Shown piece after piece: positions 1 to 64,000 of a stretch of 64,000 nucleotides of DNA (positions are counted from its first letter, which is position 1; every line of letters starts with the position of its first letter). This stretch comes from Eledone cirrhosa (lineage: Eukaryota), in NCBI GenBank assembly GCA_964016885.1, contig OZ024742.1, positions 88,474,001 through 88,538,000 on the forward strand. Reading direction: 5' to 3'. The translations under genes and the position numbers were made by a program. The notes below the pieces were generated by a model, which did no database searches, was not told where the DNA came from, and was given only the letters and a program-made list of their open reading frames with translations.

Positions 1-418
1 ATACAAAAAATATCAACGGCTAGAACAAGCCAAAATTCAGAAGAATAGAGAAATAGAAAAATAGAAATTTAAATGTTATTTAGATAATTTTTTCGGCTCT
101 GTTTGATAACATTGAGCTATCTCTTGTACTGTCATTTCTCTAATGCTACGAGTGTGTTTGACTCTAATGCACTCAAGTGTTTTTATCTTATATATATATA
201 TATATATATATATTGGTAAAATCCCGACTGTTGCGACAAGGTGTTCCGGTAATTTCACCTATCACTATACCCCCTCTGCATCTTCCCATGTGTTTAGTAC
301 TCCCATGATTATGAGTTACCCGGTCTCAGCACCACAAACTTTTCTTTTCTGTCTGTCAGACTGTCTCACCTTATATATATATAATTATATGCACACACAC
401 GCATGTACACACATACAA

Positions 419-469
<51 letters not shown>

Positions 470-573
470 TGTGTGTGTGTGTGTGTATTATGTACGGATG
501 TTATGGTACTTCTTTTTTACGTTTGAAAGAATGATATAGGGTATGTTTCTTAACAGATTTTTTTTCTATGGAA

Positions 574-1030
574 TCACGTTTTTCCTGCGTCATTGGGTAA
601 CATGAATATTGGTATACGAAATGTGTTTTTTGATGTTCGTTCTTGAAAGACGTGCAAGGTACTTAATAGGTGTGTTTTCTTTGCTGCACGTGAAAATTGC
701 TGTAAACACTCTCGTATATTTATTGTTGATGGGTTGTTGTAAACCAATAGAGAAAAATCCATTTCTTAGCTGCACACAGGATTTCTTCAGTAATTTTTTT
801 TTATTAGCTTCTAGGCACTATCTATAAACATATCTATTTAACTCTATTTCCCTCACTCATTTCATTTGAACACGTATGCCTCCATATTTCTCTGTTTGTA
901 CGTAGCTGTGTACGACAAAGTAGACTCATATTTGCCTTCATATATTTGGTTATTTGTTTGTTTGGAGACCGTCGATTCATATTATTATACGTGATATTCC
1001 AGAGGTTTCTATATTCCATTTTTCAAGACT
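574..1030 (-). pseudogene. Possible decayed TIR-domain segment of a Toll-like receptor
   Basis: Minus-strand reading through stops: ...TCSNEMSEGNRVK*IDMFIDSA*KLIKKNY*RNPVCS*EMDFSLL. This loosely follows the TIR pattern RDFxPG...I..S.K.I..S.N(F/Y)..S.WC..E.DFA. By-eye match only. Confidence 0.3.
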
Positions 1031-1816
1031 TGCCTAAGGAAATATATTTGATCTGAACTGCTATTTCAGGAAACGTTTTTCACTTATTCAGTTTATTCAA
1101 TTGCGTTGATCAATGATATGTACAAACAGTTGAAAGCTATTTTAATGTGAATAGAAAGGGAAACACTAAACGTTAAGTTTTCCTTTGTTTAATGATTTTT
1201 TTTTCTATTATTTTGTGTCTGCATTCTTTAGTGTTCAATTTTTTAAATCCAGAGTATAACATTTCTAAGAGCTTACATAAAAAATGGAAATGTTGAGTGA
1301 GAGCATTCATTTCAACTACCAATTTACATTTCTTTGCATTATATATATATATAATGTAGGAGGTGAGTTTTATTGTAGTACAATAAAGCAATGCAGATAT
1401 CGGATAATATGTTGATTTAAAACTGCACTATTCACAAGTGTTTTTTAACCTTCATATCATGTCTTCCTATTTTATCTGATGAAAACACAAATGTTATTGC
1501 ATGATGATATTTGTTTTTGAAATGCGCATAATAAAATACATGGAACTCTGTTGCAACGTTATTTGAAATAATATAAATTAATATATGATAAACACATAAG
1601 TGTTTGTAATTCAAAAGAAGAAGTTAGCTAGAATGAAATAAACTAATTAAAATAAATATAGTTTGTCTGTCTCGATATAAATCAATAAAAACAAACCCAT
1701 ATTGGCAAAAGCCGTGATTCCTGGACAAATTTCAATTTCAAAATCCAAACCTGCTCCGTAGATGAATTTGAACTTCAAAACCTAAATATGTTTCGCAATG
1801 ATGTTATAAAAAGTAC

Positions 1817-2486
1817 ATACGTACATACACAAGCATACACAAAACCTTACCATGGGTATACAAAACCACGCACATATAAATATGTGTGTATGCTTGTGTA
1901 CAAATAAATAAATAATTATATAAACGTATATAAGTAAATAAATACGTATATAACAAGCGCACACACGTACCTACATATAAATACACGAATGTTCGGAGAC
2001 GTAAGTCAACTAAAACAAGAAGTAAACATATACACACACCCACCATACGTACGAACCTGCATACTCACGCAGACGCAAAACTCCCGTATACACATAGCCA
2101 AACCCTAAATACCAGAAAGTATAAAAATGATACGCCATAACAATGAAATATACGTACGAGAAGGTATACATACATTCACAAAACATATTTAGGGTTTGGC
2201 TATGTGTATACGGGAGTTTTGCGTCTGCGTGAGTATGCAGGTTCGTACGTATGGTGGGTGTTTGTATATGTGTACTTCTTGCTTTAGTTGACTTACGTCT
2301 CCGAACATTCGTGTATTTATATGTAGGTATGTGTGTGTGCTTGTTATATACGTATTTATTTACTTATATACGTTTATATAATTATTTATTTATTTGTACA
2401 CAAGCATAGACACAGACACATATTTATATGTGCGTGGTTTTGTAAACCTATGGTAAGGTTTTGCGTATGCTTGTGTATGTACGTAT
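1817..2486. repeat. Long inverted repeat: ~295-bp arms, ~75-bp spacer
   Basis: 1817-2111 is the near-perfect reverse complement of 2186-2486. The mirrored ORFs 1782..1964(-) and 2333..2722(+) give the same N-terminal peptide. Confidence 0.95.
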
Positions 2487-2589
2487 TTGTTTGCGTGTAT
2501 GTATTTATTTATTTCTATTACTTGTATTGTATTTATTTACTTTGTTCTTATATCTGTAGCGGAGATTCATTAGGTCTCCTAGTTAGAAT

Positions 2590-2858
2590 TTTAGTCTACG
2601 ACTTCTGCTATACCATTTACGTGGTTTTGTCTTTGCGTGCTATTGTTCTCCACGCTCCACATATGACTTATTATCTTCGTTTTTTCGTTCATTGCCAGAG
2701 AACGTCTCTATGCACCACCTAAGAGAACATTAGTCTACGATCTCTTTTATACCATAAATGTGGTTCTGTCTTTGCGCGTAATTGTTTTTCACCGCTCCTA
2801 TTAATGAAGTATTATTCGTTTTTTCCCGTTCTTTGCCAGCGAACGTTTCCACGAACCA
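2590..2858. repeat. Diverged ~140-bp tandem duplication
   Basis: Two units starting TTAGTCTACGA (2591, 2730), both containing GTGGTTyTGTCTTTGCG and TTGCCAGmGAACGT. Confidence 0.8.
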
Positions 2859-3003
2859 AAGTATCGTCTTCCTGTCTTCCTCAGGTTGCAACGTTATTTG
2901 AAATATCCACTTCTGCGTTTACAGATTGACTTTGTTAGTTTCAGAAGATCCCGTTAAGGGTGAAAGCAGCGATTATTTGCTTAAACTTTAATCTGTTATT
3001 TTA

Positions 3004-3176
<173 letters not shown>

Positions 3177-3359
3177 CGATATTAAACAAATGGAAACTAT
3201 ATATATAAAACCATATTTATTTCATTATACATATTTCTACTCCAAAACTTGTTGAGTGCTTTATATCAGTTATAAAATATTTACTCTTTGTAACCCAACA
3301 ATTTTAAATAAAACTTTTGCATATATATATATATATGTGTATGTATATATATATATATA

Positions 3360-6058
3360 GCGCGTGTAAAGTTTTCGAGATCCATTGACGAGTTCTCACC
3401 AGCGTTCTCTCTCCCTCATTACCGCTCCCAGGTTCTGCGTCTCCAAGGGACCAGTGTCTGTCCTTAGGGCATCTACATATGTTAACCTCGGTCTTTCTCT
3501 TCCAGTGTGTCAATGCAGAGGCTCCCACAGGAGCATTGAGTGTGTCACATTTCAGCTGACTTTTGGGAGGCGCCCGTACAGCTCTGAGTTTTTCATCCTC
3601 AGTGTATACTGATTAATGTTCAGAGCCATCCACGGTATTCTCGTGTAGCACCCATCCACCATCTGAGTTAGTTACTTGGTCAGTGTCTAAATCTCAGACC
3701 CGTACAACAGCACAGGATCCACTACAGCAACGAAGAGGCGGATCTTCCGGTCTTTACGAAGGTCCGACCTCCACATCGATCTCAAGCTGTGGCACGCCGC
3801 CCAGGCTTTGTCCTTCTTCTCGACCGCATCATCTTCCCTATTCCCAACATATGCTCCCAAATACACGAAGTCCTCAAACAATTATGGCGGCTTCCCGCCT
3901 ACATTAGTAATCTTCTCTGGCTTCTTAATATTCTCTACCAGACATGTCGACTTAATCTCATTCATTGCCAGCCCCACACTCATCGACACAATATTCACCT
4001 CATGCGTCAAATCCTCTCGTCCTTCACTGTGTTTGTCACCACAACAATGTCGTCGGCAAAGGCAGCATATCATTTTCGCCTTAACTCTCGTGCTCTGAGC
4101 CGGTGTTACAGTAAAGCCAGAGTCCGGGTGTTTCTCCAGCGCAAGGCGTATACAATAGTCCACTGCGATGAAAAAAATGTAGGGAGCCAAGGTATCTCCC
4201 TGGAGCACTCCAGGCAGTATCTTCATAGAACTCTGTCATCCCATCAGTTGTAATGACTTGGGCTTTGGTGTTGGTGTAGGGCAGTGATATCAGGTCCACT
4301 ATCGTCTTGGGGATTTCATAAGCCTGTAAGATTTTCATCATCCAGTGACGGTCTACAAAATCAAAGGCCTTCCTAAAGTCAATGAAAACCATGTCCACAG
4401 GAAGGCACTTTGCTCTAGCTCCATCTAATACATTCGTCAGCATCAGGATGTGACTCGTGGTTCATCCTCCCTCTCTGAAGCCGTGCTGGTTGTCCCTGAC
4501 CTTCTTCTCCATCTCGGGCTGGATCCTGTTAAGAATTATCTTGTTGAGGGTCATTGCCACAAGTGACGTCAGTGAGATCCCCCTGTAGTTGTAGGTGTTA
4601 GAGAGATCTCCCTTCTTTGTCACTGGGACAATGTTACTGATCCTCCACTGATTCGGTGCAACTCCTTTCTCCAGTGCCCGGTTACAGAACTCCAGGATAA
4701 TATCATCAAAATCACACCCCTTCATCACATCTGATCCCACTCCATCTTCTCCATGAGCCTTGTCCACCCTGGATCTTCTTTTTGGCTCTCTGAAGTTCCT
4801 CTCTGGTGAAGGGCTCTGTCTCAATATCCTTTTCCTCAAGCGGCCGCATGATCACCCCAGTGTTCTGAGCTATGGAGGGCGGCCCTCCTAGTAAAATGGT
4901 ACAGCCACTTCCCCTTCCTATCCTCGAGCCCTATTCCCTGGATCTGACTCGAACACCTTCTCTTCCACCTTGATGATCATCCAACTCTCCTTACATCCAG
5001 ACCTGCCAACCGCTCTCTCCACACTTCTGGTCTTCTCTATCAGTGCTCCGTCTTTGGCCTCAGTGTAAGCGGTACAGAATTCTTCCCTCATCACCTCCCC
5101 ATTCCCCTTCCTGTCCTCCGTAGGATCAGCATAGAATTGGTCCTTGGCAGCTTTCAGGTGTTCTCTGGCTGCACACACTCTTGGGTCCGCAGAGCTGACG
5201 TGCTTCCTTTTGTTCTTTTTCCTCAACACCAGGGTCTGACTTGCTTCCACCACTGCATTGGTGAAGTACCCGTACATCCTCGTAGCACTCTCCTCAGTCC
5301 CTCCAATATTCCACACAGAGCACTGAACATGTTCCTCACTTCTACTGTGAACCTCTCCTGTATCATATCATATTCCTTGAAAGCTCTTCGGGATGAGCCT
5401 TGCTCTTTCTTGAGCTCACCCGGACCTCACTCATAACAAGCCGGTGTTCACTGGCCAGTGTACTGAAATAGTTGTATGGTTCTGTGTTCAGAACACTATT
5501 CCTCCACTTTTTCCTCACCAGAATGAAATCAATCTGAGACATGGACATGTGTATATCTGAGATGTAGATCCACATCTTCACCAGATTCTTCATAAACCTT
5601 AGGTTGGTTGCTATCAAGTTCGCCTACAGCGGGGTGTCCCTAAATTATCTTCCATTTCGGTTGGTATTGTTATGGAAGTACCAGCAAGGATCTTCACTGC
5701 TCTCCTTACTCAGATGTGCATTGAGAGTCCCCAAGAACAAGCAGGATGTTGTGAACTTGTGTGGTGTTGACAGGTCTACACACCTCCTCATGGAACTCTT
5801 CGCACTCACATCACTGTCTCCATCTGTTGGACTCTAGGCTGAGATGACTGTCAGTCTTGGGTTTCCATTGAAGGTCACGCTCAACACTCGCGGGGAGACA
5901 GGCATTATTTCCCTCATCAATAGATTGCTGCTACTGCAGCATTGGTCATGTTCTTCACTGGTGTTGTGATGGTGAGCTGGCTCCTCTTCCCAATCATCAC
6001 ACTCCTCACGGGCTCATCGTGTAGGATCCTGCGGTTGGATCCCAAGTATCTGCATACC
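3360..6058 (-). mobile_element. Decayed RTE-clade non-LTR retrotransposon (APE + RT) in a (TA)n tract
   Basis: Frameshifted fragments: APE SQIDFILVRKKWRNSV...SEHRLV (5363-5617); RT NYRGISLTS...QHGFR, FIDFRKAFD, GVLQGDTLAP; thumb LLYGSE. (TA)n flanks both sides. Confidence 0.85.
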
Positions 6059-6090
6059 ATATATATATATATATATATATATATTCATTG

Positions 6091-6234
6091 TTTGAAATTG
6101 CGAACCCTTTCCCATCTAACAGCCGTCAAATGGAGAATACATTACCCCAGGGGACGGCATTGGAGATGCACTGGAAGAGTCACTCAAACTCACGGGGTTA
6201 GCAACTGCGGCCAGTCAAATCCGATTCAACAGCA

Positions 6235-6320
<86 letters not shown>

Positions 6321-6466
6321 GTGTATGCGTGTAATCGGATTTGAATGACCGCAGTGGCTAACCCAGTGAGTTTGAGTGACTGTTGCTGTGCATCTCCATT
6401 ACCGTCCACTGGGGTAATGTATTCTCCATTCTGTCGGCTGTTAGATGGGAAAAGATTTGCTTCAAA
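6091..6466. repeat. Fold-back/MITE-like inverted repeat (~135-bp arms) around a (TA)n(TG)n spacer
   Basis: 6091-6226 is an imperfect reverse complement of 6333-6466 (TTTCCCATCTAACAGCCG...TCAAATCCGATT). Confidence 0.9.
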
Positions 6467-6529
6467 TATACAAGCCAAATACAAGGTCATGTGTTCAAAC
6501 AATCAATGTAGCAAATAAATATTAATTGT

Positions 6530-6705
<176 letters not shown>

Positions 6706-7399
6706 TCTCAAGCCTTTAACATGATTTATTAACAATGATTGTTTATTTTTCAGTCTGCTTTCATCAGCGAAACTTCGAAATATAATGTTATCATTCATAA
6801 TTATATTTTTTGTTAGTATATGCAATTGAGTAAGTGAGGTTATTTGTGAGTTTCTGTGTGTAACTGTTTACGTGTGTGTATGCCTGTATTTGCGCTTACT
6901 TTACATGTGAATCAAAAAGGTAATGCAAAAGACAGAAATGGAAGAGAAGAGATAAAACGTATATGAATGACTAACTGACAGCGAAAACAAGAATTGTTAT
7001 ATAATATATATGTTAACAGTAGAACAAATCATTCAAACTGGTTTTCTATTATTACAGTGCTGCCGTCCACCAACTACAGACTGACCATCGTCGTCTTTGT
7101 TATTCTAAGTGATCAATCAGTGATGCTAATGAGGTGCTTGTGCTATACAAAGAAAACTTCTGGATTAACGTTTAATTTGCCTACTAAAGTTCAACGCAAT
7201 TTTAACTCCCACTACAATACGTCTCATTTATCATTTTTATTAATTTTTATATTTTATTTTTATCTGACTTTCTCCCCCTTTCTCTTTGTTTCTTTAACTT
7301 CCATTGTTCTTCCTGCATTTCATTACACTATTGTCTTTCCTTCACTTACGTTTAACAAAGTATTTATATTTTACTTCTTTATTGGTCGCTTTCACTAAA

Positions 7400-7678
7400 T
7401 TCATTTATTAATGTCTGATCTCCTCAGATGTCTCATTTAGCATTCCAGTAAAGCAATCATGTTTTATTTAATTAGTTGTTTATTTAGAAATGGTTATAGC
7501 TTATATGTTGTAAAAAGCCTGAAAATTGTATATGTTCAAATCTGTTACAAAAAATCAGATGTGTCTATTGTACAATATTCAACGTTGGTTGAAGTAATTT
7601 GCTAACATTAGAAAATAAATAAAGAGAGAATGAAATCGAGAAACAAATTGTTTTTGAAAGTCATCAAATTTACGTGAA
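7400..7678 (-). pseudogene. Possible decayed leucine-rich-repeat coding sequence
   Basis: Fragments in shifting frames: IHVNLMTFKNNLFLDFI, LQHISYNHF and KHDCFTGMLN resemble LRR units. Confidence 0.25.
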
Positions 7679-8375
7679 TTGTCAAGTCCTCCCAACGCAC
7701 AGTGCAGCCTGGCCTCGGACAGGCTAACGCGCCAGCTCCACCAGCACCGCCTTGCTTGTTTTCGTGCGGCCTCCAAACCCCACAGTGATGCCAGGCTCCA
7801 TGCCCATACCTCCTTCTCCACTGGCACGCAGCTAGACAACCATAGCCTGCGAATCGGCGTTTCCCTGAAGCTCGGCCTCCGGATCTGCCAGCCACACCAA
7901 TGTCGCTGCGGTTCCACCGCGGACTCTTTCGGCCTCCACCCGCTTTCCTGTCGCCACAGTGCCGGCCGTATTCCACGCCATGCTGCCCTCAACGAGGTCA
8001 CTAAGCATGGCTTGGACGCTGCAGGCTTCCCTTCCCAGCTCGAGCCGGTGACGTTGGATCGAGGGGACGGCAAAAGGCCAGATGGCATGACCATCTTCCC
8101 GTTCCGTGGTGGCAAAACCCTCTTCTGAGATGCCACTTGCACCGACACTTTCTGCAGCCGCAAACTGGTGCCGTCTGCGACTGACCCAGGTACTGCCTCA
8201 CGTCGGGCTGAGCTGGCCAAACTCCTCAAATACAGGTCACTCTCCGACAGGTTTGCGGTCGTACCCCTGGCAGAGGAGACTTCTGGTGCCCTTGGCCCCC
8301 AGGGCTACCTCCTTACTCACCACCATAGGCGCTGTGCTGGCCAGCCTCAGGAGTGAGCCCCACGAGTTGGAGTGA
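7679..8375 (+). mobile_element. CRE-clade non-LTR retrotransposon 3' fragment (zinc finger + restriction-like endonuclease)
   Basis: GC-rich island encoding LKLGLRICQPHQCRCG...HPLSC...RHAALN...EP...DGKRPDG...F*DATCTDT and PLAEETSGALG, typical of the CRE RLE domain. Confidence 0.8.
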
Positions 8376-8559
8376 TAAATTCGGACTTGAAAAGCAGAAT
8401 ATTGTATTCTAGCTTAAAACAGATACGTAGGAATATATATTCATGGAAAATATATCGAGTCTGTCAGTAAGGGACTTGGAAACATAAAAGTTTAAATATA
8501 ACTTGCAAATGATCCCGTTGTTTTTTGTTTTTGTTTTTTAGTTGTTTTTTGTTTTGGGG

Positions 8560-9084
8560 TTTTCATTTTTTTTATCTCTTTCTGATAAGCTCTCAATAAT
8601 TATATTACAAATCAGGTACAAGAATCACTTCCTCAGTACCTCAATCTTCTGTCAAAATCTCCTACGCGGAATTTGTAAAAAAGCAATCGTTCATAATTTT
8701 AAGCTCGATCAAATTTCGCACAACCGGTCTGTGGAATCGATGGAAAAGAAAGCTGAGAAGCATCTTAGATGTAACCAACCAATTTTAATGTTTTCGAAAT
8801 GTATCCGGTAACATACTAAAATATGTCATTCTTTTCTGTAATACTAGGCTGTGTATTCCAGGAGATTTGGTCGTAGTTTTTTCCAGGCTTAGCGAACATA
8901 TACATGTTATCTGATTAGCTTCTTGATCATATATTCTCAAACCTGAGACTGAATATGTATTTCTTATAATGGCACAATCTCTCACATTTGTATTGACTGA
9001 ATCGAAAGGGTACTTGAACAGCATTTTGTCCGTCGACCTGACGCCGACAATAGCTAAACATAAAATCACAGAAAAGAGACTCAA
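8560..9084 (-). pseudogene. Possible N-terminus of a secreted LRR/TLR-like protein, frameshifted
   Basis: Signal-peptide-like LSLFSVILCLAIVGVRS, Cys residues, then IHSLVLQK...MLPDTF continuing after a 1-nt shift as ENIKIGWLHL. No in-frame ATG seen. Confidence 0.3.
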
Positions 9085-10680
9085 TTTAAACGATATTTAA
9101 TTTTTTTTTAAATAATAATAATAAGGAGTGTAGAAATAGTTTGAAGTGAAATGTGAACGGTACATTCTCTAAAACATGAACGTGGACAGTATTTTAATAG
9201 ATCTGGCAGCATTAAGAAACAACAATATGAATTGATGTTTTAATAACAAGTGAAAATATGTGGGCAAGTGAGTTCTTAATGTCCAGTTATAACATCTCAG
9301 TTAAGAGTAAGTATCACGCAATACCATTCAGTAACTTTTATTCCAGAGATATTTCTAAAGATGTAATCAATGATTTCGTACAAAGATTTGCATTTAACTG
9401 TTGGATATTTGTAACACATTGTTCTTTATGATTACAAATGCAAGTTGTGGACGTGACTTTCTGGATGTTAAGGGGAAATATGTTATAAAATCAATGGAGA
9501 CCCGATGCACGACTTGAATATAATGGTCTTTGTGAAACACCGATTATCATTTGTTGATGATGGCAAAACTTGCTTTTCCGATAGCTTGTTGATTATGTGC
9601 CATGTTTACTTACTTAGCGGAAGAAACGGTATTTTTCTGAAACAGAGTATCTCCTGAAAATATGAAGGAAGGCATTTGGTAGTAAATTAGAGGCACTAGC
9701 ATTCGTGACGTAGTACGCCTGCCAACAAGAGCTTAGCATTTATTGATTTCATTTCAGATTACCAGAGCTGCAAGTGGAACTCCATTGTTCAGATACAAGA
9801 AACCATCATAAAGAGTATAAGTTTCAGGCTTTGGCAAAACACGAAAAGTTCTCGTTTTCGTTTTTAAATTACAAAATGTTGAATTGACGAATGGTTATAA
9901 ATACTTTTCATATTTTCTCAATTTATTGATTAGTAAGAAGGAAAGTATCAATTGAATCAAAGCAATCGAACATAAGTAATGACTTTGTTATCAGAAAATC
10001 AACTACACCTAAACAACATAGACTTTGACCACAATTAAATAAAAAATGACGTAATAATAGTTGGAAAAGAGGCCTGGAGGCGGGGCTTGCTGATGAAAGA
10101 ATCAGTCGCTGTAAATATAGCGGCCCCTTTCACCGCTACCCCAGCATTAGTGGGGCTCATCTACTGGCATAGACGACGAAACCCCTACACCACAGCTCAA
10201 AGATTGACATATCTGATGTGGTACGCGGTACATCTGAACGTGTCAGAGCAGCCCAAAATGCAATGAGTCTTATGTTGTAAATTCCCGTGCGATGTCTCTT
10301 TCCGTCTTAACATGCAACGCGCATCATGTGTTTGTTTTCTTTTGGTTATAGTCCAATACCTCTGAGCAACAATAAATCCTGGGTCAAACAAAAGCTTTTA
10401 CACATATGGTTATAGAGCGAAGTGATGGAAATCATTCATCGGTTCGAAACCAAACAAAAACAGATATTAAATTAATACTAATGACGTTTAATTTAATAAT
10501 GGATTCTTTTGACAAATAGAATACTGATATACATGAGAATGAGTCATCTATAAGACGCTTTCAATGTTATAAGGATGTTAATTAACTATATCTTAACTAT
10601 AATAAAGAAGGGAGTGCGAGACTGCGTCCAGAATATATGTTTTCCCCGTTTGTAAAATAAGTTCGATTACTTTGAATAAA

Positions 10681-10745
10681 TAATTGTTTCTACTTTTGGC
10701 ATACAGCCAGCAAATAAACACTAAATAGCTGGTACTTTATTTACT
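10681..10745 (-). mobile_element. Degenerate SINE 3' end
   Basis: Reverse complement of AATAAAGTACCAG...GCTGGC...AAAAGTAGAAACAATTA, matching other SINE copies in the window. Confidence 0.55.
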
Positions 10746-11639
10746 GGGATAGTAAATATTTGAATACATAATGAATGCATATTACATAATTTATGAACTC
10801 TTGATTAAATATAAATAATGTTATCGATTATTTAAAGATTCTCTTCTTTAAAATGTTCAAATGTCAACACTTCCAGTTAACGCCCGTTATATTATAACAC
10901 TTGTAAAAACATTGCAGATATTTCCGTCGCTAATTTTCTCCTAATGCAGTTTATATATATCGTCTTTTTAAATGTATCATGGATTACTTTACTGATTGCA
11001 GAAGAGAATGTAACACAGACTCTCTTCAATGGCTGTGGATTTTGTCAATTAAGATTTTATTTGACACGTCATATTTACATGCGTATAATAACAATATGCA
11101 CACTACACATATTTGCGTATAATATCAATATGCACACTACACATGCTAGCAGAAAACCACTCGAAGGGTGGTTTTTCTTTTAGTGTTTATAATACAGTTA
11201 CCTTTACAAAGCAAACAAATATAACTATGTGCTTTTCTTTCACATATAAAGATATTGTTTTTTAACAATAATGCCTACGTATAAAAAAGGACTGCTGGAC
11301 AAATATTACAATGAACTCTGCTAAATATCAATACACAACGAAGTACATCAAGCAAATGGGAGACCATCTTTTCTGTTGCCCGACCAGCTAAAGTAGCCAA
11401 CCCTTCTTAAATTAAACCCTACCTAATTCAATAAAAAAATTATTGCATTAGGTGTACAATCACACGTTGAACAGTGTTGATCTTAGATCGAAAGGATCAA
11501 GGCTGGCTTGGGATAAACAGCAACAACAATTATGGTCAAAGATTTTGCAGTAGAAATGCTTATATTCACTCACATTTAACATCTAATAAACATCTACCGT
11601 GTAACAACTTTACTTCCCAATTTCACCTATACTCTATGG

Positions 11640-11990
11640 TGTAAGAATATTCTATCTGGAAGCCCACAACTGTTATCTGATATAACTAAATGTGAAAGGT
11701 TTCAAGGAAAGGTCATTTTTCACTATCATGTTACAAACAATCTAGAAGCAAACCAAGGAAACAACATATTCCAACTCACCCTTCAACATAGAATAAATCA
11801 CATTAAGGAGACTCATAGTATACAGACGGTAACATTGCCTTGTTAACTACGATGAAGATTTAGACGCACAAAATACAAATTCACTAGAGTGGCATTTAGA
11901 ATTCAATTAACCTGATAAATGAGAACTTGGACGACTAAATACATCTTAAAATCTAATTTTCGTTTGCGTATTTACCTTTGTTTAGTTGAA
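11640..11990 (+). mobile_element. Highly decayed CR1/jockey-type LINE 3' remnant
   Basis: W-SPQLLSDITKCERFQGK resembles the WSP...DI.KLERVQRR motif. Confidence 0.35.
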
Positions 11991-12453
11991 GTTATAGCTA
12001 AGTTAATTTAAATGGTTTACAAATGATGTGTTCAGAGGCTTCAAATTATATTACATATTGTTTAACTGCTACATAATTTGTCGTGACCTACACATCGTCA
12101 ATAAGATTAACCTTTGCATATTACAAATATGTCTTTCTTTATTGTGCTCTTTATTAGTTTATTTATATACTTATCTATTATTTGTAAGTTTTGTAAATAT
12201 TTTCTCTAGTTTCTATTAAGAAGTTTTTCTCCTTTTACCATGATTAAACATTTTCAAATTGGAGTCCTGTTCGTCTCAAAACTACTGAAATGTATTTATC
12301 TGCACAACTCTCGTCTTTGTTTTATTTGTCGGATTTCGGCAACTCAAAAGAGTGTTTCCAAACGTTTTTAATCACATTTCTTGTTAGTTTTTTTTTATTT
12401 TCAGTATTGTTCTTTTCATGTTATCTTTCCATCCGTCATTAATATTACCAACA

Positions 12454-12561
12454 TTTGACTTTGCCTTTCATCCTTACGGGGTCGATAAAATAAAGTACCA
12501 GTAATGTACTGGGTTATTGCTGGCCTTGTGCCTAAAGTAGAAACAATTATTATTATTATTA
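12454..12561 (+). mobile_element. 5'-truncated SINE whose (ATT)n tail opens nested array 1
   Basis: TTTGCCTTTCATCCTTACGGGGTCGATAAAATAAAGTACCAG...GCTGGCCTTGTGCCTAAAGTAGAAACA(ATT)n, shared with copies at 41.4, 44.9 and 47.2 kb. Confidence 0.85.
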
Positions 12562-12570
12562 CTGTTGTTG

Positions 12571-14753
12571 TTGTTCTTTGAGTCTCAGTCATTGATGTTA
12601 TTTAACTGGAAAGTTTGTTGAAATGAATATCAAGCCACTACTTGCAGCCTCAGATATATAGGACGTTACGGAGGGTTATTGCTGTTCCCAGCAAGCATGC
12701 CTTTTGAAGTGTTCCAAAAAGCGGCGCTGGACTAATCTTCTTTAACCATCCTTGGAAACTCTTTGAGATAGTACCTAGTGCGCCTATGACAATCGGGACG
12801 ACCTTGATTTCATTGCAGTTCCAAAACCTTTTTACCTCCCACTTTAAATGCTGGTATCTGTTAATTTTCTCCCTCTCCTTTTATTGCACTCTCGTGTCAA
12901 ATGGACAGACTACATCTACGATCAGGCACGATCATTTTTGCTTGTCCAAAACCACAAGGTCAGGTCTATTGTGTTCTAATTTCTTGTCCGACTGTATCAT
13001 AAAATCCCATAGCATATGCTCATACCAATTCTCAGATTGTGGTAAATTGTTTACTTTGCATAGATGGTAGTGGACCAGCCTGCCTATCACATCCAGTCTC
13101 CAGCCTTTATAATGAGTCTGGGCTAGGTGTTTACACTCGGATACAATGTGAGCCACAGTCTCTCTCCACAGATCCTACACAGTGAGCTAGCCTCCTTCTT
13201 GCCAATATGATGTTTCACGCACTTCGTTCTGAGGGCTTGCTCTTGCGCGGCAATTAGCATTCCTTCTATAGCTTTTTAAGGTCTCCTCTTTTTAACCAGT
13301 TCCATGTATGTGGATCTCTAAATTCAGTTTTCCTAAAGAAGGGATTTTTCATGAAGGTTGCTCTTCTTCCTTGTTGTTAGTTCCTACTTGGACATCCCCT
13401 GGCCTATTGTCTTCTCGTTCAGTACAATTTTGAGCATTGGCTCCCTACTATCATCCACGTATTTATGCAGAATGTATTTCTCTATCTACGTCTCTCCTCT
13501 TGTGGAACATGTTGTGGATAGTCAATAGCTGCCTAGTCTTCCTATCCATTTCTTTTTCTTCAGCAACATTCCATTTCAGAATTCCCGCACCGTACCTAAT
13601 AATAGACACATCTCGAAAATCACTGCACTTATGACACTCCTACTATTTAGATGTTATTTTAATATGCTCCTTACTCTCCTTATGTACTCAGATCTTATCA
13701 ATTCCTTCATCTTTTTTGTTCTTGATGTCATCTTCTTCCAGAACACCTAAATATTTGTATTCTTCTTCAGTGTAAATTTCCTTTATCATCTCACCTGTTG
13801 GTACCTGGATTCCGTTACTTCTGCCCAATTTACCTCTCTTCATCACTAGAATATCACACTTATTAATACCAAATTCCTTACATATATCATTGCTGAAATT
13901 CCTTACATATATCATCACTCTTTTCAAAGAGTTTAAGAACGTCCCAACTTGTATCCTTCTCTCACTGTTCGCAATATAACGGTCAGAGGGGCAGAGGGGA
14001 CAAGCAGCAGAGGGGACAAACACCTCCCTAGAAGATACCTCTCTTGATCTTCACGCCTCCCAAGGATTCTCCACCCGATGTTAATTCTGTTTCCCAGGAC
14101 TTCATACTTTTGCTCAACAACTCTCTAATGTTAACTGCCACCTTGAAGATCTCTAGGCTTTTGGTTATCCAATAATGAAGTACCATGTCGAATGCCTTTT
14201 TGTAATCCCATGGCAAGACCAGTGTGTCTCCTCTTCAATTCCTCATTACCATCGTATCAATAAGTAACTGGTCTTTTGTACCATGAGACTTCTTTCGGCA
14301 TCCTTTCTGTTCGTCCGGTAACAAGTTGTATATATGGAGGTGATGGTAGATTTCCTCAGACAAAATGCTTGTTAACAGTTTCCACATTACGGACTAACAT
14401 CTGATAGGGGTATAGTTGGTAACATCATTACCCTAGATTCGGTCTTTCATTACCAGAACCTTGGTACCTTTTGTCAACCACTCTGGTACATCACCCGTCA
14501 TCAAGCAGTCATTGAACATAGTTGTCAGTTTCGGATGGAGAGATGTTATATATTTAATCCAATACCCTTGCACACCATCTGGGCCTGGTGATTTCCAGTT
14601 GGTTAGCTTTTTGGCCTGCCCCTTAAGTGTTTCAACTGTGATACTCACATCAGGTTGTTGATGTACTTGTTCATTGATCTCATTTTGAACTGTCTCAATC
14701 CACACTGCCTGGCTATTATGTTCAACCCACACTGCCTGACTACTATGTTCAAC
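12571..14753 (-). mobile_element. R4/Dong-clade element family D1, 5'-truncated and decayed
   Basis: Homologous to the 32641-36033 ORF: WKSPGPDGVQGYW, DYKKAFDMV, YKYLGVLE, HNRPDLVV. Flanked by (ATT)n. Confidence 0.92.
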
Positions 14754-14767
14754 ATTATTATTATTAC

Positions 14768-14807
<40 letters not shown>

Positions 14808-15031
14808 GGACGCACATGTGTGAAGAATCCAAATCTGCGTGGGAAAAGGTTCGTAACTTTAAGCTATTTTAAAGTGTCATTTTATGTATTTTCTTGTCGT
14901 AAACGAAACTCAAGGTACACATCTTGATTTAAAGAGAGGGATACCTCTCAATATTCGGGCTTTAAGCCCGAATATTCAGATTTATTTTTTAAAAACTTCG
15001 AAAAAAATCGCTTCCCCACCCCCAAAAAATT

Positions 15032-17023
15032 ATGGAAATTGTCGACCTAGAAACGGTAAACAACGTTTAGGTCAATAGTTTAAAGGCAGCCACTGTAGAT
15101 TTCACCACGACTACGACGGCTACAGCCATGCCTGTCATCCACTCTACTGAATGTGAAGGCAAAACTAAAGAGCTACCGTCACAACCTGCTGTGATAGCAG
15201 CAGTATCATCTGAAAACGACATCACCACCGCCGCCACCACTACCACCACAACAACAACAACTCAGAGCAATAACGACAATAACACCGACAGCTTCAATGT
15301 AAACACGGATGGCGGTGGCAACAGCATCAACAAACAAAACAACAACAACAACACCAATAACAACAGCAACAATGACCACACCAACAATAAAAGCATCAGA
15401 AGCACCACATTTGCTGCAGCAACAGCAAAAACAAAGCGCTTATTGAATATTGATATTGATATTAGCGATAAAGAAGAACAGTTGGCCCAAGCGTGGAGGC
15501 TAATTAAACGGGAGAAGTCCTGGGCAAACCTGACCATCCCGGACGAGGTAATAGCGGCCATGCAAAGAAGGACGGTGCTATTTCGATGCATTTCGGTTCA
15601 GACACGAAAAGTGGAACTTGCCAGCCAAGCTGAGGTAGAGGCTGCTTTGGAGTACATCGGAAGTAACATAGAGTACAAAGCAAGAGGCAAACAGTTCGGT
15701 ACCATCTCGGTACTGTTCAAAACCGAGGCCCTCGCTATTAAGCACTTGGTGACCCCCTGCAGAACGGAACGCATTATCATGCATCCGTCCTATATGGGTA
15801 AAAGGACAGTAAAGGTACGCATTCCCAGCATCCCAGCAGGAATGAACATATGGTGGCTGCTGGCATGCGTAATCGAGGAGGGGACAGACACTACCCTCCT
15901 GGATATCAAAAGGACAGAGAGAGAGGACTGGTCCGGAATGGATTTGGAGATTCTTCTCTAAATGAAACCGGAGGACATGAAGACCATTCCGGATTTTGCC
16001 CGCCTGCAGGACGGGACAACAATCCAACTAATCATTGACGGAAGAAGGACACGCTGCTTCGTCTGCGGGGAAGCAACCATCTGCAAGCCTTTTGCCTTCA
16101 GCGCAAAAATGCAGGGGCTCGCAAACCTACTTTGTTGCCAACGCCAGTGTCAGCACGGAAAGCTGCACCACCACCACCATCAAAAACAACACTAACAAAA
16201 ACACGGACACCAACATCAAAAACAGCCGAATCACCACCAACACCAAAACCAATCCAAGGGGAAAACGAGGAAAACTCTCCCACTCCTTCTACCCCCCCCA
16301 CATTATACGCATAGACAAAACAATAAACGCACACACAGACACAGAGACACTCACAGCCACAGACCATTTGTCTTCCAGCAGCGAAGAGGAGGGAAAACCC
16401 AAAAGTGCAAAAAAAACAGAGTAAAAATAAAAAAAAAAAGCCCCAACAAAACACAAAAGCATACACAACGAAAAATACAGACACCACTAACGCAAACACT
16501 TCCCCAATAACATCATCACCAACAGCAACATCGACACCACCTCCACAATCCCCGAAACGCAAACAACCTAAACAAACACAAGTACAAATAATCACACAAA
16601 TACCTGAAATTGCAGACACCACACCTACAACAAACACAGACATACCCGAAACAACACCACCAAAACCATCACCACCACAGTCTCCAAAACAAAAACAAAT
16701 AAAACCACACCAACAAAATATTAAAAACTTCGTGCTTGTCAGAAGGGCCAACGATAATCTGATGGCCCTCTTAGCATGAAGCGAGGACATTCAGACAGAG
16801 GGGGGAGATTTTTGAAATGAACACATTTTGCGTGCCAGAAGATTAGCTTCTGGTCCGAATGTCACGCAATTCCTTCAAAGAAATTCGAGAGAGCTTTCCT
16901 CAAGACCTGGGAACTCCGAATGTGAAACCCACATCAAGACTTTTAAAGGGATTCCCAAAAGAAACCCCGCCAACCATGGAGGTCGAACAACCCGACCTTC
17001 ACAAGACCCCGGGAGGTAAGTAA
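15032..17023 (+). pseudogene. Tx1-A ORF1 (Thr/Asn-rich N-terminus, RRM-like domain, CCHC knuckle, Pro/Thr-rich tail), disrupted
   Basis: KQFGTISVLF..., GRRTRCFVCGE. The C-terminal RMSRNSFKEIRESFPQDLG aligns with family B RITQKTYMTLKQKFPKDIG and ends GGT AAG TAA. Confidence 0.8.
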
Positions 17024-17054
17024 ACCTTCCCTCTCTCTCTCTTAGCTTACCAAT

Positions 17055-20000
17055 ATGGCCATATTAAGAGTAGGAAGTTTAAATGTTTGCGGCCTGGGGT
17101 CACCCTGGAAGCAGGGTCGCCTGCTCAACGACCTCAGGCCATTGGAAATGGATGTGATTACCGTCAGCGAGAACAGAATTTCCGACACGCGCGCACTAGC
17201 CCCCATTTTCGACGACTATCAAATCTCCGCATCTGTTAGCAGACCTGAATTGGGGGTGGGGTGGCAGTGCCATTTAGGAAAGGACTGGATCTCGGGGGTA
17301 AGTTCGATCTACGGGATTCGGATGGTAAGTTGGTGGTCTTGGATGTGAGCAGTAGCGAAGGTGGTGCCTTTAGACTGCCGGCCGTCTATGCCCCTACAGG
17401 GGCCGGATGACCGGACTTCTTTAGGCACCTGGAGACCTTTCTGGGTACGTCTCGCCCTTTATTGTTAGCGGGGGACTGGAATGACATCTTAGACGCACGC
17501 TGGAATTGTGTGGGTGTAGCCGATAGGAGCGGGGGGTGCAAAAGCCTCAAGCACCTACTCAGACAGTTCCAACTGTCCGACAGGTATCGACTAGATTTCC
17601 CCAATGTGCAGATGTGGACATGGACCAACCGAATGGGGTCATCTAGATTGTATATAGGCAGGATCTTCATTAGGAAAATAGATAGAAATAGTGTAGGCTG
17701 CCCACTTTTTAAAATGTTCGCCTATTCAGATCACAAATTTGTGATCTGTACGGTCGACCTAGATAAAACGCGTAGGTTAGGACCGGGTTACTGGAAGCTG
17801 AACATGTCATTTCCAGCACGTAAGGTTTACAGGGACCGAGTCAACAATTTAGTTAAGCAAAAGTTGACAGGGGGATCATCAACAACAAATGGTGGGGGCT
17901 CTCAAAAGAGAGATTAGAGTAACTTGGATAGAGTTCAGCAAAGAACTAGCGTTAGAGAAAAATAGAAAGGAGCGGGAGCTGGTAGATAAGTTAGACGAGG
18001 CTATTTGTAGTGGTATTGCAACTGACGTGCTACCGGCGAGAATGCCATTAGACCATTTCTTTAATGCAAAACACGAAGGTTGCATTGTCAGAGCTAAGGC
18101 GCGTGCGCTAAGAAACGAGGGACCAAAGCTGTTCGATGGGCCCGCGTGGTGGAGGCGCAGCGTGGTAATAAAACCACAATTCGGTCTTAGGCCGACCGAG
18201 ACGGACACGAGATAAGCGATTGCAAGCGGATGTGTGAGGCCTTTCGCCAGAACTTTGCTCGGTTGTTCTGGGAGAATGCCGAGTCATAGAGAGTAGCGGA
18301 TTTCAATCCCTATCTTGACGGCTTGCCGCGCATCTGGACGGTCGTCGCTGAGCGCTGCGAAAGGCCGATTACTTCAGCCGAAATTCAGGACGCTCTTGTC
18401 GGCTGCATAAGGCGCAAGTCACCCGGTTTGGATGGCCTGCCCTACGAGCTTTGCGTAAATATGCAGACTTGTTCTCCGAACGCCTCGAAGCACTTTACTG
18501 CAACTGGCAGCAGAATGGGAGTATTCCCAGTTCTGTGAGCAGGGGAGTGGTGACGCTGATAAGGAAAGACGAGAACACGAGGGATACATTAGACAACTTC
18601 AGGCCCATAACTCTGCTCACCACAGAGTTTAAGATTTTGGCCAAAGTGTTAGCAAAGAGATTGGCGCTTGTCGTCGAGGATTTGGTTGGGGAGGAGCGAA
18701 CTTGCGCAATCCCAGCCAGGTCCATACACGACAATCTCCACCTCATGCGATACATCATAGAGAGGGTATGGTGTAAACCTGGCTTCGGTGGGGCACTGAT
18801 CAATTTAGATCAATCGAAAGCTTCGATAGGGTTGACCATTGGTACCTGGAGTTTGTCCTCAAAGCAGCTGGCTTAGGCCCTGTCTTCAGAAGCTGGATCG
18901 CTGCAATACACAGCGGCACACGCTCGGTGGTCAAGGTTAATGGCCACCTCTCGGAACTATTTCGGCTCTCCCGATCGGTCCGTCAAGGGTGCCCTCTCAC
19001 TTCCCTTATGTACGTATTGACTCTCGAGCCTTTTCTTCGGAAGCTGGAGCTGTTGCAGGGCATGGGGAAAGGCTGTGTCGGCTTATGCGGACGACATCAC
19101 CGGGATGGTGTCGAACACCTCAGAAATCGAGGTCGTCGGCACCTTATTGAAGGAATATGAAAGGTTGACAGGAGCCAAACTTAACCCGGAAAAGACGGTG
19201 GGCTTGCAGCTTGGAACCTGGAGAGGTAAGCCCATGCCGTCCAACAGTGTCGTGGGGCGCTGGACGAACAGACCGGTAAAGTTGCTCGGGGTTTGATTCG
19301 GACCAGACCTCCAGCTGGAAAATAATTGGGACGAGGTAACGAGCAGAGTACCTAGTCTCACCCAAAAATGGGCTGGGAGGAAGCTATCACTAAAATGTCG
19401 CGCGGAGGTGGCGAATGCGTACATCGCGTCCGTCATCTACTACCGTCTGACCGTCGTGCTTTTCCCCCGTCCGCGCCTCATCAAGTTGGAACGGCTCCAC
19501 TTCAAATTATTGTGGAGAGGACAAGTTCCGTTGGTGAGGCGGTCCATCTGCTGCCAGCACCCTCTACGCGGAGGGCTGGGCATGCCGTGCCTAATGATGT
19601 GCAGACATGCGTTGAGGCTGCGACATCTCCAGGTATTCTGCCTCAAAGTGGAACAGGTGTGGTCGCCGTTTATCAGACGGGCCTTTCCGCAGCTCATTTC
19701 TTTGACTGAGCTGCAGTCCTGGGTCAAGAAGAGACCGAGACTGGGTGACTGGCACCTGGAATGTTGCCAGGAACTAACTGCCCTCTACCAAGCGGGCAAT
19801 GCGATCAGTGGAACTTCCACTCTCGAGTTCTATAGAGGATTAGTGGTGGGCAAGTGCGATGACGCACTCGGAGAAGCTTTGGGCCTCGACGAAGTCGAAC
19901 TGACCAGTCTGTACCGGAGGACTTTTGAGCCGGGTACGATGGACAATTTCCAGAAATCCCTCGCTTGGCAGTTCTACCGTGGGGCACTGCCGGTTCGGGA

Positions 20001-20453
20001 TAAAGTCTACAGGCACGGAAGTGCTGTCAGACGGACTGCCCAAGATGCGCACAGAACGACGAAACCGTTCTGCACGCACTTGTCCAATGTCCGTGCATTA
20101 CTGACTTGTAGAGTTATGTCGACCAGCTACTGTCGCGTGTGGAACGAATCCGGTTATCGGCCGAGGCCATAGTGAAGATCGACCCACCGCCTTCCTTAGG
20201 TCAGGAAGAGCAGGAAATTTTCCTCTGTCTGGTGGCAGTTGCTAAAGAGGTTATATGGAGGACCAGGTTAAAAGGACTGAAGAGAGACACTTTTCTCTTC
20301 GGCCAATCCTTCATCAACTTCTTCAAGTTTCACCTGGAAAGGAAGTTGAAGGTGGAGAGAGAAGTGCTGCGCCCCAGTACATTTCCTAAAAGGTGGGTGA
20401 ATGTGGCGATCATGGCTCGTGTGAATGGGCCTACTCTGTCCATGCGCCTATAG
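17055..20453 (+). pseudogene. Tx1-A ORF2 (APE-RT-zinc finger), frameshifted
   Basis: SLNVCGL, GDWN, SDH, GYWKLN, KSPGLDG, NFRPITLL, VRQGCPL, AYADD, GGLGMP. Confidence 0.92.
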
Positions 20454-20730
20454 GCTAGCTAACTTGAGGAAAGGGGTGCTCTTCCTGGGTGCCCTAGAAG
20501 CGCAGGGTGGTTCAGGATTGGTGGGGTACCCGAGTCACCCCAGGGCGGTCCACCCCTATCGGCGAATTTATTTTATTATATTTATGCATAGATTATTTTA
20601 TATTTTTTATATGTTCATTGTTAAATTAGTCTTGTCATTGTGCACTTTTACTCGACCTTATTGTAAACACCCACTGTCCCTGTCTTTGTATTGTCCCCTA
20701 CATGTCGGCTCTTGTGGTTAATACATGAAA

Positions 20731-20768
<38 letters not shown>

Positions 20769-21085
20769 GAAAGATGGGTGAGAGAGGCAATAATAGCCCG
20801 AGTGAACGGGTCTACTCTGAGTATGTCTCTGTAAATTAAAGGTGGAAAACTGGGAAAGGGCACAGGCCCTACTGGTCAGGGTTACTGTGGCTTTTTAATG
20901 GGTTTTCTCCACGAATGTCCCTCGGAAGTCTCCCCTGTATAGGGGCATTTTTCATTGTTATTTTTCTGTTACATCCTCTGTTTTTGTTTTTTGCAAGCAG
21001 ATATGCCCATTTGTACTGTCCTGTATTGTCCTGTACTGTCCTTAATGTCTACTTTATGTAAACCCTTGTGGTTAATAAAGAGACC
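20769..21085 (+). mobile_element. Tx1 family B 3' fragment (severely 5'-truncated)
   Basis: Matches 59198-59506 (GAAAGATGGGTGAGAG...CCCTTGTGGTTAATAAAG). (ATT)n on both sides. Confidence 0.92.
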
Positions 21086-21110
21086 ATTATTATTATTATT
21101 ATTATTATTA

Positions 21111-21149
21111 TACTGGGTAATTGCTGGCCTTGTGCCTAAAATAGAAACA
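21111..21149 (+). mobile_element. SINE 3'-terminal fragment embedded in (ATT)n
   Basis: TACTGGGTAATTGCTGGCCTTGTGCCTAAAATAGAAACA followed by (ATT)n. Confidence 0.8.
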
Positions 21150-21209
<60 letters not shown>

Positions 21210-24200
21210 GGCGACCAACGTAGTAAATCGTATCATCGTGAGCTCCGCAAAGGTTTGTCGTTTTCGTTTGTTTAAAATTGCCATTTATGGAAATTTTTGA
21301 TTGTTAACTGTATATAAGTGCACATACATTGTTTTCCGAAAAGGACACTCAAAAAGATTAGGGCCTTGAGTCCAAAATTTTATAATTATCAAACAAAAAT
21401 TGTATAATTATCAAACAAAAATTTTTCTTTGAAGCATCATGGCTTACTCAGAGTCACTCCTTTCTAACAAACTAACACCTCACACCGACACCACCATTGT
21501 AAATATTACTACGTTTGCCAACACTAAAAATATAAGCAGTAGCAATATTTTAAATTTGTCTCAGGCAGACATTCATTTCCCGCCATTACCAATGACTGCA
21601 GGTGTTAAAGCCGCCACCACCACCACCACCGCGTCAACAGAAACAAAAGAAAAAAATAAATTAACTCGTGATATCGAAATGAATTCAACCAAAATGAACT
21701 CTTCCACACCGAACACCATTGATGCCACCACCACCACAACTGAAACTAAAATTAATAATAACAAAAATAACGATAACAACAGCAGCAACAATGACATTAA
21801 GAAAACCCCACTGAGTCTTCCCAGAGTAGTAAAACAGTGCGAAGCATTTCAGGTAACTCAGGAGGAATTAGAAGAAGCCAAAAAAATGGCAAAGAAAGAT
21901 GGGTACAGGGCAAGCCTGACCCCTCGACACCCCCACATAATAAAATGGAGCATCGGCGCCTATGCACCGTGTCTCATCGAACAATTAATATAAAATTGCG
22001 CCGAGTGGAACGGGCATCCGAGTCCCAAATCCATAAAGCTTTGGGACATGTAAGGGCAGTGGTGGTGGTACTGTTGGATGTGGTGGTGGTACTGTTGGTA
22101 GTGGTGGTGGTACTGTTGGTTGTGGTGGTGTTACTGTTGGTTGTGGTGGTGGTAATGTTTGTAGTGGTGGTGGTACTGTTGGTAGTGGTGGTGATACTGT
22201 TGGTTGTGGTGGTGGTACTGTTGATTGTGGTGGTGGTACTGTTGGTAGTGGTGGTGGTACTGTTGGTTGTGGTGGTGGTACTGTTGGTGATGGTGGTTGT
22301 ACTGTTGGTAGTGGTGGTGGTACTGTTGGTTGTGGTGTTGGTACTGTTGGTGATTGTGGTTGTACTGTTGGTACAAAACCAACGCCTGTGGCGGATTTTC
22401 CATTCCAGGCCTATCACAACTGGAGACAGATCGTGACGACGAGGAGTGGGAAACGGTATCAGGAAAAAAGAAAAAAAGAAACCAAAAAAGAAAAAAACTC
22501 TCTTTGTTCACCCTCCAAAAAAGAAATACAGATGGAAACAAATAAAATATCAAACAAAAAAGTTAGGACAGACATGCCACCATCCACACGAGCATCACCA
22601 ACCCCATCACCCCAAACACCAACACCATCACCATCATTAATCCCAACATCCCCTATACAACAAAAGTCACCAAAATGTGAAATGGAAACAAACCCACAAC
22701 AAACGCGAACAAAACAAAACAACCAAAACGATAAACACTACACAGAATTAAATTTGAACAACAATCAATTATTACACTATAACCAACACGACACCAGCAT
22801 CACAGAAAAGACTACACAACAACCCACAAGTTCACACCACCCCCACACATACAAATCACTCGCATCACACGGAAAACGTACATGACACTAAAATAAAAAT
22901 TCCCCAAAGACATCGGAGACTTCCGACAAGCACTCTCCAGGAGGATTTATAAGGACATCCTTCCTGAGGAAGCCACAAGCAGTGAAAAGGATGCAGAAAC
23001 CGTCCTTCCTCTACGAAAAGTAAGGTAAGTGGTCTTTCCCATCTTTTCCACTCCATTTCAACATGACATCACTCAGCATAGGCAGCATAAATGCGCGTGG
23101 CTTGGGGTCGTCATGGAAGCAGTGCCACCGTCATGGAAGCAGTGCCACAGGTCACTAAACATAGATGTAGTGGCCATTAGCGAGACCAGAATCTCCGAAG
23201 CACGGGCCTTCCAACTGATCTTCGGCGGCTACGATGTGTACGCATCTCCCAGCCGTCCTGGATCGGGGGAGGAGTTGCTGTGCTTTTTCGGAGAGGTTTG
23301 GATCTTGCCATACAGGCCATCTTCCTGGACCCAGAAGGTAAGCTGGTGGTGCTGGACATGACCACCGGAGACGAGCAAGCTTTCAATTTATTGGCCGTCT
23401 ATGCCCCGACAGAAGCAGGGCGGCCTGATTTCTTCCGGCGTCTGGAGACCTTTCTTGGAACGTCCCGCTCTTTAGTGTTAGTGGGCGACTGGAACGGGAT
23501 CTTAGATGCACGCTGGGATTGTGTGTGATTAGTGGATAGGGGAGGAGGGTGAAAGAGTCTCACCAAGCTGCTCAGGGGTTTTGAATTGTCTGACAGGTAC
23601 CGATTGGATTTCCCGAACGTGCCAATGTGGACTTGGACAAATCGCATAGGGTCATCCAGATCATATCTAGATAGAGTATTTTGTAGGGAAATAGATAGGT
23701 CTAGCATAGGCTGTCCACAATTCAAGATAGTCAGCTACACCGACCACAAATTCGTAATCTGTGTGCTTGATTTAGATAGGCTTCATAGACGAGGACCCGG
23801 CTACTGGAAGCTAAACGCGTCCTTACCAGCGCGCAAGGCCTACAGAGACCGGATTAGCGAACTAGTTAAGCGAGCGTCGACGGGGGCCATCGTCAACGTG
23901 TGGTGGTTTGCTCTGACAGTCCATTATGTTTAGTAAGGCTTTAGCAATAGAGAAAAAGAGAGTAGAGGGAGAATTATTTAGAAAATTAGACGAGGCGCTT
24001 TGCAAAGGCATCGCGACCGACGTACTTGCGGCGATATTGGCCCTTGACCAATTTTTCAATGCAAAGCACGAAGGCTGCGTTGTCAGAGCTAGGGTGCGTG
24101 CTCTCAGACACGAGGGGACGAAAGCCGTTCAATGGGCCCGAGTGGCGGAGGCGCGTCGTGGCAACAAAGACACGATCCGGTCTTTGGTGGACCACGACGG

Positions 24201-26688
24201 GCGTATGCTACTCGATCCCGAGAAAATGTGTGAAGCTTTTCAGCGACACTTTGCTCAGCTGTTCGGGGGCAGCGGCGGGCCGGATCGAGGGATAGATTTT
24301 AGTGTCTACCTCGACGGACTGCCGCGGCTCTCGGCCACTGAGACGGAGTGTTGCGAAAAGCCGATAACAGCCGCTTAAGAACGGGAGGGAATGACTGGCT
24401 GCACAAGGGGTAAATCGCCTGGTTTGGATGGTCTGCCCTATGAACTTTGCGTACAAATGCCAGACTTGTTCGGAGGCCTCTTGGCGGACGTTTACTGCAA
24501 CTGGCAATAGAACGGGAGAATTCCCGGCTCTGTGAGACGAGGAGCGGTGGCGCTGTTGAGAAAGGATCCGAACAAGAGGGATAACATAAATAATTTTAGG
24601 CCCATAACTCTGCTAAACACAGAGTTCAAGATGTTGGCCAAGGTGCTAGCAAAGAGGTTGGCGCTTGTCGTTGGTGGTCTAGTGGGAGAGGCGCAGACAT
24701 GCGCCATTTCCGACAGATCCATCCACGACAACCTCCACCTCATGCGATACATCGTAGACAGGGTAGCTAGGGAACCTCACACGGATGGGTCTTTGATAAA
24801 TTTAGATCAGTCGAAAGCCTTCGATAGGGTCGACCATCGTTACCTAGCGGCAGACCTGAGGGCGGCTGGCTTTGGGCCCGTCTTCAGAGGCTGGATCACT
24901 GCCATGCACAGCGACATCTGCTCTGTAGTGAGAGTGAACGGTCACTTTTGGAACCGTTCAACATCATGCGCTCGGTCCACCAAGGATGTCCCCTCTCGTC
25001 CCTCTTGTACGTATTGACTCTCGAGTCATTATTGCACAAACTGGAGACCTTGAGGGGGTCCCGCGCGAAATAGGATGCGGAAGATCCGTGTCAGCATATG
25101 AGGACGATGTCTCCCTAGTGGTATCGAACGACAATCACATCGTTGCGATCGGCACTACACTGAGGGATTACGAAGCGGTGACAGGAGCAATGATCAACAA
25201 GGTAAAGTAATTGGGCCTGCAGCTCGGCACCTGGAGAGGCAGGTCCATGCCGTCCAACAGCGTCATCGGGCGCTGGACGGACGGACCGGTTAAATTGCTA
25301 GGGTCTGGTTCGGTCCGGACCTCCAGACGGACAAAACTGGGACGAGGTGACGAGCAGGGTGGCTTCTCTCACCCAGAAATGGGCCGAGAGGAAGCTATCC
25401 CTGAAAGGTCGAGCGGAGCTGGCTAACGCGTACATCGCGTCCGTCATTTACTACCGCCTGACCGTCGTACCTTGTCCTAAACCCCGCCTGACTGCGCTGG
25501 AGCGTTTGCTCTTTCGCTCTTTGTGGAAGGGACGCGCTCCGATGGTCAGGAGCTCCATCTGCTGTCAACACCCGCTACGTGGAGGGCTGGGCATGCCGTG
25601 GCTGATGATGCGCAGACACGCGCTCTGGCTACGACATCTCCACCTCTTCCTCGACGGTGATCAGGTGTGGTCGTCGTTTGCTAGACACGTCTCTCCCCAG
25701 CTCGTCTCCTTGACGGAGCTGCAGTCCTGGGTCAAGCGAAGACCGAGAATGAGCGCTTGGAGACTGGAATGTTTTCAGGCGCTCGCAACCCTCGACCAAT
25801 CGGGCAATGTGATCGGTGGAATCTCCCCCTTGGCGTTCTATAGAGGATTACTGGAGGGGAAGATCGACGACGTACTTGGAGAAACTCTAGGCGTCGACGA
25901 AAATCAACTAGCCAATCTCTTCGGAAGGACTTTCGGGCCGGGGCCTATGGACAACTTCCAGAAATCCCTGGCCTGGCAGTGCTACCGGGGAGCTTTGCCA
26001 GTTCGGGATAAACTCTACAGGCCTGGAGGTGCCGTCAACCGGGCATGTCCGAGATGCGCGCAGGGCGACCAAACCGTCCTGCACGCACTCTTCCAGTGTC
26101 CGAGCATTGTTGACTTGTGGGTTTATGTCGAACACATGCTGTCACGTGTAGGACGGATCCAGCTATCAGCTGAGTCCATCGTGAGGATTGCCTCGCCCTC
26201 TTCCTTTAGACGGGAAGGGCAGGCAGTTTTTATCTATCTGGTGGCTATGGCGAAAAAGATAGTATGGTGGACACGTTTGAAAGGGCTGAAGACGAGCACT
26301 TACCTCTTCGGTGATGCCCTGATTAACTTTTTCAAATTTCACTTGAAAAGCAAAATCAGGGTAGAGAGGGAAGTGCTGTCTTCCCAGCATTTTGTTGAAA
26401 GATGGGTGAGAGAAGCAAGTATGGCCTGAGTGAATGGGCCTACTCTGAGTATGTGTCTGTAAATTAAAGGTGGAAAACTGGGAGAGGTCACTTGCCCAGG
26501 TGGTCAGGGTCACTGTGGTCTTTTAATGGGCTTTCTCCACAAATGTCCCTCGGAAGTCTCCCCCTTATTAGGGAATCTTTCTTTGTTATTTTATTACACT
26601 CAGAAATGCCCATTTGTACCGTCCTGTATTGTCCTGCACTGTCCTTAATGTCTACTATATGTAAACCCTTGTGCTTATTAAAGAAATC
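21210..26688 (+). mobile_element. Tx1 family B copy 1, full-length and decayed (ORF1 21439-23023, ORF2 23063-26462)
   Basis: Starts GGCGACC after (ATT)n. Collinear with 53600-59506. Multiple stops; RT motif reads YEDD; ORF1 core replaced by a minisatellite. Confidence 0.93.
22058..22372. repeat. 21-bp minisatellite (~15 units of GTGGTGGTGGTACTGTTGGTW) inside Tx1-B ORF1
   Basis: Direct reading. Absent from the other family B copies. Confidence 0.93.
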
Positions 26689-26704
26689 ATTATTATTATT
26701 ATTA

Positions 26705-29700
26705 CAGCTGCATTTATCTTGATTTATGTTCAAGTCACAACCAGTGACCTCAACAGACAACAAGGTCCGCCATGTTCAAGAAGAAAATACATACTCACAC
26801 ATGCAGCTTTAGGTGTTTAGACTTGTGATGTACTTATATTGACAGAATGTTCCTTAGTATATGGGCAGTTCCCATTAGTACTATCTTTTGTATTTCTCCT
26901 ATACGCGGGTTTCCTGGGATTTGCGATAAGTAATAATTAGAACCCTTAGGTATCATTCCTAGAGCACCTACAACCACTGGTGTTGTTTTAGTTCTCAATG
27001 TCCAAATTTTTCCAATTTCTATCTACAGGTCCTTATACTTGCTCAATTTTTCAAATGTTTTTGTAGATAAATTCTTGTCTATTGGAACGGACATATCAAT
27101 TAGCAGGCATACCCTCTTTTGAAAGTCCTTCAATATTATATCAGGTCTATTTGCATCTATTTTTCGGTCTGTTTGGATGCTAAAGTTCCACAAGATTGAG
27201 ATGTGATATTTTTGAAGTATGGGAGGTGGTTGATGCTCCCACCAATTCTTTTCATGTGGCAGGTCAAAATGCTTACACATTATCCAATGTATGTATTGTG
27301 CAGCTCTGTCATGCCTGTTTAGGTATTCGGTTGGAGCTATAGGACTGCACATTGAAATTATATGGTCAATGGTCTCTGGTTGTTTTTTGCATACACGGCA
27401 TAATGGGCTGCATCCATTTTTTATTATGTTGGCTTGGTAATTCTTTGTTGGCAGACACTGATCTTGTGCTTATATAATCAGTCCTTTAGTCTCCGATTTC
27501 AGTCCAGAGGATGCCAACCACTGATTGGTTAAAGTTTTGTCAACATCAGGATTGTTAGCTCGTTCTGGGTATTTTCCATACAGAGGCTTTTCTTGCCATT
27601 TCTTAGCCAGTTTCTGTAGCAGTTCTTTCTTTGCAGTTACTTTTACCTGCTTTGCTTTTTCTGTGTTTTCCATTTCAGCAGTAAATGGGACTTCTGAAAT
27701 TTGTAGTCCATTACTGTATCTTTGTGCATTTTTTGTAATGGAATATGATCTTTTGATGCTTTCGTGTTTCAAAACGAGTTTGATCATCCAATAATGTGAT
27801 TCCCTTACATATGTAGATAATCCAATTGTTGCAGTTTTCAACGCAATGTCTAACTGGATTAACCTACGTCCTCCTTCTTTCCTAGGGAGATATATTCTAT
27901 CTGTATCTGCTTTAGTGTGATGCATTCTGTGCATGGGTAAGAATTTTCGAATTTTTGTATCGAGCCTACGGATCTCTGTGCTTGACCAGTTGATGACATT
28001 GTAACCTAGGTTACTACTGGTATGGCAAGCGTGTTTATGGCATCGATCCTATTCCTTGCATTCAATTCCGTTCTTAAGATTGCTCTTACTCTGCGGTAAC
28101 ATTCCTTCCTTATCCTTTCCTTCATTGTCGAGTGCTTGATTCCGTCTCCTTCACAAACACCTAGATATTTGTAAGTTTTTTCTTGATCAAGTTCTCTTAT
28201 CACATTACCACGATCAAGATTAATGTCTGAACTCTTCAGCATCTTTCCTCTGGTGAACGTTGCTTTGGCGCATTTATCCAGTCCAAACTCCATTTTAATG
28301 TCATCACTGAACTGCTCCACAGTGGATCATTGCCCTTGCAATTGTTCATCATTTTTTGCAAATAGTTTCAGGTCATCCATGTAGAACAAGTGATTAATGA
28401 TTTTGTCATAGACTTTATATCCATATTTTGTTTCATTGAGCATTTTACTTAATGGTATAAGTGCGATGCAGAATAAAAGCGGTGATAAAGAGTCACCCTG
28501 AAAAATTCCACAATTAATATTAATTTCTCCAGCTTCCAGTAATTTTGATTCACTATTCAAAATGAGTGTCGTTTTCCATGTCTTCATACTGAATGACAAA
28601 AACCTCCTGACAACGGGGGATATTTTGAAAATCTCTAAACATTTTTCAATCCAACTGTGTGGCAAACTAGCGAATGCTTTTTTATAATCTATCCAAGCAA
28701 TTGATAGATTTTTGTGTCTATTAAGACAATCTTCCAGTATCATTTTGTTAACCAAAACTGATCCTTACAGCCATATGAGCCTCGTTTACACCCTTTCTGC
28801 TCAATGGGAAATAGGTCATTTGTTATCAGGTGGTCATATGTGTATTCAGTTAGGACTGATGTTAAAATGTTATACATTGTGGTCAAGCAAGTTATCGGTC
28901 TGTAATTTTTGGGATTGTTTGTCTCATCATTCTTCGGAAGCAGGAACGTAATGCCGATAACTAGCCATGATGGTATCTTTTCTGGCTCCTTAATTATTTC
29001 ATTGTAAAGTTGGGCTAACAGCTCATGAGACTCTGTGAAGGCATTTATCCAAAAGTTTTGTATTTTGTCTTTTCCTGGGGATTTCCATTTGCTGGTTTTT
29101 CTTAGAGCCAAGCGCAACTGTTCAAATGTTATATTTTCCCATATTTGTTCTTCAAGGTGAGCTGTATCTTTCATTTGTCTGTCTATCCATGGGGTATGTA
29201 TGTTATGAACTTCTTCTTCGGCCCAGATCTTTTCCCAGAATTCTTGCACTTCCTCCTTGGGTGGTATTGATTTAGCAGTTATTGTTGACTTACCAATTTA
29301 TCTGTAGAAGTTTCTTTGGTTGTTTTTGAACATATTATTGTCCTTATAGAATCTAGACCGTTTTTCAAAGCGCCTTATACGAGCAGCTTTGGGCGACACT
29401 TTTTGCTTGATTATTTCTATCAGCATGTCTATGTCACATGTTGATTTTATACTGTACTTTCTTTTCAATTTTCTAAGTTTAGTTTGTTTAACATGTTCAC
29501 CTATTTATAGTTTGTTAAAATTTCTCTGTCAGATCGGAGAAGGTTTATTTGGCGATTGATGTTCTCTTGCCAAGTAGATTTTTTATGGGAATTCCTTTGT
29601 TTTTTCATCTTCACTCCACATAAGTGAGTGGTGAATTTAGCCGATGCATAATAAAGATGATTTAAATCAGTAATGTTTAGTTTGTTTGTGATGATAATGT

Positions 29701-30640
29701 TTTTGAGAATTATGTTAGTCTTGTGTATTATCTTTTGGTTCTGTTTGGAGTTCTGGATCTTAGGGAGGATGTCTCGTTGCCCCATGTCAGATTCTTTCAT
29801 TTTCATCCATTCGATCATAATTTCATCCTTCAAGTTGGCAAGTTCATTCTCATTCATTTCTTTATCATTTACGATGTCATTATTTTCATTTGGAGTTTCA
29901 TCTTGAGTATGCACTCCCTCCACTTTTTCGATCCTTTCTTTAATTTGTTCTGTTGTCAGTGATTCCGCCCCAACCCTGGGATTCGAAGTGTTACAATTTA
30001 CCTCGTTTTCACTGACACATGTTTCATTTTCCCTTCGCTGACTTTGTGCTACTAGCTTGATCTGATCAATTTCTATATCAGTTAGTAACTTTTTTTTTAC
30101 AATATTTCTTCGTATATTGGCTAATTGTTACTGTCAATAGAGCCTCTATTTTCGGGATGTTTCTTTTTCCAGTTGATATATGTCTGTTCTGTATTCGATG
30201 TATTTGAGGGGTAGTACATGGCAGTGTAGAAAGCCTCAAGGACTTCTTTATTATCTTCCCTTGACCATTTTTCTCTCTTTTTCTTTGGATTTCTTGGTGG
30301 TGAGCATGGAGGGCCAACAGTAGGAGTATTCCGGTTATGGGAGGTCTCCAGCTCCGAAGTGATGGGAAGGTTTGAACCATTAGCTGATTTTTCGACCCCA
30401 GTCTGGTTCCTCTCTGAGGGACGCGGCCCTTTTTTACCCAGGTGACGGCCGATCCGGTATGAGATTTTATCATTCGACATTTACTTTATTTTGTCGCGTT
30501 TTATCCTTATCCGCCAAGGGGTAAACATTTCGTGTTACCACTTCTAGAACGAATGTCAACCAAGATTAGAGGGGTCGTTCTCGCCTAGAGACACGGCTAT
30601 TCCCCACCGGCCGCCATCCCGGTATTTCTTGGTCACGGGG
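26705..30640 (-). mobile_element. R4/Dong-clade element family D2, full-length; ORF ~30480-26834 disrupted
   Basis: Myb-like REKWSREDNKEVLEAFY; RT WKSPGKD, NYRPITCL, GIFQGDSLSP, FYMDD; RLE RHD, NRPD, KLSKYKDL. (TAA)n tail. Confidence 0.93.
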
Positions 30641-30741
30641 TTTTCTTTTTTGTTGTTTTTTTAAATTGTTATTATCATGAGTGGTTCCTTAATGTGAGCA
30701 TTGCTTGACTTAAGAATGAAATTATTAATAATTGTCACCAC

Positions 30742-30778
30742 TCCAGGCACAAGGCCAGCAATTACCGAGTGCATTACA
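30742..30778 (-). mobile_element. SINE 3' fragment
   Basis: Reverse complement of GTAATGCACTCGGTAATTGCTGGCCTTGTGCCT. Confidence 0.55.
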
Positions 30779-31114
30779 ATAATATAATATACTTTTTGCT
30801 GAAGTTGCCAGTTATTGTTGTTGGCTATGTCGCTGGTGTTGCTGGGGCTTTTTATATTGTTGGTGAGGAAGGAAGGGGGGGGGGGCAGCAGTGCCATAGT
30901 TGTTGACGTTTCACCGGTGGCCAGTTCACTAATTCAATCTATTTATATCTTTGCTAGCCTCTCCCTTGTCTAGTGATACCGCCACCTTCCCCTTTCTTAA
31001 GTTAACAGGGGAATAGTGGTGGTTACAATGAAGGAGTGGTAGCGGCGGTGATGGGATAGTGGTAGCAATGATGGATGGAGTGGTGGCGGCGGTGGCGTTG
31101 TCGTTACTGAGTTT

Positions 31115-31256
31115 TGTTGAATGGACTAGTTTTTTTTTATATGTAGTATCTATGCGTTTGTGTCGCGTATGTTTAATATATGTGTTGAATAGACTAGTTT
31201 TGTTTGATCTGTAGTATCTATGCGTTTGTGTCACGTATGTTTAATATATGTGTTGA
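31115..31256. repeat. ~68-bp tandem duplication
   Basis: TGTTGAATrGACTAGTTTT...TGTAGTATCTATGCGTTTGTGTCrCGTATGTTTAATATATG occurs twice. Confidence 0.85.
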
Positions 31257-31719
31257 CATATTCCCGTAATATTGGAATTAAACATTTTGTTAAAACTTGA
31301 GACAATAATAATAGTAATTATTATTATGATGCTGGGATTGGTGGTGGTGGTGGTGAAATTGCCGTTATCTGGCTGTTATATTTAGTGTACACAGCGGAGT
31401 GATGGGGTAGGTGGTGTATCAAGTTTCTGGTGTTGGTGAAATTGCTGTTATTTGGCTGTTCTATATAGTATAGACAGAGGGGGTTTTCTTCCATTTATAA
31501 CCATATTCTTTTTTGAATATAAAATATATAATACAAAATTGAATATTTAAGCGATATAACAATATATTATGGATCCGAAATTTTATGAGACTTGATTCGG
31601 TGGTTTATGCATCATTTGTACTTGGAATTGTTATTTCACAATTGATTTAAATATGTTAAAAATCAAAAACTTACGGGAGCGATTTCATGACCTTCTCCCA
31701 CCACGTGCGTCTTCTTCCG

Positions 31720-31760
<41 letters not shown>

Positions 31761-31761
<1 letters not shown>

Positions 31762-32523
31762 GTTATTCCTTGAATCTCAGTCATTGATGTTGGTTAACTG
31801 GAAAGTCCGTTGGAATGAATATCAAGCCACTACCTGCAGCCTCAGATATTCAGGACGTATCGGAGGGTTCTTGCTGTTCCAAGCAAGCATGCCTTTTGAA
31901 GCGTTCCAAAAAGCGTGAAGGGCCGATTTTCTTTAACCATCCCTGGAAACTTTTGGAGATAGTCCCCAGTGCGCCTATGACAATCGGGATCACTTTGACT
32001 TCATGGCAGTTCCAAATACTTTTCACCTCCCACTTTAGGTCCTGGTATCGGTTAAGTTTCTCCCTCTCCTTCTCTTGCACTCTCGTGTCGAAAGGGCAGG
32101 CCACATCCACAATCAGACACGATCTTTTTTCTTTGTCAACAACCACCAGGTCAGGTCTATTGTGTTCCAGTTTTTTGTCCGTCCGTATCCTAAAATCCCA
32201 CAGCACCTTCACCTGATTGTTCTCCATCACCGCCTCAGGCCTATGCTCATACCATTTCTCAGAATGTGGTAAATTGTTTACTTTGCACACGTGCCAGTGG
32301 ATCACCCTGCCCATCACATCGTGTCTCCAGCCCTTATAGTGGGTCTGGGCTAGGTGTTTACACTCGGACACAATGTGAGCCACAGTCTCCTCTCTCTGTC
32401 CACAAATCCTGCACAGTGGGCTAGCCTCCTCCTTGTAAATATGGTGCTTCAACCACTCCGTTTTGAGGGCCTGCTCCTGCGCAGCCATTAGCATTCCTTC
32501 TGTAGCCTTTTTGAGGTCTCCTC
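31761..32523 (-). mobile_element. R4/Dong D1, 5'-truncated copy (CCHC + RLE only)
   Basis: Near-identical to 32560-33323. ORF 31850-32494. Confidence 0.95.
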
Positions 32524-32559
32524 TATTATTATTTTTATTATTATTATTATTATTGTTAT

Positions 32560-35500
32560 TGTTATTCCTTGAATCTCAGTCATTGATATTGGTTAACTGG
32601 AAAGTCCGTTGGATTGAATATCAAGCCACTACCTGCAGCCTCAGATATTCAGGACGTATCGGAGGGTTCTTGCTGTTCCAAGCAAGCATGCCTTTTGAAG
32701 CGTTCCAAAAAGCGTGAAGGGGCCGATTTTCTTTAACCATCCCTGGAAACTTTTGGAGATAGTCCCCAGTGCGCCTATGACAATCGGGATCACTTTGACT
32801 TCATGGCAGTTCCAAATCCTTTTCACCTCCCACTTTAGGTCCTGGTATCGGTTAATTTTCTCCCTCTCCTTCTCTTGCACTCTCGTGTCGAACGGGCAGG
32901 CCACATCCACAATCAGGCACGATCTTTTTTCTTTGTCCACAACCACCAGGTCAGGTCTATTGTGTTCCAGTTTTTTGTCCGTCTGTATCCTAAAATCCCA
33001 CAGCACCTTCACCTGATTGTTCTCCATCACCGCCTCTGGCCTATGCTCATACCATTTCTCAGAATGTGGTAGATTGTTTACTTTGCACAGGTGCCAGTGG
33101 ATCACCCTGCCCATCACATCGTGTCTCCAGCCCTTATAGTGGGTCTGGGCTAGGTGTTTACACTCGGACACAATGTGAGCCACAGTCTCCTCTCTCTCTC
33201 CACAGATCCTGCACAGTGGGCTGGCCTCCTCCTTGTAGATATGGTGCTTCAACCACTTCGTTTTGAGGGCCTGCTCCTGCGCAGCCATTAGCATTCCTTC
33301 TGTAGCCTTTTTGAGGTCTCCTCTTCTCAACCAGTTCCATGTCTGTGGATCTCTAAATTCAGTTTTCTCAAAGAAGGTACTATGAAGGGGTTTTCCCTTA
33401 AGGCTGCTCTTCCTCCTTGATGTTATTTCCTCCCTGGACATCCCCTGGCCTACTGTCCCCTCCTTTAGTACAGCTCTGAGCATTGGCTCCTTACTATAGG
33501 TCACGTATTTGTATAGGTTGTTTTTCTCCATCTGAACACAGTCCTCTATGCTGATAAGACCTCTTCCACCCTCAGATCTCCTTAGGTAGAGTCTATCGAC
33601 ATCACCCCTCTTGTGGAACATGTTGTAGATAGTCAATAGCTTCCTAGTCTTCCTATCCATTTCTTTCTGTTCAGCAACATTCCATCTCAGAATTCCCGCA
33701 CTGTACCTAATAATAGACACAGCTCGGGAATTTACTGCGCTTATGGCATTTCTGCTGTTCAGACGTGACCTCAATACGCTCCTTACTCTCCGAATGTATT
33801 CAGTTCTTAACAATTCCTTCATTTTTTTGTTCTTTATGCCATCAGCCTCCAGAACGCCCAAATACTTGTATCCTTCCTCAGAGTCAATTTCCTTTATCAT
33901 CTCACCTGTTGGTATCTGGATCCCGTTACTTTTGCTCAACCTACCCCTCTTCATCACAATGACTCCACATTCACCAATACCAAACTGCATACATATATCA
34001 CTGCTGAAAATACGGACAGTGTCAACAAGCACATCCAACTCCTTCTCACTTTTCCCGAAGAGCTTAAGATCGTCCATGAAGAGGAGGTGATTGATGGTAA
34101 GCTCTCCCCTTCCCAACTTGTATCCTGCTCTCACTTTTCGCAGCATAATGGTCAAGGGCATCAGGGCAAGGACAAACAACAGAGGGGACAGGCTATCTCC
34201 CTGGAAGATAACTCTCTTGATCTTCACGCTTCCCAAGGATACTCCAGTTGATGTCAACTCTGTCTCCCAGGACCCCATACTCCTGCCTAGCAACTGTCTG
34301 ATGTTATCCGCCACCCTGAAGATCTCCAGGCTTTTGGTGATCCAGGAATGAGGCACCATGTCAAATGCCTTTCTGTAGTCTATCCATCCCATGGCAAGAT
34401 CAGTGTGTCTCCTCCTGCAATTCCCCATTACCATCTTATCAATAAGCAACTGGTCCTTTGTACCACGTGACTTCTTTCGGCATCCTTTCTGTTCGTCCGG
34501 TAACAAGTTGTTTGTGTGGAGGTGATGGTAGATTTCCTCAGACACAATGCTCGTCAACAGTTTCCACATTACGGGCAGACATGTGATAGGTCTATAGTTG
34601 GTAGCATCATTACCCTTGATTCGGTCTTTCATTATCAGAACTGTGGTACCTTTTGTCAACCACTCTGGCACCTCACCCGACACCAAGCAGTCATTGAACA
34701 TGGCCGTCAGCTTCGGGTGGAGGGATGTTAGATGTTTAATCCAATACCCCTGCACACCATCTGGGCCTGGTGATTTCCAGTTGGTTAGTTTTTTGGCTTG
34801 CCCCTTAAGAGTTTCAACTGTGATACTCAAATCAGTCTGTTGCTGTGCCTGCTCACCGATCTCCCTCTGTACTGTCTCAATCCACTCTGCCTGGGCATTG
34901 TGTCTAACATCCTGCTCCCATATTCCTCTCCAGAATGTTTTAGTTTGCTCCGCCCCAGGGATCAAGTCGTTGCCTCTTTCTTTGCCCTCAAGCTGTCCAA
35001 ACAGCATCTTCTTGTTGTTGTCGAACATGCGGTTCTGTTTATACTGACTGACTCTGTTCTCGTATCGCCTGATTTTTGCACTCTTTGCTACAATGCGTTG
35101 CTTCAATTCCTCTATGATAATATTTAGCTTTTTACTCCTAGTTTTGTATTTTATTTCCAGTCTATTTTTAGTGCCTATGTTTTTTAGTGTCCCATTCAGT
35201 AGTGACTCAAGCTTTCCTATGTCATTTCTCATTTCCCCGATTTGCCCACTCAGTCGCTTCTTCCACCACGGCTCTGCTCTTTCTTGTCTGTTGTTTCCTC
35301 TCGCTTTTATACCAAGTAGTTTCCTCACCGTATTTGCTGTTGCTCTGAGGATATTGTTGCACTCGTGAAGGCTCCTCGCCTCAAGGTATGGGATGACTTT
35401 GTTTACCTTAGCTGTTGTTTCTTTTAACTTTTTCCTGTCTACAAATCTTAGGTTCATAGGTCTCCCACTATCATTGTTCAATTCATCTACCACTAAATTT

Positions 35501-36175
35501 AGGATGTCAACCGAATCTTGTCCTAGCCCGTCAGCATTCATCTCCTCAGTGGCCGTATCTCTGTTCCAGGTATTATTTATCTCAGTACTCAGATCATTGT
35601 CTGCTTCGGGTGGTTCCGCCGTTCTCAGGACCTCCTCACCTTCATTTCCCACCGGCTCGCTTGTCTGGCATACTACACCCGCCATCTCCAAGCCATTCTC
35701 TCTGCTCAGTTCCTCCAGTTCCAGCTCGCTTATCCACCCATTAGTTCTTATTACCCGAGCCTGCCCGGCCAATTTTTGTTCATCTAATTTAAATAAACCA
35801 ATCTCGTTCCAGATGTTATGCATCCGTCTCCTGTAGCCCCTCTCCTTGGGGTTACTTTTCAGGTAGCATTGCATAACAGTTCTATTCAATCCTTTCGTCC
35901 AGTTGGTTCTGGCCCCTTTCCTTCTTCTCCTTCCTCCAACATCAGCAGTATTTGGTTGACAGTCAGGTTCCTGCTGCTGAGCCAGGGGGCACCTGTTGGG
36001 TGAGAGTCTGTCACATGACGTTCTAGTCTCCATTTCACCGTTATTCGAACTGTTTATGTTCGATATTTAAACACTCTTATCGAGGATTGGCGAATGTATG
36101 TTTACATAGTCATCTGTGGATCCGCCATCCCACTTGGCCCTTGTGTGGCATTATCACCACGCTGTATACGAACAC
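32560..36175 (-). mobile_element. R4/Dong D1, full-length and potentially competent
   Basis: ~140-nt 5' UTR, single intact ORF, ~80-nt 3' UTR, (TAA)n on both sides. Confidence 0.96.
32641..36033 (-). CDS. R4/Dong polyprotein: Myb-like N-terminus, reverse transcriptase, CCHC finger, restriction-like endonuclease (1130 aa)
   Basis: NWTKGLNRTVMQCY; WKSPGPD, NYRPITCL, DYRKAFD, IFQGDSLSP, LFMDD, YKYLG; CRICGEREETVAHIVSEC; RHD, RPD, DVACP, KINRYQDL. Confidence 0.96.
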   Translation of the reverse strand: METRTSCDRLSPNRCPLAQQQEPDCQPNTADVGGRRRRKGARTNWTKGLNRTVMQCYLKSNPKERGYRRRMHNIWNEIGLFKLDEQKLAGQARVIRTNGWISELELEELSRENGLEMAGVVCQTSEPVGNEGEEVLRTAEPPEADNDLSTEINNTWNRDTATEEMNADGLGQDSVDILNLVVDELNNDSGRPMNLRFVDRKKLKETTAKVNKVIPYLEARSLHECNNILRATANTVRKLLGIKARGNNRQERAEPWWKKRLSGQIGEMRNDIGKLESLLNGTLKNIGTKNRLEIKYKTRSKKLNIIIEELKQRIVAKSAKIRRYENRVSQYKQNRMFDNNKKMLFGQLEGKERGNDLIPGAEQTKTFWRGIWEQDVRHNAQAEWIETVQREIGEQAQQQTDLSITVETLKGQAKKLTNWKSPGPDGVQGYWIKHLTSLHPKLTAMFNDCLVSGEVPEWLTKGTTVLIMKDRIKGNDATNYRPITCLPVMWKLLTSIVSEEIYHHLHTNNLLPDEQKGCRKKSRGTKDQLLIDKMVMGNCRRRHTDLAMGWIDYRKAFDMVPHSWITKSLEIFRVADNIRQLLGRSMGSWETELTSTGVSLGSVKIKRVIFQGDSLSPLLFVLALMPLTIMLRKVRAGYKLGRGELTINHLLFMDDLKLFGKSEKELDVLVDTVRIFSSDICMQFGIGECGVIVMKRGRLSKSNGIQIPTGEMIKEIDSEEGYKYLGVLEADGIKNKKMKELLRTEYIRRVRSVLRSRLNSRNAISAVNSRAVSIIRYSAGILRWNVAEQKEMDRKTRKLLTIYNMFHKRGDVDRLYLRRSEGGRGLISIEDCVQMEKNNLYKYVTYSKEPMLRAVLKEGTVGQGMSREEITSRRKSSLKGKPLHSTFFEKTEFRDPQTWNWLRRGDLKKATEGMLMAAQEQALKTKWLKHHIYKEEASPLCRICGEREETVAHIVSECKHLAQTHYKGWRHDVMGRVIHWHLCKVNNLPHSEKWYEHRPEAVMENNQVKVLWDFRIQTDKKLEHNRPDLVVVDKEKRSCLIVDVACPFDTRVQEKEREKINRYQDLKWEVKRIWNCHEVKVIPIVIGALGTISKSFQGWLKKIGPFTLFGTLQKACLLGTARTLRYVLNI

Positions 36176-36199
36176 AATTATTATTATTATTATTGTTAT

Positions 36200-36415
36200 T
36201 GTTATTCCTTGAATCTCAGTCATTGATGTTGGTTAACTGGAAAGTCCGTTGGATTGAATATCAAGCCACTACCTGCAGCCTCAGATATTCAGGACGTATC
36301 GGAGGGTTCTTGCTGTTCCAAGCAAGCATGCCTTTTGAAGCGTTCCAAAAAGCGTGAAGGGGCCGATTTTCTTTAACCTTCCCTGGAAACTTTTGGAGAT
36401 AGTCCCCAGTGCGCC

Positions 36416-36418
<3 letters not shown>
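36200..36418 (-). mobile_element. R4/Dong D1, very short 5'-truncated copy
   Basis: Near-identical to 32560-32778. Confidence 0.93.
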
Positions 36419-36452
<34 letters not shown>

Positions 36453-36982
36453 GGAGTCTCAATCATTGATGCCATTTAACTGCAAAGTCTTTTAAATGAA
36501 CATCATGCCGCTGCGTGCAGCCTCAGATATTCAGGACGTATCTGGAGGGTTCTTGCTTTTCCCAGCAAGCATGTCTTTTGAATTGTTCTAAAAAAGGAGG
36601 CTGGACTAATTCTATTAAACCATCCTTGAAATCTCTTCGATATAGTACATAGTTCTTCTATAACAATCGGGACGACCTCGATCTCATGACAGTCCCACAT
36701 CATTTTTAATTCGCACTTTAAATTCTGGTATCGCTTAATTTTTCGTTCTCCTTTCCTTACATTTTGTGTCAAAGGGGAAAGCCACATCTACAATCAGGCA
36801 TGATTTTGTCTTGTCAAAAACCACCAGGTCAGGCCTATTGTGTTCTAATTTCTTGTCTGTCTGTATCCTGAAATCCCATAGCACCTTTAATTAATCGGTT
36901 TCCATCACCGACTCTGGCTTATGCTCATACCACTTCTCCGAATGTGGTAAATTATTTAATTTTCTTAAATGGCAATGAATCA
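36453..36982 (-). mobile_element. Older D1-related 5'-truncated copy
   Basis: KIKRYQNLKCELK...VVPIVI...QKTCLLGKAR. Diverged version of the same 3' UTR. Confidence 0.85.
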
Positions 36983-37019
36983 GTGGTCAGTGAATCCTTG
37001 TCAATATTATTATTATTCC

Positions 37020-38110
37020 TTTCTATTTTATTTCATATTCCTGTCGGATATGAGCCAGAGACCTAAGGCTCGTATATATTAGATAGAGAGAAACCTTTTT
37101 AAATGGTGAGTGGGTGGAATCAACACAACTTTTGAACCGCTTTGATTGTTGTTTTCCCAGGGATGTTTTCAAAAAGTTGACTTATGTTTCTTGATCATTT
37201 ACATGGCACTCATAACAACAATGATGATTTTGGTTTTTATTTGCCACATCCTAAATGATTCATTTTCAATATCCTTGTATTGAGATACTTTCTCAAATTC
37301 TTCTGCTGGGATGTTTCTATCAGTAGGCATTGTCATATCAATTGACAGGCATATATTTTGTACTAGGTCTTTTGCGATGATACCAGGCCTGTTAGCATTT
37401 ATTTGCTTGTCAGTATGTATCACGTAATCCCATAGGGTGGTAACATTTTCTCCATTATTAACTGGATGGGATGGCTTTCATACCATTTCTTAATGAGCGG
37501 GATATCATAGTGACGGCACATGAGCCTGTGCAGTTATTGGTGAACACGATTATACATGGTTTTCTATTCTCTAGGAGCAAGGACTGAGTAACCAGCAACA
37601 ATGTGGTCAATGCTCCCAAGTTTGTCATAGCGGAATCTGCAATTTCTGTAGGCTTCATTTTGCAAGATATTTACTTCATAGTTTTGGGTAAGGAGATTCT
37701 GATCTTGAGATCTTGAGATTCTGATCTTGAGCCGCTTGGATAAATCCTTCTCTTGCGTCATTAAAACCAGTGCTATGCAGTCACAGATTTGTATCAGCTT
37801 ATCCAGCTCGTTTGGGGTATTGTCTATGCAAGCCTTTTTTTACCACCACAGTCTCTATATTTCCTTCAATCTTTACACTTTGCCTTGAAATGGTTAGTCT
37901 TTATAGCCGTATAATTCTGTTTTGCACCCATTTGCTCATGCGGAAGGATGTTTTAATAAGAACTTTGTTAGAATTGTCGGTAAGGATGGATGTAAATATT
38001 CTGTACATAGTTTTAGCTTTACCAGTTTTGTATTTCGCCCAATTTATGCCTAACGTGATCCAGTTTAGGAATCTTTTCGAGGTTTGTACCGACATCAGAG
38101 AAGCATACAT
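37020..38110 (-). mobile_element. Decayed R4/Dong-clade fragment, third family
   Basis: IHTDKQINANRPGII...IDMTMPTDRNI...EKVSQYKDIE; CRF...SIDHIVAG. Confidence 0.75.
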
Positions 38111-39437
38111 TTAAGTGGTGGTGTGATGTGAGATTATATCAAGTCAGCAGTTTAGTACTTTATCATGCCCGGAGACCTTCAACTTATGAGCTTTATACAG
38201 AGCTTAAGTTAGTTCCATTCCTGTACTTAAAACCCAGAAAATCTTCCTTCTGTTCGCCCTATCCATTCAGTTTTCTCGTTAAATACCTTCTCAAAATGTC
38301 TCTATTTCTTTCATATCAGCTAGGTGTTTTATATTTCACTAACTCTCTGGAGAATTTCTTAGTTTCAATTTTAAATAAATTATTGCTGTAAAGGTGTTGC
38401 TCTTTTCATATATATCTAAGCGTTGTGACTTTACCTAAACATTTTTGCATATCCTCTATTTTGCTCTTTCCACTTGTTGCACAGCATTTGTTGCTGCTGA
38501 TGCAAAACTTTTGACAACGAGTTGACTGACATAGCATGTTTAATGGGCAAACATTTTGCTGGGTACCCTAGTAGTTCCAAGGAGAACTGTTTACTATATG
38601 TGCCCCACCATGATATTGGTCCCACTTTTATCTAAACATCTATTACGTTTGGTGCTCACAGTAACCAGCGTCTCGATATGAACTGGCATCTCCTAAAACA
38701 TTGTCAGAAATTGTTTTATCTCCCGTGATTTTGGTTCGTATCTCTCAGATTTCTTGAATTCTTTGTCACGAACATTATAGTCAGTGGGACAAACCGTATC
38801 CCGAAACAAACATCGATTCTTACCTTTGTTGATCATGGCAATAACCGATTTACGATGTTCAAATTCATGGTCACATTGGAACATAGAGCTCCATAGATTC
38901 TTAACGTGGTTATTTTCTACATCCTCTGTGATCCCGTACCACTGGCTTGCTTTTTCAAGGCTGTATAACAGACAATGAAGGATTAACTTTAGAAAGTACG
39001 TTAGTTTGCAGCTTGGCAGCAGGAGAAGAATATCCATGCTGATGAACAGCGTCATGGGACGTTGGGAGGCCGGACAAATTATGTTAATTAGGATCCGGTT
39101 TGGGCTGGAATACCGTGTGGATAGGAAGTCGGATGAGGTAGCGAGCAGGGTGATAACTCCCAACCAGAAAAGACATGGGAGTATGCTATATTTGAAGTTT
39201 CAGGCAGAGGTGGTAAACGCATAAATTGACATCGTTGTATATTATCGATTGCCGAACGTGTCTTGCCCCTTTTTGTGTCTCGCCAAATTGAACGTCTTCT
39301 CCTTCATGCCGTGGCTGAAGATGTGCAGGTATGTTCTTAGACTATGGTTTCTAAATTAATGTTTGTATTTCTGGTTGCTTTGATTATGTGTTGAAATTTG
39401 AAAGCCATTGACCTCTGCATTTATGTTTATATGTTAC

Positions 39438-39521
39438 TGTATTTCTTGGTATCGTTTTAGTATTTCTTGGTATGGTTTTAGTATTTCTTGGTATCGTTTT
39501 AGTATTTCTTGGTATCGTTTT
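39438..39521. repeat. 21-bp tandem repeat x4 (GTATTTCTTGGTATCGTTTTA)
   Basis: Direct reading. Confidence 0.9.
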
Positions 39522-40465
39522 TTATTTAAAATATAGCGTGTTCACCTATCCTCTGTTTTCTTCATAGATACATATTTGTATATGCGGACGATATCGCCGT
39601 AGTTATGTGGGAACTTCGAATACTTTGATGTTATCAGGAGTACGAGCTGGTAGGAAAAATGAAAATAACTAAGAAAGGTTAGTGGACCTGCAGGATGATG
39701 CTTGGTGAGCTGCGTCCATATCACTCGTGGGACGTTGGACGTTGGACGTAGGGGCGGGTTTATTTGCTGATGTGTGGTATGGGTGATATCTCGATGTTGA
39801 CAATGACGGGGCTGAAGTGATGAGGTGGGTAACTAGTTACAAGTAGATATCTATCCCTGAAATATGTATCACAGTTGGTGAACGTCTACATTGTTTTTGT
39901 CCTCTATTACCGTCTAACCTTTGTAACGTGATCCATTTCTCGTGTGATCGGACATTGTCGTTTGTACTTTATTTTCTGTGGAAGAGACGCGTTCCGTTTC
40001 GTTAGCTGATCGATTTGCTTTCAACACACTTGTCTAAAACCTAGCCATGAGTTAAATAATGATGACCAGATAAGCTGTGTAGCTTCGATTTTTCCGCTGA
40101 GTCCCATGAACTGATACGTTCGGCGTGTTCCAGACGCACCTATATCCATTTCGTCTCTATAACAGGATAGAAGACTTTAAAGCAAAGACCATGATGGGGC
40201 TCTTGGCCTCTGGAAGGTCCGCAAATGCACTTAGTGAAATCTCCATATTGGCGTCCTATATAGGGCTGTATGTAGGGTTACGTAACTCTCCATCGAGGCG
40301 TAGGTGCGGTTTATTGACATACGGTGTCTGTTCGGAGTTTTAAGCCTGGAGGAGACCATCCCTCTCCTGGGTTGAATATAGTACATTCCTTCCAGGGAAA
40401 GATAGAAAACTAAGAGAGAGGAAAGTAGTAAGAGATATAGAGGATGAACCAACACCAGAACTAGA

Positions 40466-40608
40466 CTAGTACTTTATTTTATCGACCTCAAAGGGATGAA
40501 AGGCCAAGTTTACCATGGCGGGATTTGAACTCAGAGGGTTAGAGACGGAACAAATACCATAAAGCATACTATCTGACGTTCAAATGACTCTGTCAATTCG
40601 CCGCCGCC
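40466..40608 (-). mobile_element. tRNA-type SINE
   Basis: Reverse strand shows an A-box-like TTGACAGAGTCA, B box GAGTTCAAATCCC and core CCTTTCATCCCTTTGAGGTCGATAAAATAAAGTAC. Confidence 0.8.
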
Positions 40609-41404
40609 GATAGAGGACTAGTGGCATGTAAAGTAGATGTTTTTCCTGGTGAGTCTCCTGAATACGACGAAAATTACCTGGTTTCTCGCTTCCACTGCAT
40701 CTTCAGTCCAAGACAATGTAAAATATTTAGAAAACCCTGGCCTGTCGGTGACACAAGTTGATTGGATACTGCAGATGTATAATAAACTATACTTGTATGG
40801 AAGTGTCATCATCCGGACCTGTCCGAAATGCACATAGTAAAATGAACCCATCTTTCAAATACTTGTCCTATGTCCGAACGTAGCTGTTTTTTTAGGTTTA
40901 TGTCGAACAGCTGGTATCGCATTTAGGTGTAACCGGCTTTCAGATGACTCTCTGTGAAGGTCACACCACCACCCTTCTTTAGCCATGAACAGCAGCATTT
41001 GTTTTCACGGTCGCCATGGTGAATGATGTGTGAATTGGATAAGATTCAACATTAGTAACGGCAGATACTTTTTGTTTGAAGAAATCCTCATAAACTGTTT
41101 CAAGATTCACTGGAAGAGAAAATTGCGAGTGTGGATGTAAATGCTTCCAACCAGCATTAAATGTCAATATCTGGGAAATTGCAACTGTCTTGGTGGTCAG
41201 GCCGATCATGGTTTTTTTGTGAAGAGTTCTTGTATGTTTTTCTATCTATTGTCAACATTTCGTTGTGTAATTTTGTTATGTATTTTATTGAGTTTTTGTT
41301 ATTTCCCGTGTTTACCCTTTTTCATGTATATCTACATTATCATACAATCAAGCATCCTCTAATTTTACGTAGAATATTGTTGTTAATAAAGAATTGACAC
41401 TATC

Positions 41405-41600
41405 GGTGGGTTTGCAGTATCGGTATAGGGTTGGACAGCATGCTTTCTATCGTAGTTACGTCCCTTTACGGTATGAGTTCAAATCCCGTCGAGGTTAACT
41501 TTGTCTTTCATCCTTACGGGGTTGATAAAATAAAGTACCAGTAATGTACTGGGTAATAACTGGCCTTGTGCCAAAAGTAGAAACAATTATTGTTATTATT
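41405..41600 (+). mobile_element. tRNA-type SINE, full-length, ATT tail
   Basis: A-box-like TTGCAGTATCGG, B box GAGTTCAAATCCC, conserved core and ...CCTTGTGCCAAAAGTAGAAACAATTATT. Confidence 0.85.
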
Positions 41601-42712
41601 AAACATGTAGACAGGGTGGTGTCACATGATAGATGAACCATTTATCATGGCCTTTTACTTTCTGATTTCAAATCCCAATTTGGTCCAATTTACATTTGAA
41701 TTTCCTGGTGGCAATAAAATAAAACCCTAATCAAGTACTAGGTCGATTTCATCGACTCACCCCCACCTCAAACGAATACTCATGTCATACCTACATTAGA
41801 AATCACTAGTTAATACAATTACCAGCATTATATGCTTCCTATCAAACAACCCATGATGAACGATGAAGTCTTCCTGTCATTTGTCATACTAAACAACTTG
41901 ACTGTTCATAGTTATCCTCATTATGTATTAACTGAATTCTGAATGATTAATATTGATCCAATTATATATTTGTATAATAGCTCACAATATATGAGAACAC
42001 AATTTATTATTATTTGAAAGGATGTTTATATGAATCGAAATTTATAAACTATGTTTGTTGAATTTAAGTTTACTAAAAGTAGCGAATATAGAAATATTTT
42101 TTTGTAGGATTATAGAAGGAGTCCCTTTAAATATACTTCTGTGCATGTAACCTAATGTTTTACATTCATACGCACACACACGCACCCACAAACACACACA
42201 AACACAGATGCACATGCGTATGCGAGGGGGAAAAGTGCACTACACACTTGTGAGGAGTATGCAAAACTGGTTGCTGTTTTGTCCCTTTGTTTTTTAATAA
42301 TTTATTAATACATTCGCTGTTTATATAATTATGGAAGTCAGTCAAATAATATTTATCGAGAATTCTCGGACAGTGTTTAAACATGTACGTTCATGTTGCT
42401 GTCTGATCGCTGTGCAACACCAGAACATTACTACCACTACAGATATCACAGGTTTCACTTTGTTGACAGTCAATATAAAGATGTAAAATCAACAGCCAGC
42501 TTCTATCATATTCGTCCTATGTGATATAAGTGATTCATGCAATAATTGGAACATTCGATCGGTCAGCTGGTGGTGGGGATAATGTCATGCGATGCAACAA
42601 AACAAATCAACAACTGGTTTAAATATTTTACTAAAATCGAAATAACCCACTAGATCAACTGTCTTGAATTTAAAGGAAACAGATGGCAGATGCCAAAGGA
42701 CACACGGAAATC

Positions 42713-42846
42713 CATACATTCATACATATACACATACATGCATACATACATGCATGCATACATGCATACATACATGCATGCATACATGCATACACACATA
42801 CATACATACATACATACACACATACATACATACATACATATATATA
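42713..42846. repeat. (CATA)n/(CATG)n tetranucleotide microsatellite
   Basis: Direct reading. Confidence 0.95.
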
Positions 42847-42859
42847 CTAAAATATAATT

Positions 42860-44760
42860 CAACAGCACCTAAACGACAAGTGCTAAATAGATTGTTTGCC
42901 AGAGATCCTAAATCAGTTTATCGCAGCTTCGGTGGAAAAAGCTCAATCTCTGTAAATGACACCCCTTGAAAAGAACAGGTTGAGAGCTACTGGAGATATG
43001 TATGGGAAACGGATTACGGATTTAACAGACAAACTAATTGGCTAAAAGAATTGGAACAGGACTAATGCCAACATGTCCAGACAGAAAATATGACATAGAT
43101 GGGTCAATACTGGAAACAGCTCTACAGAAAATGTCGAATAGGAAATCACCAGGCCCAGACCTCATTACAGGATATTGGTTGAAATTCTTCGGCAAGATCT
43201 CATACGGCTGTTTACAGAAACCATTAAAGGCACACAAGAACTGCCCAGATGGCTATCAACTGCCACTACTCTCCTCATTCCCCAAAATAGCCAAACCACC
43301 CTTGCTAAAAATTACCGCCCAATAGCCTGCCTAAACATCATATATAAATTATATACTGGGTGCTACCAACAACATCATGTCACCTGAGAAATCTGGAGGA
43401 AAGAAGGCGGTGTGGGGTTGCATAGGTCACCTACTGACTAATAATATGATTCAAGAAAAAAACAACAAAGAATCGCAGAAATATGACTGTGCTGTGGCTG
43501 GACTATCAAAAAGCATTTGATAGTGTACCTCGTGGGTGGATTGTTAAGGCTTTACAGTTAGCCAAAGTCCCACAACCACAGGTAGCTGCTGTTGAACGTC
43601 TGACCAAGAACTGGTGCACCAATTTAATCCTTAGAGGTGAGAAGGAGCAAGTTAAGACTGATAAGATACATTACCAGAAGAGAATCTTTCAGGGTTGTCA
43701 GTGCTACTCTTCGTTCTCTCACTAAATCTATCTTACCTACTCAGGAAACAAGGTGGCCAAAGAAGTGGGTCCAGAACTATCTCCCATCTTTTCTTTGTTG
43801 ATGACCTGAAGTTGTATGGGCCAAATATCAATGACATCAAGGAACAATTGGACCTCATTACACAATTTTCAACAGACATCAAAATGAAATTTGGTGAGTC
43901 CAAGTGTGGATATTTGGCAGTAAAACGTGGAAGAGCTGTGCCCTCCTCTAGAAATCTTGAAATGAACGGCCTGACAATACAACCTCTACAGTCAGGTGAC
44001 AACTACAGATATCTTGGACAGGATGAGAATGTCAGATATGATGGACCCATAAATAAGGAGAGAACCAGAACTGAATACCTCAGACGAGTAAAGAAAATAT
44101 GGTCATCAGAACTGTCAGCGTACAACAAATACATTGCCCACAATACTTATGCTGTGCTAATTCTAACGCCAACATTTAGCCTGCTGATCTGGTTATTGCA
44201 ATAACTAAGTGAGATGGATGTTAGAACTCGCAAACTTCTCAGTGTTACTGGGAACTTTAACATCAATGGTGATGTGGATAGTCTATACGTCTCACGCAAG
44301 GAAGGTGGCCGGGTCTAAAATCCATATTAACATCATATGAGACCCGGATAGTAACACTGAAGCAACATCACCAACAGAGGAAAAAGGTTGGCAACCATCT
44401 TGCCCAGGTTTATGAGTATGAAAAAAATCATTAGAATAGCCACTGATCTTGAGGAAGATATGGAATAAAGCCTGATATAAATCTCTCACCCAGAGAAATC
44501 GGAAGATCCTATTCAATGTTCATTCAAACAAGATGAAAACATTGACCAATTTACAGAAAATCTTGTGCATGGATACTTGAGACGTAAAACACAGACCATA
44601 GAGGGGATAAACCACTCAAAAAGCCTGGCATAGAGTTCCGACAAGTTTATGACATCACACCTTGAGGGATATCTCTATGCAATACAGGAACAAGAACTCC
44701 CTACCAAATATCTGCTGCAGAAAATGGGAGGTACATCAGCTGACAATAAATGTAGGCAAC
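42860..44760 (+). mobile_element. Decayed R4/Dong-clade element, fourth family
   Basis: NRLFARDPKSVYR, KSPGPDLITGYWLK, NYRPIACLN, DYQKAFDSVP, FFVDDLKL, YRYLG, EGYLYAIQEQ. Confidence 0.88.
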
Positions 44761-44836
44761 TAATAACAGATACTAATAAAAAGGTGGATAAAAACAATAA
44801 TAAAGTTAAGTTGAAGAATTTATCTAATGTTTAATT

Positions 44837-44944
44837 AATTGTTTCTACTTTTTTGGTACAAGGCCAGCAATTACCCAGAGTATTACTGGTACTTTATTTT
44901 ATCGACCCCGTAAGGATGAAAGGCAAAGTTAACCTCGGCGGGAT
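44837..44944 (-). mobile_element. 5'-truncated SINE with target-site duplication
   Basis: SINE core on - strand. ATCTAATGTTTAATTAAT is repeated at 44822-44839 and 44943-44960. Confidence 0.9.
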
Positions 44945-45479
44945 CTAATGTTTAATTAATAATGTTTAAATAATAATTTTGCTTAAATGTTTATAATAAT
45001 TTATCAATTCAATCCGTAGTTTAAATGTTTAAATATGTATGTTATATTATATTATTATTAGAGAATATATATTATTAACCATTATATTATTAAAGAATAT
45101 CTATTATTAAAAACAGTATATTTAAATTAAGCCGTTGGAATAGGGAAAAAAACGTAACAAAGAAAGAGATTATAAATGTCTGTTAGATATACCCTCAACT
45201 AAGGAATAAAGCCAAGCTGTTATGGATTCATATGGATATACTTTAAGAAGGAATATAACTTCATTTTAGGTCATGGTGATCTTTGTGATGATGAAAAGGG
45301 AATTTTGGCTTGTAAATATTCAGAAAATATAATATTTCTCTATTGAAGTCCAATATTTTATCAAAATGTTTAAAACGAGTCTACACCTTATCATTATATA
45401 GATTATCTACTACATGCTAAATGTAATAGATTTGGAACCACAACTTGCTTTCTAAGAATGTGGAAATTTATGGTTGGAA

Positions 45480-46100
45480 TGATTTCGGAAACTCTATAGG
45501 TTCCGTCCTGAGAATGACATTCTACCCAGAGGAAGGATAGTGGGCAAAAAGGCATCAGTAAACATCAGTAAACGCGTCTCAAGAACTTAGCTATGGCGTG
45601 GGCGACCTATAGGAAAGCCTACGACATGGTCCCCACAGTTGGAATGTTTGAGTGTCTGAAATTTACTCAAGTGACAGATGATGTAATGAGGTTTATAACA
45701 AGATCGATAGCTTGCTGGAACACAGAGCCAATTTCCAATCTACACGATCCCCCTGAGCCAAGTCCTTAAAAAAGTGAAAATGTGATATATGCTATACGCT
45801 ATTAAGATCACTGATCTGTTATGCTTGGATGGTTTAAAGTAATTTGCAAAAAAGGTGGATGTAAGTGACAGCTTAACATCTACTGTAAACTTGATTAGTC
45901 AGGATATTAGAGTAGATTTTGGCATCAACAATGGGTGTTGTAAATTAAATACGCTAACAAAGAGTAAGGACATCGACCTTGCAAATGGCCAGACTATTAA
46001 TAAGCAGGAGAGGAAGAGGTTACACATATTTGAGATTATTTGAGTGAAATAGGATCAAAGAGTAAGAAATAATGTTTTTCCATAAATGATATGAACATCA
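45480..46100 (+). mobile_element. Highly decayed R4/Dong-like RT remnant
   Basis: NLAMAWATYRKAYDMVP; SQDIRVDFGINNG. Confidence 0.6.
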
Positions 46101-46264
46101 TATCAGCAAGCATCCAGCAAGTCCCCGGCTATACTTATAAAACCCTGCAAACTTCGAAACCTCACCGTGTGTGGTAAACATCTATAAGAAAGATAAATGA
46201 AAGCATAACGTGACTTATCCATAGATGAGGAAGAAGATTATATGCTAAAAATTCACTTATCAGC

Positions 46265-46560
46265 CATATTATGAAAGACATTATTAGAGGGGAACCGATC
46301 AGCCTTCTGGAAGAACATGAAATATTCACTGATATGTTCTCCAAAGCCACCAATACGATTCTTTTTAACTGAGGTTAAACTATAACGTCAAATGAGCGAT
46401 GGTGCTTAACGATTTCCAAAGATTCTACACGAAGGAAATATATGAGCTACTGAGAGGATCTTGAAGAATTAAGATTCTATTCCGTGGATTGAAGGCGAGC
46501 AAAATGATTGGCGATAGGCATATGGAAGACTATGCAACGGCTAGTGCTTTGGCAGCAAAC
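46265..46560 (+). mobile_element. Highly decayed CR1/jockey-like RT remnant
   Basis: IMKDIIRGEPISLLEEHEIFTD resembles the CR1-type RT motif-1 region. Weak. Confidence 0.3.
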
Positions 46561-47175
46561 GCTATATCAAAACCTAAATAGGATACCCCTTCCTAGTTCC
46601 AAGCTTCTAGCCTCCCCGTATAGCATGTTTCAAGAGGACCGACTCATTAATGCCTTGCAAAAAGGAGAACTCCATATGGCGTGATTCTGTTGTCTAAAAT
46701 CAATCGCAGCTGAACATACAAACACGCACATGGAACAACTGAGTCATATTCCCTTATTCATTCGATAGTAAATCAAGTAGGGATAGTTCTCGAAAGTGTT
46801 ATCAATGTCAAGAGTAAAGAAATCTTAAGTTATTTTTTTTACTTGCTTTCTTTAGTTATTCGAGACTATCCTTTCTATAAAAAGGACAATACATTCTCTT
46901 TGTGCCCACATGCAAACATTTGTGTACTTCTCATTGCGTTGGCTTGCTTTTCAGATGCTGAAACTTCGAGTGGACCCGCAGTATTGATAGTAGGTGTAGA
47001 ACTTGCCTAAGTCCATATCAACGGCTTAAGACCTGGCATTTCTGTCTTACTTTGTCTTTTTTGCCATTGCTTTTTATCTTCAAAAAATCTTTTTAAGGGT
47101 GTCCCCTTTAAATATTCTTTTTTCTCCATTGTCTTCTCTTTGTCAATTCCCAATTTTATTACTATTATTATTATT

Positions 47176-47465
47176 TTGGCAGTATCGATAGAAGGTCGGA
47201 TGCCATGCTTTACAGCATAGAGTTACAGCCCTTTTTGATCTGAGTTGAAATCCCGCCGATTTTAACTTCGCCTTTCATCATTATGGGCTCGGTAAAATAA
47301 AGTACCAGAAAGGTACTCGGTAATTGCTGGCCTTGTGCTAAAAGTAGAAACTGTTATTATTATTTTGGAAGTATCGGTAGAATGGTAGACACCATGGTTT
47401 GCAGCAAAAATGATGGCCCTTTATGTTCTGAGTTCAAATCCTGCCAAGCTTAAATTCAATTCTAT
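47176..47465 (+). mobile_element. Two tandem tRNA-type SINE copies, each preceded by ATT repeats
   Basis: TTGGCAGTATCG...GAGTTGAAATCCC...CCTTGTGCTAAAAGTAGAAAC, then TTGGAAGTATCGG...GAGTTCAAATCC. Confidence 0.8.
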
Positions 47466-47707
47466 TCAGCTTTTGGGATATTGGCGATGTTAGGATTTCT
47501 CTTGTCATCGTTTTAACATGGCATTCTGGTTGTGAGTTTCCGATTTGAACTTTATATCTTTTGCAATTTCAATTGTTGTTTTTTTTTTCCTTTTCATTTA
47601 CCTCACAATTATCCAGTCTCTGATTTGAATGTGTTGTCTTCCTTGAAGGCCTATAACTGTTTCTTTGTTTTCTTCATGTTTCGTGTTTTATTAGGTATTT
47701 TTACAGT

Positions 47708-47764
47708 TTTCTTCTTCTTCTTCTTCTTCTTCTTATTATTATTATTATGATTATTATTATTATG

Positions 47765-47797
<33 letters not shown>
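47708..47797. repeat. (TTC)n-(ATT)n compound microsatellite opening nested array 3
   Basis: Direct reading. Confidence 0.95.
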
Positions 47798-50700
47798 GGC
47801 GACCTATGTAGTAAATCGTATCATCGTGAGCTCCGCAAAGTTTGTTATTTTCAGTTGTTTAAAACTGCCATTCATGGAAAATTGTTATTGTTAACTGTAT
47901 ATAAGTGCACATACATTGTCATCTGAAAAGGACACCCAAAATTATTGGGGCCTTGAGCCCAAAATTTAAACTTTTATAATTATCAAACAAAAATTTTTCT
48001 TTGAAAAATCATGGCTAATTCAGAGTCACTCCTTTCTCACAAATTAACACCTCACACCGACACCACCATTGTAAATATTACTACGTTTGCCAACACTAAA
48101 AATATAAGCAGTAGCAATATTTTAAATTTGCCTCAGGCAGACATTCATTTCCCGCCATTACCAATGGCTGCAGGTGTTAATGCCGCCGCCACCACCGCGA
48201 CAACCACCGCCGCCACCACCACCGTGACAACAGAAACAAAAGAAAAAAATTAATTAACTCGTGATATCGAAATGAATTCAACCAAAATGAACTCTTCCAC
48301 ACCGAACACCACTGACGCCACCACTACCACAACTGAAACTAAAATTAATAATAACAAAAATAACGATAACAACAACAGCAACAATGACATTAAGAAAACC
48401 ACCATTAATTTTGCCGCAGTAGCAAAACAGTGCGAAGCATTTCAGGTAACTCAGGAGGAATTAGAAGAAGCCAAAAAAATGGTAAAGAAAGATGGGTACA
48501 GGGTCAGCCCCCCCCCCACCTAAGAAAATGGACCATCGGCGCCTATGCACCGTGTCTTATCGAACAATTAATATAAAATCGCGCCGAGTGGAACGGGCAT
48601 CCGAGTCCCAAAGCCAAAAAGCTTTGGGACATGTGTGGGCCAAAAAAACTCACATCAGACGTGCGCAGAAGTATGGAACCGTGGACGTGTCCTTTGAAAC
48701 ACCACAGCAGGCTAGGGAACACTCCATGGCCCCATTAAGAAGTGATGACTTCACACTCGTCCCAAGCTATTGTGGCCAGAGACTCGTAAAGATCAGGGTG
48801 ACCCACGTTCCACCGGCCATAGAAATTCCCTGGCTAATAGCTGCCATCCTCGCCGGCATCGAAGACAACGCCAAGATAATCAAAATAGCGAAAGAAAAGC
48901 AGGAGAACTGGTCCGGATCTGCGATGGAGCTCCTGATACAAGCGGACCCCAAAACAATTGAAGAGATCCCTGAGGTAATAGACCTCACTGACGGCAGCCA
49001 CCGTAATTGTCGAGGGCAGAAGGCCTAGGTGTGTCGTTTGTGGTGAAGGAAACCACCTAAGAGCTTTCTGTCCTCAGGCTAAAAGGTTGAGGCCACCTCT
49101 CCTACCCACCCCAGTGGCTCAACCATCAACACCACCAGCAGCAGAGATGGCAGCAACAACTGTAGCAGCAACAACAAATGCAACTGTAACAGCAACAACC
49201 CCAGCAACAGTAGCAAAACCAACACCACCACCACCCAACGCTTCATAACTAGCACCATCGCCTACATCATCCACAGCACCACAACCAAAACCAACGCCTG
49301 TGGGGGATTTTCGACTCCCCGGCCTACACAACTGGAGACAGATTGTGACGACGAGGAGTGGGAAACGGTGTCAGGGAAAAAAGAAAAAAAAAGAAACCAA
49401 AAAAGAAAAAATTCTCTTCCCTTCCCCTCCAAAAACAAAATACAGATCGAAACAAATAATCTATCAAACAAAAAAGTTAGGACAGATATGCCACCATCCA
49501 CACCAGCATCACCAAACCCATCACCCCAAACACCAACATCATCACCATCATTAACACCAACACCACCATCACCTACACCACAATAGTCACCAAAAAGCGA
49601 AACAGAAACAAACCCACAACAAACACAAACAAAGCGAAACAACCAAAACGATACACACTACACAGCATTAAATTTGAACAACAACCAATTATTACACTAC
49701 ATCCAACACAACACCAGCATCACAGAAAAATACTACACAACAACCCAAAAGTTCACACCACCTCCACACATACAAATCACTCGCATCACACAGAAAACGT
49801 ACATGACACTAAAACAAAAATTCCCCAAAGACATCGGAGAATTCTGACAAGCACTCTCCAGGAGGATTTATAAGGACATCCTTCCTGAGGAAGCCACAAG
49901 CAGTAAAAAGGATGGAGAAACCGTCCTTCCTCTACGAGAAGTAATGTAAGAGGTCTTTCCCATGTTTTCCACTCCATTTCAACATGACCTCACTCAGAAT
50001 AGGCAGCATAAATGCGCGTGGCTTGGGGTCGTCATGGAAGCAGGGCCACCTGCTCAACGACCTCAGGTCACTAAACATAGATGTAGTGGCATCAGCCAGA
50101 CCAGAATCTCCGAAGCACGGTCCTTCGCACCGATCTTCGGCGGCTACGATGTGTACGCATCTCCCAGCCGTCCGGGATAGGAGGGAGGAGTTGCTGTGCT
50201 TTTTCGGAGAGGTTTGGATATTGCCATACGGGCCATCTTCCTGGACCCAGAAGGTAAGTTGGTGGTGCTAGACGTGACCAGCGCAAATGGGCAAGTTTTC
50301 AGGTTAGGAGCCGTCTATGCCCCGACAGGAGCAGGGCGGCCTGATTTCTTCGGCGTCTGGAGACCTTTCTTGGAACGTCCCGCTCTTTAGTGTTAGTGGG
50401 CGACTGGAACGGGATCTTAGAAGCACGCTGGGACTGTGTGGGATTAGCGGATAGGGGAGGAGGGTGCAAGAGTCTCACCAAGCTGCTCAAGCGTTTCGAA
50501 CTGTTTGAGAGGTACCGATTGGATTTCCCGAATGTGCCAATGTGGACAAATCGCATAGGGTCATCCAGATCATATCTAGATAGAGTATTTTGTAGGGAAA
50601 TAGATAGGTCTAGCACAGGCTGTCCACAATTCAAGATAGTCAGCTACACGGACCACAAATTCGTGATCTGTGTGCTTGACTTAGATAGGCTTCATAGACG

Positions 50701-53536
50701 AGGACCCGGCTACTGGAAACTAAACGCGTCCTTACCAGCGCGCAAGGCCTACAGAGACCGGATTAGCGAACTAGTTAAGCGGGCCTTGACGGGGGCCAGG
50801 GTCAACAACAAGTGGTGGTTTGTTCTGAAAAGAGCAATTAGAAAAGAGTCCATTAGGTTTAGTAAGGCTTTAGCTATAGAGAAAAATAGATAAGAGGGAG
50901 AATTAGTTAGAAAATTAGACGAGGAGCTTAGCAAAGGCATCGCTACCGACGTGCTTGCGGCGAAATTGACCCTTGACCAATTCTTCAATGCAAAGCACGA
51001 ATGCTGCGTTGTCAGAGCTAGGGTGCATTCTCTCAGACACGAGGGGTCGAAAGCCGTTCAATGAGCTTGAGTGGCGGAGGCGCGTCGTGGCAACAAAGCC
51101 ACGATCCGGTCTTTGGTGGACCACGATGGGCGCAAGCTACTCGATCCCGGGCAAATGTGTGAAGCTTTTCAGCGACACTTCGCACAGCTGTTCGGGAGCC
51201 GCGGCGGTCCGCATCGAGGGATGGACTTTAGTGTCCACCTCGACGGACTGCCGCGGCTCTCGGCCACTGAGGCGGAGTGTTGCGAAAAGCCGATAACAGC
51301 CGCTGAAGTACGGGAGGCAATGACTGGCTGCACAAGGGGTAAATCGCCTGGTTTGGATGGTCTGCCCAATGAACTTTACGTACAGATGCCAGACTTGTTC
51401 GGAGGCCTCTTTGCGGACGTCTACTGCAACTGCCAACAGAATGGGAGAATTCCCAGCTCTGTGAGCCGAGGAGCTGTGGTGCTGCTGAGAAAGGATCCGT
51501 ACAAGGGGGATAACATAGATAATTTCAGGCCCATATCTCTGGTAAACACAGAGTTCAAGATGTTGGCCAACGTTCTAGCAAAGAGATTGGCGCTTGTCGT
51601 TGGTGGTCTGGTGGGAGAGGCGCAGACGTGCGCAATTTCCGACAGATACATCCACGAAAACCTCCACCTCATGCGAAACATAGTAGAGAGAGTAGCTAGG
51701 GAAGCTGGCACGGGTGGGTCCTTGATCAATTTAGATCAGTCGAAAGATTTCGATAGAGTCGGCCATCTTTACGTATCGGCAGTCCTGAGGGCGGCTGGTT
51801 TTGAGCCCGTCTTCAGAGGCACGATCGCTTCCATGCACAGCGACATCTGCTCTGTGGTGAGAGTAAACGGTCACCTTTCGGAACCGTTTAACATCATGCG
51901 CTCGGTCCGCCGAGCATGTCCCCTCTCGTCCCTCTTGTACGTATTGACTCTCGAGCCATTACTGGAGACGTTGAGGGGCGTCAGTGGGCCTGCAGCTCGG
52001 CAGTGGGCCTGCAGCTCTGCACCTGGAGAAGCATGTCCATGCCGTCCAACAGCGTCGTCGCGCGCTGGACGGACGAACCAGTTAAATTGCTCGGCGTCTG
52101 GTTCGGTCCGGATCTCCAGACGGACAAAAACTGGGACGAGGTGACGGGCAGGGTGGCTTCTCTGACCCAGAAATGGGCCGAGAGGAAGCTATCCATGAAA
52201 TGTCGAGCGAAGGTGGCTAACGCGTACATCGCCTCCGTGATCTACTACCCCCTGACCGCCGTACCATGTCCTAAGCCCCGCCTGGCTGCGCTGGAGCGTT
52301 TCTTCTTTCGCTTTTTGTGGAAGGGACGCGCTCCGATGGTCAGGCGGTCCATCTGCTGTCAACACCCGCTACGTTGAGGGCTGGGCATGCCGTGGCTGAT
52401 GATGTGCAGACACGCGCTCAGGCTACGACAACTCCACCTCTTCCTCCGCGGTGATCAGGTGTGGTCGCCGTTTGCTACACACGTCTTTCCCCAACTCGTC
52501 TCCTTGACGGAGCTGCAGCCCTGGGTTAAGCGAAGACCGAGGGGGAGCGCTTAGAAGACTGAAATGTCTTAAGGCGCTCACAGCCCTCGACCAATCGGGC
52601 AATGTGATCGGTGGAAACTCCACCTTGGCATTCTATAGAGGATTAGTGGAAGGGAAGAGCGACGAGGTACTTGGAGAAACTCTAGGCGTCGACGAAAATC
52701 AACTAGACATTCTCTTCGGAAGGACTTTCGGGCCGGGGCCTATGGACAACTTCCAGAAATCCCTGGCCTGGCAGTGCTACCGAGGAGCTTTGCCAGTTCG
52801 GGATAAACTCTATAGGCATGGAGGTGCCGTCAGCGGGCAAGTCCGAGATGCGTGCAGAGCGACGAAATCGGTCTGCACGCACTCGTCCATTGTCTGAGCA
52901 TTGCTGACTTGTGGGTTTATGTCGAACATCTTCTGTCGCGTGTGGGACGGATCCAGCTATCAGCTGAGTCCATCGTGAGGATTGCCTTGCCCTCTTCCTT
53001 TATTCGGGAAGGCAAGCAGTTTTTATATGTCTGGTGGCCATTGCGAAAGATATAGTATGGTGGACACGTTTGAAAGGGCTGAAGACGAGCACTTACCTCT
53101 TCGGTGATGCCCTGATTAACTTTTTCAAATTTCATTTGAAAAGGAAAATCAGGGTAGAGAGGGAAGTGGTCTCCTCCCAGCATTTTCTTGAAAGATGGGT
53201 GAGAGAGGCAAGAATGGCCCGAGTGAATGGGCCTACTCTGAATATGTGTCTGTAAATTAAAGGTGGAAAACTGGGAGAGGGCACATTCCCTGGTGGTCAG
53301 GGTCACTGTGGCCTTTTAATGGGCTTTCTCCACACATGTCCCTCCGAATCCTCCCCCCTATTGGGGAATTTTTCATTGTTATTTTTTGTTACATTCTGTT
53401 TTTGTTTTTTTTACAAACAGAAATGCCCATTTGTACCATCCTGTATTGTCCTGTACAGTCCTTAATGTCTACTTAATAACCTTTTGCCCCGTCTTGTATT
53501 GTCCTGTACAGTCCTTAATGTCTACTTAATGTATAC

Positions 53537-53537
<1 letters not shown>
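47798..53537 (+). mobile_element. Tx1 family B copy 2, full-length and decayed (ORF1 48011-49944, ORF2 49984-53255)
   Basis: Starts GGCGACC. Collinear with copy 3. A deletion near 51980 removes the YADD region. The 3' end is rearranged. Confidence 0.93.
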
Positions 53538-53599
<62 letters not shown>

Positions 53600-53809
53600 G
53601 GCGACCTACGTAGTAAATCGTATCATCGTGAGCTCCGCAAAGGTTTGTTATTTCCGTTTGTTAAAAATTGCCATTTATGGAAAATTTTATTGTTAACTGT
53701 TTATAAGCACACATACATTGTTTTCCGAAAAGGACACCCAAAAAGATTGGGGCCTCGTGCCCAAAATTTTAACTTTTATTATTATCAAAAAATTTCTTTG
53801 GAAAAAAAA

Positions 53810-55805
53810 ATGGCTTCTTCACCTCTGCACGAAGCAGCTGAAAGCCTTCCTCACAAAATAACAGCTCACACCGACACCACCATTGTAAATGTTACTACGT
53901 TTGCCAACATAAAAAAAAATATAAGCAGTAGCAATATTTTAAATTTGTCTCAGGCAGACATTCATTTCCCGCCATTACCAATGACTGCAGGTGTTAAAGC
54001 CTCCACTACCACCACCACCGCGACAACCACCACCACCACCACCACCACCACCACCGCGACAACAGAAACAAAAGAAGAAAAAAATAAATTAACTCGTGAT
54101 ATCGAAATGAAATCAAGCAATATGGACTCTTCCAAACCAAAGACGACTGACGTCACCACCACCACAACTGAAACTAAAATTAATATTAACGAAACCAACA
54201 ACAACAACAATGACATTAGAACCCCCCCCCCCTCAGTTTCGCCAGAGTAGCAAAACAATTCGAAGCATTTACGGTAACACAGGAAGATTTAGAAAATGCC
54301 AAACAAATGGTAAAGAAAGATGGGTACAGGGTCAGCCTCACCCCCCCCCCCACACCTAATAAAATGGACCATCGGCGCCTATTCAACGTGTCGTATAGAA
54401 CAATAAATGTAAAATCGCGCCGAGTGGAACGGGCATCCGAGTCCCAAATCCAAAAAGCTTTGGGACATGTGTGGGCAAGATAAACCCACATCAGACGTGG
54501 GCAAAAGTATGGAACCGTGGACGTGTTCTTTGAAACACCAGAGGAGGCTAGAGAACACTCCATGGCCCCATTAAAAAGTGACGACTTCACACTCGTCCCA
54601 AGCTATTGTGGCCAGAAACTCGTAAAGATCAGGGTGACCCACGTTCCACCGGACATCCAAATTCCCTGGCTAATAGCGGCCGTCCTCGCCGGCATCGAAG
54701 CCAACACGAAAATAATAGCAATAGCAAAAGAAAAACAGGAAAACTGGTCCGGATCTGGGATGGAGCTCCTGATCCAAGCGGACCAAAAAAGGATTGAGGA
54801 GATCCCAGAGGTAATAGACCTCACTGACGGCAGCAACCTCACGGTAATTGTCGAGGGCAGAAGACCTAGGTGTGTCGTTTGTGGTGAAGGAACCCACCTA
54901 AGGGCTTTCTGCCCTCAGGCTAAAAGGTTGAGGCCACCTCTCCTACCCACCCCAGTGACACAACCATCAACACCACCAGTAGCAGAGATGGCAGCAACAA
55001 CTGTAGCAGCAACAACAGAAGCAACTATAACAGCAACAACCCCAGCAACAGTAGCAAAACCAACACCACTACCACCACCAGCAAAACCAACACCACCACC
55101 ACCCAACGCTTCAGAACTAGCACCAGCGCCCACACCATTCACCACACCACAACCAAAACTAACGGCTGTGGAGGATTTTCCACTCCCCGGCCTATCACAA
55201 CTGGAGACAGATTGTGACGACGAGGAGTGGGAAACGATATCCGGAAAAAAAAAGAAACCAAAAAAGAAAAAAATTGTCTTCCTTCCCCCTTCAAAAACAA
55301 AATACAGAGGGAAACAAATAAACTAAGAAACAAAAAAGTTAGGACAGATATGCCACCATCCACACCAGCATCACCAACCCCATCAACCCAAACACCAACA
55401 CCATCACCATCATTAACTCCAACACCACCATCACCTACACCACAAAAGTCACCAAAATGCGAAACAGAAACAAACCCACAACAAACGCAAAAAAAACAAA
55501 ACAACCAAAACGATACACACTACACAGCATTAAATTTGAACAACAAGCAATTATTACACTACATCCAACACAACACCAGCATCACAGAAAAAGACTACAC
55601 AACAACCCCAAAATTCACACCACCTCCACACATACAAATCACTCGCATCACACAGAAAACGTACATGACACTAAAACAAAAATTCCCCAAAGACATCGGA
55701 GACTTCCGACAAGCACTCTCCAGGAGGATTTATAAGGACATCCTTCCTGAGGAGGCCACAAGCAGTGAAAAGGATGGAAAAGCATCCTTCCCCTACGAGA
55801 AGTAA
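53810..55805 (+). pseudogene. Tx1-B ORF1 (RRM-like domain + CX2CX4HX4C knuckle, Thr/Pro-rich), broken at homopolymers and one stop
   Basis: KYGTVDVFFETPEEA; GRRPRCVVCGEGTHLRAFC. Frameshifts at a C-run (~54222) and an A-run (~55245); TAA at 54481. Confidence 0.85.
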
Positions 55806-55844
55806 GGTAAGTGGTCTTTCCCATCTTTTCCACTCCTTTTCAAC

Positions 55845-58800
55845 ATGACCTCACTCAGAATAGGCAGCATAAATGCGCGTGGCTTGGGGTCGTCATGGAA
55901 GCAGGGCCACCTGCTCAACGACCTCAGGTCACTAAACATAGATGTAGTGGCCATCAGCGAGACCAGAATCTCCGAAGCACAGGCTTTCGCACCGATCTTC
56001 GGCGGCTACGATGTGTACGCATCTCCCAGCCGTCCGGGATCGGGGGGAGGAGTTGCTGTGCTTTTTCGGAGTGGTTTGGATCTTGCCATACGAGCCATCT
56101 TCCTGGACCCAGAAGGTAAGTTGGTGGGGCTGGACGTGACCAGCGGAGACGGGCAAGCTTTCAGGTTAGTGGCCGTCTATGCCCCGACAGGAGCAGGGCG
56201 GCCTGATTTCTTCCGGCGTCTGGAGACCTTTCTTGGAACGTCCCGCTCTTTAGTGTTAGTGGGCGACTGGAACGGGATCTTAGATGCACGCTGGGATTGT
56301 GTGGGATTAGTGGATAGGGAAGGAGGGTGCAAGAGTCTCACCAACCTGCTCAGACGTTTTGAACTGTCTGACAGGTACCGAATGGATTTCCCGAATGTAC
56401 CAATGTGGACTTGGACAAATCGCATAGGGTCATCCAGATCATATCTAGATAGAGTATTTTGTAGGGAAATAGATAGGTCTAGCATAGGCTGTTCACAATT
56501 CAAGATATTCAGCTACACGGACCACAAATTCGTGATCTGTGTGCTTGAATTAGATAGGCTTCATAGACGAGGACCCGGCTACTGGAAGCTAAACGCATCC
56601 TTACCAGCGCGCAAGGGCTACAGAGACCGGATTAGCGAACTAGTTAAGCGGGCTTTGACGGGGGCCATCGTCAACAACAAGTGGTGGTTTGCTCTGAAAA
56701 GAGCAATTAGAATAGAGTCCATTAGGTTTAGTAAGACTTTAGCAATAGAGAAAAATAGAGCAGAGGGAGAATTAGTTATAAAATTAGATGAGGCGCTTAG
56801 CAAAGGCATCGCGACCGACGTACTTGCGGCGAAATTGGCCCTTGACCAATTCTTCAATGCAAAGCACGAAGGCTGCGTTGTCAGAGCAAGGGTGCGTGCT
56901 CTCAGACACGAGGGGACGAAAGCCGTTCAATGGGCCCGAGTGGCGGAGGCGCGTCGTGGCAACAAAGCCACGATCCGGTCTTTGGTGGACCACGACGGGC
57001 GCAAGCTACTCGATCCCGGGCAAATGTGTGAAGCTTTTCTGCGACACTTCGCTCAACTGTTCGGGGGCAGTGGCGGGCCGGATCGAGGGATGGACTTTAG
57101 TGTCTACCTCGACGGACTGCCGCGGCTTTCGTCCACTGAGGCGGAGTGTTGCGAAAAGCCGATAACAACCGCTGAAGTACGGCATGCAATGACTAGTTGC
57201 ACAAGGGGTACATCGCCTGGTTTGGATGGTCTGCCCTATGAACTTTACGTACAAATGCCAAACTTGTTCGGAGGCCTCTTGGCGGACGTCTACTGCAACT
57301 GGCAACAGAACGGGAGAATTCCCAGCTCTGTGAGCCGAGGAGCGGTGGCGCTGCTGAGAAAGGATCCGAACAAGGGGGATAACATAGATAATTTTAGGCC
57401 CATAACTCTGCTAAACACAGAGTTCAAGATTTTGGCCAAGGTGCTAGCAAAGAGGTTGGCGCTTGTCGTTGATGGTCTGGTGGGAGAGGCACAGACATGC
57501 GCCATTCCCGACAGATCCATCCACGACAACCTCCACCTCATGCGATACATCGTAGAGAGGGTAGCTAGGGAACCTGGCACGGGTGGGTATTTGATCAATT
57601 TAGATCAGTCGAAAGCCTTCGATAGGGTCGACCATCGTTACCTAGCGGCAGTCCTGAGGGCGGCTGGCTTTGGGCCCGTCTTCAGAGGCTGGATCGCTGC
57701 CATGCACAGCGACATCTGCTCTGTAGTGAGAGTGAACGGTCACCTTTCGGAACCGTTCAACATCATGCGCTCGGTCCGCCAAGGATGTCCCCTCTCGTCC
57801 CTATTGTACGTATTGACTCTCGAGCCATTACTGCACAAACTGGAGACGTTGAGGGGGGTCCCGCGCGAACTAGGATGCGGAAAATCCGTGTCAGCATATG
57901 CCGACGATGTCACCGTAGTGGTGTCGAACGCCAAACACATCGAGGCGATCGGCACTACACTAAGAGAATACGAAGCGGTGACAGGAGCAATGATCAACCA
58001 GGAAAAGTCAGTAGGCCTGCAGCTCGGCACCTGGAGAGGCAGGTCCATGCCGTCCAACAACGTCGTCGGGCGCTGGACGGACGGACCGGTTAAATTGCTA
58101 GGGGTCTGGTTCGGTCCAGACCTCCAGACGGACAAAAACTGGGACGAGGTGACGAGCAGGGTGGCTTCTCTCACCCAGAAATGGGCCGAGAGGAAGCTAT
58201 CTCTGAAAGGTCGAGCGGAGGTGGCGAATGCGTACATCGCATCCGTCATCTACTACCGCCTGACCGTCGTACCTTGTCCTAAGCCCCACCTGACTGCGCT
58301 GGAGCGTTTGCTCTTTCGCTTCTTGTGGAAGGGACGCGCTCCGATGGTCAGGCGGTCCATCTGCTGTCAACACCCGCTACGTGGAGGGCTGGGCATGCCG
58401 TGGCTGATGATGCGCAGACACGCGCTCAGGCTACGACATCTCCACCTCTTCCTCGACGGTGATCAGGTGTGGTCGCCGTTTGCAAGACACGTTTTTCCCC
58501 AGCTCGTCTCCTTGACGGAGCTGCAGTCCTGGGTCAAGCGAAGACCGAGAGGGAGCGCTTGGAGACTGGAATGTCTTCAGGCGCTCACAGCCCTCGACCA
58601 ATCGGGCAATGTGATCGGTGGAAACTCCACCTTGGCGTTCTATAGGGGATTAGTGGAGGGGAAGAGCGACGACGTACTTGGAGAAACTCTAGGCGTCGAC
58701 GAAAATCAACTAGCCAATCTCTTCGGAAGGACTTTCGGGCCGGGGCCTATGGACAACTTCCAGAAATCCCTTGCCTGGCAGTGCTACCGAGGAGCTTTGC

Positions 58801-59263
58801 CAGTTCGGGATAAACTCTACAGGCATGGAGGTGCCGTCAGCCGGGCATGTCCGAGTTGCGCGCAGGGCGACGAAACCGTCCTGCACGCACTCGTCCAGTG
58901 TCCGAGCATTGCTGACTTGTGGGTTTATGTCGAACACCTGCTGTCACGTGTAGAACGGATCCAGCTATCAACTGAGTCCATCGTGAGGATTGCCCCGCCC
59001 CCTTCCTTTAGCCTGGAAGGGCAGGCAGTTTTTATCTGTCTGGTGGCCATGGCGAACGAGATAGTATGGTGGACACGTTTGAAAGACTGAAGACGAGCAC
59101 TTACCTCTTCGGTGATGCCCTGATTAACTTTTTCAAATTTCATTTGAAAAGGAGAATCAGGGTAGAGAGGGAAGTGCTCTCTTCCCAGCATTTTGTTGAA
59201 AGATGGGTGAGAGAAGCAAGTATGGCCCGAATGAATGGGCCTTCTCTGAGTATGTGTCTGTAA
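55845..59263 (+). CDS. Tx1-B ORF2: apurinic-like endonuclease, reverse transcriptase, CCHC finger; 1081 aa open, then one frameshift near 59087
   Basis: SINARGL, SET, GDWN, LDR, TDH, GYWKLN; NFRPITLLN, LDQSKAFD, VRQGCPLS, AYADD; CPSC...ETVLHALVQC. The C-terminus continues in ORF 59066-59263. Confidence 0.95.
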
Positions 59264-59505
59264 ATTAAAGGTGGAAAACTGGGAGAGGGCACTTGCCCTG
59301 GTGGTCAGGGCCACTGTGGTCTTTTAATGGGCTTTCTCCACAAATGTCCCTTGGAAGTCTCCCCCCTATTGGGGAATTTTTCTTTGTTATTTTATTTCAA
59401 CCTCTGTTTTTTTACACGCAGAAATGCTCATTTGTACCGTCCTGTATTGTCCTGTACTGTCCTTAATGTCTACTTTATGTGAACCCTTGTGGTTAATAAA
59501 GAAAA

Positions 59506-59538
<33 letters not shown>

Positions 59539-59559
59539 CATTTTTATTATTATTATTAT

Positions 59560-61197
59560 ACTTGCATTTATCTTGCTTTATGTTCATACGAGTTATCACC
59601 AAGTCACAACCAGTGACCTCAACAGACAACAAGATCCGCCATGTTCAAGAAAGAACATACATACTCACACATGCATCTTTAGGTGTTTAGACTTGTGATG
59701 TACTTATATTGACAGAAACTTCCTTAATATATGGGCAGTTCCATTAGTACTATCTTTTGTATTTCTCCTATACGCGGATTTCCTGGGATTTGCGATAAGT
59801 AATCATTAGACCCCTTAGGTATCATTCCTAAATCGCCTACAACCAATGGTATTGTTTTAGTTCTCAATTTCCACATTTTTTCAATTTCTATCTCCAGGTC
59901 CTTATACTTGCTCAATTTTTCAGATGTTTTTATAGATACATTCTTGTCTATTAGAACGGACATATCTATTAGCAGGCATACTCTCTTTTTAAAGTCCTTC
60001 AGTATTATATCAGGTCTATATGCATCTATTCTTCGGTATGTTTGGATGCTAAAATTCCACAAGATTGAGATGTGATCTTTTTCAAGTATGGGAGGTGGCT
60101 GATGCACCCACCAATTCTTTTGATGGTGCAGGTCAAAATGCTTACACATTATCCAATGTATGTATTGTGCAGCTCTGTCATGCCTGTTTAGGTATTCGGT
60201 TGGAGCTATAGGACTGCACATTGAAATGATATGGTCAATGGTGTCTGGTTGTTTTTTACATACACCGCATAATGGGTTACATCCATTTTTTATTGTTGGC
60301 TTGGTAATATTTTGTTGGCAGACACTGATCTTGTGCTCATATAATCAGTCGTTCAGTCTCCGATTTCAGTCCAGAGGATGCCAACCACTGACATGTTAAA
60401 GTGTTGTCAACATCAGGATTGTTATCTCTTTCTGGGTATTTTCTATACAGAGGCTTTTCTTGCTATTTCTTAGCCAGTTTCTGTAGCAGTTCTTTCTTTG
60501 CAGTTACTTTTGCCTGCTTTACTTTTTCTGTGTTTTCCATTTCAACAGTAAAGATGTAGTCCATTACTGTATCTTTGTGCATCTTTTGAAATGGAGTATG
60601 ATCTCCTGATTCTTTCGTGTTTCAAATCGAGTTTGATCATCCAATCATGTGATTCCCTTAGATATGTAGATAATCCAATTGTTGCAGTTTTCAACGCAAT
60701 GTCTAACTGGATTAACCCACGTCCTCCTTTTTTCCTAGGGAGATATATTCTATCTGTATCTGCCTTAGGGTGATGCATTCTGTGCACAGTTAAGAATTTT
60801 CTAATTTTTGTATTGAGCCTACGGATCTCTGTGCTTGACCAGTTGATGACATTGTAACTGGTATGGCAAGCGTGTTTATGGCATCGATCCTATTCCTTGC
60901 ATTCAATTCCGTTCTTAAGATTACTCTTACTCTGCGGTTACGTTCCTTTCTTATCCTTTCCCTCATTGTCGAGTGCTTGATTCCGTCTTCTTCACAAAAA
61001 CCTAGATATTTGTAAGTTTCCTCTTGAAGAAGTACTCTTATCACATTCCCCTGATCAAGATGAATGTCTGAACTTTTCTGCAGCTTTCCTCTGGTAAACG
61101 TTGCTTTGGCGCATTTATCTTGTCCAAACTCCATTTTAATGTCATCACTGAACTGCTTCACAGTGGATAATAGCCCTTCCAATTGTTCATCATTTTT
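59560..61197 (-). mobile_element. R4/Dong D2, 5'-truncated and decayed
   Basis: Collinear with 26705-28357. Truncated just after the FYMDD region. Confidence 0.93.
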
Positions 61198-61244
61198 AAA
61201 TAAATAATAAACAATAATAATAATAATAATTATTATTATTATCA

Positions 61245-61541
61245 TTGTTCTTTGAGTCTCAATCATTGATGTTATTTAACTGGAAAGTTTGTTGAAATGA
61301 ATATCAAGTCACTACCTGCAGCCTCAGATATTCAGGACGTATCGGAGGGTTCTTGCTGTTCCCAACAAGCATGCCTTTTGAAGTGTTCCAAAAAGCGGGG
61401 TGAGACCAATTTTCTTTAACCATTTTTGGAAACTCTTTGAGATAGTACCTAGTGCACCTTGATTTCATGGCAGTTCCAAATCATTTTTACCTCCTTCTTT
61501 AAGTCCTGGTACGGGTTAATTTTCTTCCTCTCCTACTCTTG

Positions 61542-61543
<2 letters not shown>
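61245..61543 (-). mobile_element. R4/Dong D1, short 5'-truncated copy
   Basis: Same 3' UTR and ORF end as 12571-12890. (ATT)n flanks. Confidence 0.9.
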
Positions 61544-61573
<30 letters not shown>

Positions 61574-62294
61574 TCATCAAACACACACATGTGTATATAT
61601 AATCCAGAGTGTTGAATAGAAAAGCGGAAACCAGTATATGAGCGAACTGGTGTGTCAAACAAATAGTAATAAAATAATAAAAGTGTACGTGTATGGCTGT
61701 CTATATGCAAGCAGTATTGAGTATGTGTTTGCAAGGGGGGAGGGTGCTTCTGTACATATGCACGCCTGAGCAAGCGAAGAAACACTGTTTGATTGTTATT
61801 ATAGATCCTAGTCACTTATATATCCTGTCATGTCATTTTCCTCGTCTCATCCTCCATCCCCACATTGGTAAACATTGTTACCAACAGTAACACCATTACT
61901 ACCTTCCCATCACTAACACAACCAATAATATTGTGACAACCAATATCATTTCACCAAAAACGTCTTTAACATTAACACTATTACCAGCAAGAAAATTATC
62001 ACCAGCCTGGCCACAAACACAACAAACAAAACAGTAACAACACATATATCGTCAATTTCGTCATCAGCAACTGATCTCAAGTAACTAGTCGACAGCAGTT
62101 TTACGAATGCCATATGCTTGCAAGGAAAATAAGCCAGATGTTTACGACCAATATACTGTGTTTTACCGCCTTCACAGGTAAGTCTCCTTACATTGCAATC
62201 AGCTTTCATGTGTATTCTCCTCGTGCCAGGGGCTACCCCATCGATTAAATCTAGGTATTATTCCTTCTCGCCACGTAGCAATTTCATTCTCCAC

Positions 62295-62320
62295 ATATAT
62301 ATACATATGTATACATACAC

Positions 62321-62367
<47 letters not shown>

Positions 62368-62373
62368 TGTGTG

Positions 62374-62427
<54 letters not shown>

Positions 62428-62430
62428 GCA

Positions 62431-62461
<31 letters not shown>

Positions 62462-62462
62462 A

Positions 62463-62545
<83 letters not shown>

Positions 62546-62552
62546 CGTAACA

Positions 62553-62596
<44 letters not shown>

Positions 62597-62611
62597 ATAT
62601 ATATATATATA
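62295..62611. repeat. Compound (TA)n/(TG)n microsatellite
   Basis: Direct reading. Confidence 0.95.
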
Positions 62612-63010
62612 CTTCTACCTGTTCCAGCCAACCGCCAATATACATATATATATAACCAGAAATGTTATATGGTTCGTTGATTATAATCAATTTGTTGAAT
62701 AATTATTGAACGAATTCAATTTTACAATTTTTCTCTCCACAACTTCCCTTCTATATTTCCTTGTTGCTTTACATCTTTTTCTCTAAGATTATCATATTAT
62801 TTGTGGTATATAAAGGTTGAGTGTTGGGGAAATAACTTACTACCACTACAGGGATTGAAAATTCAAGACCTTAGGGTTATGTCGTATAACAAATCTCTTA
62901 TATATTTTATCTGACGAAAACGTACTTAAACACCATTGTACCTTTGAAATATGTATAATAAAATATATACATTGCTTATGCTAATATTTCTCATTTATTA
63001 ATATTTTGAA

Positions 63011-63078
<68 letters not shown>

Positions 63079-63488
63079 TAACCGATATATACATATATGA
63101 GTGTGCTTGTGTGTGTATGTGTGTGTGTGTATATATGTGTGTGTGCTCTTTTCTTTTAGACTTATGTTTTGAAAAGGTGACTAATCAAGATGCCTAAATA
63201 TTTCACAGTTTGTTTAACAGGTGACGTGCTAATATTTATTTATTATGAAATTCGAGGACACATTTGAAATTCATAGACAAGTGTCTGTCTGACTGTCTGG
63301 AGGTGTGTTTGCACAGGGATCAAGGTGGGAACAGACTAATTGAGAAAATTATGTTGAGCCTCTTGAGAAAGGAAATACACGCAGACACACACACATACAC
63401 TCACTCATACACATACACATACACACATATATATATATATATATACATAGTGACACACACACAGACACGCATATATTCATATAGATAC

Positions 63489-63530
<42 letters not shown>

Positions 63531-63816
63531 GCACATTAAAATATATTTATACACACATACAAATATATGTAATATATATATATATAATAACAAAGTGTGT
63601 TTGGTTAGAGAACAGGTGAATCATATCGCACCAGAGTATACTTGGCATTCAGGTCCTCGACGGCTGAACTCCTGCAATTTCGACAACTATATACATATAT
63701 ATAGTGATTGTAACTTCCAATTACTGTAGGTTCACCAGATTGAGCACTCAATGCGTAGTTTCCAGTAAGTATAGAGGTGTAGTACTAAGCAGAGTGTAAT
63801 TATTATAATAATAAAA

Positions 63817-63966
63817 AGGACGATTTGTTATGGTTTCATCACGTTTATTATGTAGTGACGTGCGTTTCGCTATTGATCAGCTCAAGGTAGGATCAGCTCA
63901 AGTTGATCAATAGGGAAATGTGCGTCACTACTCAATAAACGGAATGAAGACATAACAAATCGTCCT
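63817..63966. repeat. 150-bp imperfect palindrome (66-bp arms, 18-nt loop)
   Basis: AGGACGATTTGTTATG / CATAACAAATCGTCCT, GTAGTGACG / CGTCACTAC, CTATTGATCA / TGATCAATAG. Confidence 0.9.
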
Positions 63967-64000
63967 GTTTGTTATACACCCCCTCCCACACACACACACA

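Follow-up and report, generated by a model that had tools for sequence, protein, structure and literature searches.

Kibi and Koshi target (TC)n and (TTC)n, respectively, and crocodilian Tx1 families target (TTCC)n/(TTTC)n (PMC4494074; PMC3812793). Like the T families analyzed here, they are described as APE-type, two-ORF elements of the L1 group that are fixed to a microsatellite. Compared by description only, the T families differ from Kibi and Koshi in their targets, (ATT)n and (ATCT)n. Neither repeat is named as a target in the available text of these two papers; Repbase or Kojima and Fujiwara 2004 may list one. The second kind of element considered here, families D1 and D2, resembles Dong of Bombyx, Anopheles and Biomphalaria, for which the descriptions give a single ORF with RT, CCHC and restriction-like endonuclease (RLE), and (TAA)n, read on the element strand, as the insertion site (PMC3812793; PMC3774820). 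The 5′ end of Bombyx Dong is reported to be a self-cleaving HDV-like ribozyme, whereas D1 and D2 carry a family-shared leader of ~1 kb that appears to resemble Tx1-like 5′ UTRs.

Target sharing and opposite polarity have precedents. As described for U2 snRNA genes, Keno and Utopia are APE and RLE elements that evolved in parallel toward one target, but they share one site and its 3′ flank in a gene of low copy number (PMC4640811), whereas the elements analyzed here use the two strands of a dispersed repeat in opposite directions, and their insertions likely lengthen it. TRAS and SART form arrays in (TTAGG)n, two families in opposite orientations within one simple repeat; both are APE-type and telomeric according to the same account (PMC7265360), in contrast to the one APE and one RLE lineage found genome-wide here. 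The R2/R1 hybrid SIDEs of Drosophila rDNA provide a parallel for the D leader, since a 5′ part is joined to a co-resident element of another clade. These are described as non-autonomous elements that combine the 5′ end of an RLE element with the 3′ end of an APE element (PMC3414825), whereas here an autonomous RLE element would bear an APE-type 5′ end. In Octopus vulgaris, Dong-R4 and L1-Tx1 are reported among the most active LINEs, in a paper whose available text does not contain the word "target" (PMC13282606).

In the genome of Eledone cirrhosa, Tx1-like (APE) and R4/Dong-like (RLE) LINEs co-occupy (ATT/AAT)n tracts in opposite orientation.

Insertions in the window and their proteins

The window, the whole stretch of 64,000 nucleotides analyzed, contains five Tx1-like insertions, all on the + strand and bounded by ATT, and eight R4/Dong-like insertions, all on the – strand and on (TAA)n (Table 1). 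Both counts agree with the original prediction. The spacers between insertions are ATT tracts of 4–20 units.

Table 1. Elements and tracts mapped in the window
Feature	Position	Strand	Remarks
SINE 3′ half, then (ATT)5	12455..12546	+	
Older D1-like R4/Dong, 5′-truncated	12578..14721	-	81% to young D1
T1, full-length Tx1-like, ORFs broken	14808..20732	+	junctions (ATT)11 AT/GG, GAAATC/(ATT)12
T2 3′ fragment	20769..21085	+	(ATT)12 upstream, (ATT)8 downstream
SINE tail piece, then (ATT)20	21111..21149	+	
T2, full-length, rearranged internally	21210..26688	+	
D2, full-length R4/Dong-like	26704..31722	-	5′ end (AAT)13, 3′ end (AAT)5
Fossil SINE tail, fixed within D2 5′ UTR	30723..30777	-	flanked by ATT/AAT remnants
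5′ leader common to D1 and D2	31150..31722	-	first 230 nt probably similar to Tx1-like 5′ UTRs
D1 3′ fragment	31768..32524	-	98% to young D1
D1, leader lost (5′-truncated)	32567..36176	-	intact 1130-aa ORF 32641-36033: RT, CCHC, restriction-like endonuclease
D1 3′ fragment	36207..36418	-	99.5% to young D1
Older D1-like 3′ fragment	36454..36962	-	
(TTC)8, then interrupted (ATT)21 tract	47709..47797	+	
T2, full-length, ORFs broken	47798..53539	+	
T2, full-length	53600..59506	+	junctions (ATT)20/GGCGACC, GAAAAC/(ATT)10
Intact T2 ORF2, APE-RT-CCHC	55845-59090	+	1081 aa
D2 3′ part	59562..61197	-	
Older D1-like 3′ fragment	61252..61543	-	closed by (ATT)7 at 61543-61563

Some element ends were reassigned. 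Position 30630 was rejected as the D2 5′ end, the copy being full length with a 1.2-kb 5′ region, and 36176 as the true 5′ end of D1, which is a longer element. The motif GAATGC... marks the 5′ end of a Tx1-like element and not a Dong-type 3′ end. R4-like remnants of greater age occur beyond the nests too, including one at 42886-44312 on the + strand.

The intact T2 ORF2 contains APE, RT and zf-RVT domains (Pfam), with APE at the N terminus and CCHC at the C terminus. Among solved structures it is closest to human L1 ORF2 (E 1e-51), and the catalytic motifs of the Tx1-like endonuclease align with those of L1 endonuclease; a single-sequence fold of the T2 endonuclease reached a pLDDT of 36, too low for use. 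A zinc knuckle CX2CX4HX4C can be read in ORF1 of T2 and T5, with zf-CCHC matches under the curated cut-off, and a ZCCHC3-like cluster at 0.86 offers no more than a lead. On this anatomy we regard the T families as putative members of the Tx1 clade. No named Tx1-clade member occurs among their protein homologues, a quickly built tree has nameless outgroups only, and a metagenome scan was empty. The D families show the R4/Dong layout of a single ORF with RT, CCHC and a C-terminal PD..D..K endonuclease, without APE. In the intact D1 ORF, Pfam recognizes the RT domain, and the CCHC and PD..D..K motifs were read in the translation. The nearest solved relatives of the D protein are R2 proteins, and at least 120 homologues share 34–66% identity with it, none with an informative name among the matches listed.

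Target and polarity across the genome

The pattern extends beyond the window throughout this genome of ~3 billion bases. Genome-wide, 1570 of 1687 exact 21-mers of the T2 5′ end (93%) are preceded by (ATT)3 in a single phase. Just 10 lack the T at –1, and all of these still lie inside ATT tracts. Non-ATT 5′ flanks are thus not prevalent, in agreement with the proposed existence of ATT-specific Tx1-like families. At the 3′ end, each of 30 T2 copies shows the junction GAAAAC/ATT without poly(A). Among the fetched loci, 187 of 193 Tx1-like ends adjoin ATT and 193 of 206 Dong-like ends adjoin AAT, and the R4/Dong-like families insert in (TAA)n on their own strand. Neither kind has a reversed end in these loci, so orientation relative to ATT is not random. 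No end lies on TA or CA, although TA tracts (1200 per Mb) are 20 times commoner than AAT tracts (60 per Mb). The view that TA and CA tracts go unused therefore holds for these families; it does not extend to an RTE-like LINE at ~3360-6059, which sits between TA tracts.

The repeat is a target and not a tail alone, since (AAT)3 is found at the 5′ junction of 20 of 22 5′-truncated D1 copies. Flanks are long around young T2 copies (medians of 18 and 17 units, n=17) and short around older T1 copies (6 and 6 units, n=19). The Tx1-like families insert sequence-specifically with target-site duplication, which is unreadable in pure tracts; duplications of 15 bp around T6 and of 27 bp at T2 copy L133 could be read. 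The T2 copies in the window are only 90–93% identical to each other and the 30 genomic copies read all have different flanks, indicating that the nests arose neither by chance nor by duplication; segmental duplication and misassembly had been named as possible sources of the arrays. In an unselected 400-kb sample, the families occupy ~8% of the sequence (Tx1-like 14.2 kb, Dong-like 18.4 kb) and touch 16 of 24 ATT tracts. A sister Tx1-like family targets (ATCT)n instead of ATT.

Tract growth and the choice of target

As a yardstick for growth, we used a Penelope-like repeat with an internal ATT tract, whose empty length was taken from paralogues (median 10 units, range 3–18, in 21 of 30 copies). 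One nest within this repeat contains 41 units (11+12+18) with two insertions, and a second contains 99 units over eight spacers with seven insertions. These two sites, both located from a T2 anchor and with starting lengths inferred from paralogues, exceed comparable empty sites in ATT content by a factor of four to ten, a gain of about 12–15 units per insertion in both nests. Insertions therefore likely rebuild the target that both kinds of LINE need, which supports the growing array of the original prediction. The gain is larger than target duplication by itself would produce, and added tails therefore contribute to it: its source is target duplication together with tails that are likely RNA-templated. 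The second nest is marked by an AAT interruption present at both ends, and its extra units lie at the 3′ ends of D2 (~7) and T2 (~12). Interruptions in D1 tails are repeated across many loci (AATAACAATAAC 23, AATAACAAC 19). T2 copy L133 joined its target without an added tail, and pure ATT tracts of 18 units occur without any insertion, indicating that slippage lengthens tracts as well. SINE insertions in the Penelope-like repeat (7 of 30 copies) left duplications of 10–20 bp only. No T or D element sits in the tract of any of those 30 copies, and interrupted 10-unit tracts may therefore be poor targets. At a young T2 locus, contigs from four runs contained no sequence joined across the element and are uninformative on the empty allele.

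We consider it probable that the two clades share a renewable target, entering ATT tracts in opposite ways, with insertions likely adding repeat. By the logic of target-primed reverse transcription, synthesis would start from a nick made in the AAT strand by the Tx1-like protein, or in the ATT strand by the Dong-like protein. Element transcripts likely extend into the ATT tract downstream: the AATAAA signal of T2 ends 6 nt upstream of the 3′ junction, so cleavage would fall within the repeat. Pairing of this RNA repeat with the nicked primer would explain the fixed C/ATT junction, the absent poly(A) and the inherited D1 tail interruptions. Copying of the repeat with slippage would then add a tail, and a staggered second nick would duplicate 10–27 bp. 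As the same T-A step occurs on both strands, the endonuclease is not necessarily what sets polarity.

What selects the tract can be read in different ways. Each endonuclease may read one strand and leave short duplications, with slippage restoring split tracts to 10–20 units. This is possible, if on balance unlikely: a swap of the endonuclease domain is described to move TRAS1 specificity onto SART1 (PMC7265360), the endonucleases of ATT and ATCT families diverge at numerous positions (~60% identity), pure empty tracts reach 18 units, 5′ flanks equal 3′ flanks in length and L133 has no added tail, but the extra units of the marked nest grew at element 3′ ends from 1–2 units, too short for much slippage, the common D1 tail interruptions require an RNA template, and flanks of older copies are shorter rather than equal. 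We are similarly doubtful that the endonucleases cut a generic T-A step (T/AT on the element strand) and that the RNA 3′ repeat picks microsatellite and strand, in which case specificity would be inherited from the donor site. The 3′ junctions of T2, T5, T6 and the SINE all start with AT or AATT after GAAAC, the hairpin aligned with the L1 specificity loop is nearly identical in ATT and ATCT families, and the SINE, which has this tail motif and lacks a long repeat, is found inserted at ATTA sites in general (18+3 of 28). Target pairing is also described to raise accuracy in SART1 and R1 (PMC7265360). However, the precise 5′ phase (T2 ATT/GG; T1 ATT AT/GG) points to protein-set second-strand cuts, and the published swaps show the endonuclease to be the main determinant. 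That ATT is a tail only and nests form by passive accumulation, segmental duplication or misassembly is highly improbable: tails left by earlier elements make up many of the 5′ flanks and copies are clustered (7 of 40 sampled windows), but the exact 5′ phase, the repeat at 5′ junctions of truncated copies, the insertions into an ATT tract within an unrelated repeat and the 7–10% divergence of adjacent copies all argue against it.

The shared D leader and the SINE

The D1 and D2 proteins are 40% identical, and both families swap one ~1-kb 5′ leader. From sequence resemblance, its first 230 nt are likely a captured Tx1-like promoter, a signal that appears only once the unalignable T7 type is removed, a choice made after seeing the result. 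With a profile built from all six Tx1-like 5′ UTR types, the leader went undetected (3.4 bits, shuffles 4.2), as for the most part did held-out Tx1-like families. The leader gave no tblastn match to ORF1 proteins. No HDV-like ribozyme was found at the D 5′ end by Rfam or by a purpose-written descriptor that had no positive control, and Rfam gave no match on the window and six loci. Crowding in common tracts likely favours such exchange of 5′ ends between families.

SINE pieces with ATT tails are present in the window as predicted, but the SINE is not ATT-specific: in unselected DNA, (ATT)3 comes after only 3 of its 28 3′ ends. No tRNA head was called in the window's copy. Its last 25 nt match the ends of T1, T3, T5 and T6 by eye, without a statistic, and the common 3′ tail together with duplications of 10–20 bp fits a partner of Tx1-like elements.

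A more far-reaching and, taken as a whole, rather improbable reading is that the microsatellite is a self-built commons, in which the RNA-borne repeat would largely set target and polarity, a change of tail would shift ATT to ATCT, and autonomous Dong-type elements would have swapped their ribozyme for an internal Tx1-type promoter now traded between families.

The probable sharing of a renewable target shows a route by which site-specific elements may escape target exhaustion. APE-type microsatellite targeting gains two targets, ATT and ATCT, and because these are used by close relatives, the question "endonuclease or RNA tail?" becomes directly testable by swaps; young copies with intact ORF2 exist and are usable for assays. 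Given the share of the unselected sample that they fill and the proportion of ATT tracts that they touch, these families may be a main source of ATT microsatellites, and of genome bulk, in this organism.

Target specificity and polarity in the ATT tracts

Mapping of the window (C3:88474001-88538000) confirmed the five APE-type insertions on the plus strand and the eight RLE-type insertions on the minus strand, with ATT tracts in between. "Tx1-like" (T1–T7), "Dong-like" (D1, D2), "RTE-like" and "Penelope-like" (R1) are labels from anatomy, and the family names are our own. The SINE and the abundance of TA and CA repeats have an octopod look. The nearest solved relatives are human L1 ORF2 for T2 ORF2 and R2 proteins for the D1 ORF.

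Elements and other features in the window and at fetched loci outside it (L-numbers)
Feature	Position	Strand	Description
T2	53600-59506	+	intact 1081-aa ORF2: APE, RT, zf-RVT
D1			intact 1130-aa ORF: RT, CCHC, PD..D..K endonuclease
D2	26704-31722		full length
T6	L259:2556-6290		5′-truncated, intact 1145-aa ORF2; non-repeat site, 15-bp duplication, SINEs alongside
RTE-like LINE remnant	3360-6059	-	flanked by (TA)8 and (TA)12
Inverted repeat	6091-6466		137 bp (87%), flanking TA/TG tract; perhaps a small DNA transposon
GC-rich stretch	7658-8360		~700 bp, open frames, no Pfam match; probably another element fragment
21-bp unit	22059-22372		15 copies in place of part of ORF1 of a T2 copy
Older R4-like remnant	42886-44312	+	adjoins SINE on - (44839-44977); same relative polarity, inverted
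GGTRAGT motif (T2)	55808-55847		5′ splice-site-like, pyrimidine run, then ORF2 start
D1 piece in R1	L152 / L351:2401-2767		AATATT site, reverse polarity

The 21-mer that begins T2 occurs 1687 times in the 3.0-Gb assembly and is directly preceded by ATTATTATT in 1570 cases. The T at –1 is absent from only 10 occurrences, all of which close an ATT tract with an altered last base; the other 107 were left out of this reading. At the 3′ end, T2 passes from GAAAAC into ATT without poly(A) (30/30). Full-length D elements carry (AAT)n within 70 nt of the 5′ end in 29 of 30 copies, the last having only (GAA)n, and AAT repeats come next at 30 of 30 D1 3′ ends. Truncated D1 copies also show (AAT)3 at the 5′ junction (20/22). 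Across all fetched loci, ATT adjoins 187 of 193 Tx1-like ends, while AAT adjoins 193 of the 206 Dong-like ends (one of these adjoins both) and GAA 7; this census takes in the anchors' neighbours, among which nests are over-represented, an enrichment that affects neither the exact counts nor the anchors themselves. No end in it was reversed or lay on TA or CA. These results bear out ATT-specific insertion at fixed polarity, as well as the original observation that the T and D families do not use the TA and CA tracts nearby.

Forty evenly spaced 10-kb samples contained 1200 TA, 185 CA and 60 AAT tracts per Mb. By reading, a T or D end touches 16 of the 24 ATT tracts in these samples, and a SINE alone touches one more. 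Five relatives of the RTE-like LINE in fetched loci likewise end in TA repeats, and TA tracts may have occupants of their own.

SINE pieces had also been assigned to the ATT tracts. Their 3′ end does resemble those of the Tx1-like families, which likely mobilise them, but ATT specificity of the SINE did not hold in the census of ends. The D2 5′ UTR contains a fixed SINE tail flanked by repeat remnants (also covered by contig X6, another organism's run); this is a fossil nest that has become part of the element.

A leader shared by D1 and D2

D1 and D2 proteins are 40% identical, yet their 5′ regions have in common a leader (73-86%) that measures up to 580 nt. One leader type (91-96% over 230 nt) was found in 10 of 10 D1 and two of nine D2 copies read, the second type in the other seven D2 copies. 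At its 3′ end, one D2 copy with the D1-type leader matches other D2 copies at 97%; this swap is therefore recent. Among Tx1-like elements, T2b similarly combines a 5′ end of T3 type (85%) with a T2 ORF2 (96%).

The leader is laid out like Tx1-like 5′ UTRs (~210-226 nt, followed by a run of A and by ATGG). Against window-shuffled controls, the D1 leader scores z 5.0-6.1 with T3 and ~3 with T1 and T2, equalling the level of these families among themselves; the second leader type reaches z ~2. A 5′ UTR profile built without T7 gave 9-15 bits on 9 of 10 D1 leaders (best shuffle 3.9 in 500), and one including T7 gave no match to D leaders. Each of the 30 leader loci continues as D1 or D2; a Tx1-like body follows at none of them. 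We lean towards capture of the D leader from a Tx1-like 5′ UTR. Bombyx Dong is described as having an HDV-like ribozyme at its 5′ end (PMC3774820); neither Rfam nor a descriptor search run without a positive control found one on D1 or D2.

At five loci (L189, L191, L192, L195, L196), a (GAA)n tract separates (AAT)n from the D leader. The leader has GAAGAAG at its start, and L187 and L207 repeat its first 20 nt. Slippage at this 5′ junction likely creates new GAA microsatellites.

Related families and known systems

The sister family T5 lies on (ATCT)n at 29 of 30 3′ ends. It does so at 20 of its 28 apparent 5′ junctions as well, and part of the misses reflect breaks in the alignment within the element. 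In (ATCT)n, T5 and other Tx1-like families build tandem nests of their own (L360-L389, L395, L407), with 992 candidates for their 3′ end. A quick tree without bootstrap nests the ATCT families and T6 among ATT families (SH-aLRT 98 and 88), which suggests that ATT was the earlier target. A limpet relative (P0044 cluster, 31% identity) is represented by 11 near-identical members whose locus tags run consecutively along a single chromosome, which points to a tandem, site-specific array there.

The GGTRAGT motif, with its pyrimidine run and ORF2 start, occupies the same place in T1, T2b, T3, T5 and T6. It is kept in all families read, although their endonucleases are only ~60% alike, and might act as a splice donor or as a U1 site.

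Tx1 families specific for microsatellites, and Dong specific for TAA, have been described (PMC4494074, PMC3812793), as have APE and RLE elements sharing one target (Keno/Utopia; PMC4640811), opposite polarity within one repeat (TRAS/SART; PMC7265360) and hybrids across clades at a common target (PMC3414825). The accessible parts of the open-access literature yielded neither an ATT- or ATCT-targeting Tx1 family nor an account of shared nests. The present system resembles Kibi/Koshi plus Dong combined on one repeat, membership of the Tx1 and Dong clades being likely from anatomy, not phylogeny.

Proposed priming and probable growth of the arrays

In target-primed reverse transcription, the primer strand lies opposite the element strand; T families would thus prime on AAT and D families on ATT. 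The target could be chosen by the endonuclease alone, by the repeat at the RNA 3′ end, or in part by each. The T-A step is present on both strands of the repeat, and after GAAAC the sequence goes on AT or AATT in T2, T5, T6 and the SINE; the RNA's own repeat, by pairing with the primer, could therefore set the polarity, as could the endonuclease. Read-through priming combined with target duplication would best explain the arrays.

R1, a young repeat (676 candidates) that makes up the terminus of a Penelope-like element and has a GIY-YIG frame, contains an internal ATT tract. This tract is empty in 21 of 30 copies (median 10 units, range 3-18) and is occupied in seven by a SINE that shows a 10-20 bp duplication but lacks a tail, always with the 3′ junction at the same unit (L311-L340); one copy is deleted and one holds something else.

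Two nests are flanked by R1 arms. That at C2:98.11 Mb reads 11 units, T2, 12, T2b, 18; that at C2:318.53 Mb spans 13 kb with six D pieces and one T2, its spacers of 11, 7, 16, 6, 21, 12, 10 and 16 units summing to 99. With start lengths inferred, the gain in these two nests comes to ~12-15 units per insertion, which supports, from two nests only, the claim that insertions feed a growing array. In the larger nest an AAT interruption is present at both ends: the D2 3′ end shows two units, AAT, eight units, the T2 3′ end fourteen units, AAT, one unit. The pattern reads as a short target duplicated, with new tails added at each element's 3′ end. D1 tail interruptions are common to many loci, and part of the tail is therefore copied from the donor. 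Against growth stand pure empty tracts as long as 18 units and locus L133, where the 3′ end of T2 shows a 27-bp duplication but lacks a tail.

The D1 piece in R1 has ~8 AAT units where the target apparently offers one, and a tail may here seed a tract of opposite sense. R1 itself, because it carries a 10-unit ATT tract, seeds new landing sites.

Follow-up and report, generated by a model that had tools for sequence, protein, structure and literature searches.

A candidate exonuclease-blocking RNA fold and a putatively remodelled start-codon pseudoknot in Dong-like non-LTR elements of Eledone cirrhosa

The window, as the whole 64,000-nucleotide stretch of Eledone cirrhosa DNA analysed here (contig OZ024742.1) is called, holds an array of Dong-like elements on its minus strand, including members of two families, D1 and D2. 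In a domain search, the D1 protein matched RVT_1 only and no APE domain; its endonuclease and CCHC motifs were read by eye, and its best matches among solved structures are R2 proteins. A (TAA)n tract lies upstream of D1 in 29 of 30 loci, and insertion in (TAA)n is as for Dong, which has been linked with TAA repeats (PMC3774820, partial text). Domain layout, motifs and TAA insertion thus suggest that D1 is an RLE non-LTR element of the Dong/R4 clade, a placement made by features and set apart from any RT tree with named R4/Dong sequences. The genome search for D1 scored the best 40 of 1445 first-look candidates, at ~100% identity, and the subfamily sample comprises 62 copies (52 D1a, 7 D1b, and 3 D1c). 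At 36110, this D1 copy has an A, where 29 other top copies have a G.

The features of D1 that are needed below are as follows:

32641..36066, minus strand: D1 reading frame of 1141 codons, with RT, C-terminal CCHC and restriction-like endonuclease motifs
36045..36063, minus strand: local hairpin UCGAAC/GUUCGA in the first codons, which beats an enclosing stem proposed earlier
36074..36084, minus strand: CUC/GAG hairpin, then GAGUG, conserved just 5' of the start codon
36088..36133, minus strand: D1a H-type pseudoknot, with S1 at 36133-36130/36119-36116 and S2 at 36127-36120/36095-36088
36145..36160, minus strand: hairpin into which the decayed first pseudoknot (PK1) of module Y, described below, has refolded (probability 0.995)
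36176..36200, minus strand: (TAA)n tract and 5'-truncation junction of the D1 copy, ~0.93-1.25 kb short of the family 5' end

The frame opens at an ATA (36066-36064), and its first ATG lies at 36033-36031 on the minus strand. The ATA of D1a and D1b corresponds to an ATG in D1c and older relatives. It is present in 52/52 D1a copies, and the 11 codons to the next ATG are still open, so that initiation at a non-AUG codon is possible in D1a.

Further elements surround this array. The short D2 copies L288 and L295 and the D1 copy L029 each lie within the TAA tract that trails a D1 3' end, and the window's own array shows the same nesting. On the opposite strand lies an element (55806-59090, +) whose domains are an APE-type endonuclease, RT and zf-RVT, and pieces resembling it occur near 15-26 kb and 48-53 kb. 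Elsewhere, R4-like elements were found at 23 loci in bacterial and archaeal genome records (L202-L224), most likely as eukaryotic contamination of the assemblies.

The initial annotation placed a candidate conserved, pseudoknotted RNA at 36050-36175, as a 5'-UTR structure at the element's 5' end. Among 30 fetched D1 copies, 28 continue upstream past the junction seen in the window; the window's D1 copy is 5'-truncated. Full-length copies begin with (TAA)n, then GGGAAGAAG, and their leader has a median length of ~1083 nt. Because copies continue upstream and the leader measures ~1.08 kb, the flagged stretch makes up the final 140 nt of the leader, by the start codon, i.e., ~1 kb inside the leader, which removes its placement at the element's 5' end. 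A 24-mer from the 5' part of the full leader occurs 1412 times in the genome; among 90 of its sites taken in genome order, 64 lead to D1, 20 to D2, and 6 could be assigned to neither. In many full-length copies, the TAA tract is separated from GGGAAGAAG by extended (GAA)n repeats (L005, L033, L034, L040, L051, L068, L073, and L086).

The proposal that this stretch is a 5'-release ribozyme loses its support together with the placement. Cutting at the D1 region would cluster 5' junctions there, and none are clustered: counted as distinct loci among the matches listed, the window's junction has 6 loci over 15 nt and the 31 nt preceding the hairpin have 13, compared with 9 in a 15-nt control window inside the ORF. 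No 5'-end hot spot is thus seen at the D1 region, the junction counts being at background. The earlier remark that a canonical HDV fold could not be fitted was borne out by a strict HDV descriptor (uncalibrated on a known HDV ribozyme), which found 0 cores in the D1 and D2 leaders, and 0 in 35 related leaders against 1 in 350 shuffles. Loose HDV matches (2 in the D1 and 5 in the D2 leader) need a P3 mismatch and lie away from the flagged knot. The suggested Rfam search of positions 26000-40000 and six related loci returned no family, including twister, near its gathering score.

All motifs on which the proposed structure was built are in place on the minus strand (TGTTCG 36174-36169, CGAACA 36062-36057, GTGGG..TCCAC 36133-36116, TTCGCCA 36094-36088, TAAACA 36104-36099, TGTTTA 36073-36068, and CTC/GAG 36084-36074), and the structured-RNA reading holds for one knot and one hairpin. 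The loop pairing forms an H-type pseudoknot in D1a, with S1 GUGG/CCAC, an L1 of 2 nt, S2 UGGCGGAU/AUUCGCCA (8 bp), an L2 of 0, and an L3 of 20 nt; only 3/300 dinucleotide shuffles of the region are equally stable. The 4-bp S1 stem is kept in at least 50 of 52 D1a copies. In a nested model, S1 has a probability of 0.03, and the nested fold of the whole flagged region is ordinary (z -0.34, no better than shuffles). The small CTC/GAG hairpin is intact in 60/62 D1 copies, and its YUC/GAG form precedes the AUG in many other families.

The two remaining stems and the supposed equivalence with D2 have to be given up. The enclosing stem TGTTCG/CGAACA is broken (TGTCCG) in 23 of the 52 D1a copies and is outcompeted by the local TCGAAC/GTTCGA hairpin, with nested-model probabilities of 0.0 and 0.92, respectively; its CGAACA arm corresponds to codons 2-3 of the older reading frame. 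As for the TAAACA/TGTTTA stem, TAAACA is found in 36/62 D1 copies and in 0/10 of the older D1b and D1c copies. GATGGCGG, the motif thought to be common with D2, does not occur in D1b, D1c or older relatives, and its D2 copy belongs to another module. GGGATGGCGG is not conserved in the D1 lineage; it arises only at the last D1 step, so that the match to D2 does not reflect common descent. By eye, a short ORF running across the D1 hairpin could be dismissed, since D1b and D1c contain stops. A candidate third pseudoknot was observed over the start codon of the D1 line, at 36083-36050 on the minus strand and in L193 (UCGAUA/UAUCGA, and UGUUUA with a downstream UAAACA); none was seen in other families.

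The surviving knot can be placed within a larger module, Y, which lies just before the AUG and consists of two small H-type pseudoknots (PK1 and PK2), whose linkers are A-rich, and then a small hairpin and GAGUG. Module Y was found in related elements from metagenomes, and the pattern of its first knot matches 67 times in the genome and 0 times in the control, several of the matches being older relatives of D1. Across 32 aligned rows, 83.8% of cells are paired and 31 changes are two-sided, compared with 14.6 after shuffling (reached by 0/500 shuffles), although these covariation figures are not probabilities, given the relatedness of the rows and the many decayed single copies among them. In slid controls, pairing falls to 34-53%. 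The columns of PK1 are fixed by the search pattern; those of PK2 lie outside the selection pattern, and PK2 alone gives 72.1% paired cells and 21 two-sided changes against 11.3 shuffled (0/500). The alignment (A2) omits L125, L145, D1 and D2, as well as five of the 30 pattern loci (L174, L177, L182, L191, and L197) that were chance-like, chimeric or redundant. GAGUG-like ends are located 0-7 nt before the ATG in 16/33 rows, and Y keeps a near-fixed distance from the AUG across proteins that are ~45% alike. Homologous copies thus covary at a fixed place before the AUG, and no enrichment of 5' ends occurs at Y.

Group-2 elements, a set of metagenome loci (L114-L141), gave no Y match. Between module X, which is described below, and the AUG, they carry repeated hairpins starting with GCTAAGGGAG in place of module Y, a word that we take to resemble the 3' end of the antigenomic HDV ribozyme.

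In both active families, Y is partly lost: PK1 is decayed, and D1a and D1b are without the old ATG. In the D1 lineage, an 18-nt unit over the 5' half of PK2 is duplicated. Along the series D1c, D1b, D1a, a new hairpin takes the old PK2 partner, with 6-8 possible base pairs; the 5' half of the D1a pseudoknot comes from the 18-nt duplicate, and its partner is the old PK2 partner. The D1a knot is thus best described, as far as comparison of the copies can tell, as a recent remodelling of module Y, and the D1 stretch by itself makes a modest case, i.e., a recently rebuilt knot of a conserved start-codon module. D2 retains a PK2 of its own:

30496..30519, minus strand: PK2 of module Y in D2, with the stem fully changed to CCUU/AAGG and the loop GCG pairing with CGC (seen by eye, outside the counted alignment)

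This PK2 ends 16 nt before the ATG at 30480.

The D1a pseudoknot could also be a neutral by-product of the 18-nt duplication, in a leader whose decayed Y has become irrelevant. A copy of the 5' half of PK2 brings its complementarity to the partner with it, D1a has lost PK1 as well as the old PK2 stem and the old ATG, and at no point within D1 did the partner strand change in concert. Against these points, pairing rose rather than decayed along D1c, D1b and D1a, the 4-bp stem is nearly invariant among D1a copies, and few shuffles match the knot (the counts being those given above). A neutral origin is thus held to be rather unlikely, though a serious contender, and remodelling of a retained module is the preferred reading of the D1 stretch.

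The long leader that the window's D1 copy has lost is retained by D2:

31010..31720 (end approximate), minus strand: 5' part of the long leader of D2, 79-85% alike to the part lost from the window's D1

The D1 and D2 proteins are only 34-47% alike, yet the first ~700 nt of their leaders are 79-85% alike; the common part is probably a swapped promoter. The leaders contain 12 (D1a) and 13 (D2) upstream ATGs, with which plain scanning would presumably be poor.

D2 contains a second, separate arrangement of helices upstream of Y, a double pseudoknot termed module X:

30590..30640, minus strand: module X in D2, with helix a at 30640-30636/30606-30602 and helix b at 30635-30632/30597-30594 (3/4 pairs)
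30622-30619/30610-30607, minus strand: helix c of module X in D2, closing an 8-nt loop (30618-30611), of which the central 3 nt are paired to 30592-30590

The D2 copy of GATGGCGG is the 8-nt loop of this module and not part of Y. The elements of X follow the order a, b, an optional hairpin, an A-rich linker, c, a loop with d, c', a', b' and d'. X is also present in metagenome group 1 (L091-L093, L095, and L102), group 2, L107, L155, and two older families of this genome (L172 and L226). When each of the 7 families is represented by a single row, 94 of 97 cognate positions are paired, a score inflated by registers that were hand-set after viewing the sequences; 14 of 15 pairs show two-sided change, and permuted 3' strands give a mean of 69.6, with 0/20000 reaching 94. 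The count omits L176 and L189 (decayed or same-family rows) and L123 (same group as L114). Both the covariation and the helix order are direct observations. In D2, helix b carries an A-C mismatch. Four of the 7 families, D2 among them, allow the last two blocks to exchange partners, and the swapped pairing in D2 fits what we take to be the loop pairing implied by the initial annotation.

A first, loose descriptor of X gave many chance matches, and a tightened version was used to scan 1.36 Mb. It gave scores of 15-17 to 14 loci, which belong to three groups (groups 1 and 2 and L172), with all other matches at 14.5 or below; it missed D2, L155 and L226. No X core was found in the D1a leader, and no convincing match of X or Y in 1 viral-contig locus and 23 genome-contig loci. 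The optional hairpin (P2) is present in group 2 and L155, while five families, including D2, have a short unpaired or otherwise-paired linker in its place. By eye, in several copies without this hairpin (L091, L093, L095, L226, and 30633-30583 of the window, minus strand), the linker after b can pair over 5-6 bp with a strand past d'. Group 1 also shows a possible second X-like fold upstream of the first (L091 171-235, L095 423-487, and L102), with one two-sided change in L102 and an atypical loop.

Module X coincides with the 5' ends of many elements. In D2, TAA junctions at 27 loci fall within 15 nt upstream of X, compared with 2 in an ORF control and 3 in an A-rich control window that has the same microhomology as the X site. 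Of these junctions, 22 join no more than 5 nt from helix a, and 14 read AAT+AAAA+CCC(C)G, which implies 2-4 element-derived A's. The pile-up just before X is a genomic proxy for 5' ends, in which overlap with TAA blurs distances of 2-4 nt. In the other families, X lies within ~0-5 nt of (TAA)n in 10 group-2 loci, L155 and L172, so that it starts 12 elements of three families besides D2; it is internal in group 1 and in long D2. The earlier idea of a structured 5'-end determinant for tandem-array elements thus looks right for X of D2, and not for D1.

Such a pile-up might reflect repeated processing or the spread of one short copy. The 20 X-start D2 copies that were fetched (of 27) are interspersed with 14 long copies in older and younger strata, and the tree shows 8 label changes, a number as low in 24/500 shuffles; one young clade accounts for 7 of the 20. 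Supported branches force only 1 origin; repeated processing is therefore suggested, and a single short master is possible. Apart from this, five 5' ends looked tRNA-like by eye (L106, L111, L119, L138, and L146), and a scan of 8 loci with ARAGORN, these five included, returned no tRNA gene.

The architecture of X resembles that of the flaviviral class 1 exonuclease-resistant RNAs (xrRNAs), with the same order of Pk1, P1, optional P2, P3, the Pk2 loop, P3', Pk1', P1' and Pk2'. The halt at class 1 xrRNAs is placed four nucleotides upstream of PK1 (PMC12081666, partial text), a spacing that the commonest D2 junction, at 2-4 nt, would match as far as the genomic proxy can tell. Subclass 1b is described as having a 3-bp Pk2 with a U before and purines after it, a P1 of 3-5 bp, a P3 of 4-5 bp and a variable P2 (PMC7527734, partial text); X likewise has a 3-bp Pk2 with a U before and a purine after, a P1 and P3 of 4 bp, and a variable P2 (see also PMC8374639, partial text). 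X differs from the xrRNAs in occurring in a retrotransposon 5' leader rather than a viral 3' UTR, and from class 1 in the absence of P2 from five families. According to the same partial descriptions, it departs from subclass 1b in having 5-6 A-rich nt before P3 (none in 1b), a Pk1 of 4-6 bp (2-3 bp in 1b), a ring path of ~17-19 nt (15-16 nt in 1b), and a 3-3-2 loop (3-3-3 in 1b). As X falls outside subclass 1b in its P2-P3 linker, Pk1 length and L3 split, it may be said to work like a class 1 xrRNA, and membership is not claimed. A base triple, a threaded ring and resistance to Xrn1 are predicted for X by this analogy.

The chief rival for X is an undescribed self-cleaving ribozyme, perhaps rewired from the HDV-like one of Bombyx Dong and cutting 2-4 nt before helix a. 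That ribozyme is proven, and it self-cleaves after TAA repeats (PMC3774820, partial text). X marks 5' ends at the same site, where it would have the same place and job. X also shares with the HDV-like ribozymes of R2, R4 and Bombyx Dong the element clade, a double pseudoknot and the 8-nt loop, whose hairpin is directly followed by the partner of the 5'-most helix; it may even overlap with the published drawing of the R4/Dong ribozyme. The resemblance ends at the catalytic core: X, like the D1 region, is without P2-P3 adjacency, a C-containing L3, P1.1 and a catalytic J4/2, for which there is no room as a strand, and few of its bases are fixed, namely a purine and the U of the loop. Group 2, L155 and L226 do not fit the helix order of HDV. 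Helix a is mostly without an initial G, and the D2 junctions keep extra A's and are not at a G1, unlike HDV-like cleavage. The Rfam and strict HDV searches described above likewise yielded no ribozyme among the sequences covered. In a comparison by hand, twister, pistol, hammerhead, hatchet and glmS ribozymes were rejected against what we take to be the features of each; for twister, X presumably lacks the second in-loop pairing and the conserved bases. Being a small structured RNA at a non-LTR 5' end is what X has in common with the T-variant twister of Perere-3 (PMC8501958, partial text). Self-cleavage of X is accordingly judged unlikely, and a mechanical block to exonucleases is preferred.

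Of the two functions proposed for the D1 stretch, ribozyme or translation element, the second fits best, since the stretch descends from a covarying pseudoknot module before the AUG, and Y is likely, from its sequence and position, to be a translation or RNP element. Its role might be in internal or cap-independent initiation, with binding of an element protein as the main alternative. The best functional match is the R2Bm 5' RNA, which lies at the ORF start, has a conserved pseudoknot, regulates integration, and has been proposed for translation initiation and protein control (PMC12203849, partial text). Like it, Y and the D1 region place a pseudoknot where the ORF of an RLE-type element starts; Y differs in that its two small H-type knots, whose linkers are rich in A, lie upstream of the AUG, and the likeness is put forward at the level of function. 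The pseudoknot of R2Tg lies in the 3' UTR and not in the 5' UTR. If Y followed the R2Bm example fully, it would bind the element's own protein and so control second-strand cleavage, without taking part in translation. The R2Bm precedent and the R2 proteins as the closest solved relatives of D1 speak for this possibility; the near-fixed distance of Y from the AUG in such divergent proteins speaks against it. A pure protein site is considered quite unlikely, and assistance to the ribosome or to a protein at the start codon is favoured.

Finally, GATGGCGG could be a YY1-type DNA promoter site and the pile-up before X of D2 a capped transcription start, as D2 has GATGGCGGC ~25 nt after the junction, which presumably resembles the YY1 core; this is very improbable, given that the motif is missing from 10/10 copies of the older D1b and D1c subfamilies, D1 shows no pile-up, and the other six of the 7 X families mark 5' ends or covary without the motif.

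The explanation that combines these observations, and that seems about equally apt to stand or fall, is that Y is a remodelled start-codon knot aiding the ribosome or a protein, while the separate module X, present in D2 and not found in D1, sets 5' ends by blocking an exonuclease. A read-through or leader-driven transcript would be opened upstream by decapping, debranching or an endonucleolytic cut. Xrn1/Xrn2 would then trim it to ~4 nt before helix a and stall on the ring-like fold of X; such a stall would leave X at the RNA's 5' end, and new copies would thus begin at X. The protected, uncapped RNA would be translated with the help of Y and then reverse transcribed. D1 apparently lost X and might rely on the long common leader, probably a promoter. 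It would have rebuilt only the second knot of Y, and this Y-derived H-type pseudoknot in the flagged stretch would help the ribosome or an element protein engage the RNA. The extension to Dong-type elements in several animal lineages, in which an xrRNA-like X would stall Xrn1/Xrn2 to make the 5' end and Y would act at the AUG, is put forward a little more tentatively.

X is the more striking object than the D1 stretch. According to a 2021 review, xrRNAs had been characterised only in viruses, and their existence in eukaryotic genomes was posed as a question (PMC8374639, section 9, partial text). A full-text search, with subscription papers, Repbase and supplements outside its scope, found no literature linking xrRNA-like folds to non-LTR elements. 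At 50 nt, X offers a directly testable candidate for a non-viral RNA that blocks exonucleases, and it shows both covariation and a footprint of 5' ends in the genome. In retrotransposon-based gene insertion, the stability of the 5' fold is thought to limit efficiency (PMC11331408, partial text), and X could serve there as a compact 5' protector. If X cleaves instead of blocking, it would represent a new ribozyme class. If the exonuclease block is true, a 5' ribozyme can be replaced in non-LTR elements by a purely mechanical barrier, which would be a third way to define the 5' end of an element, besides a ribozyme or a promoter.
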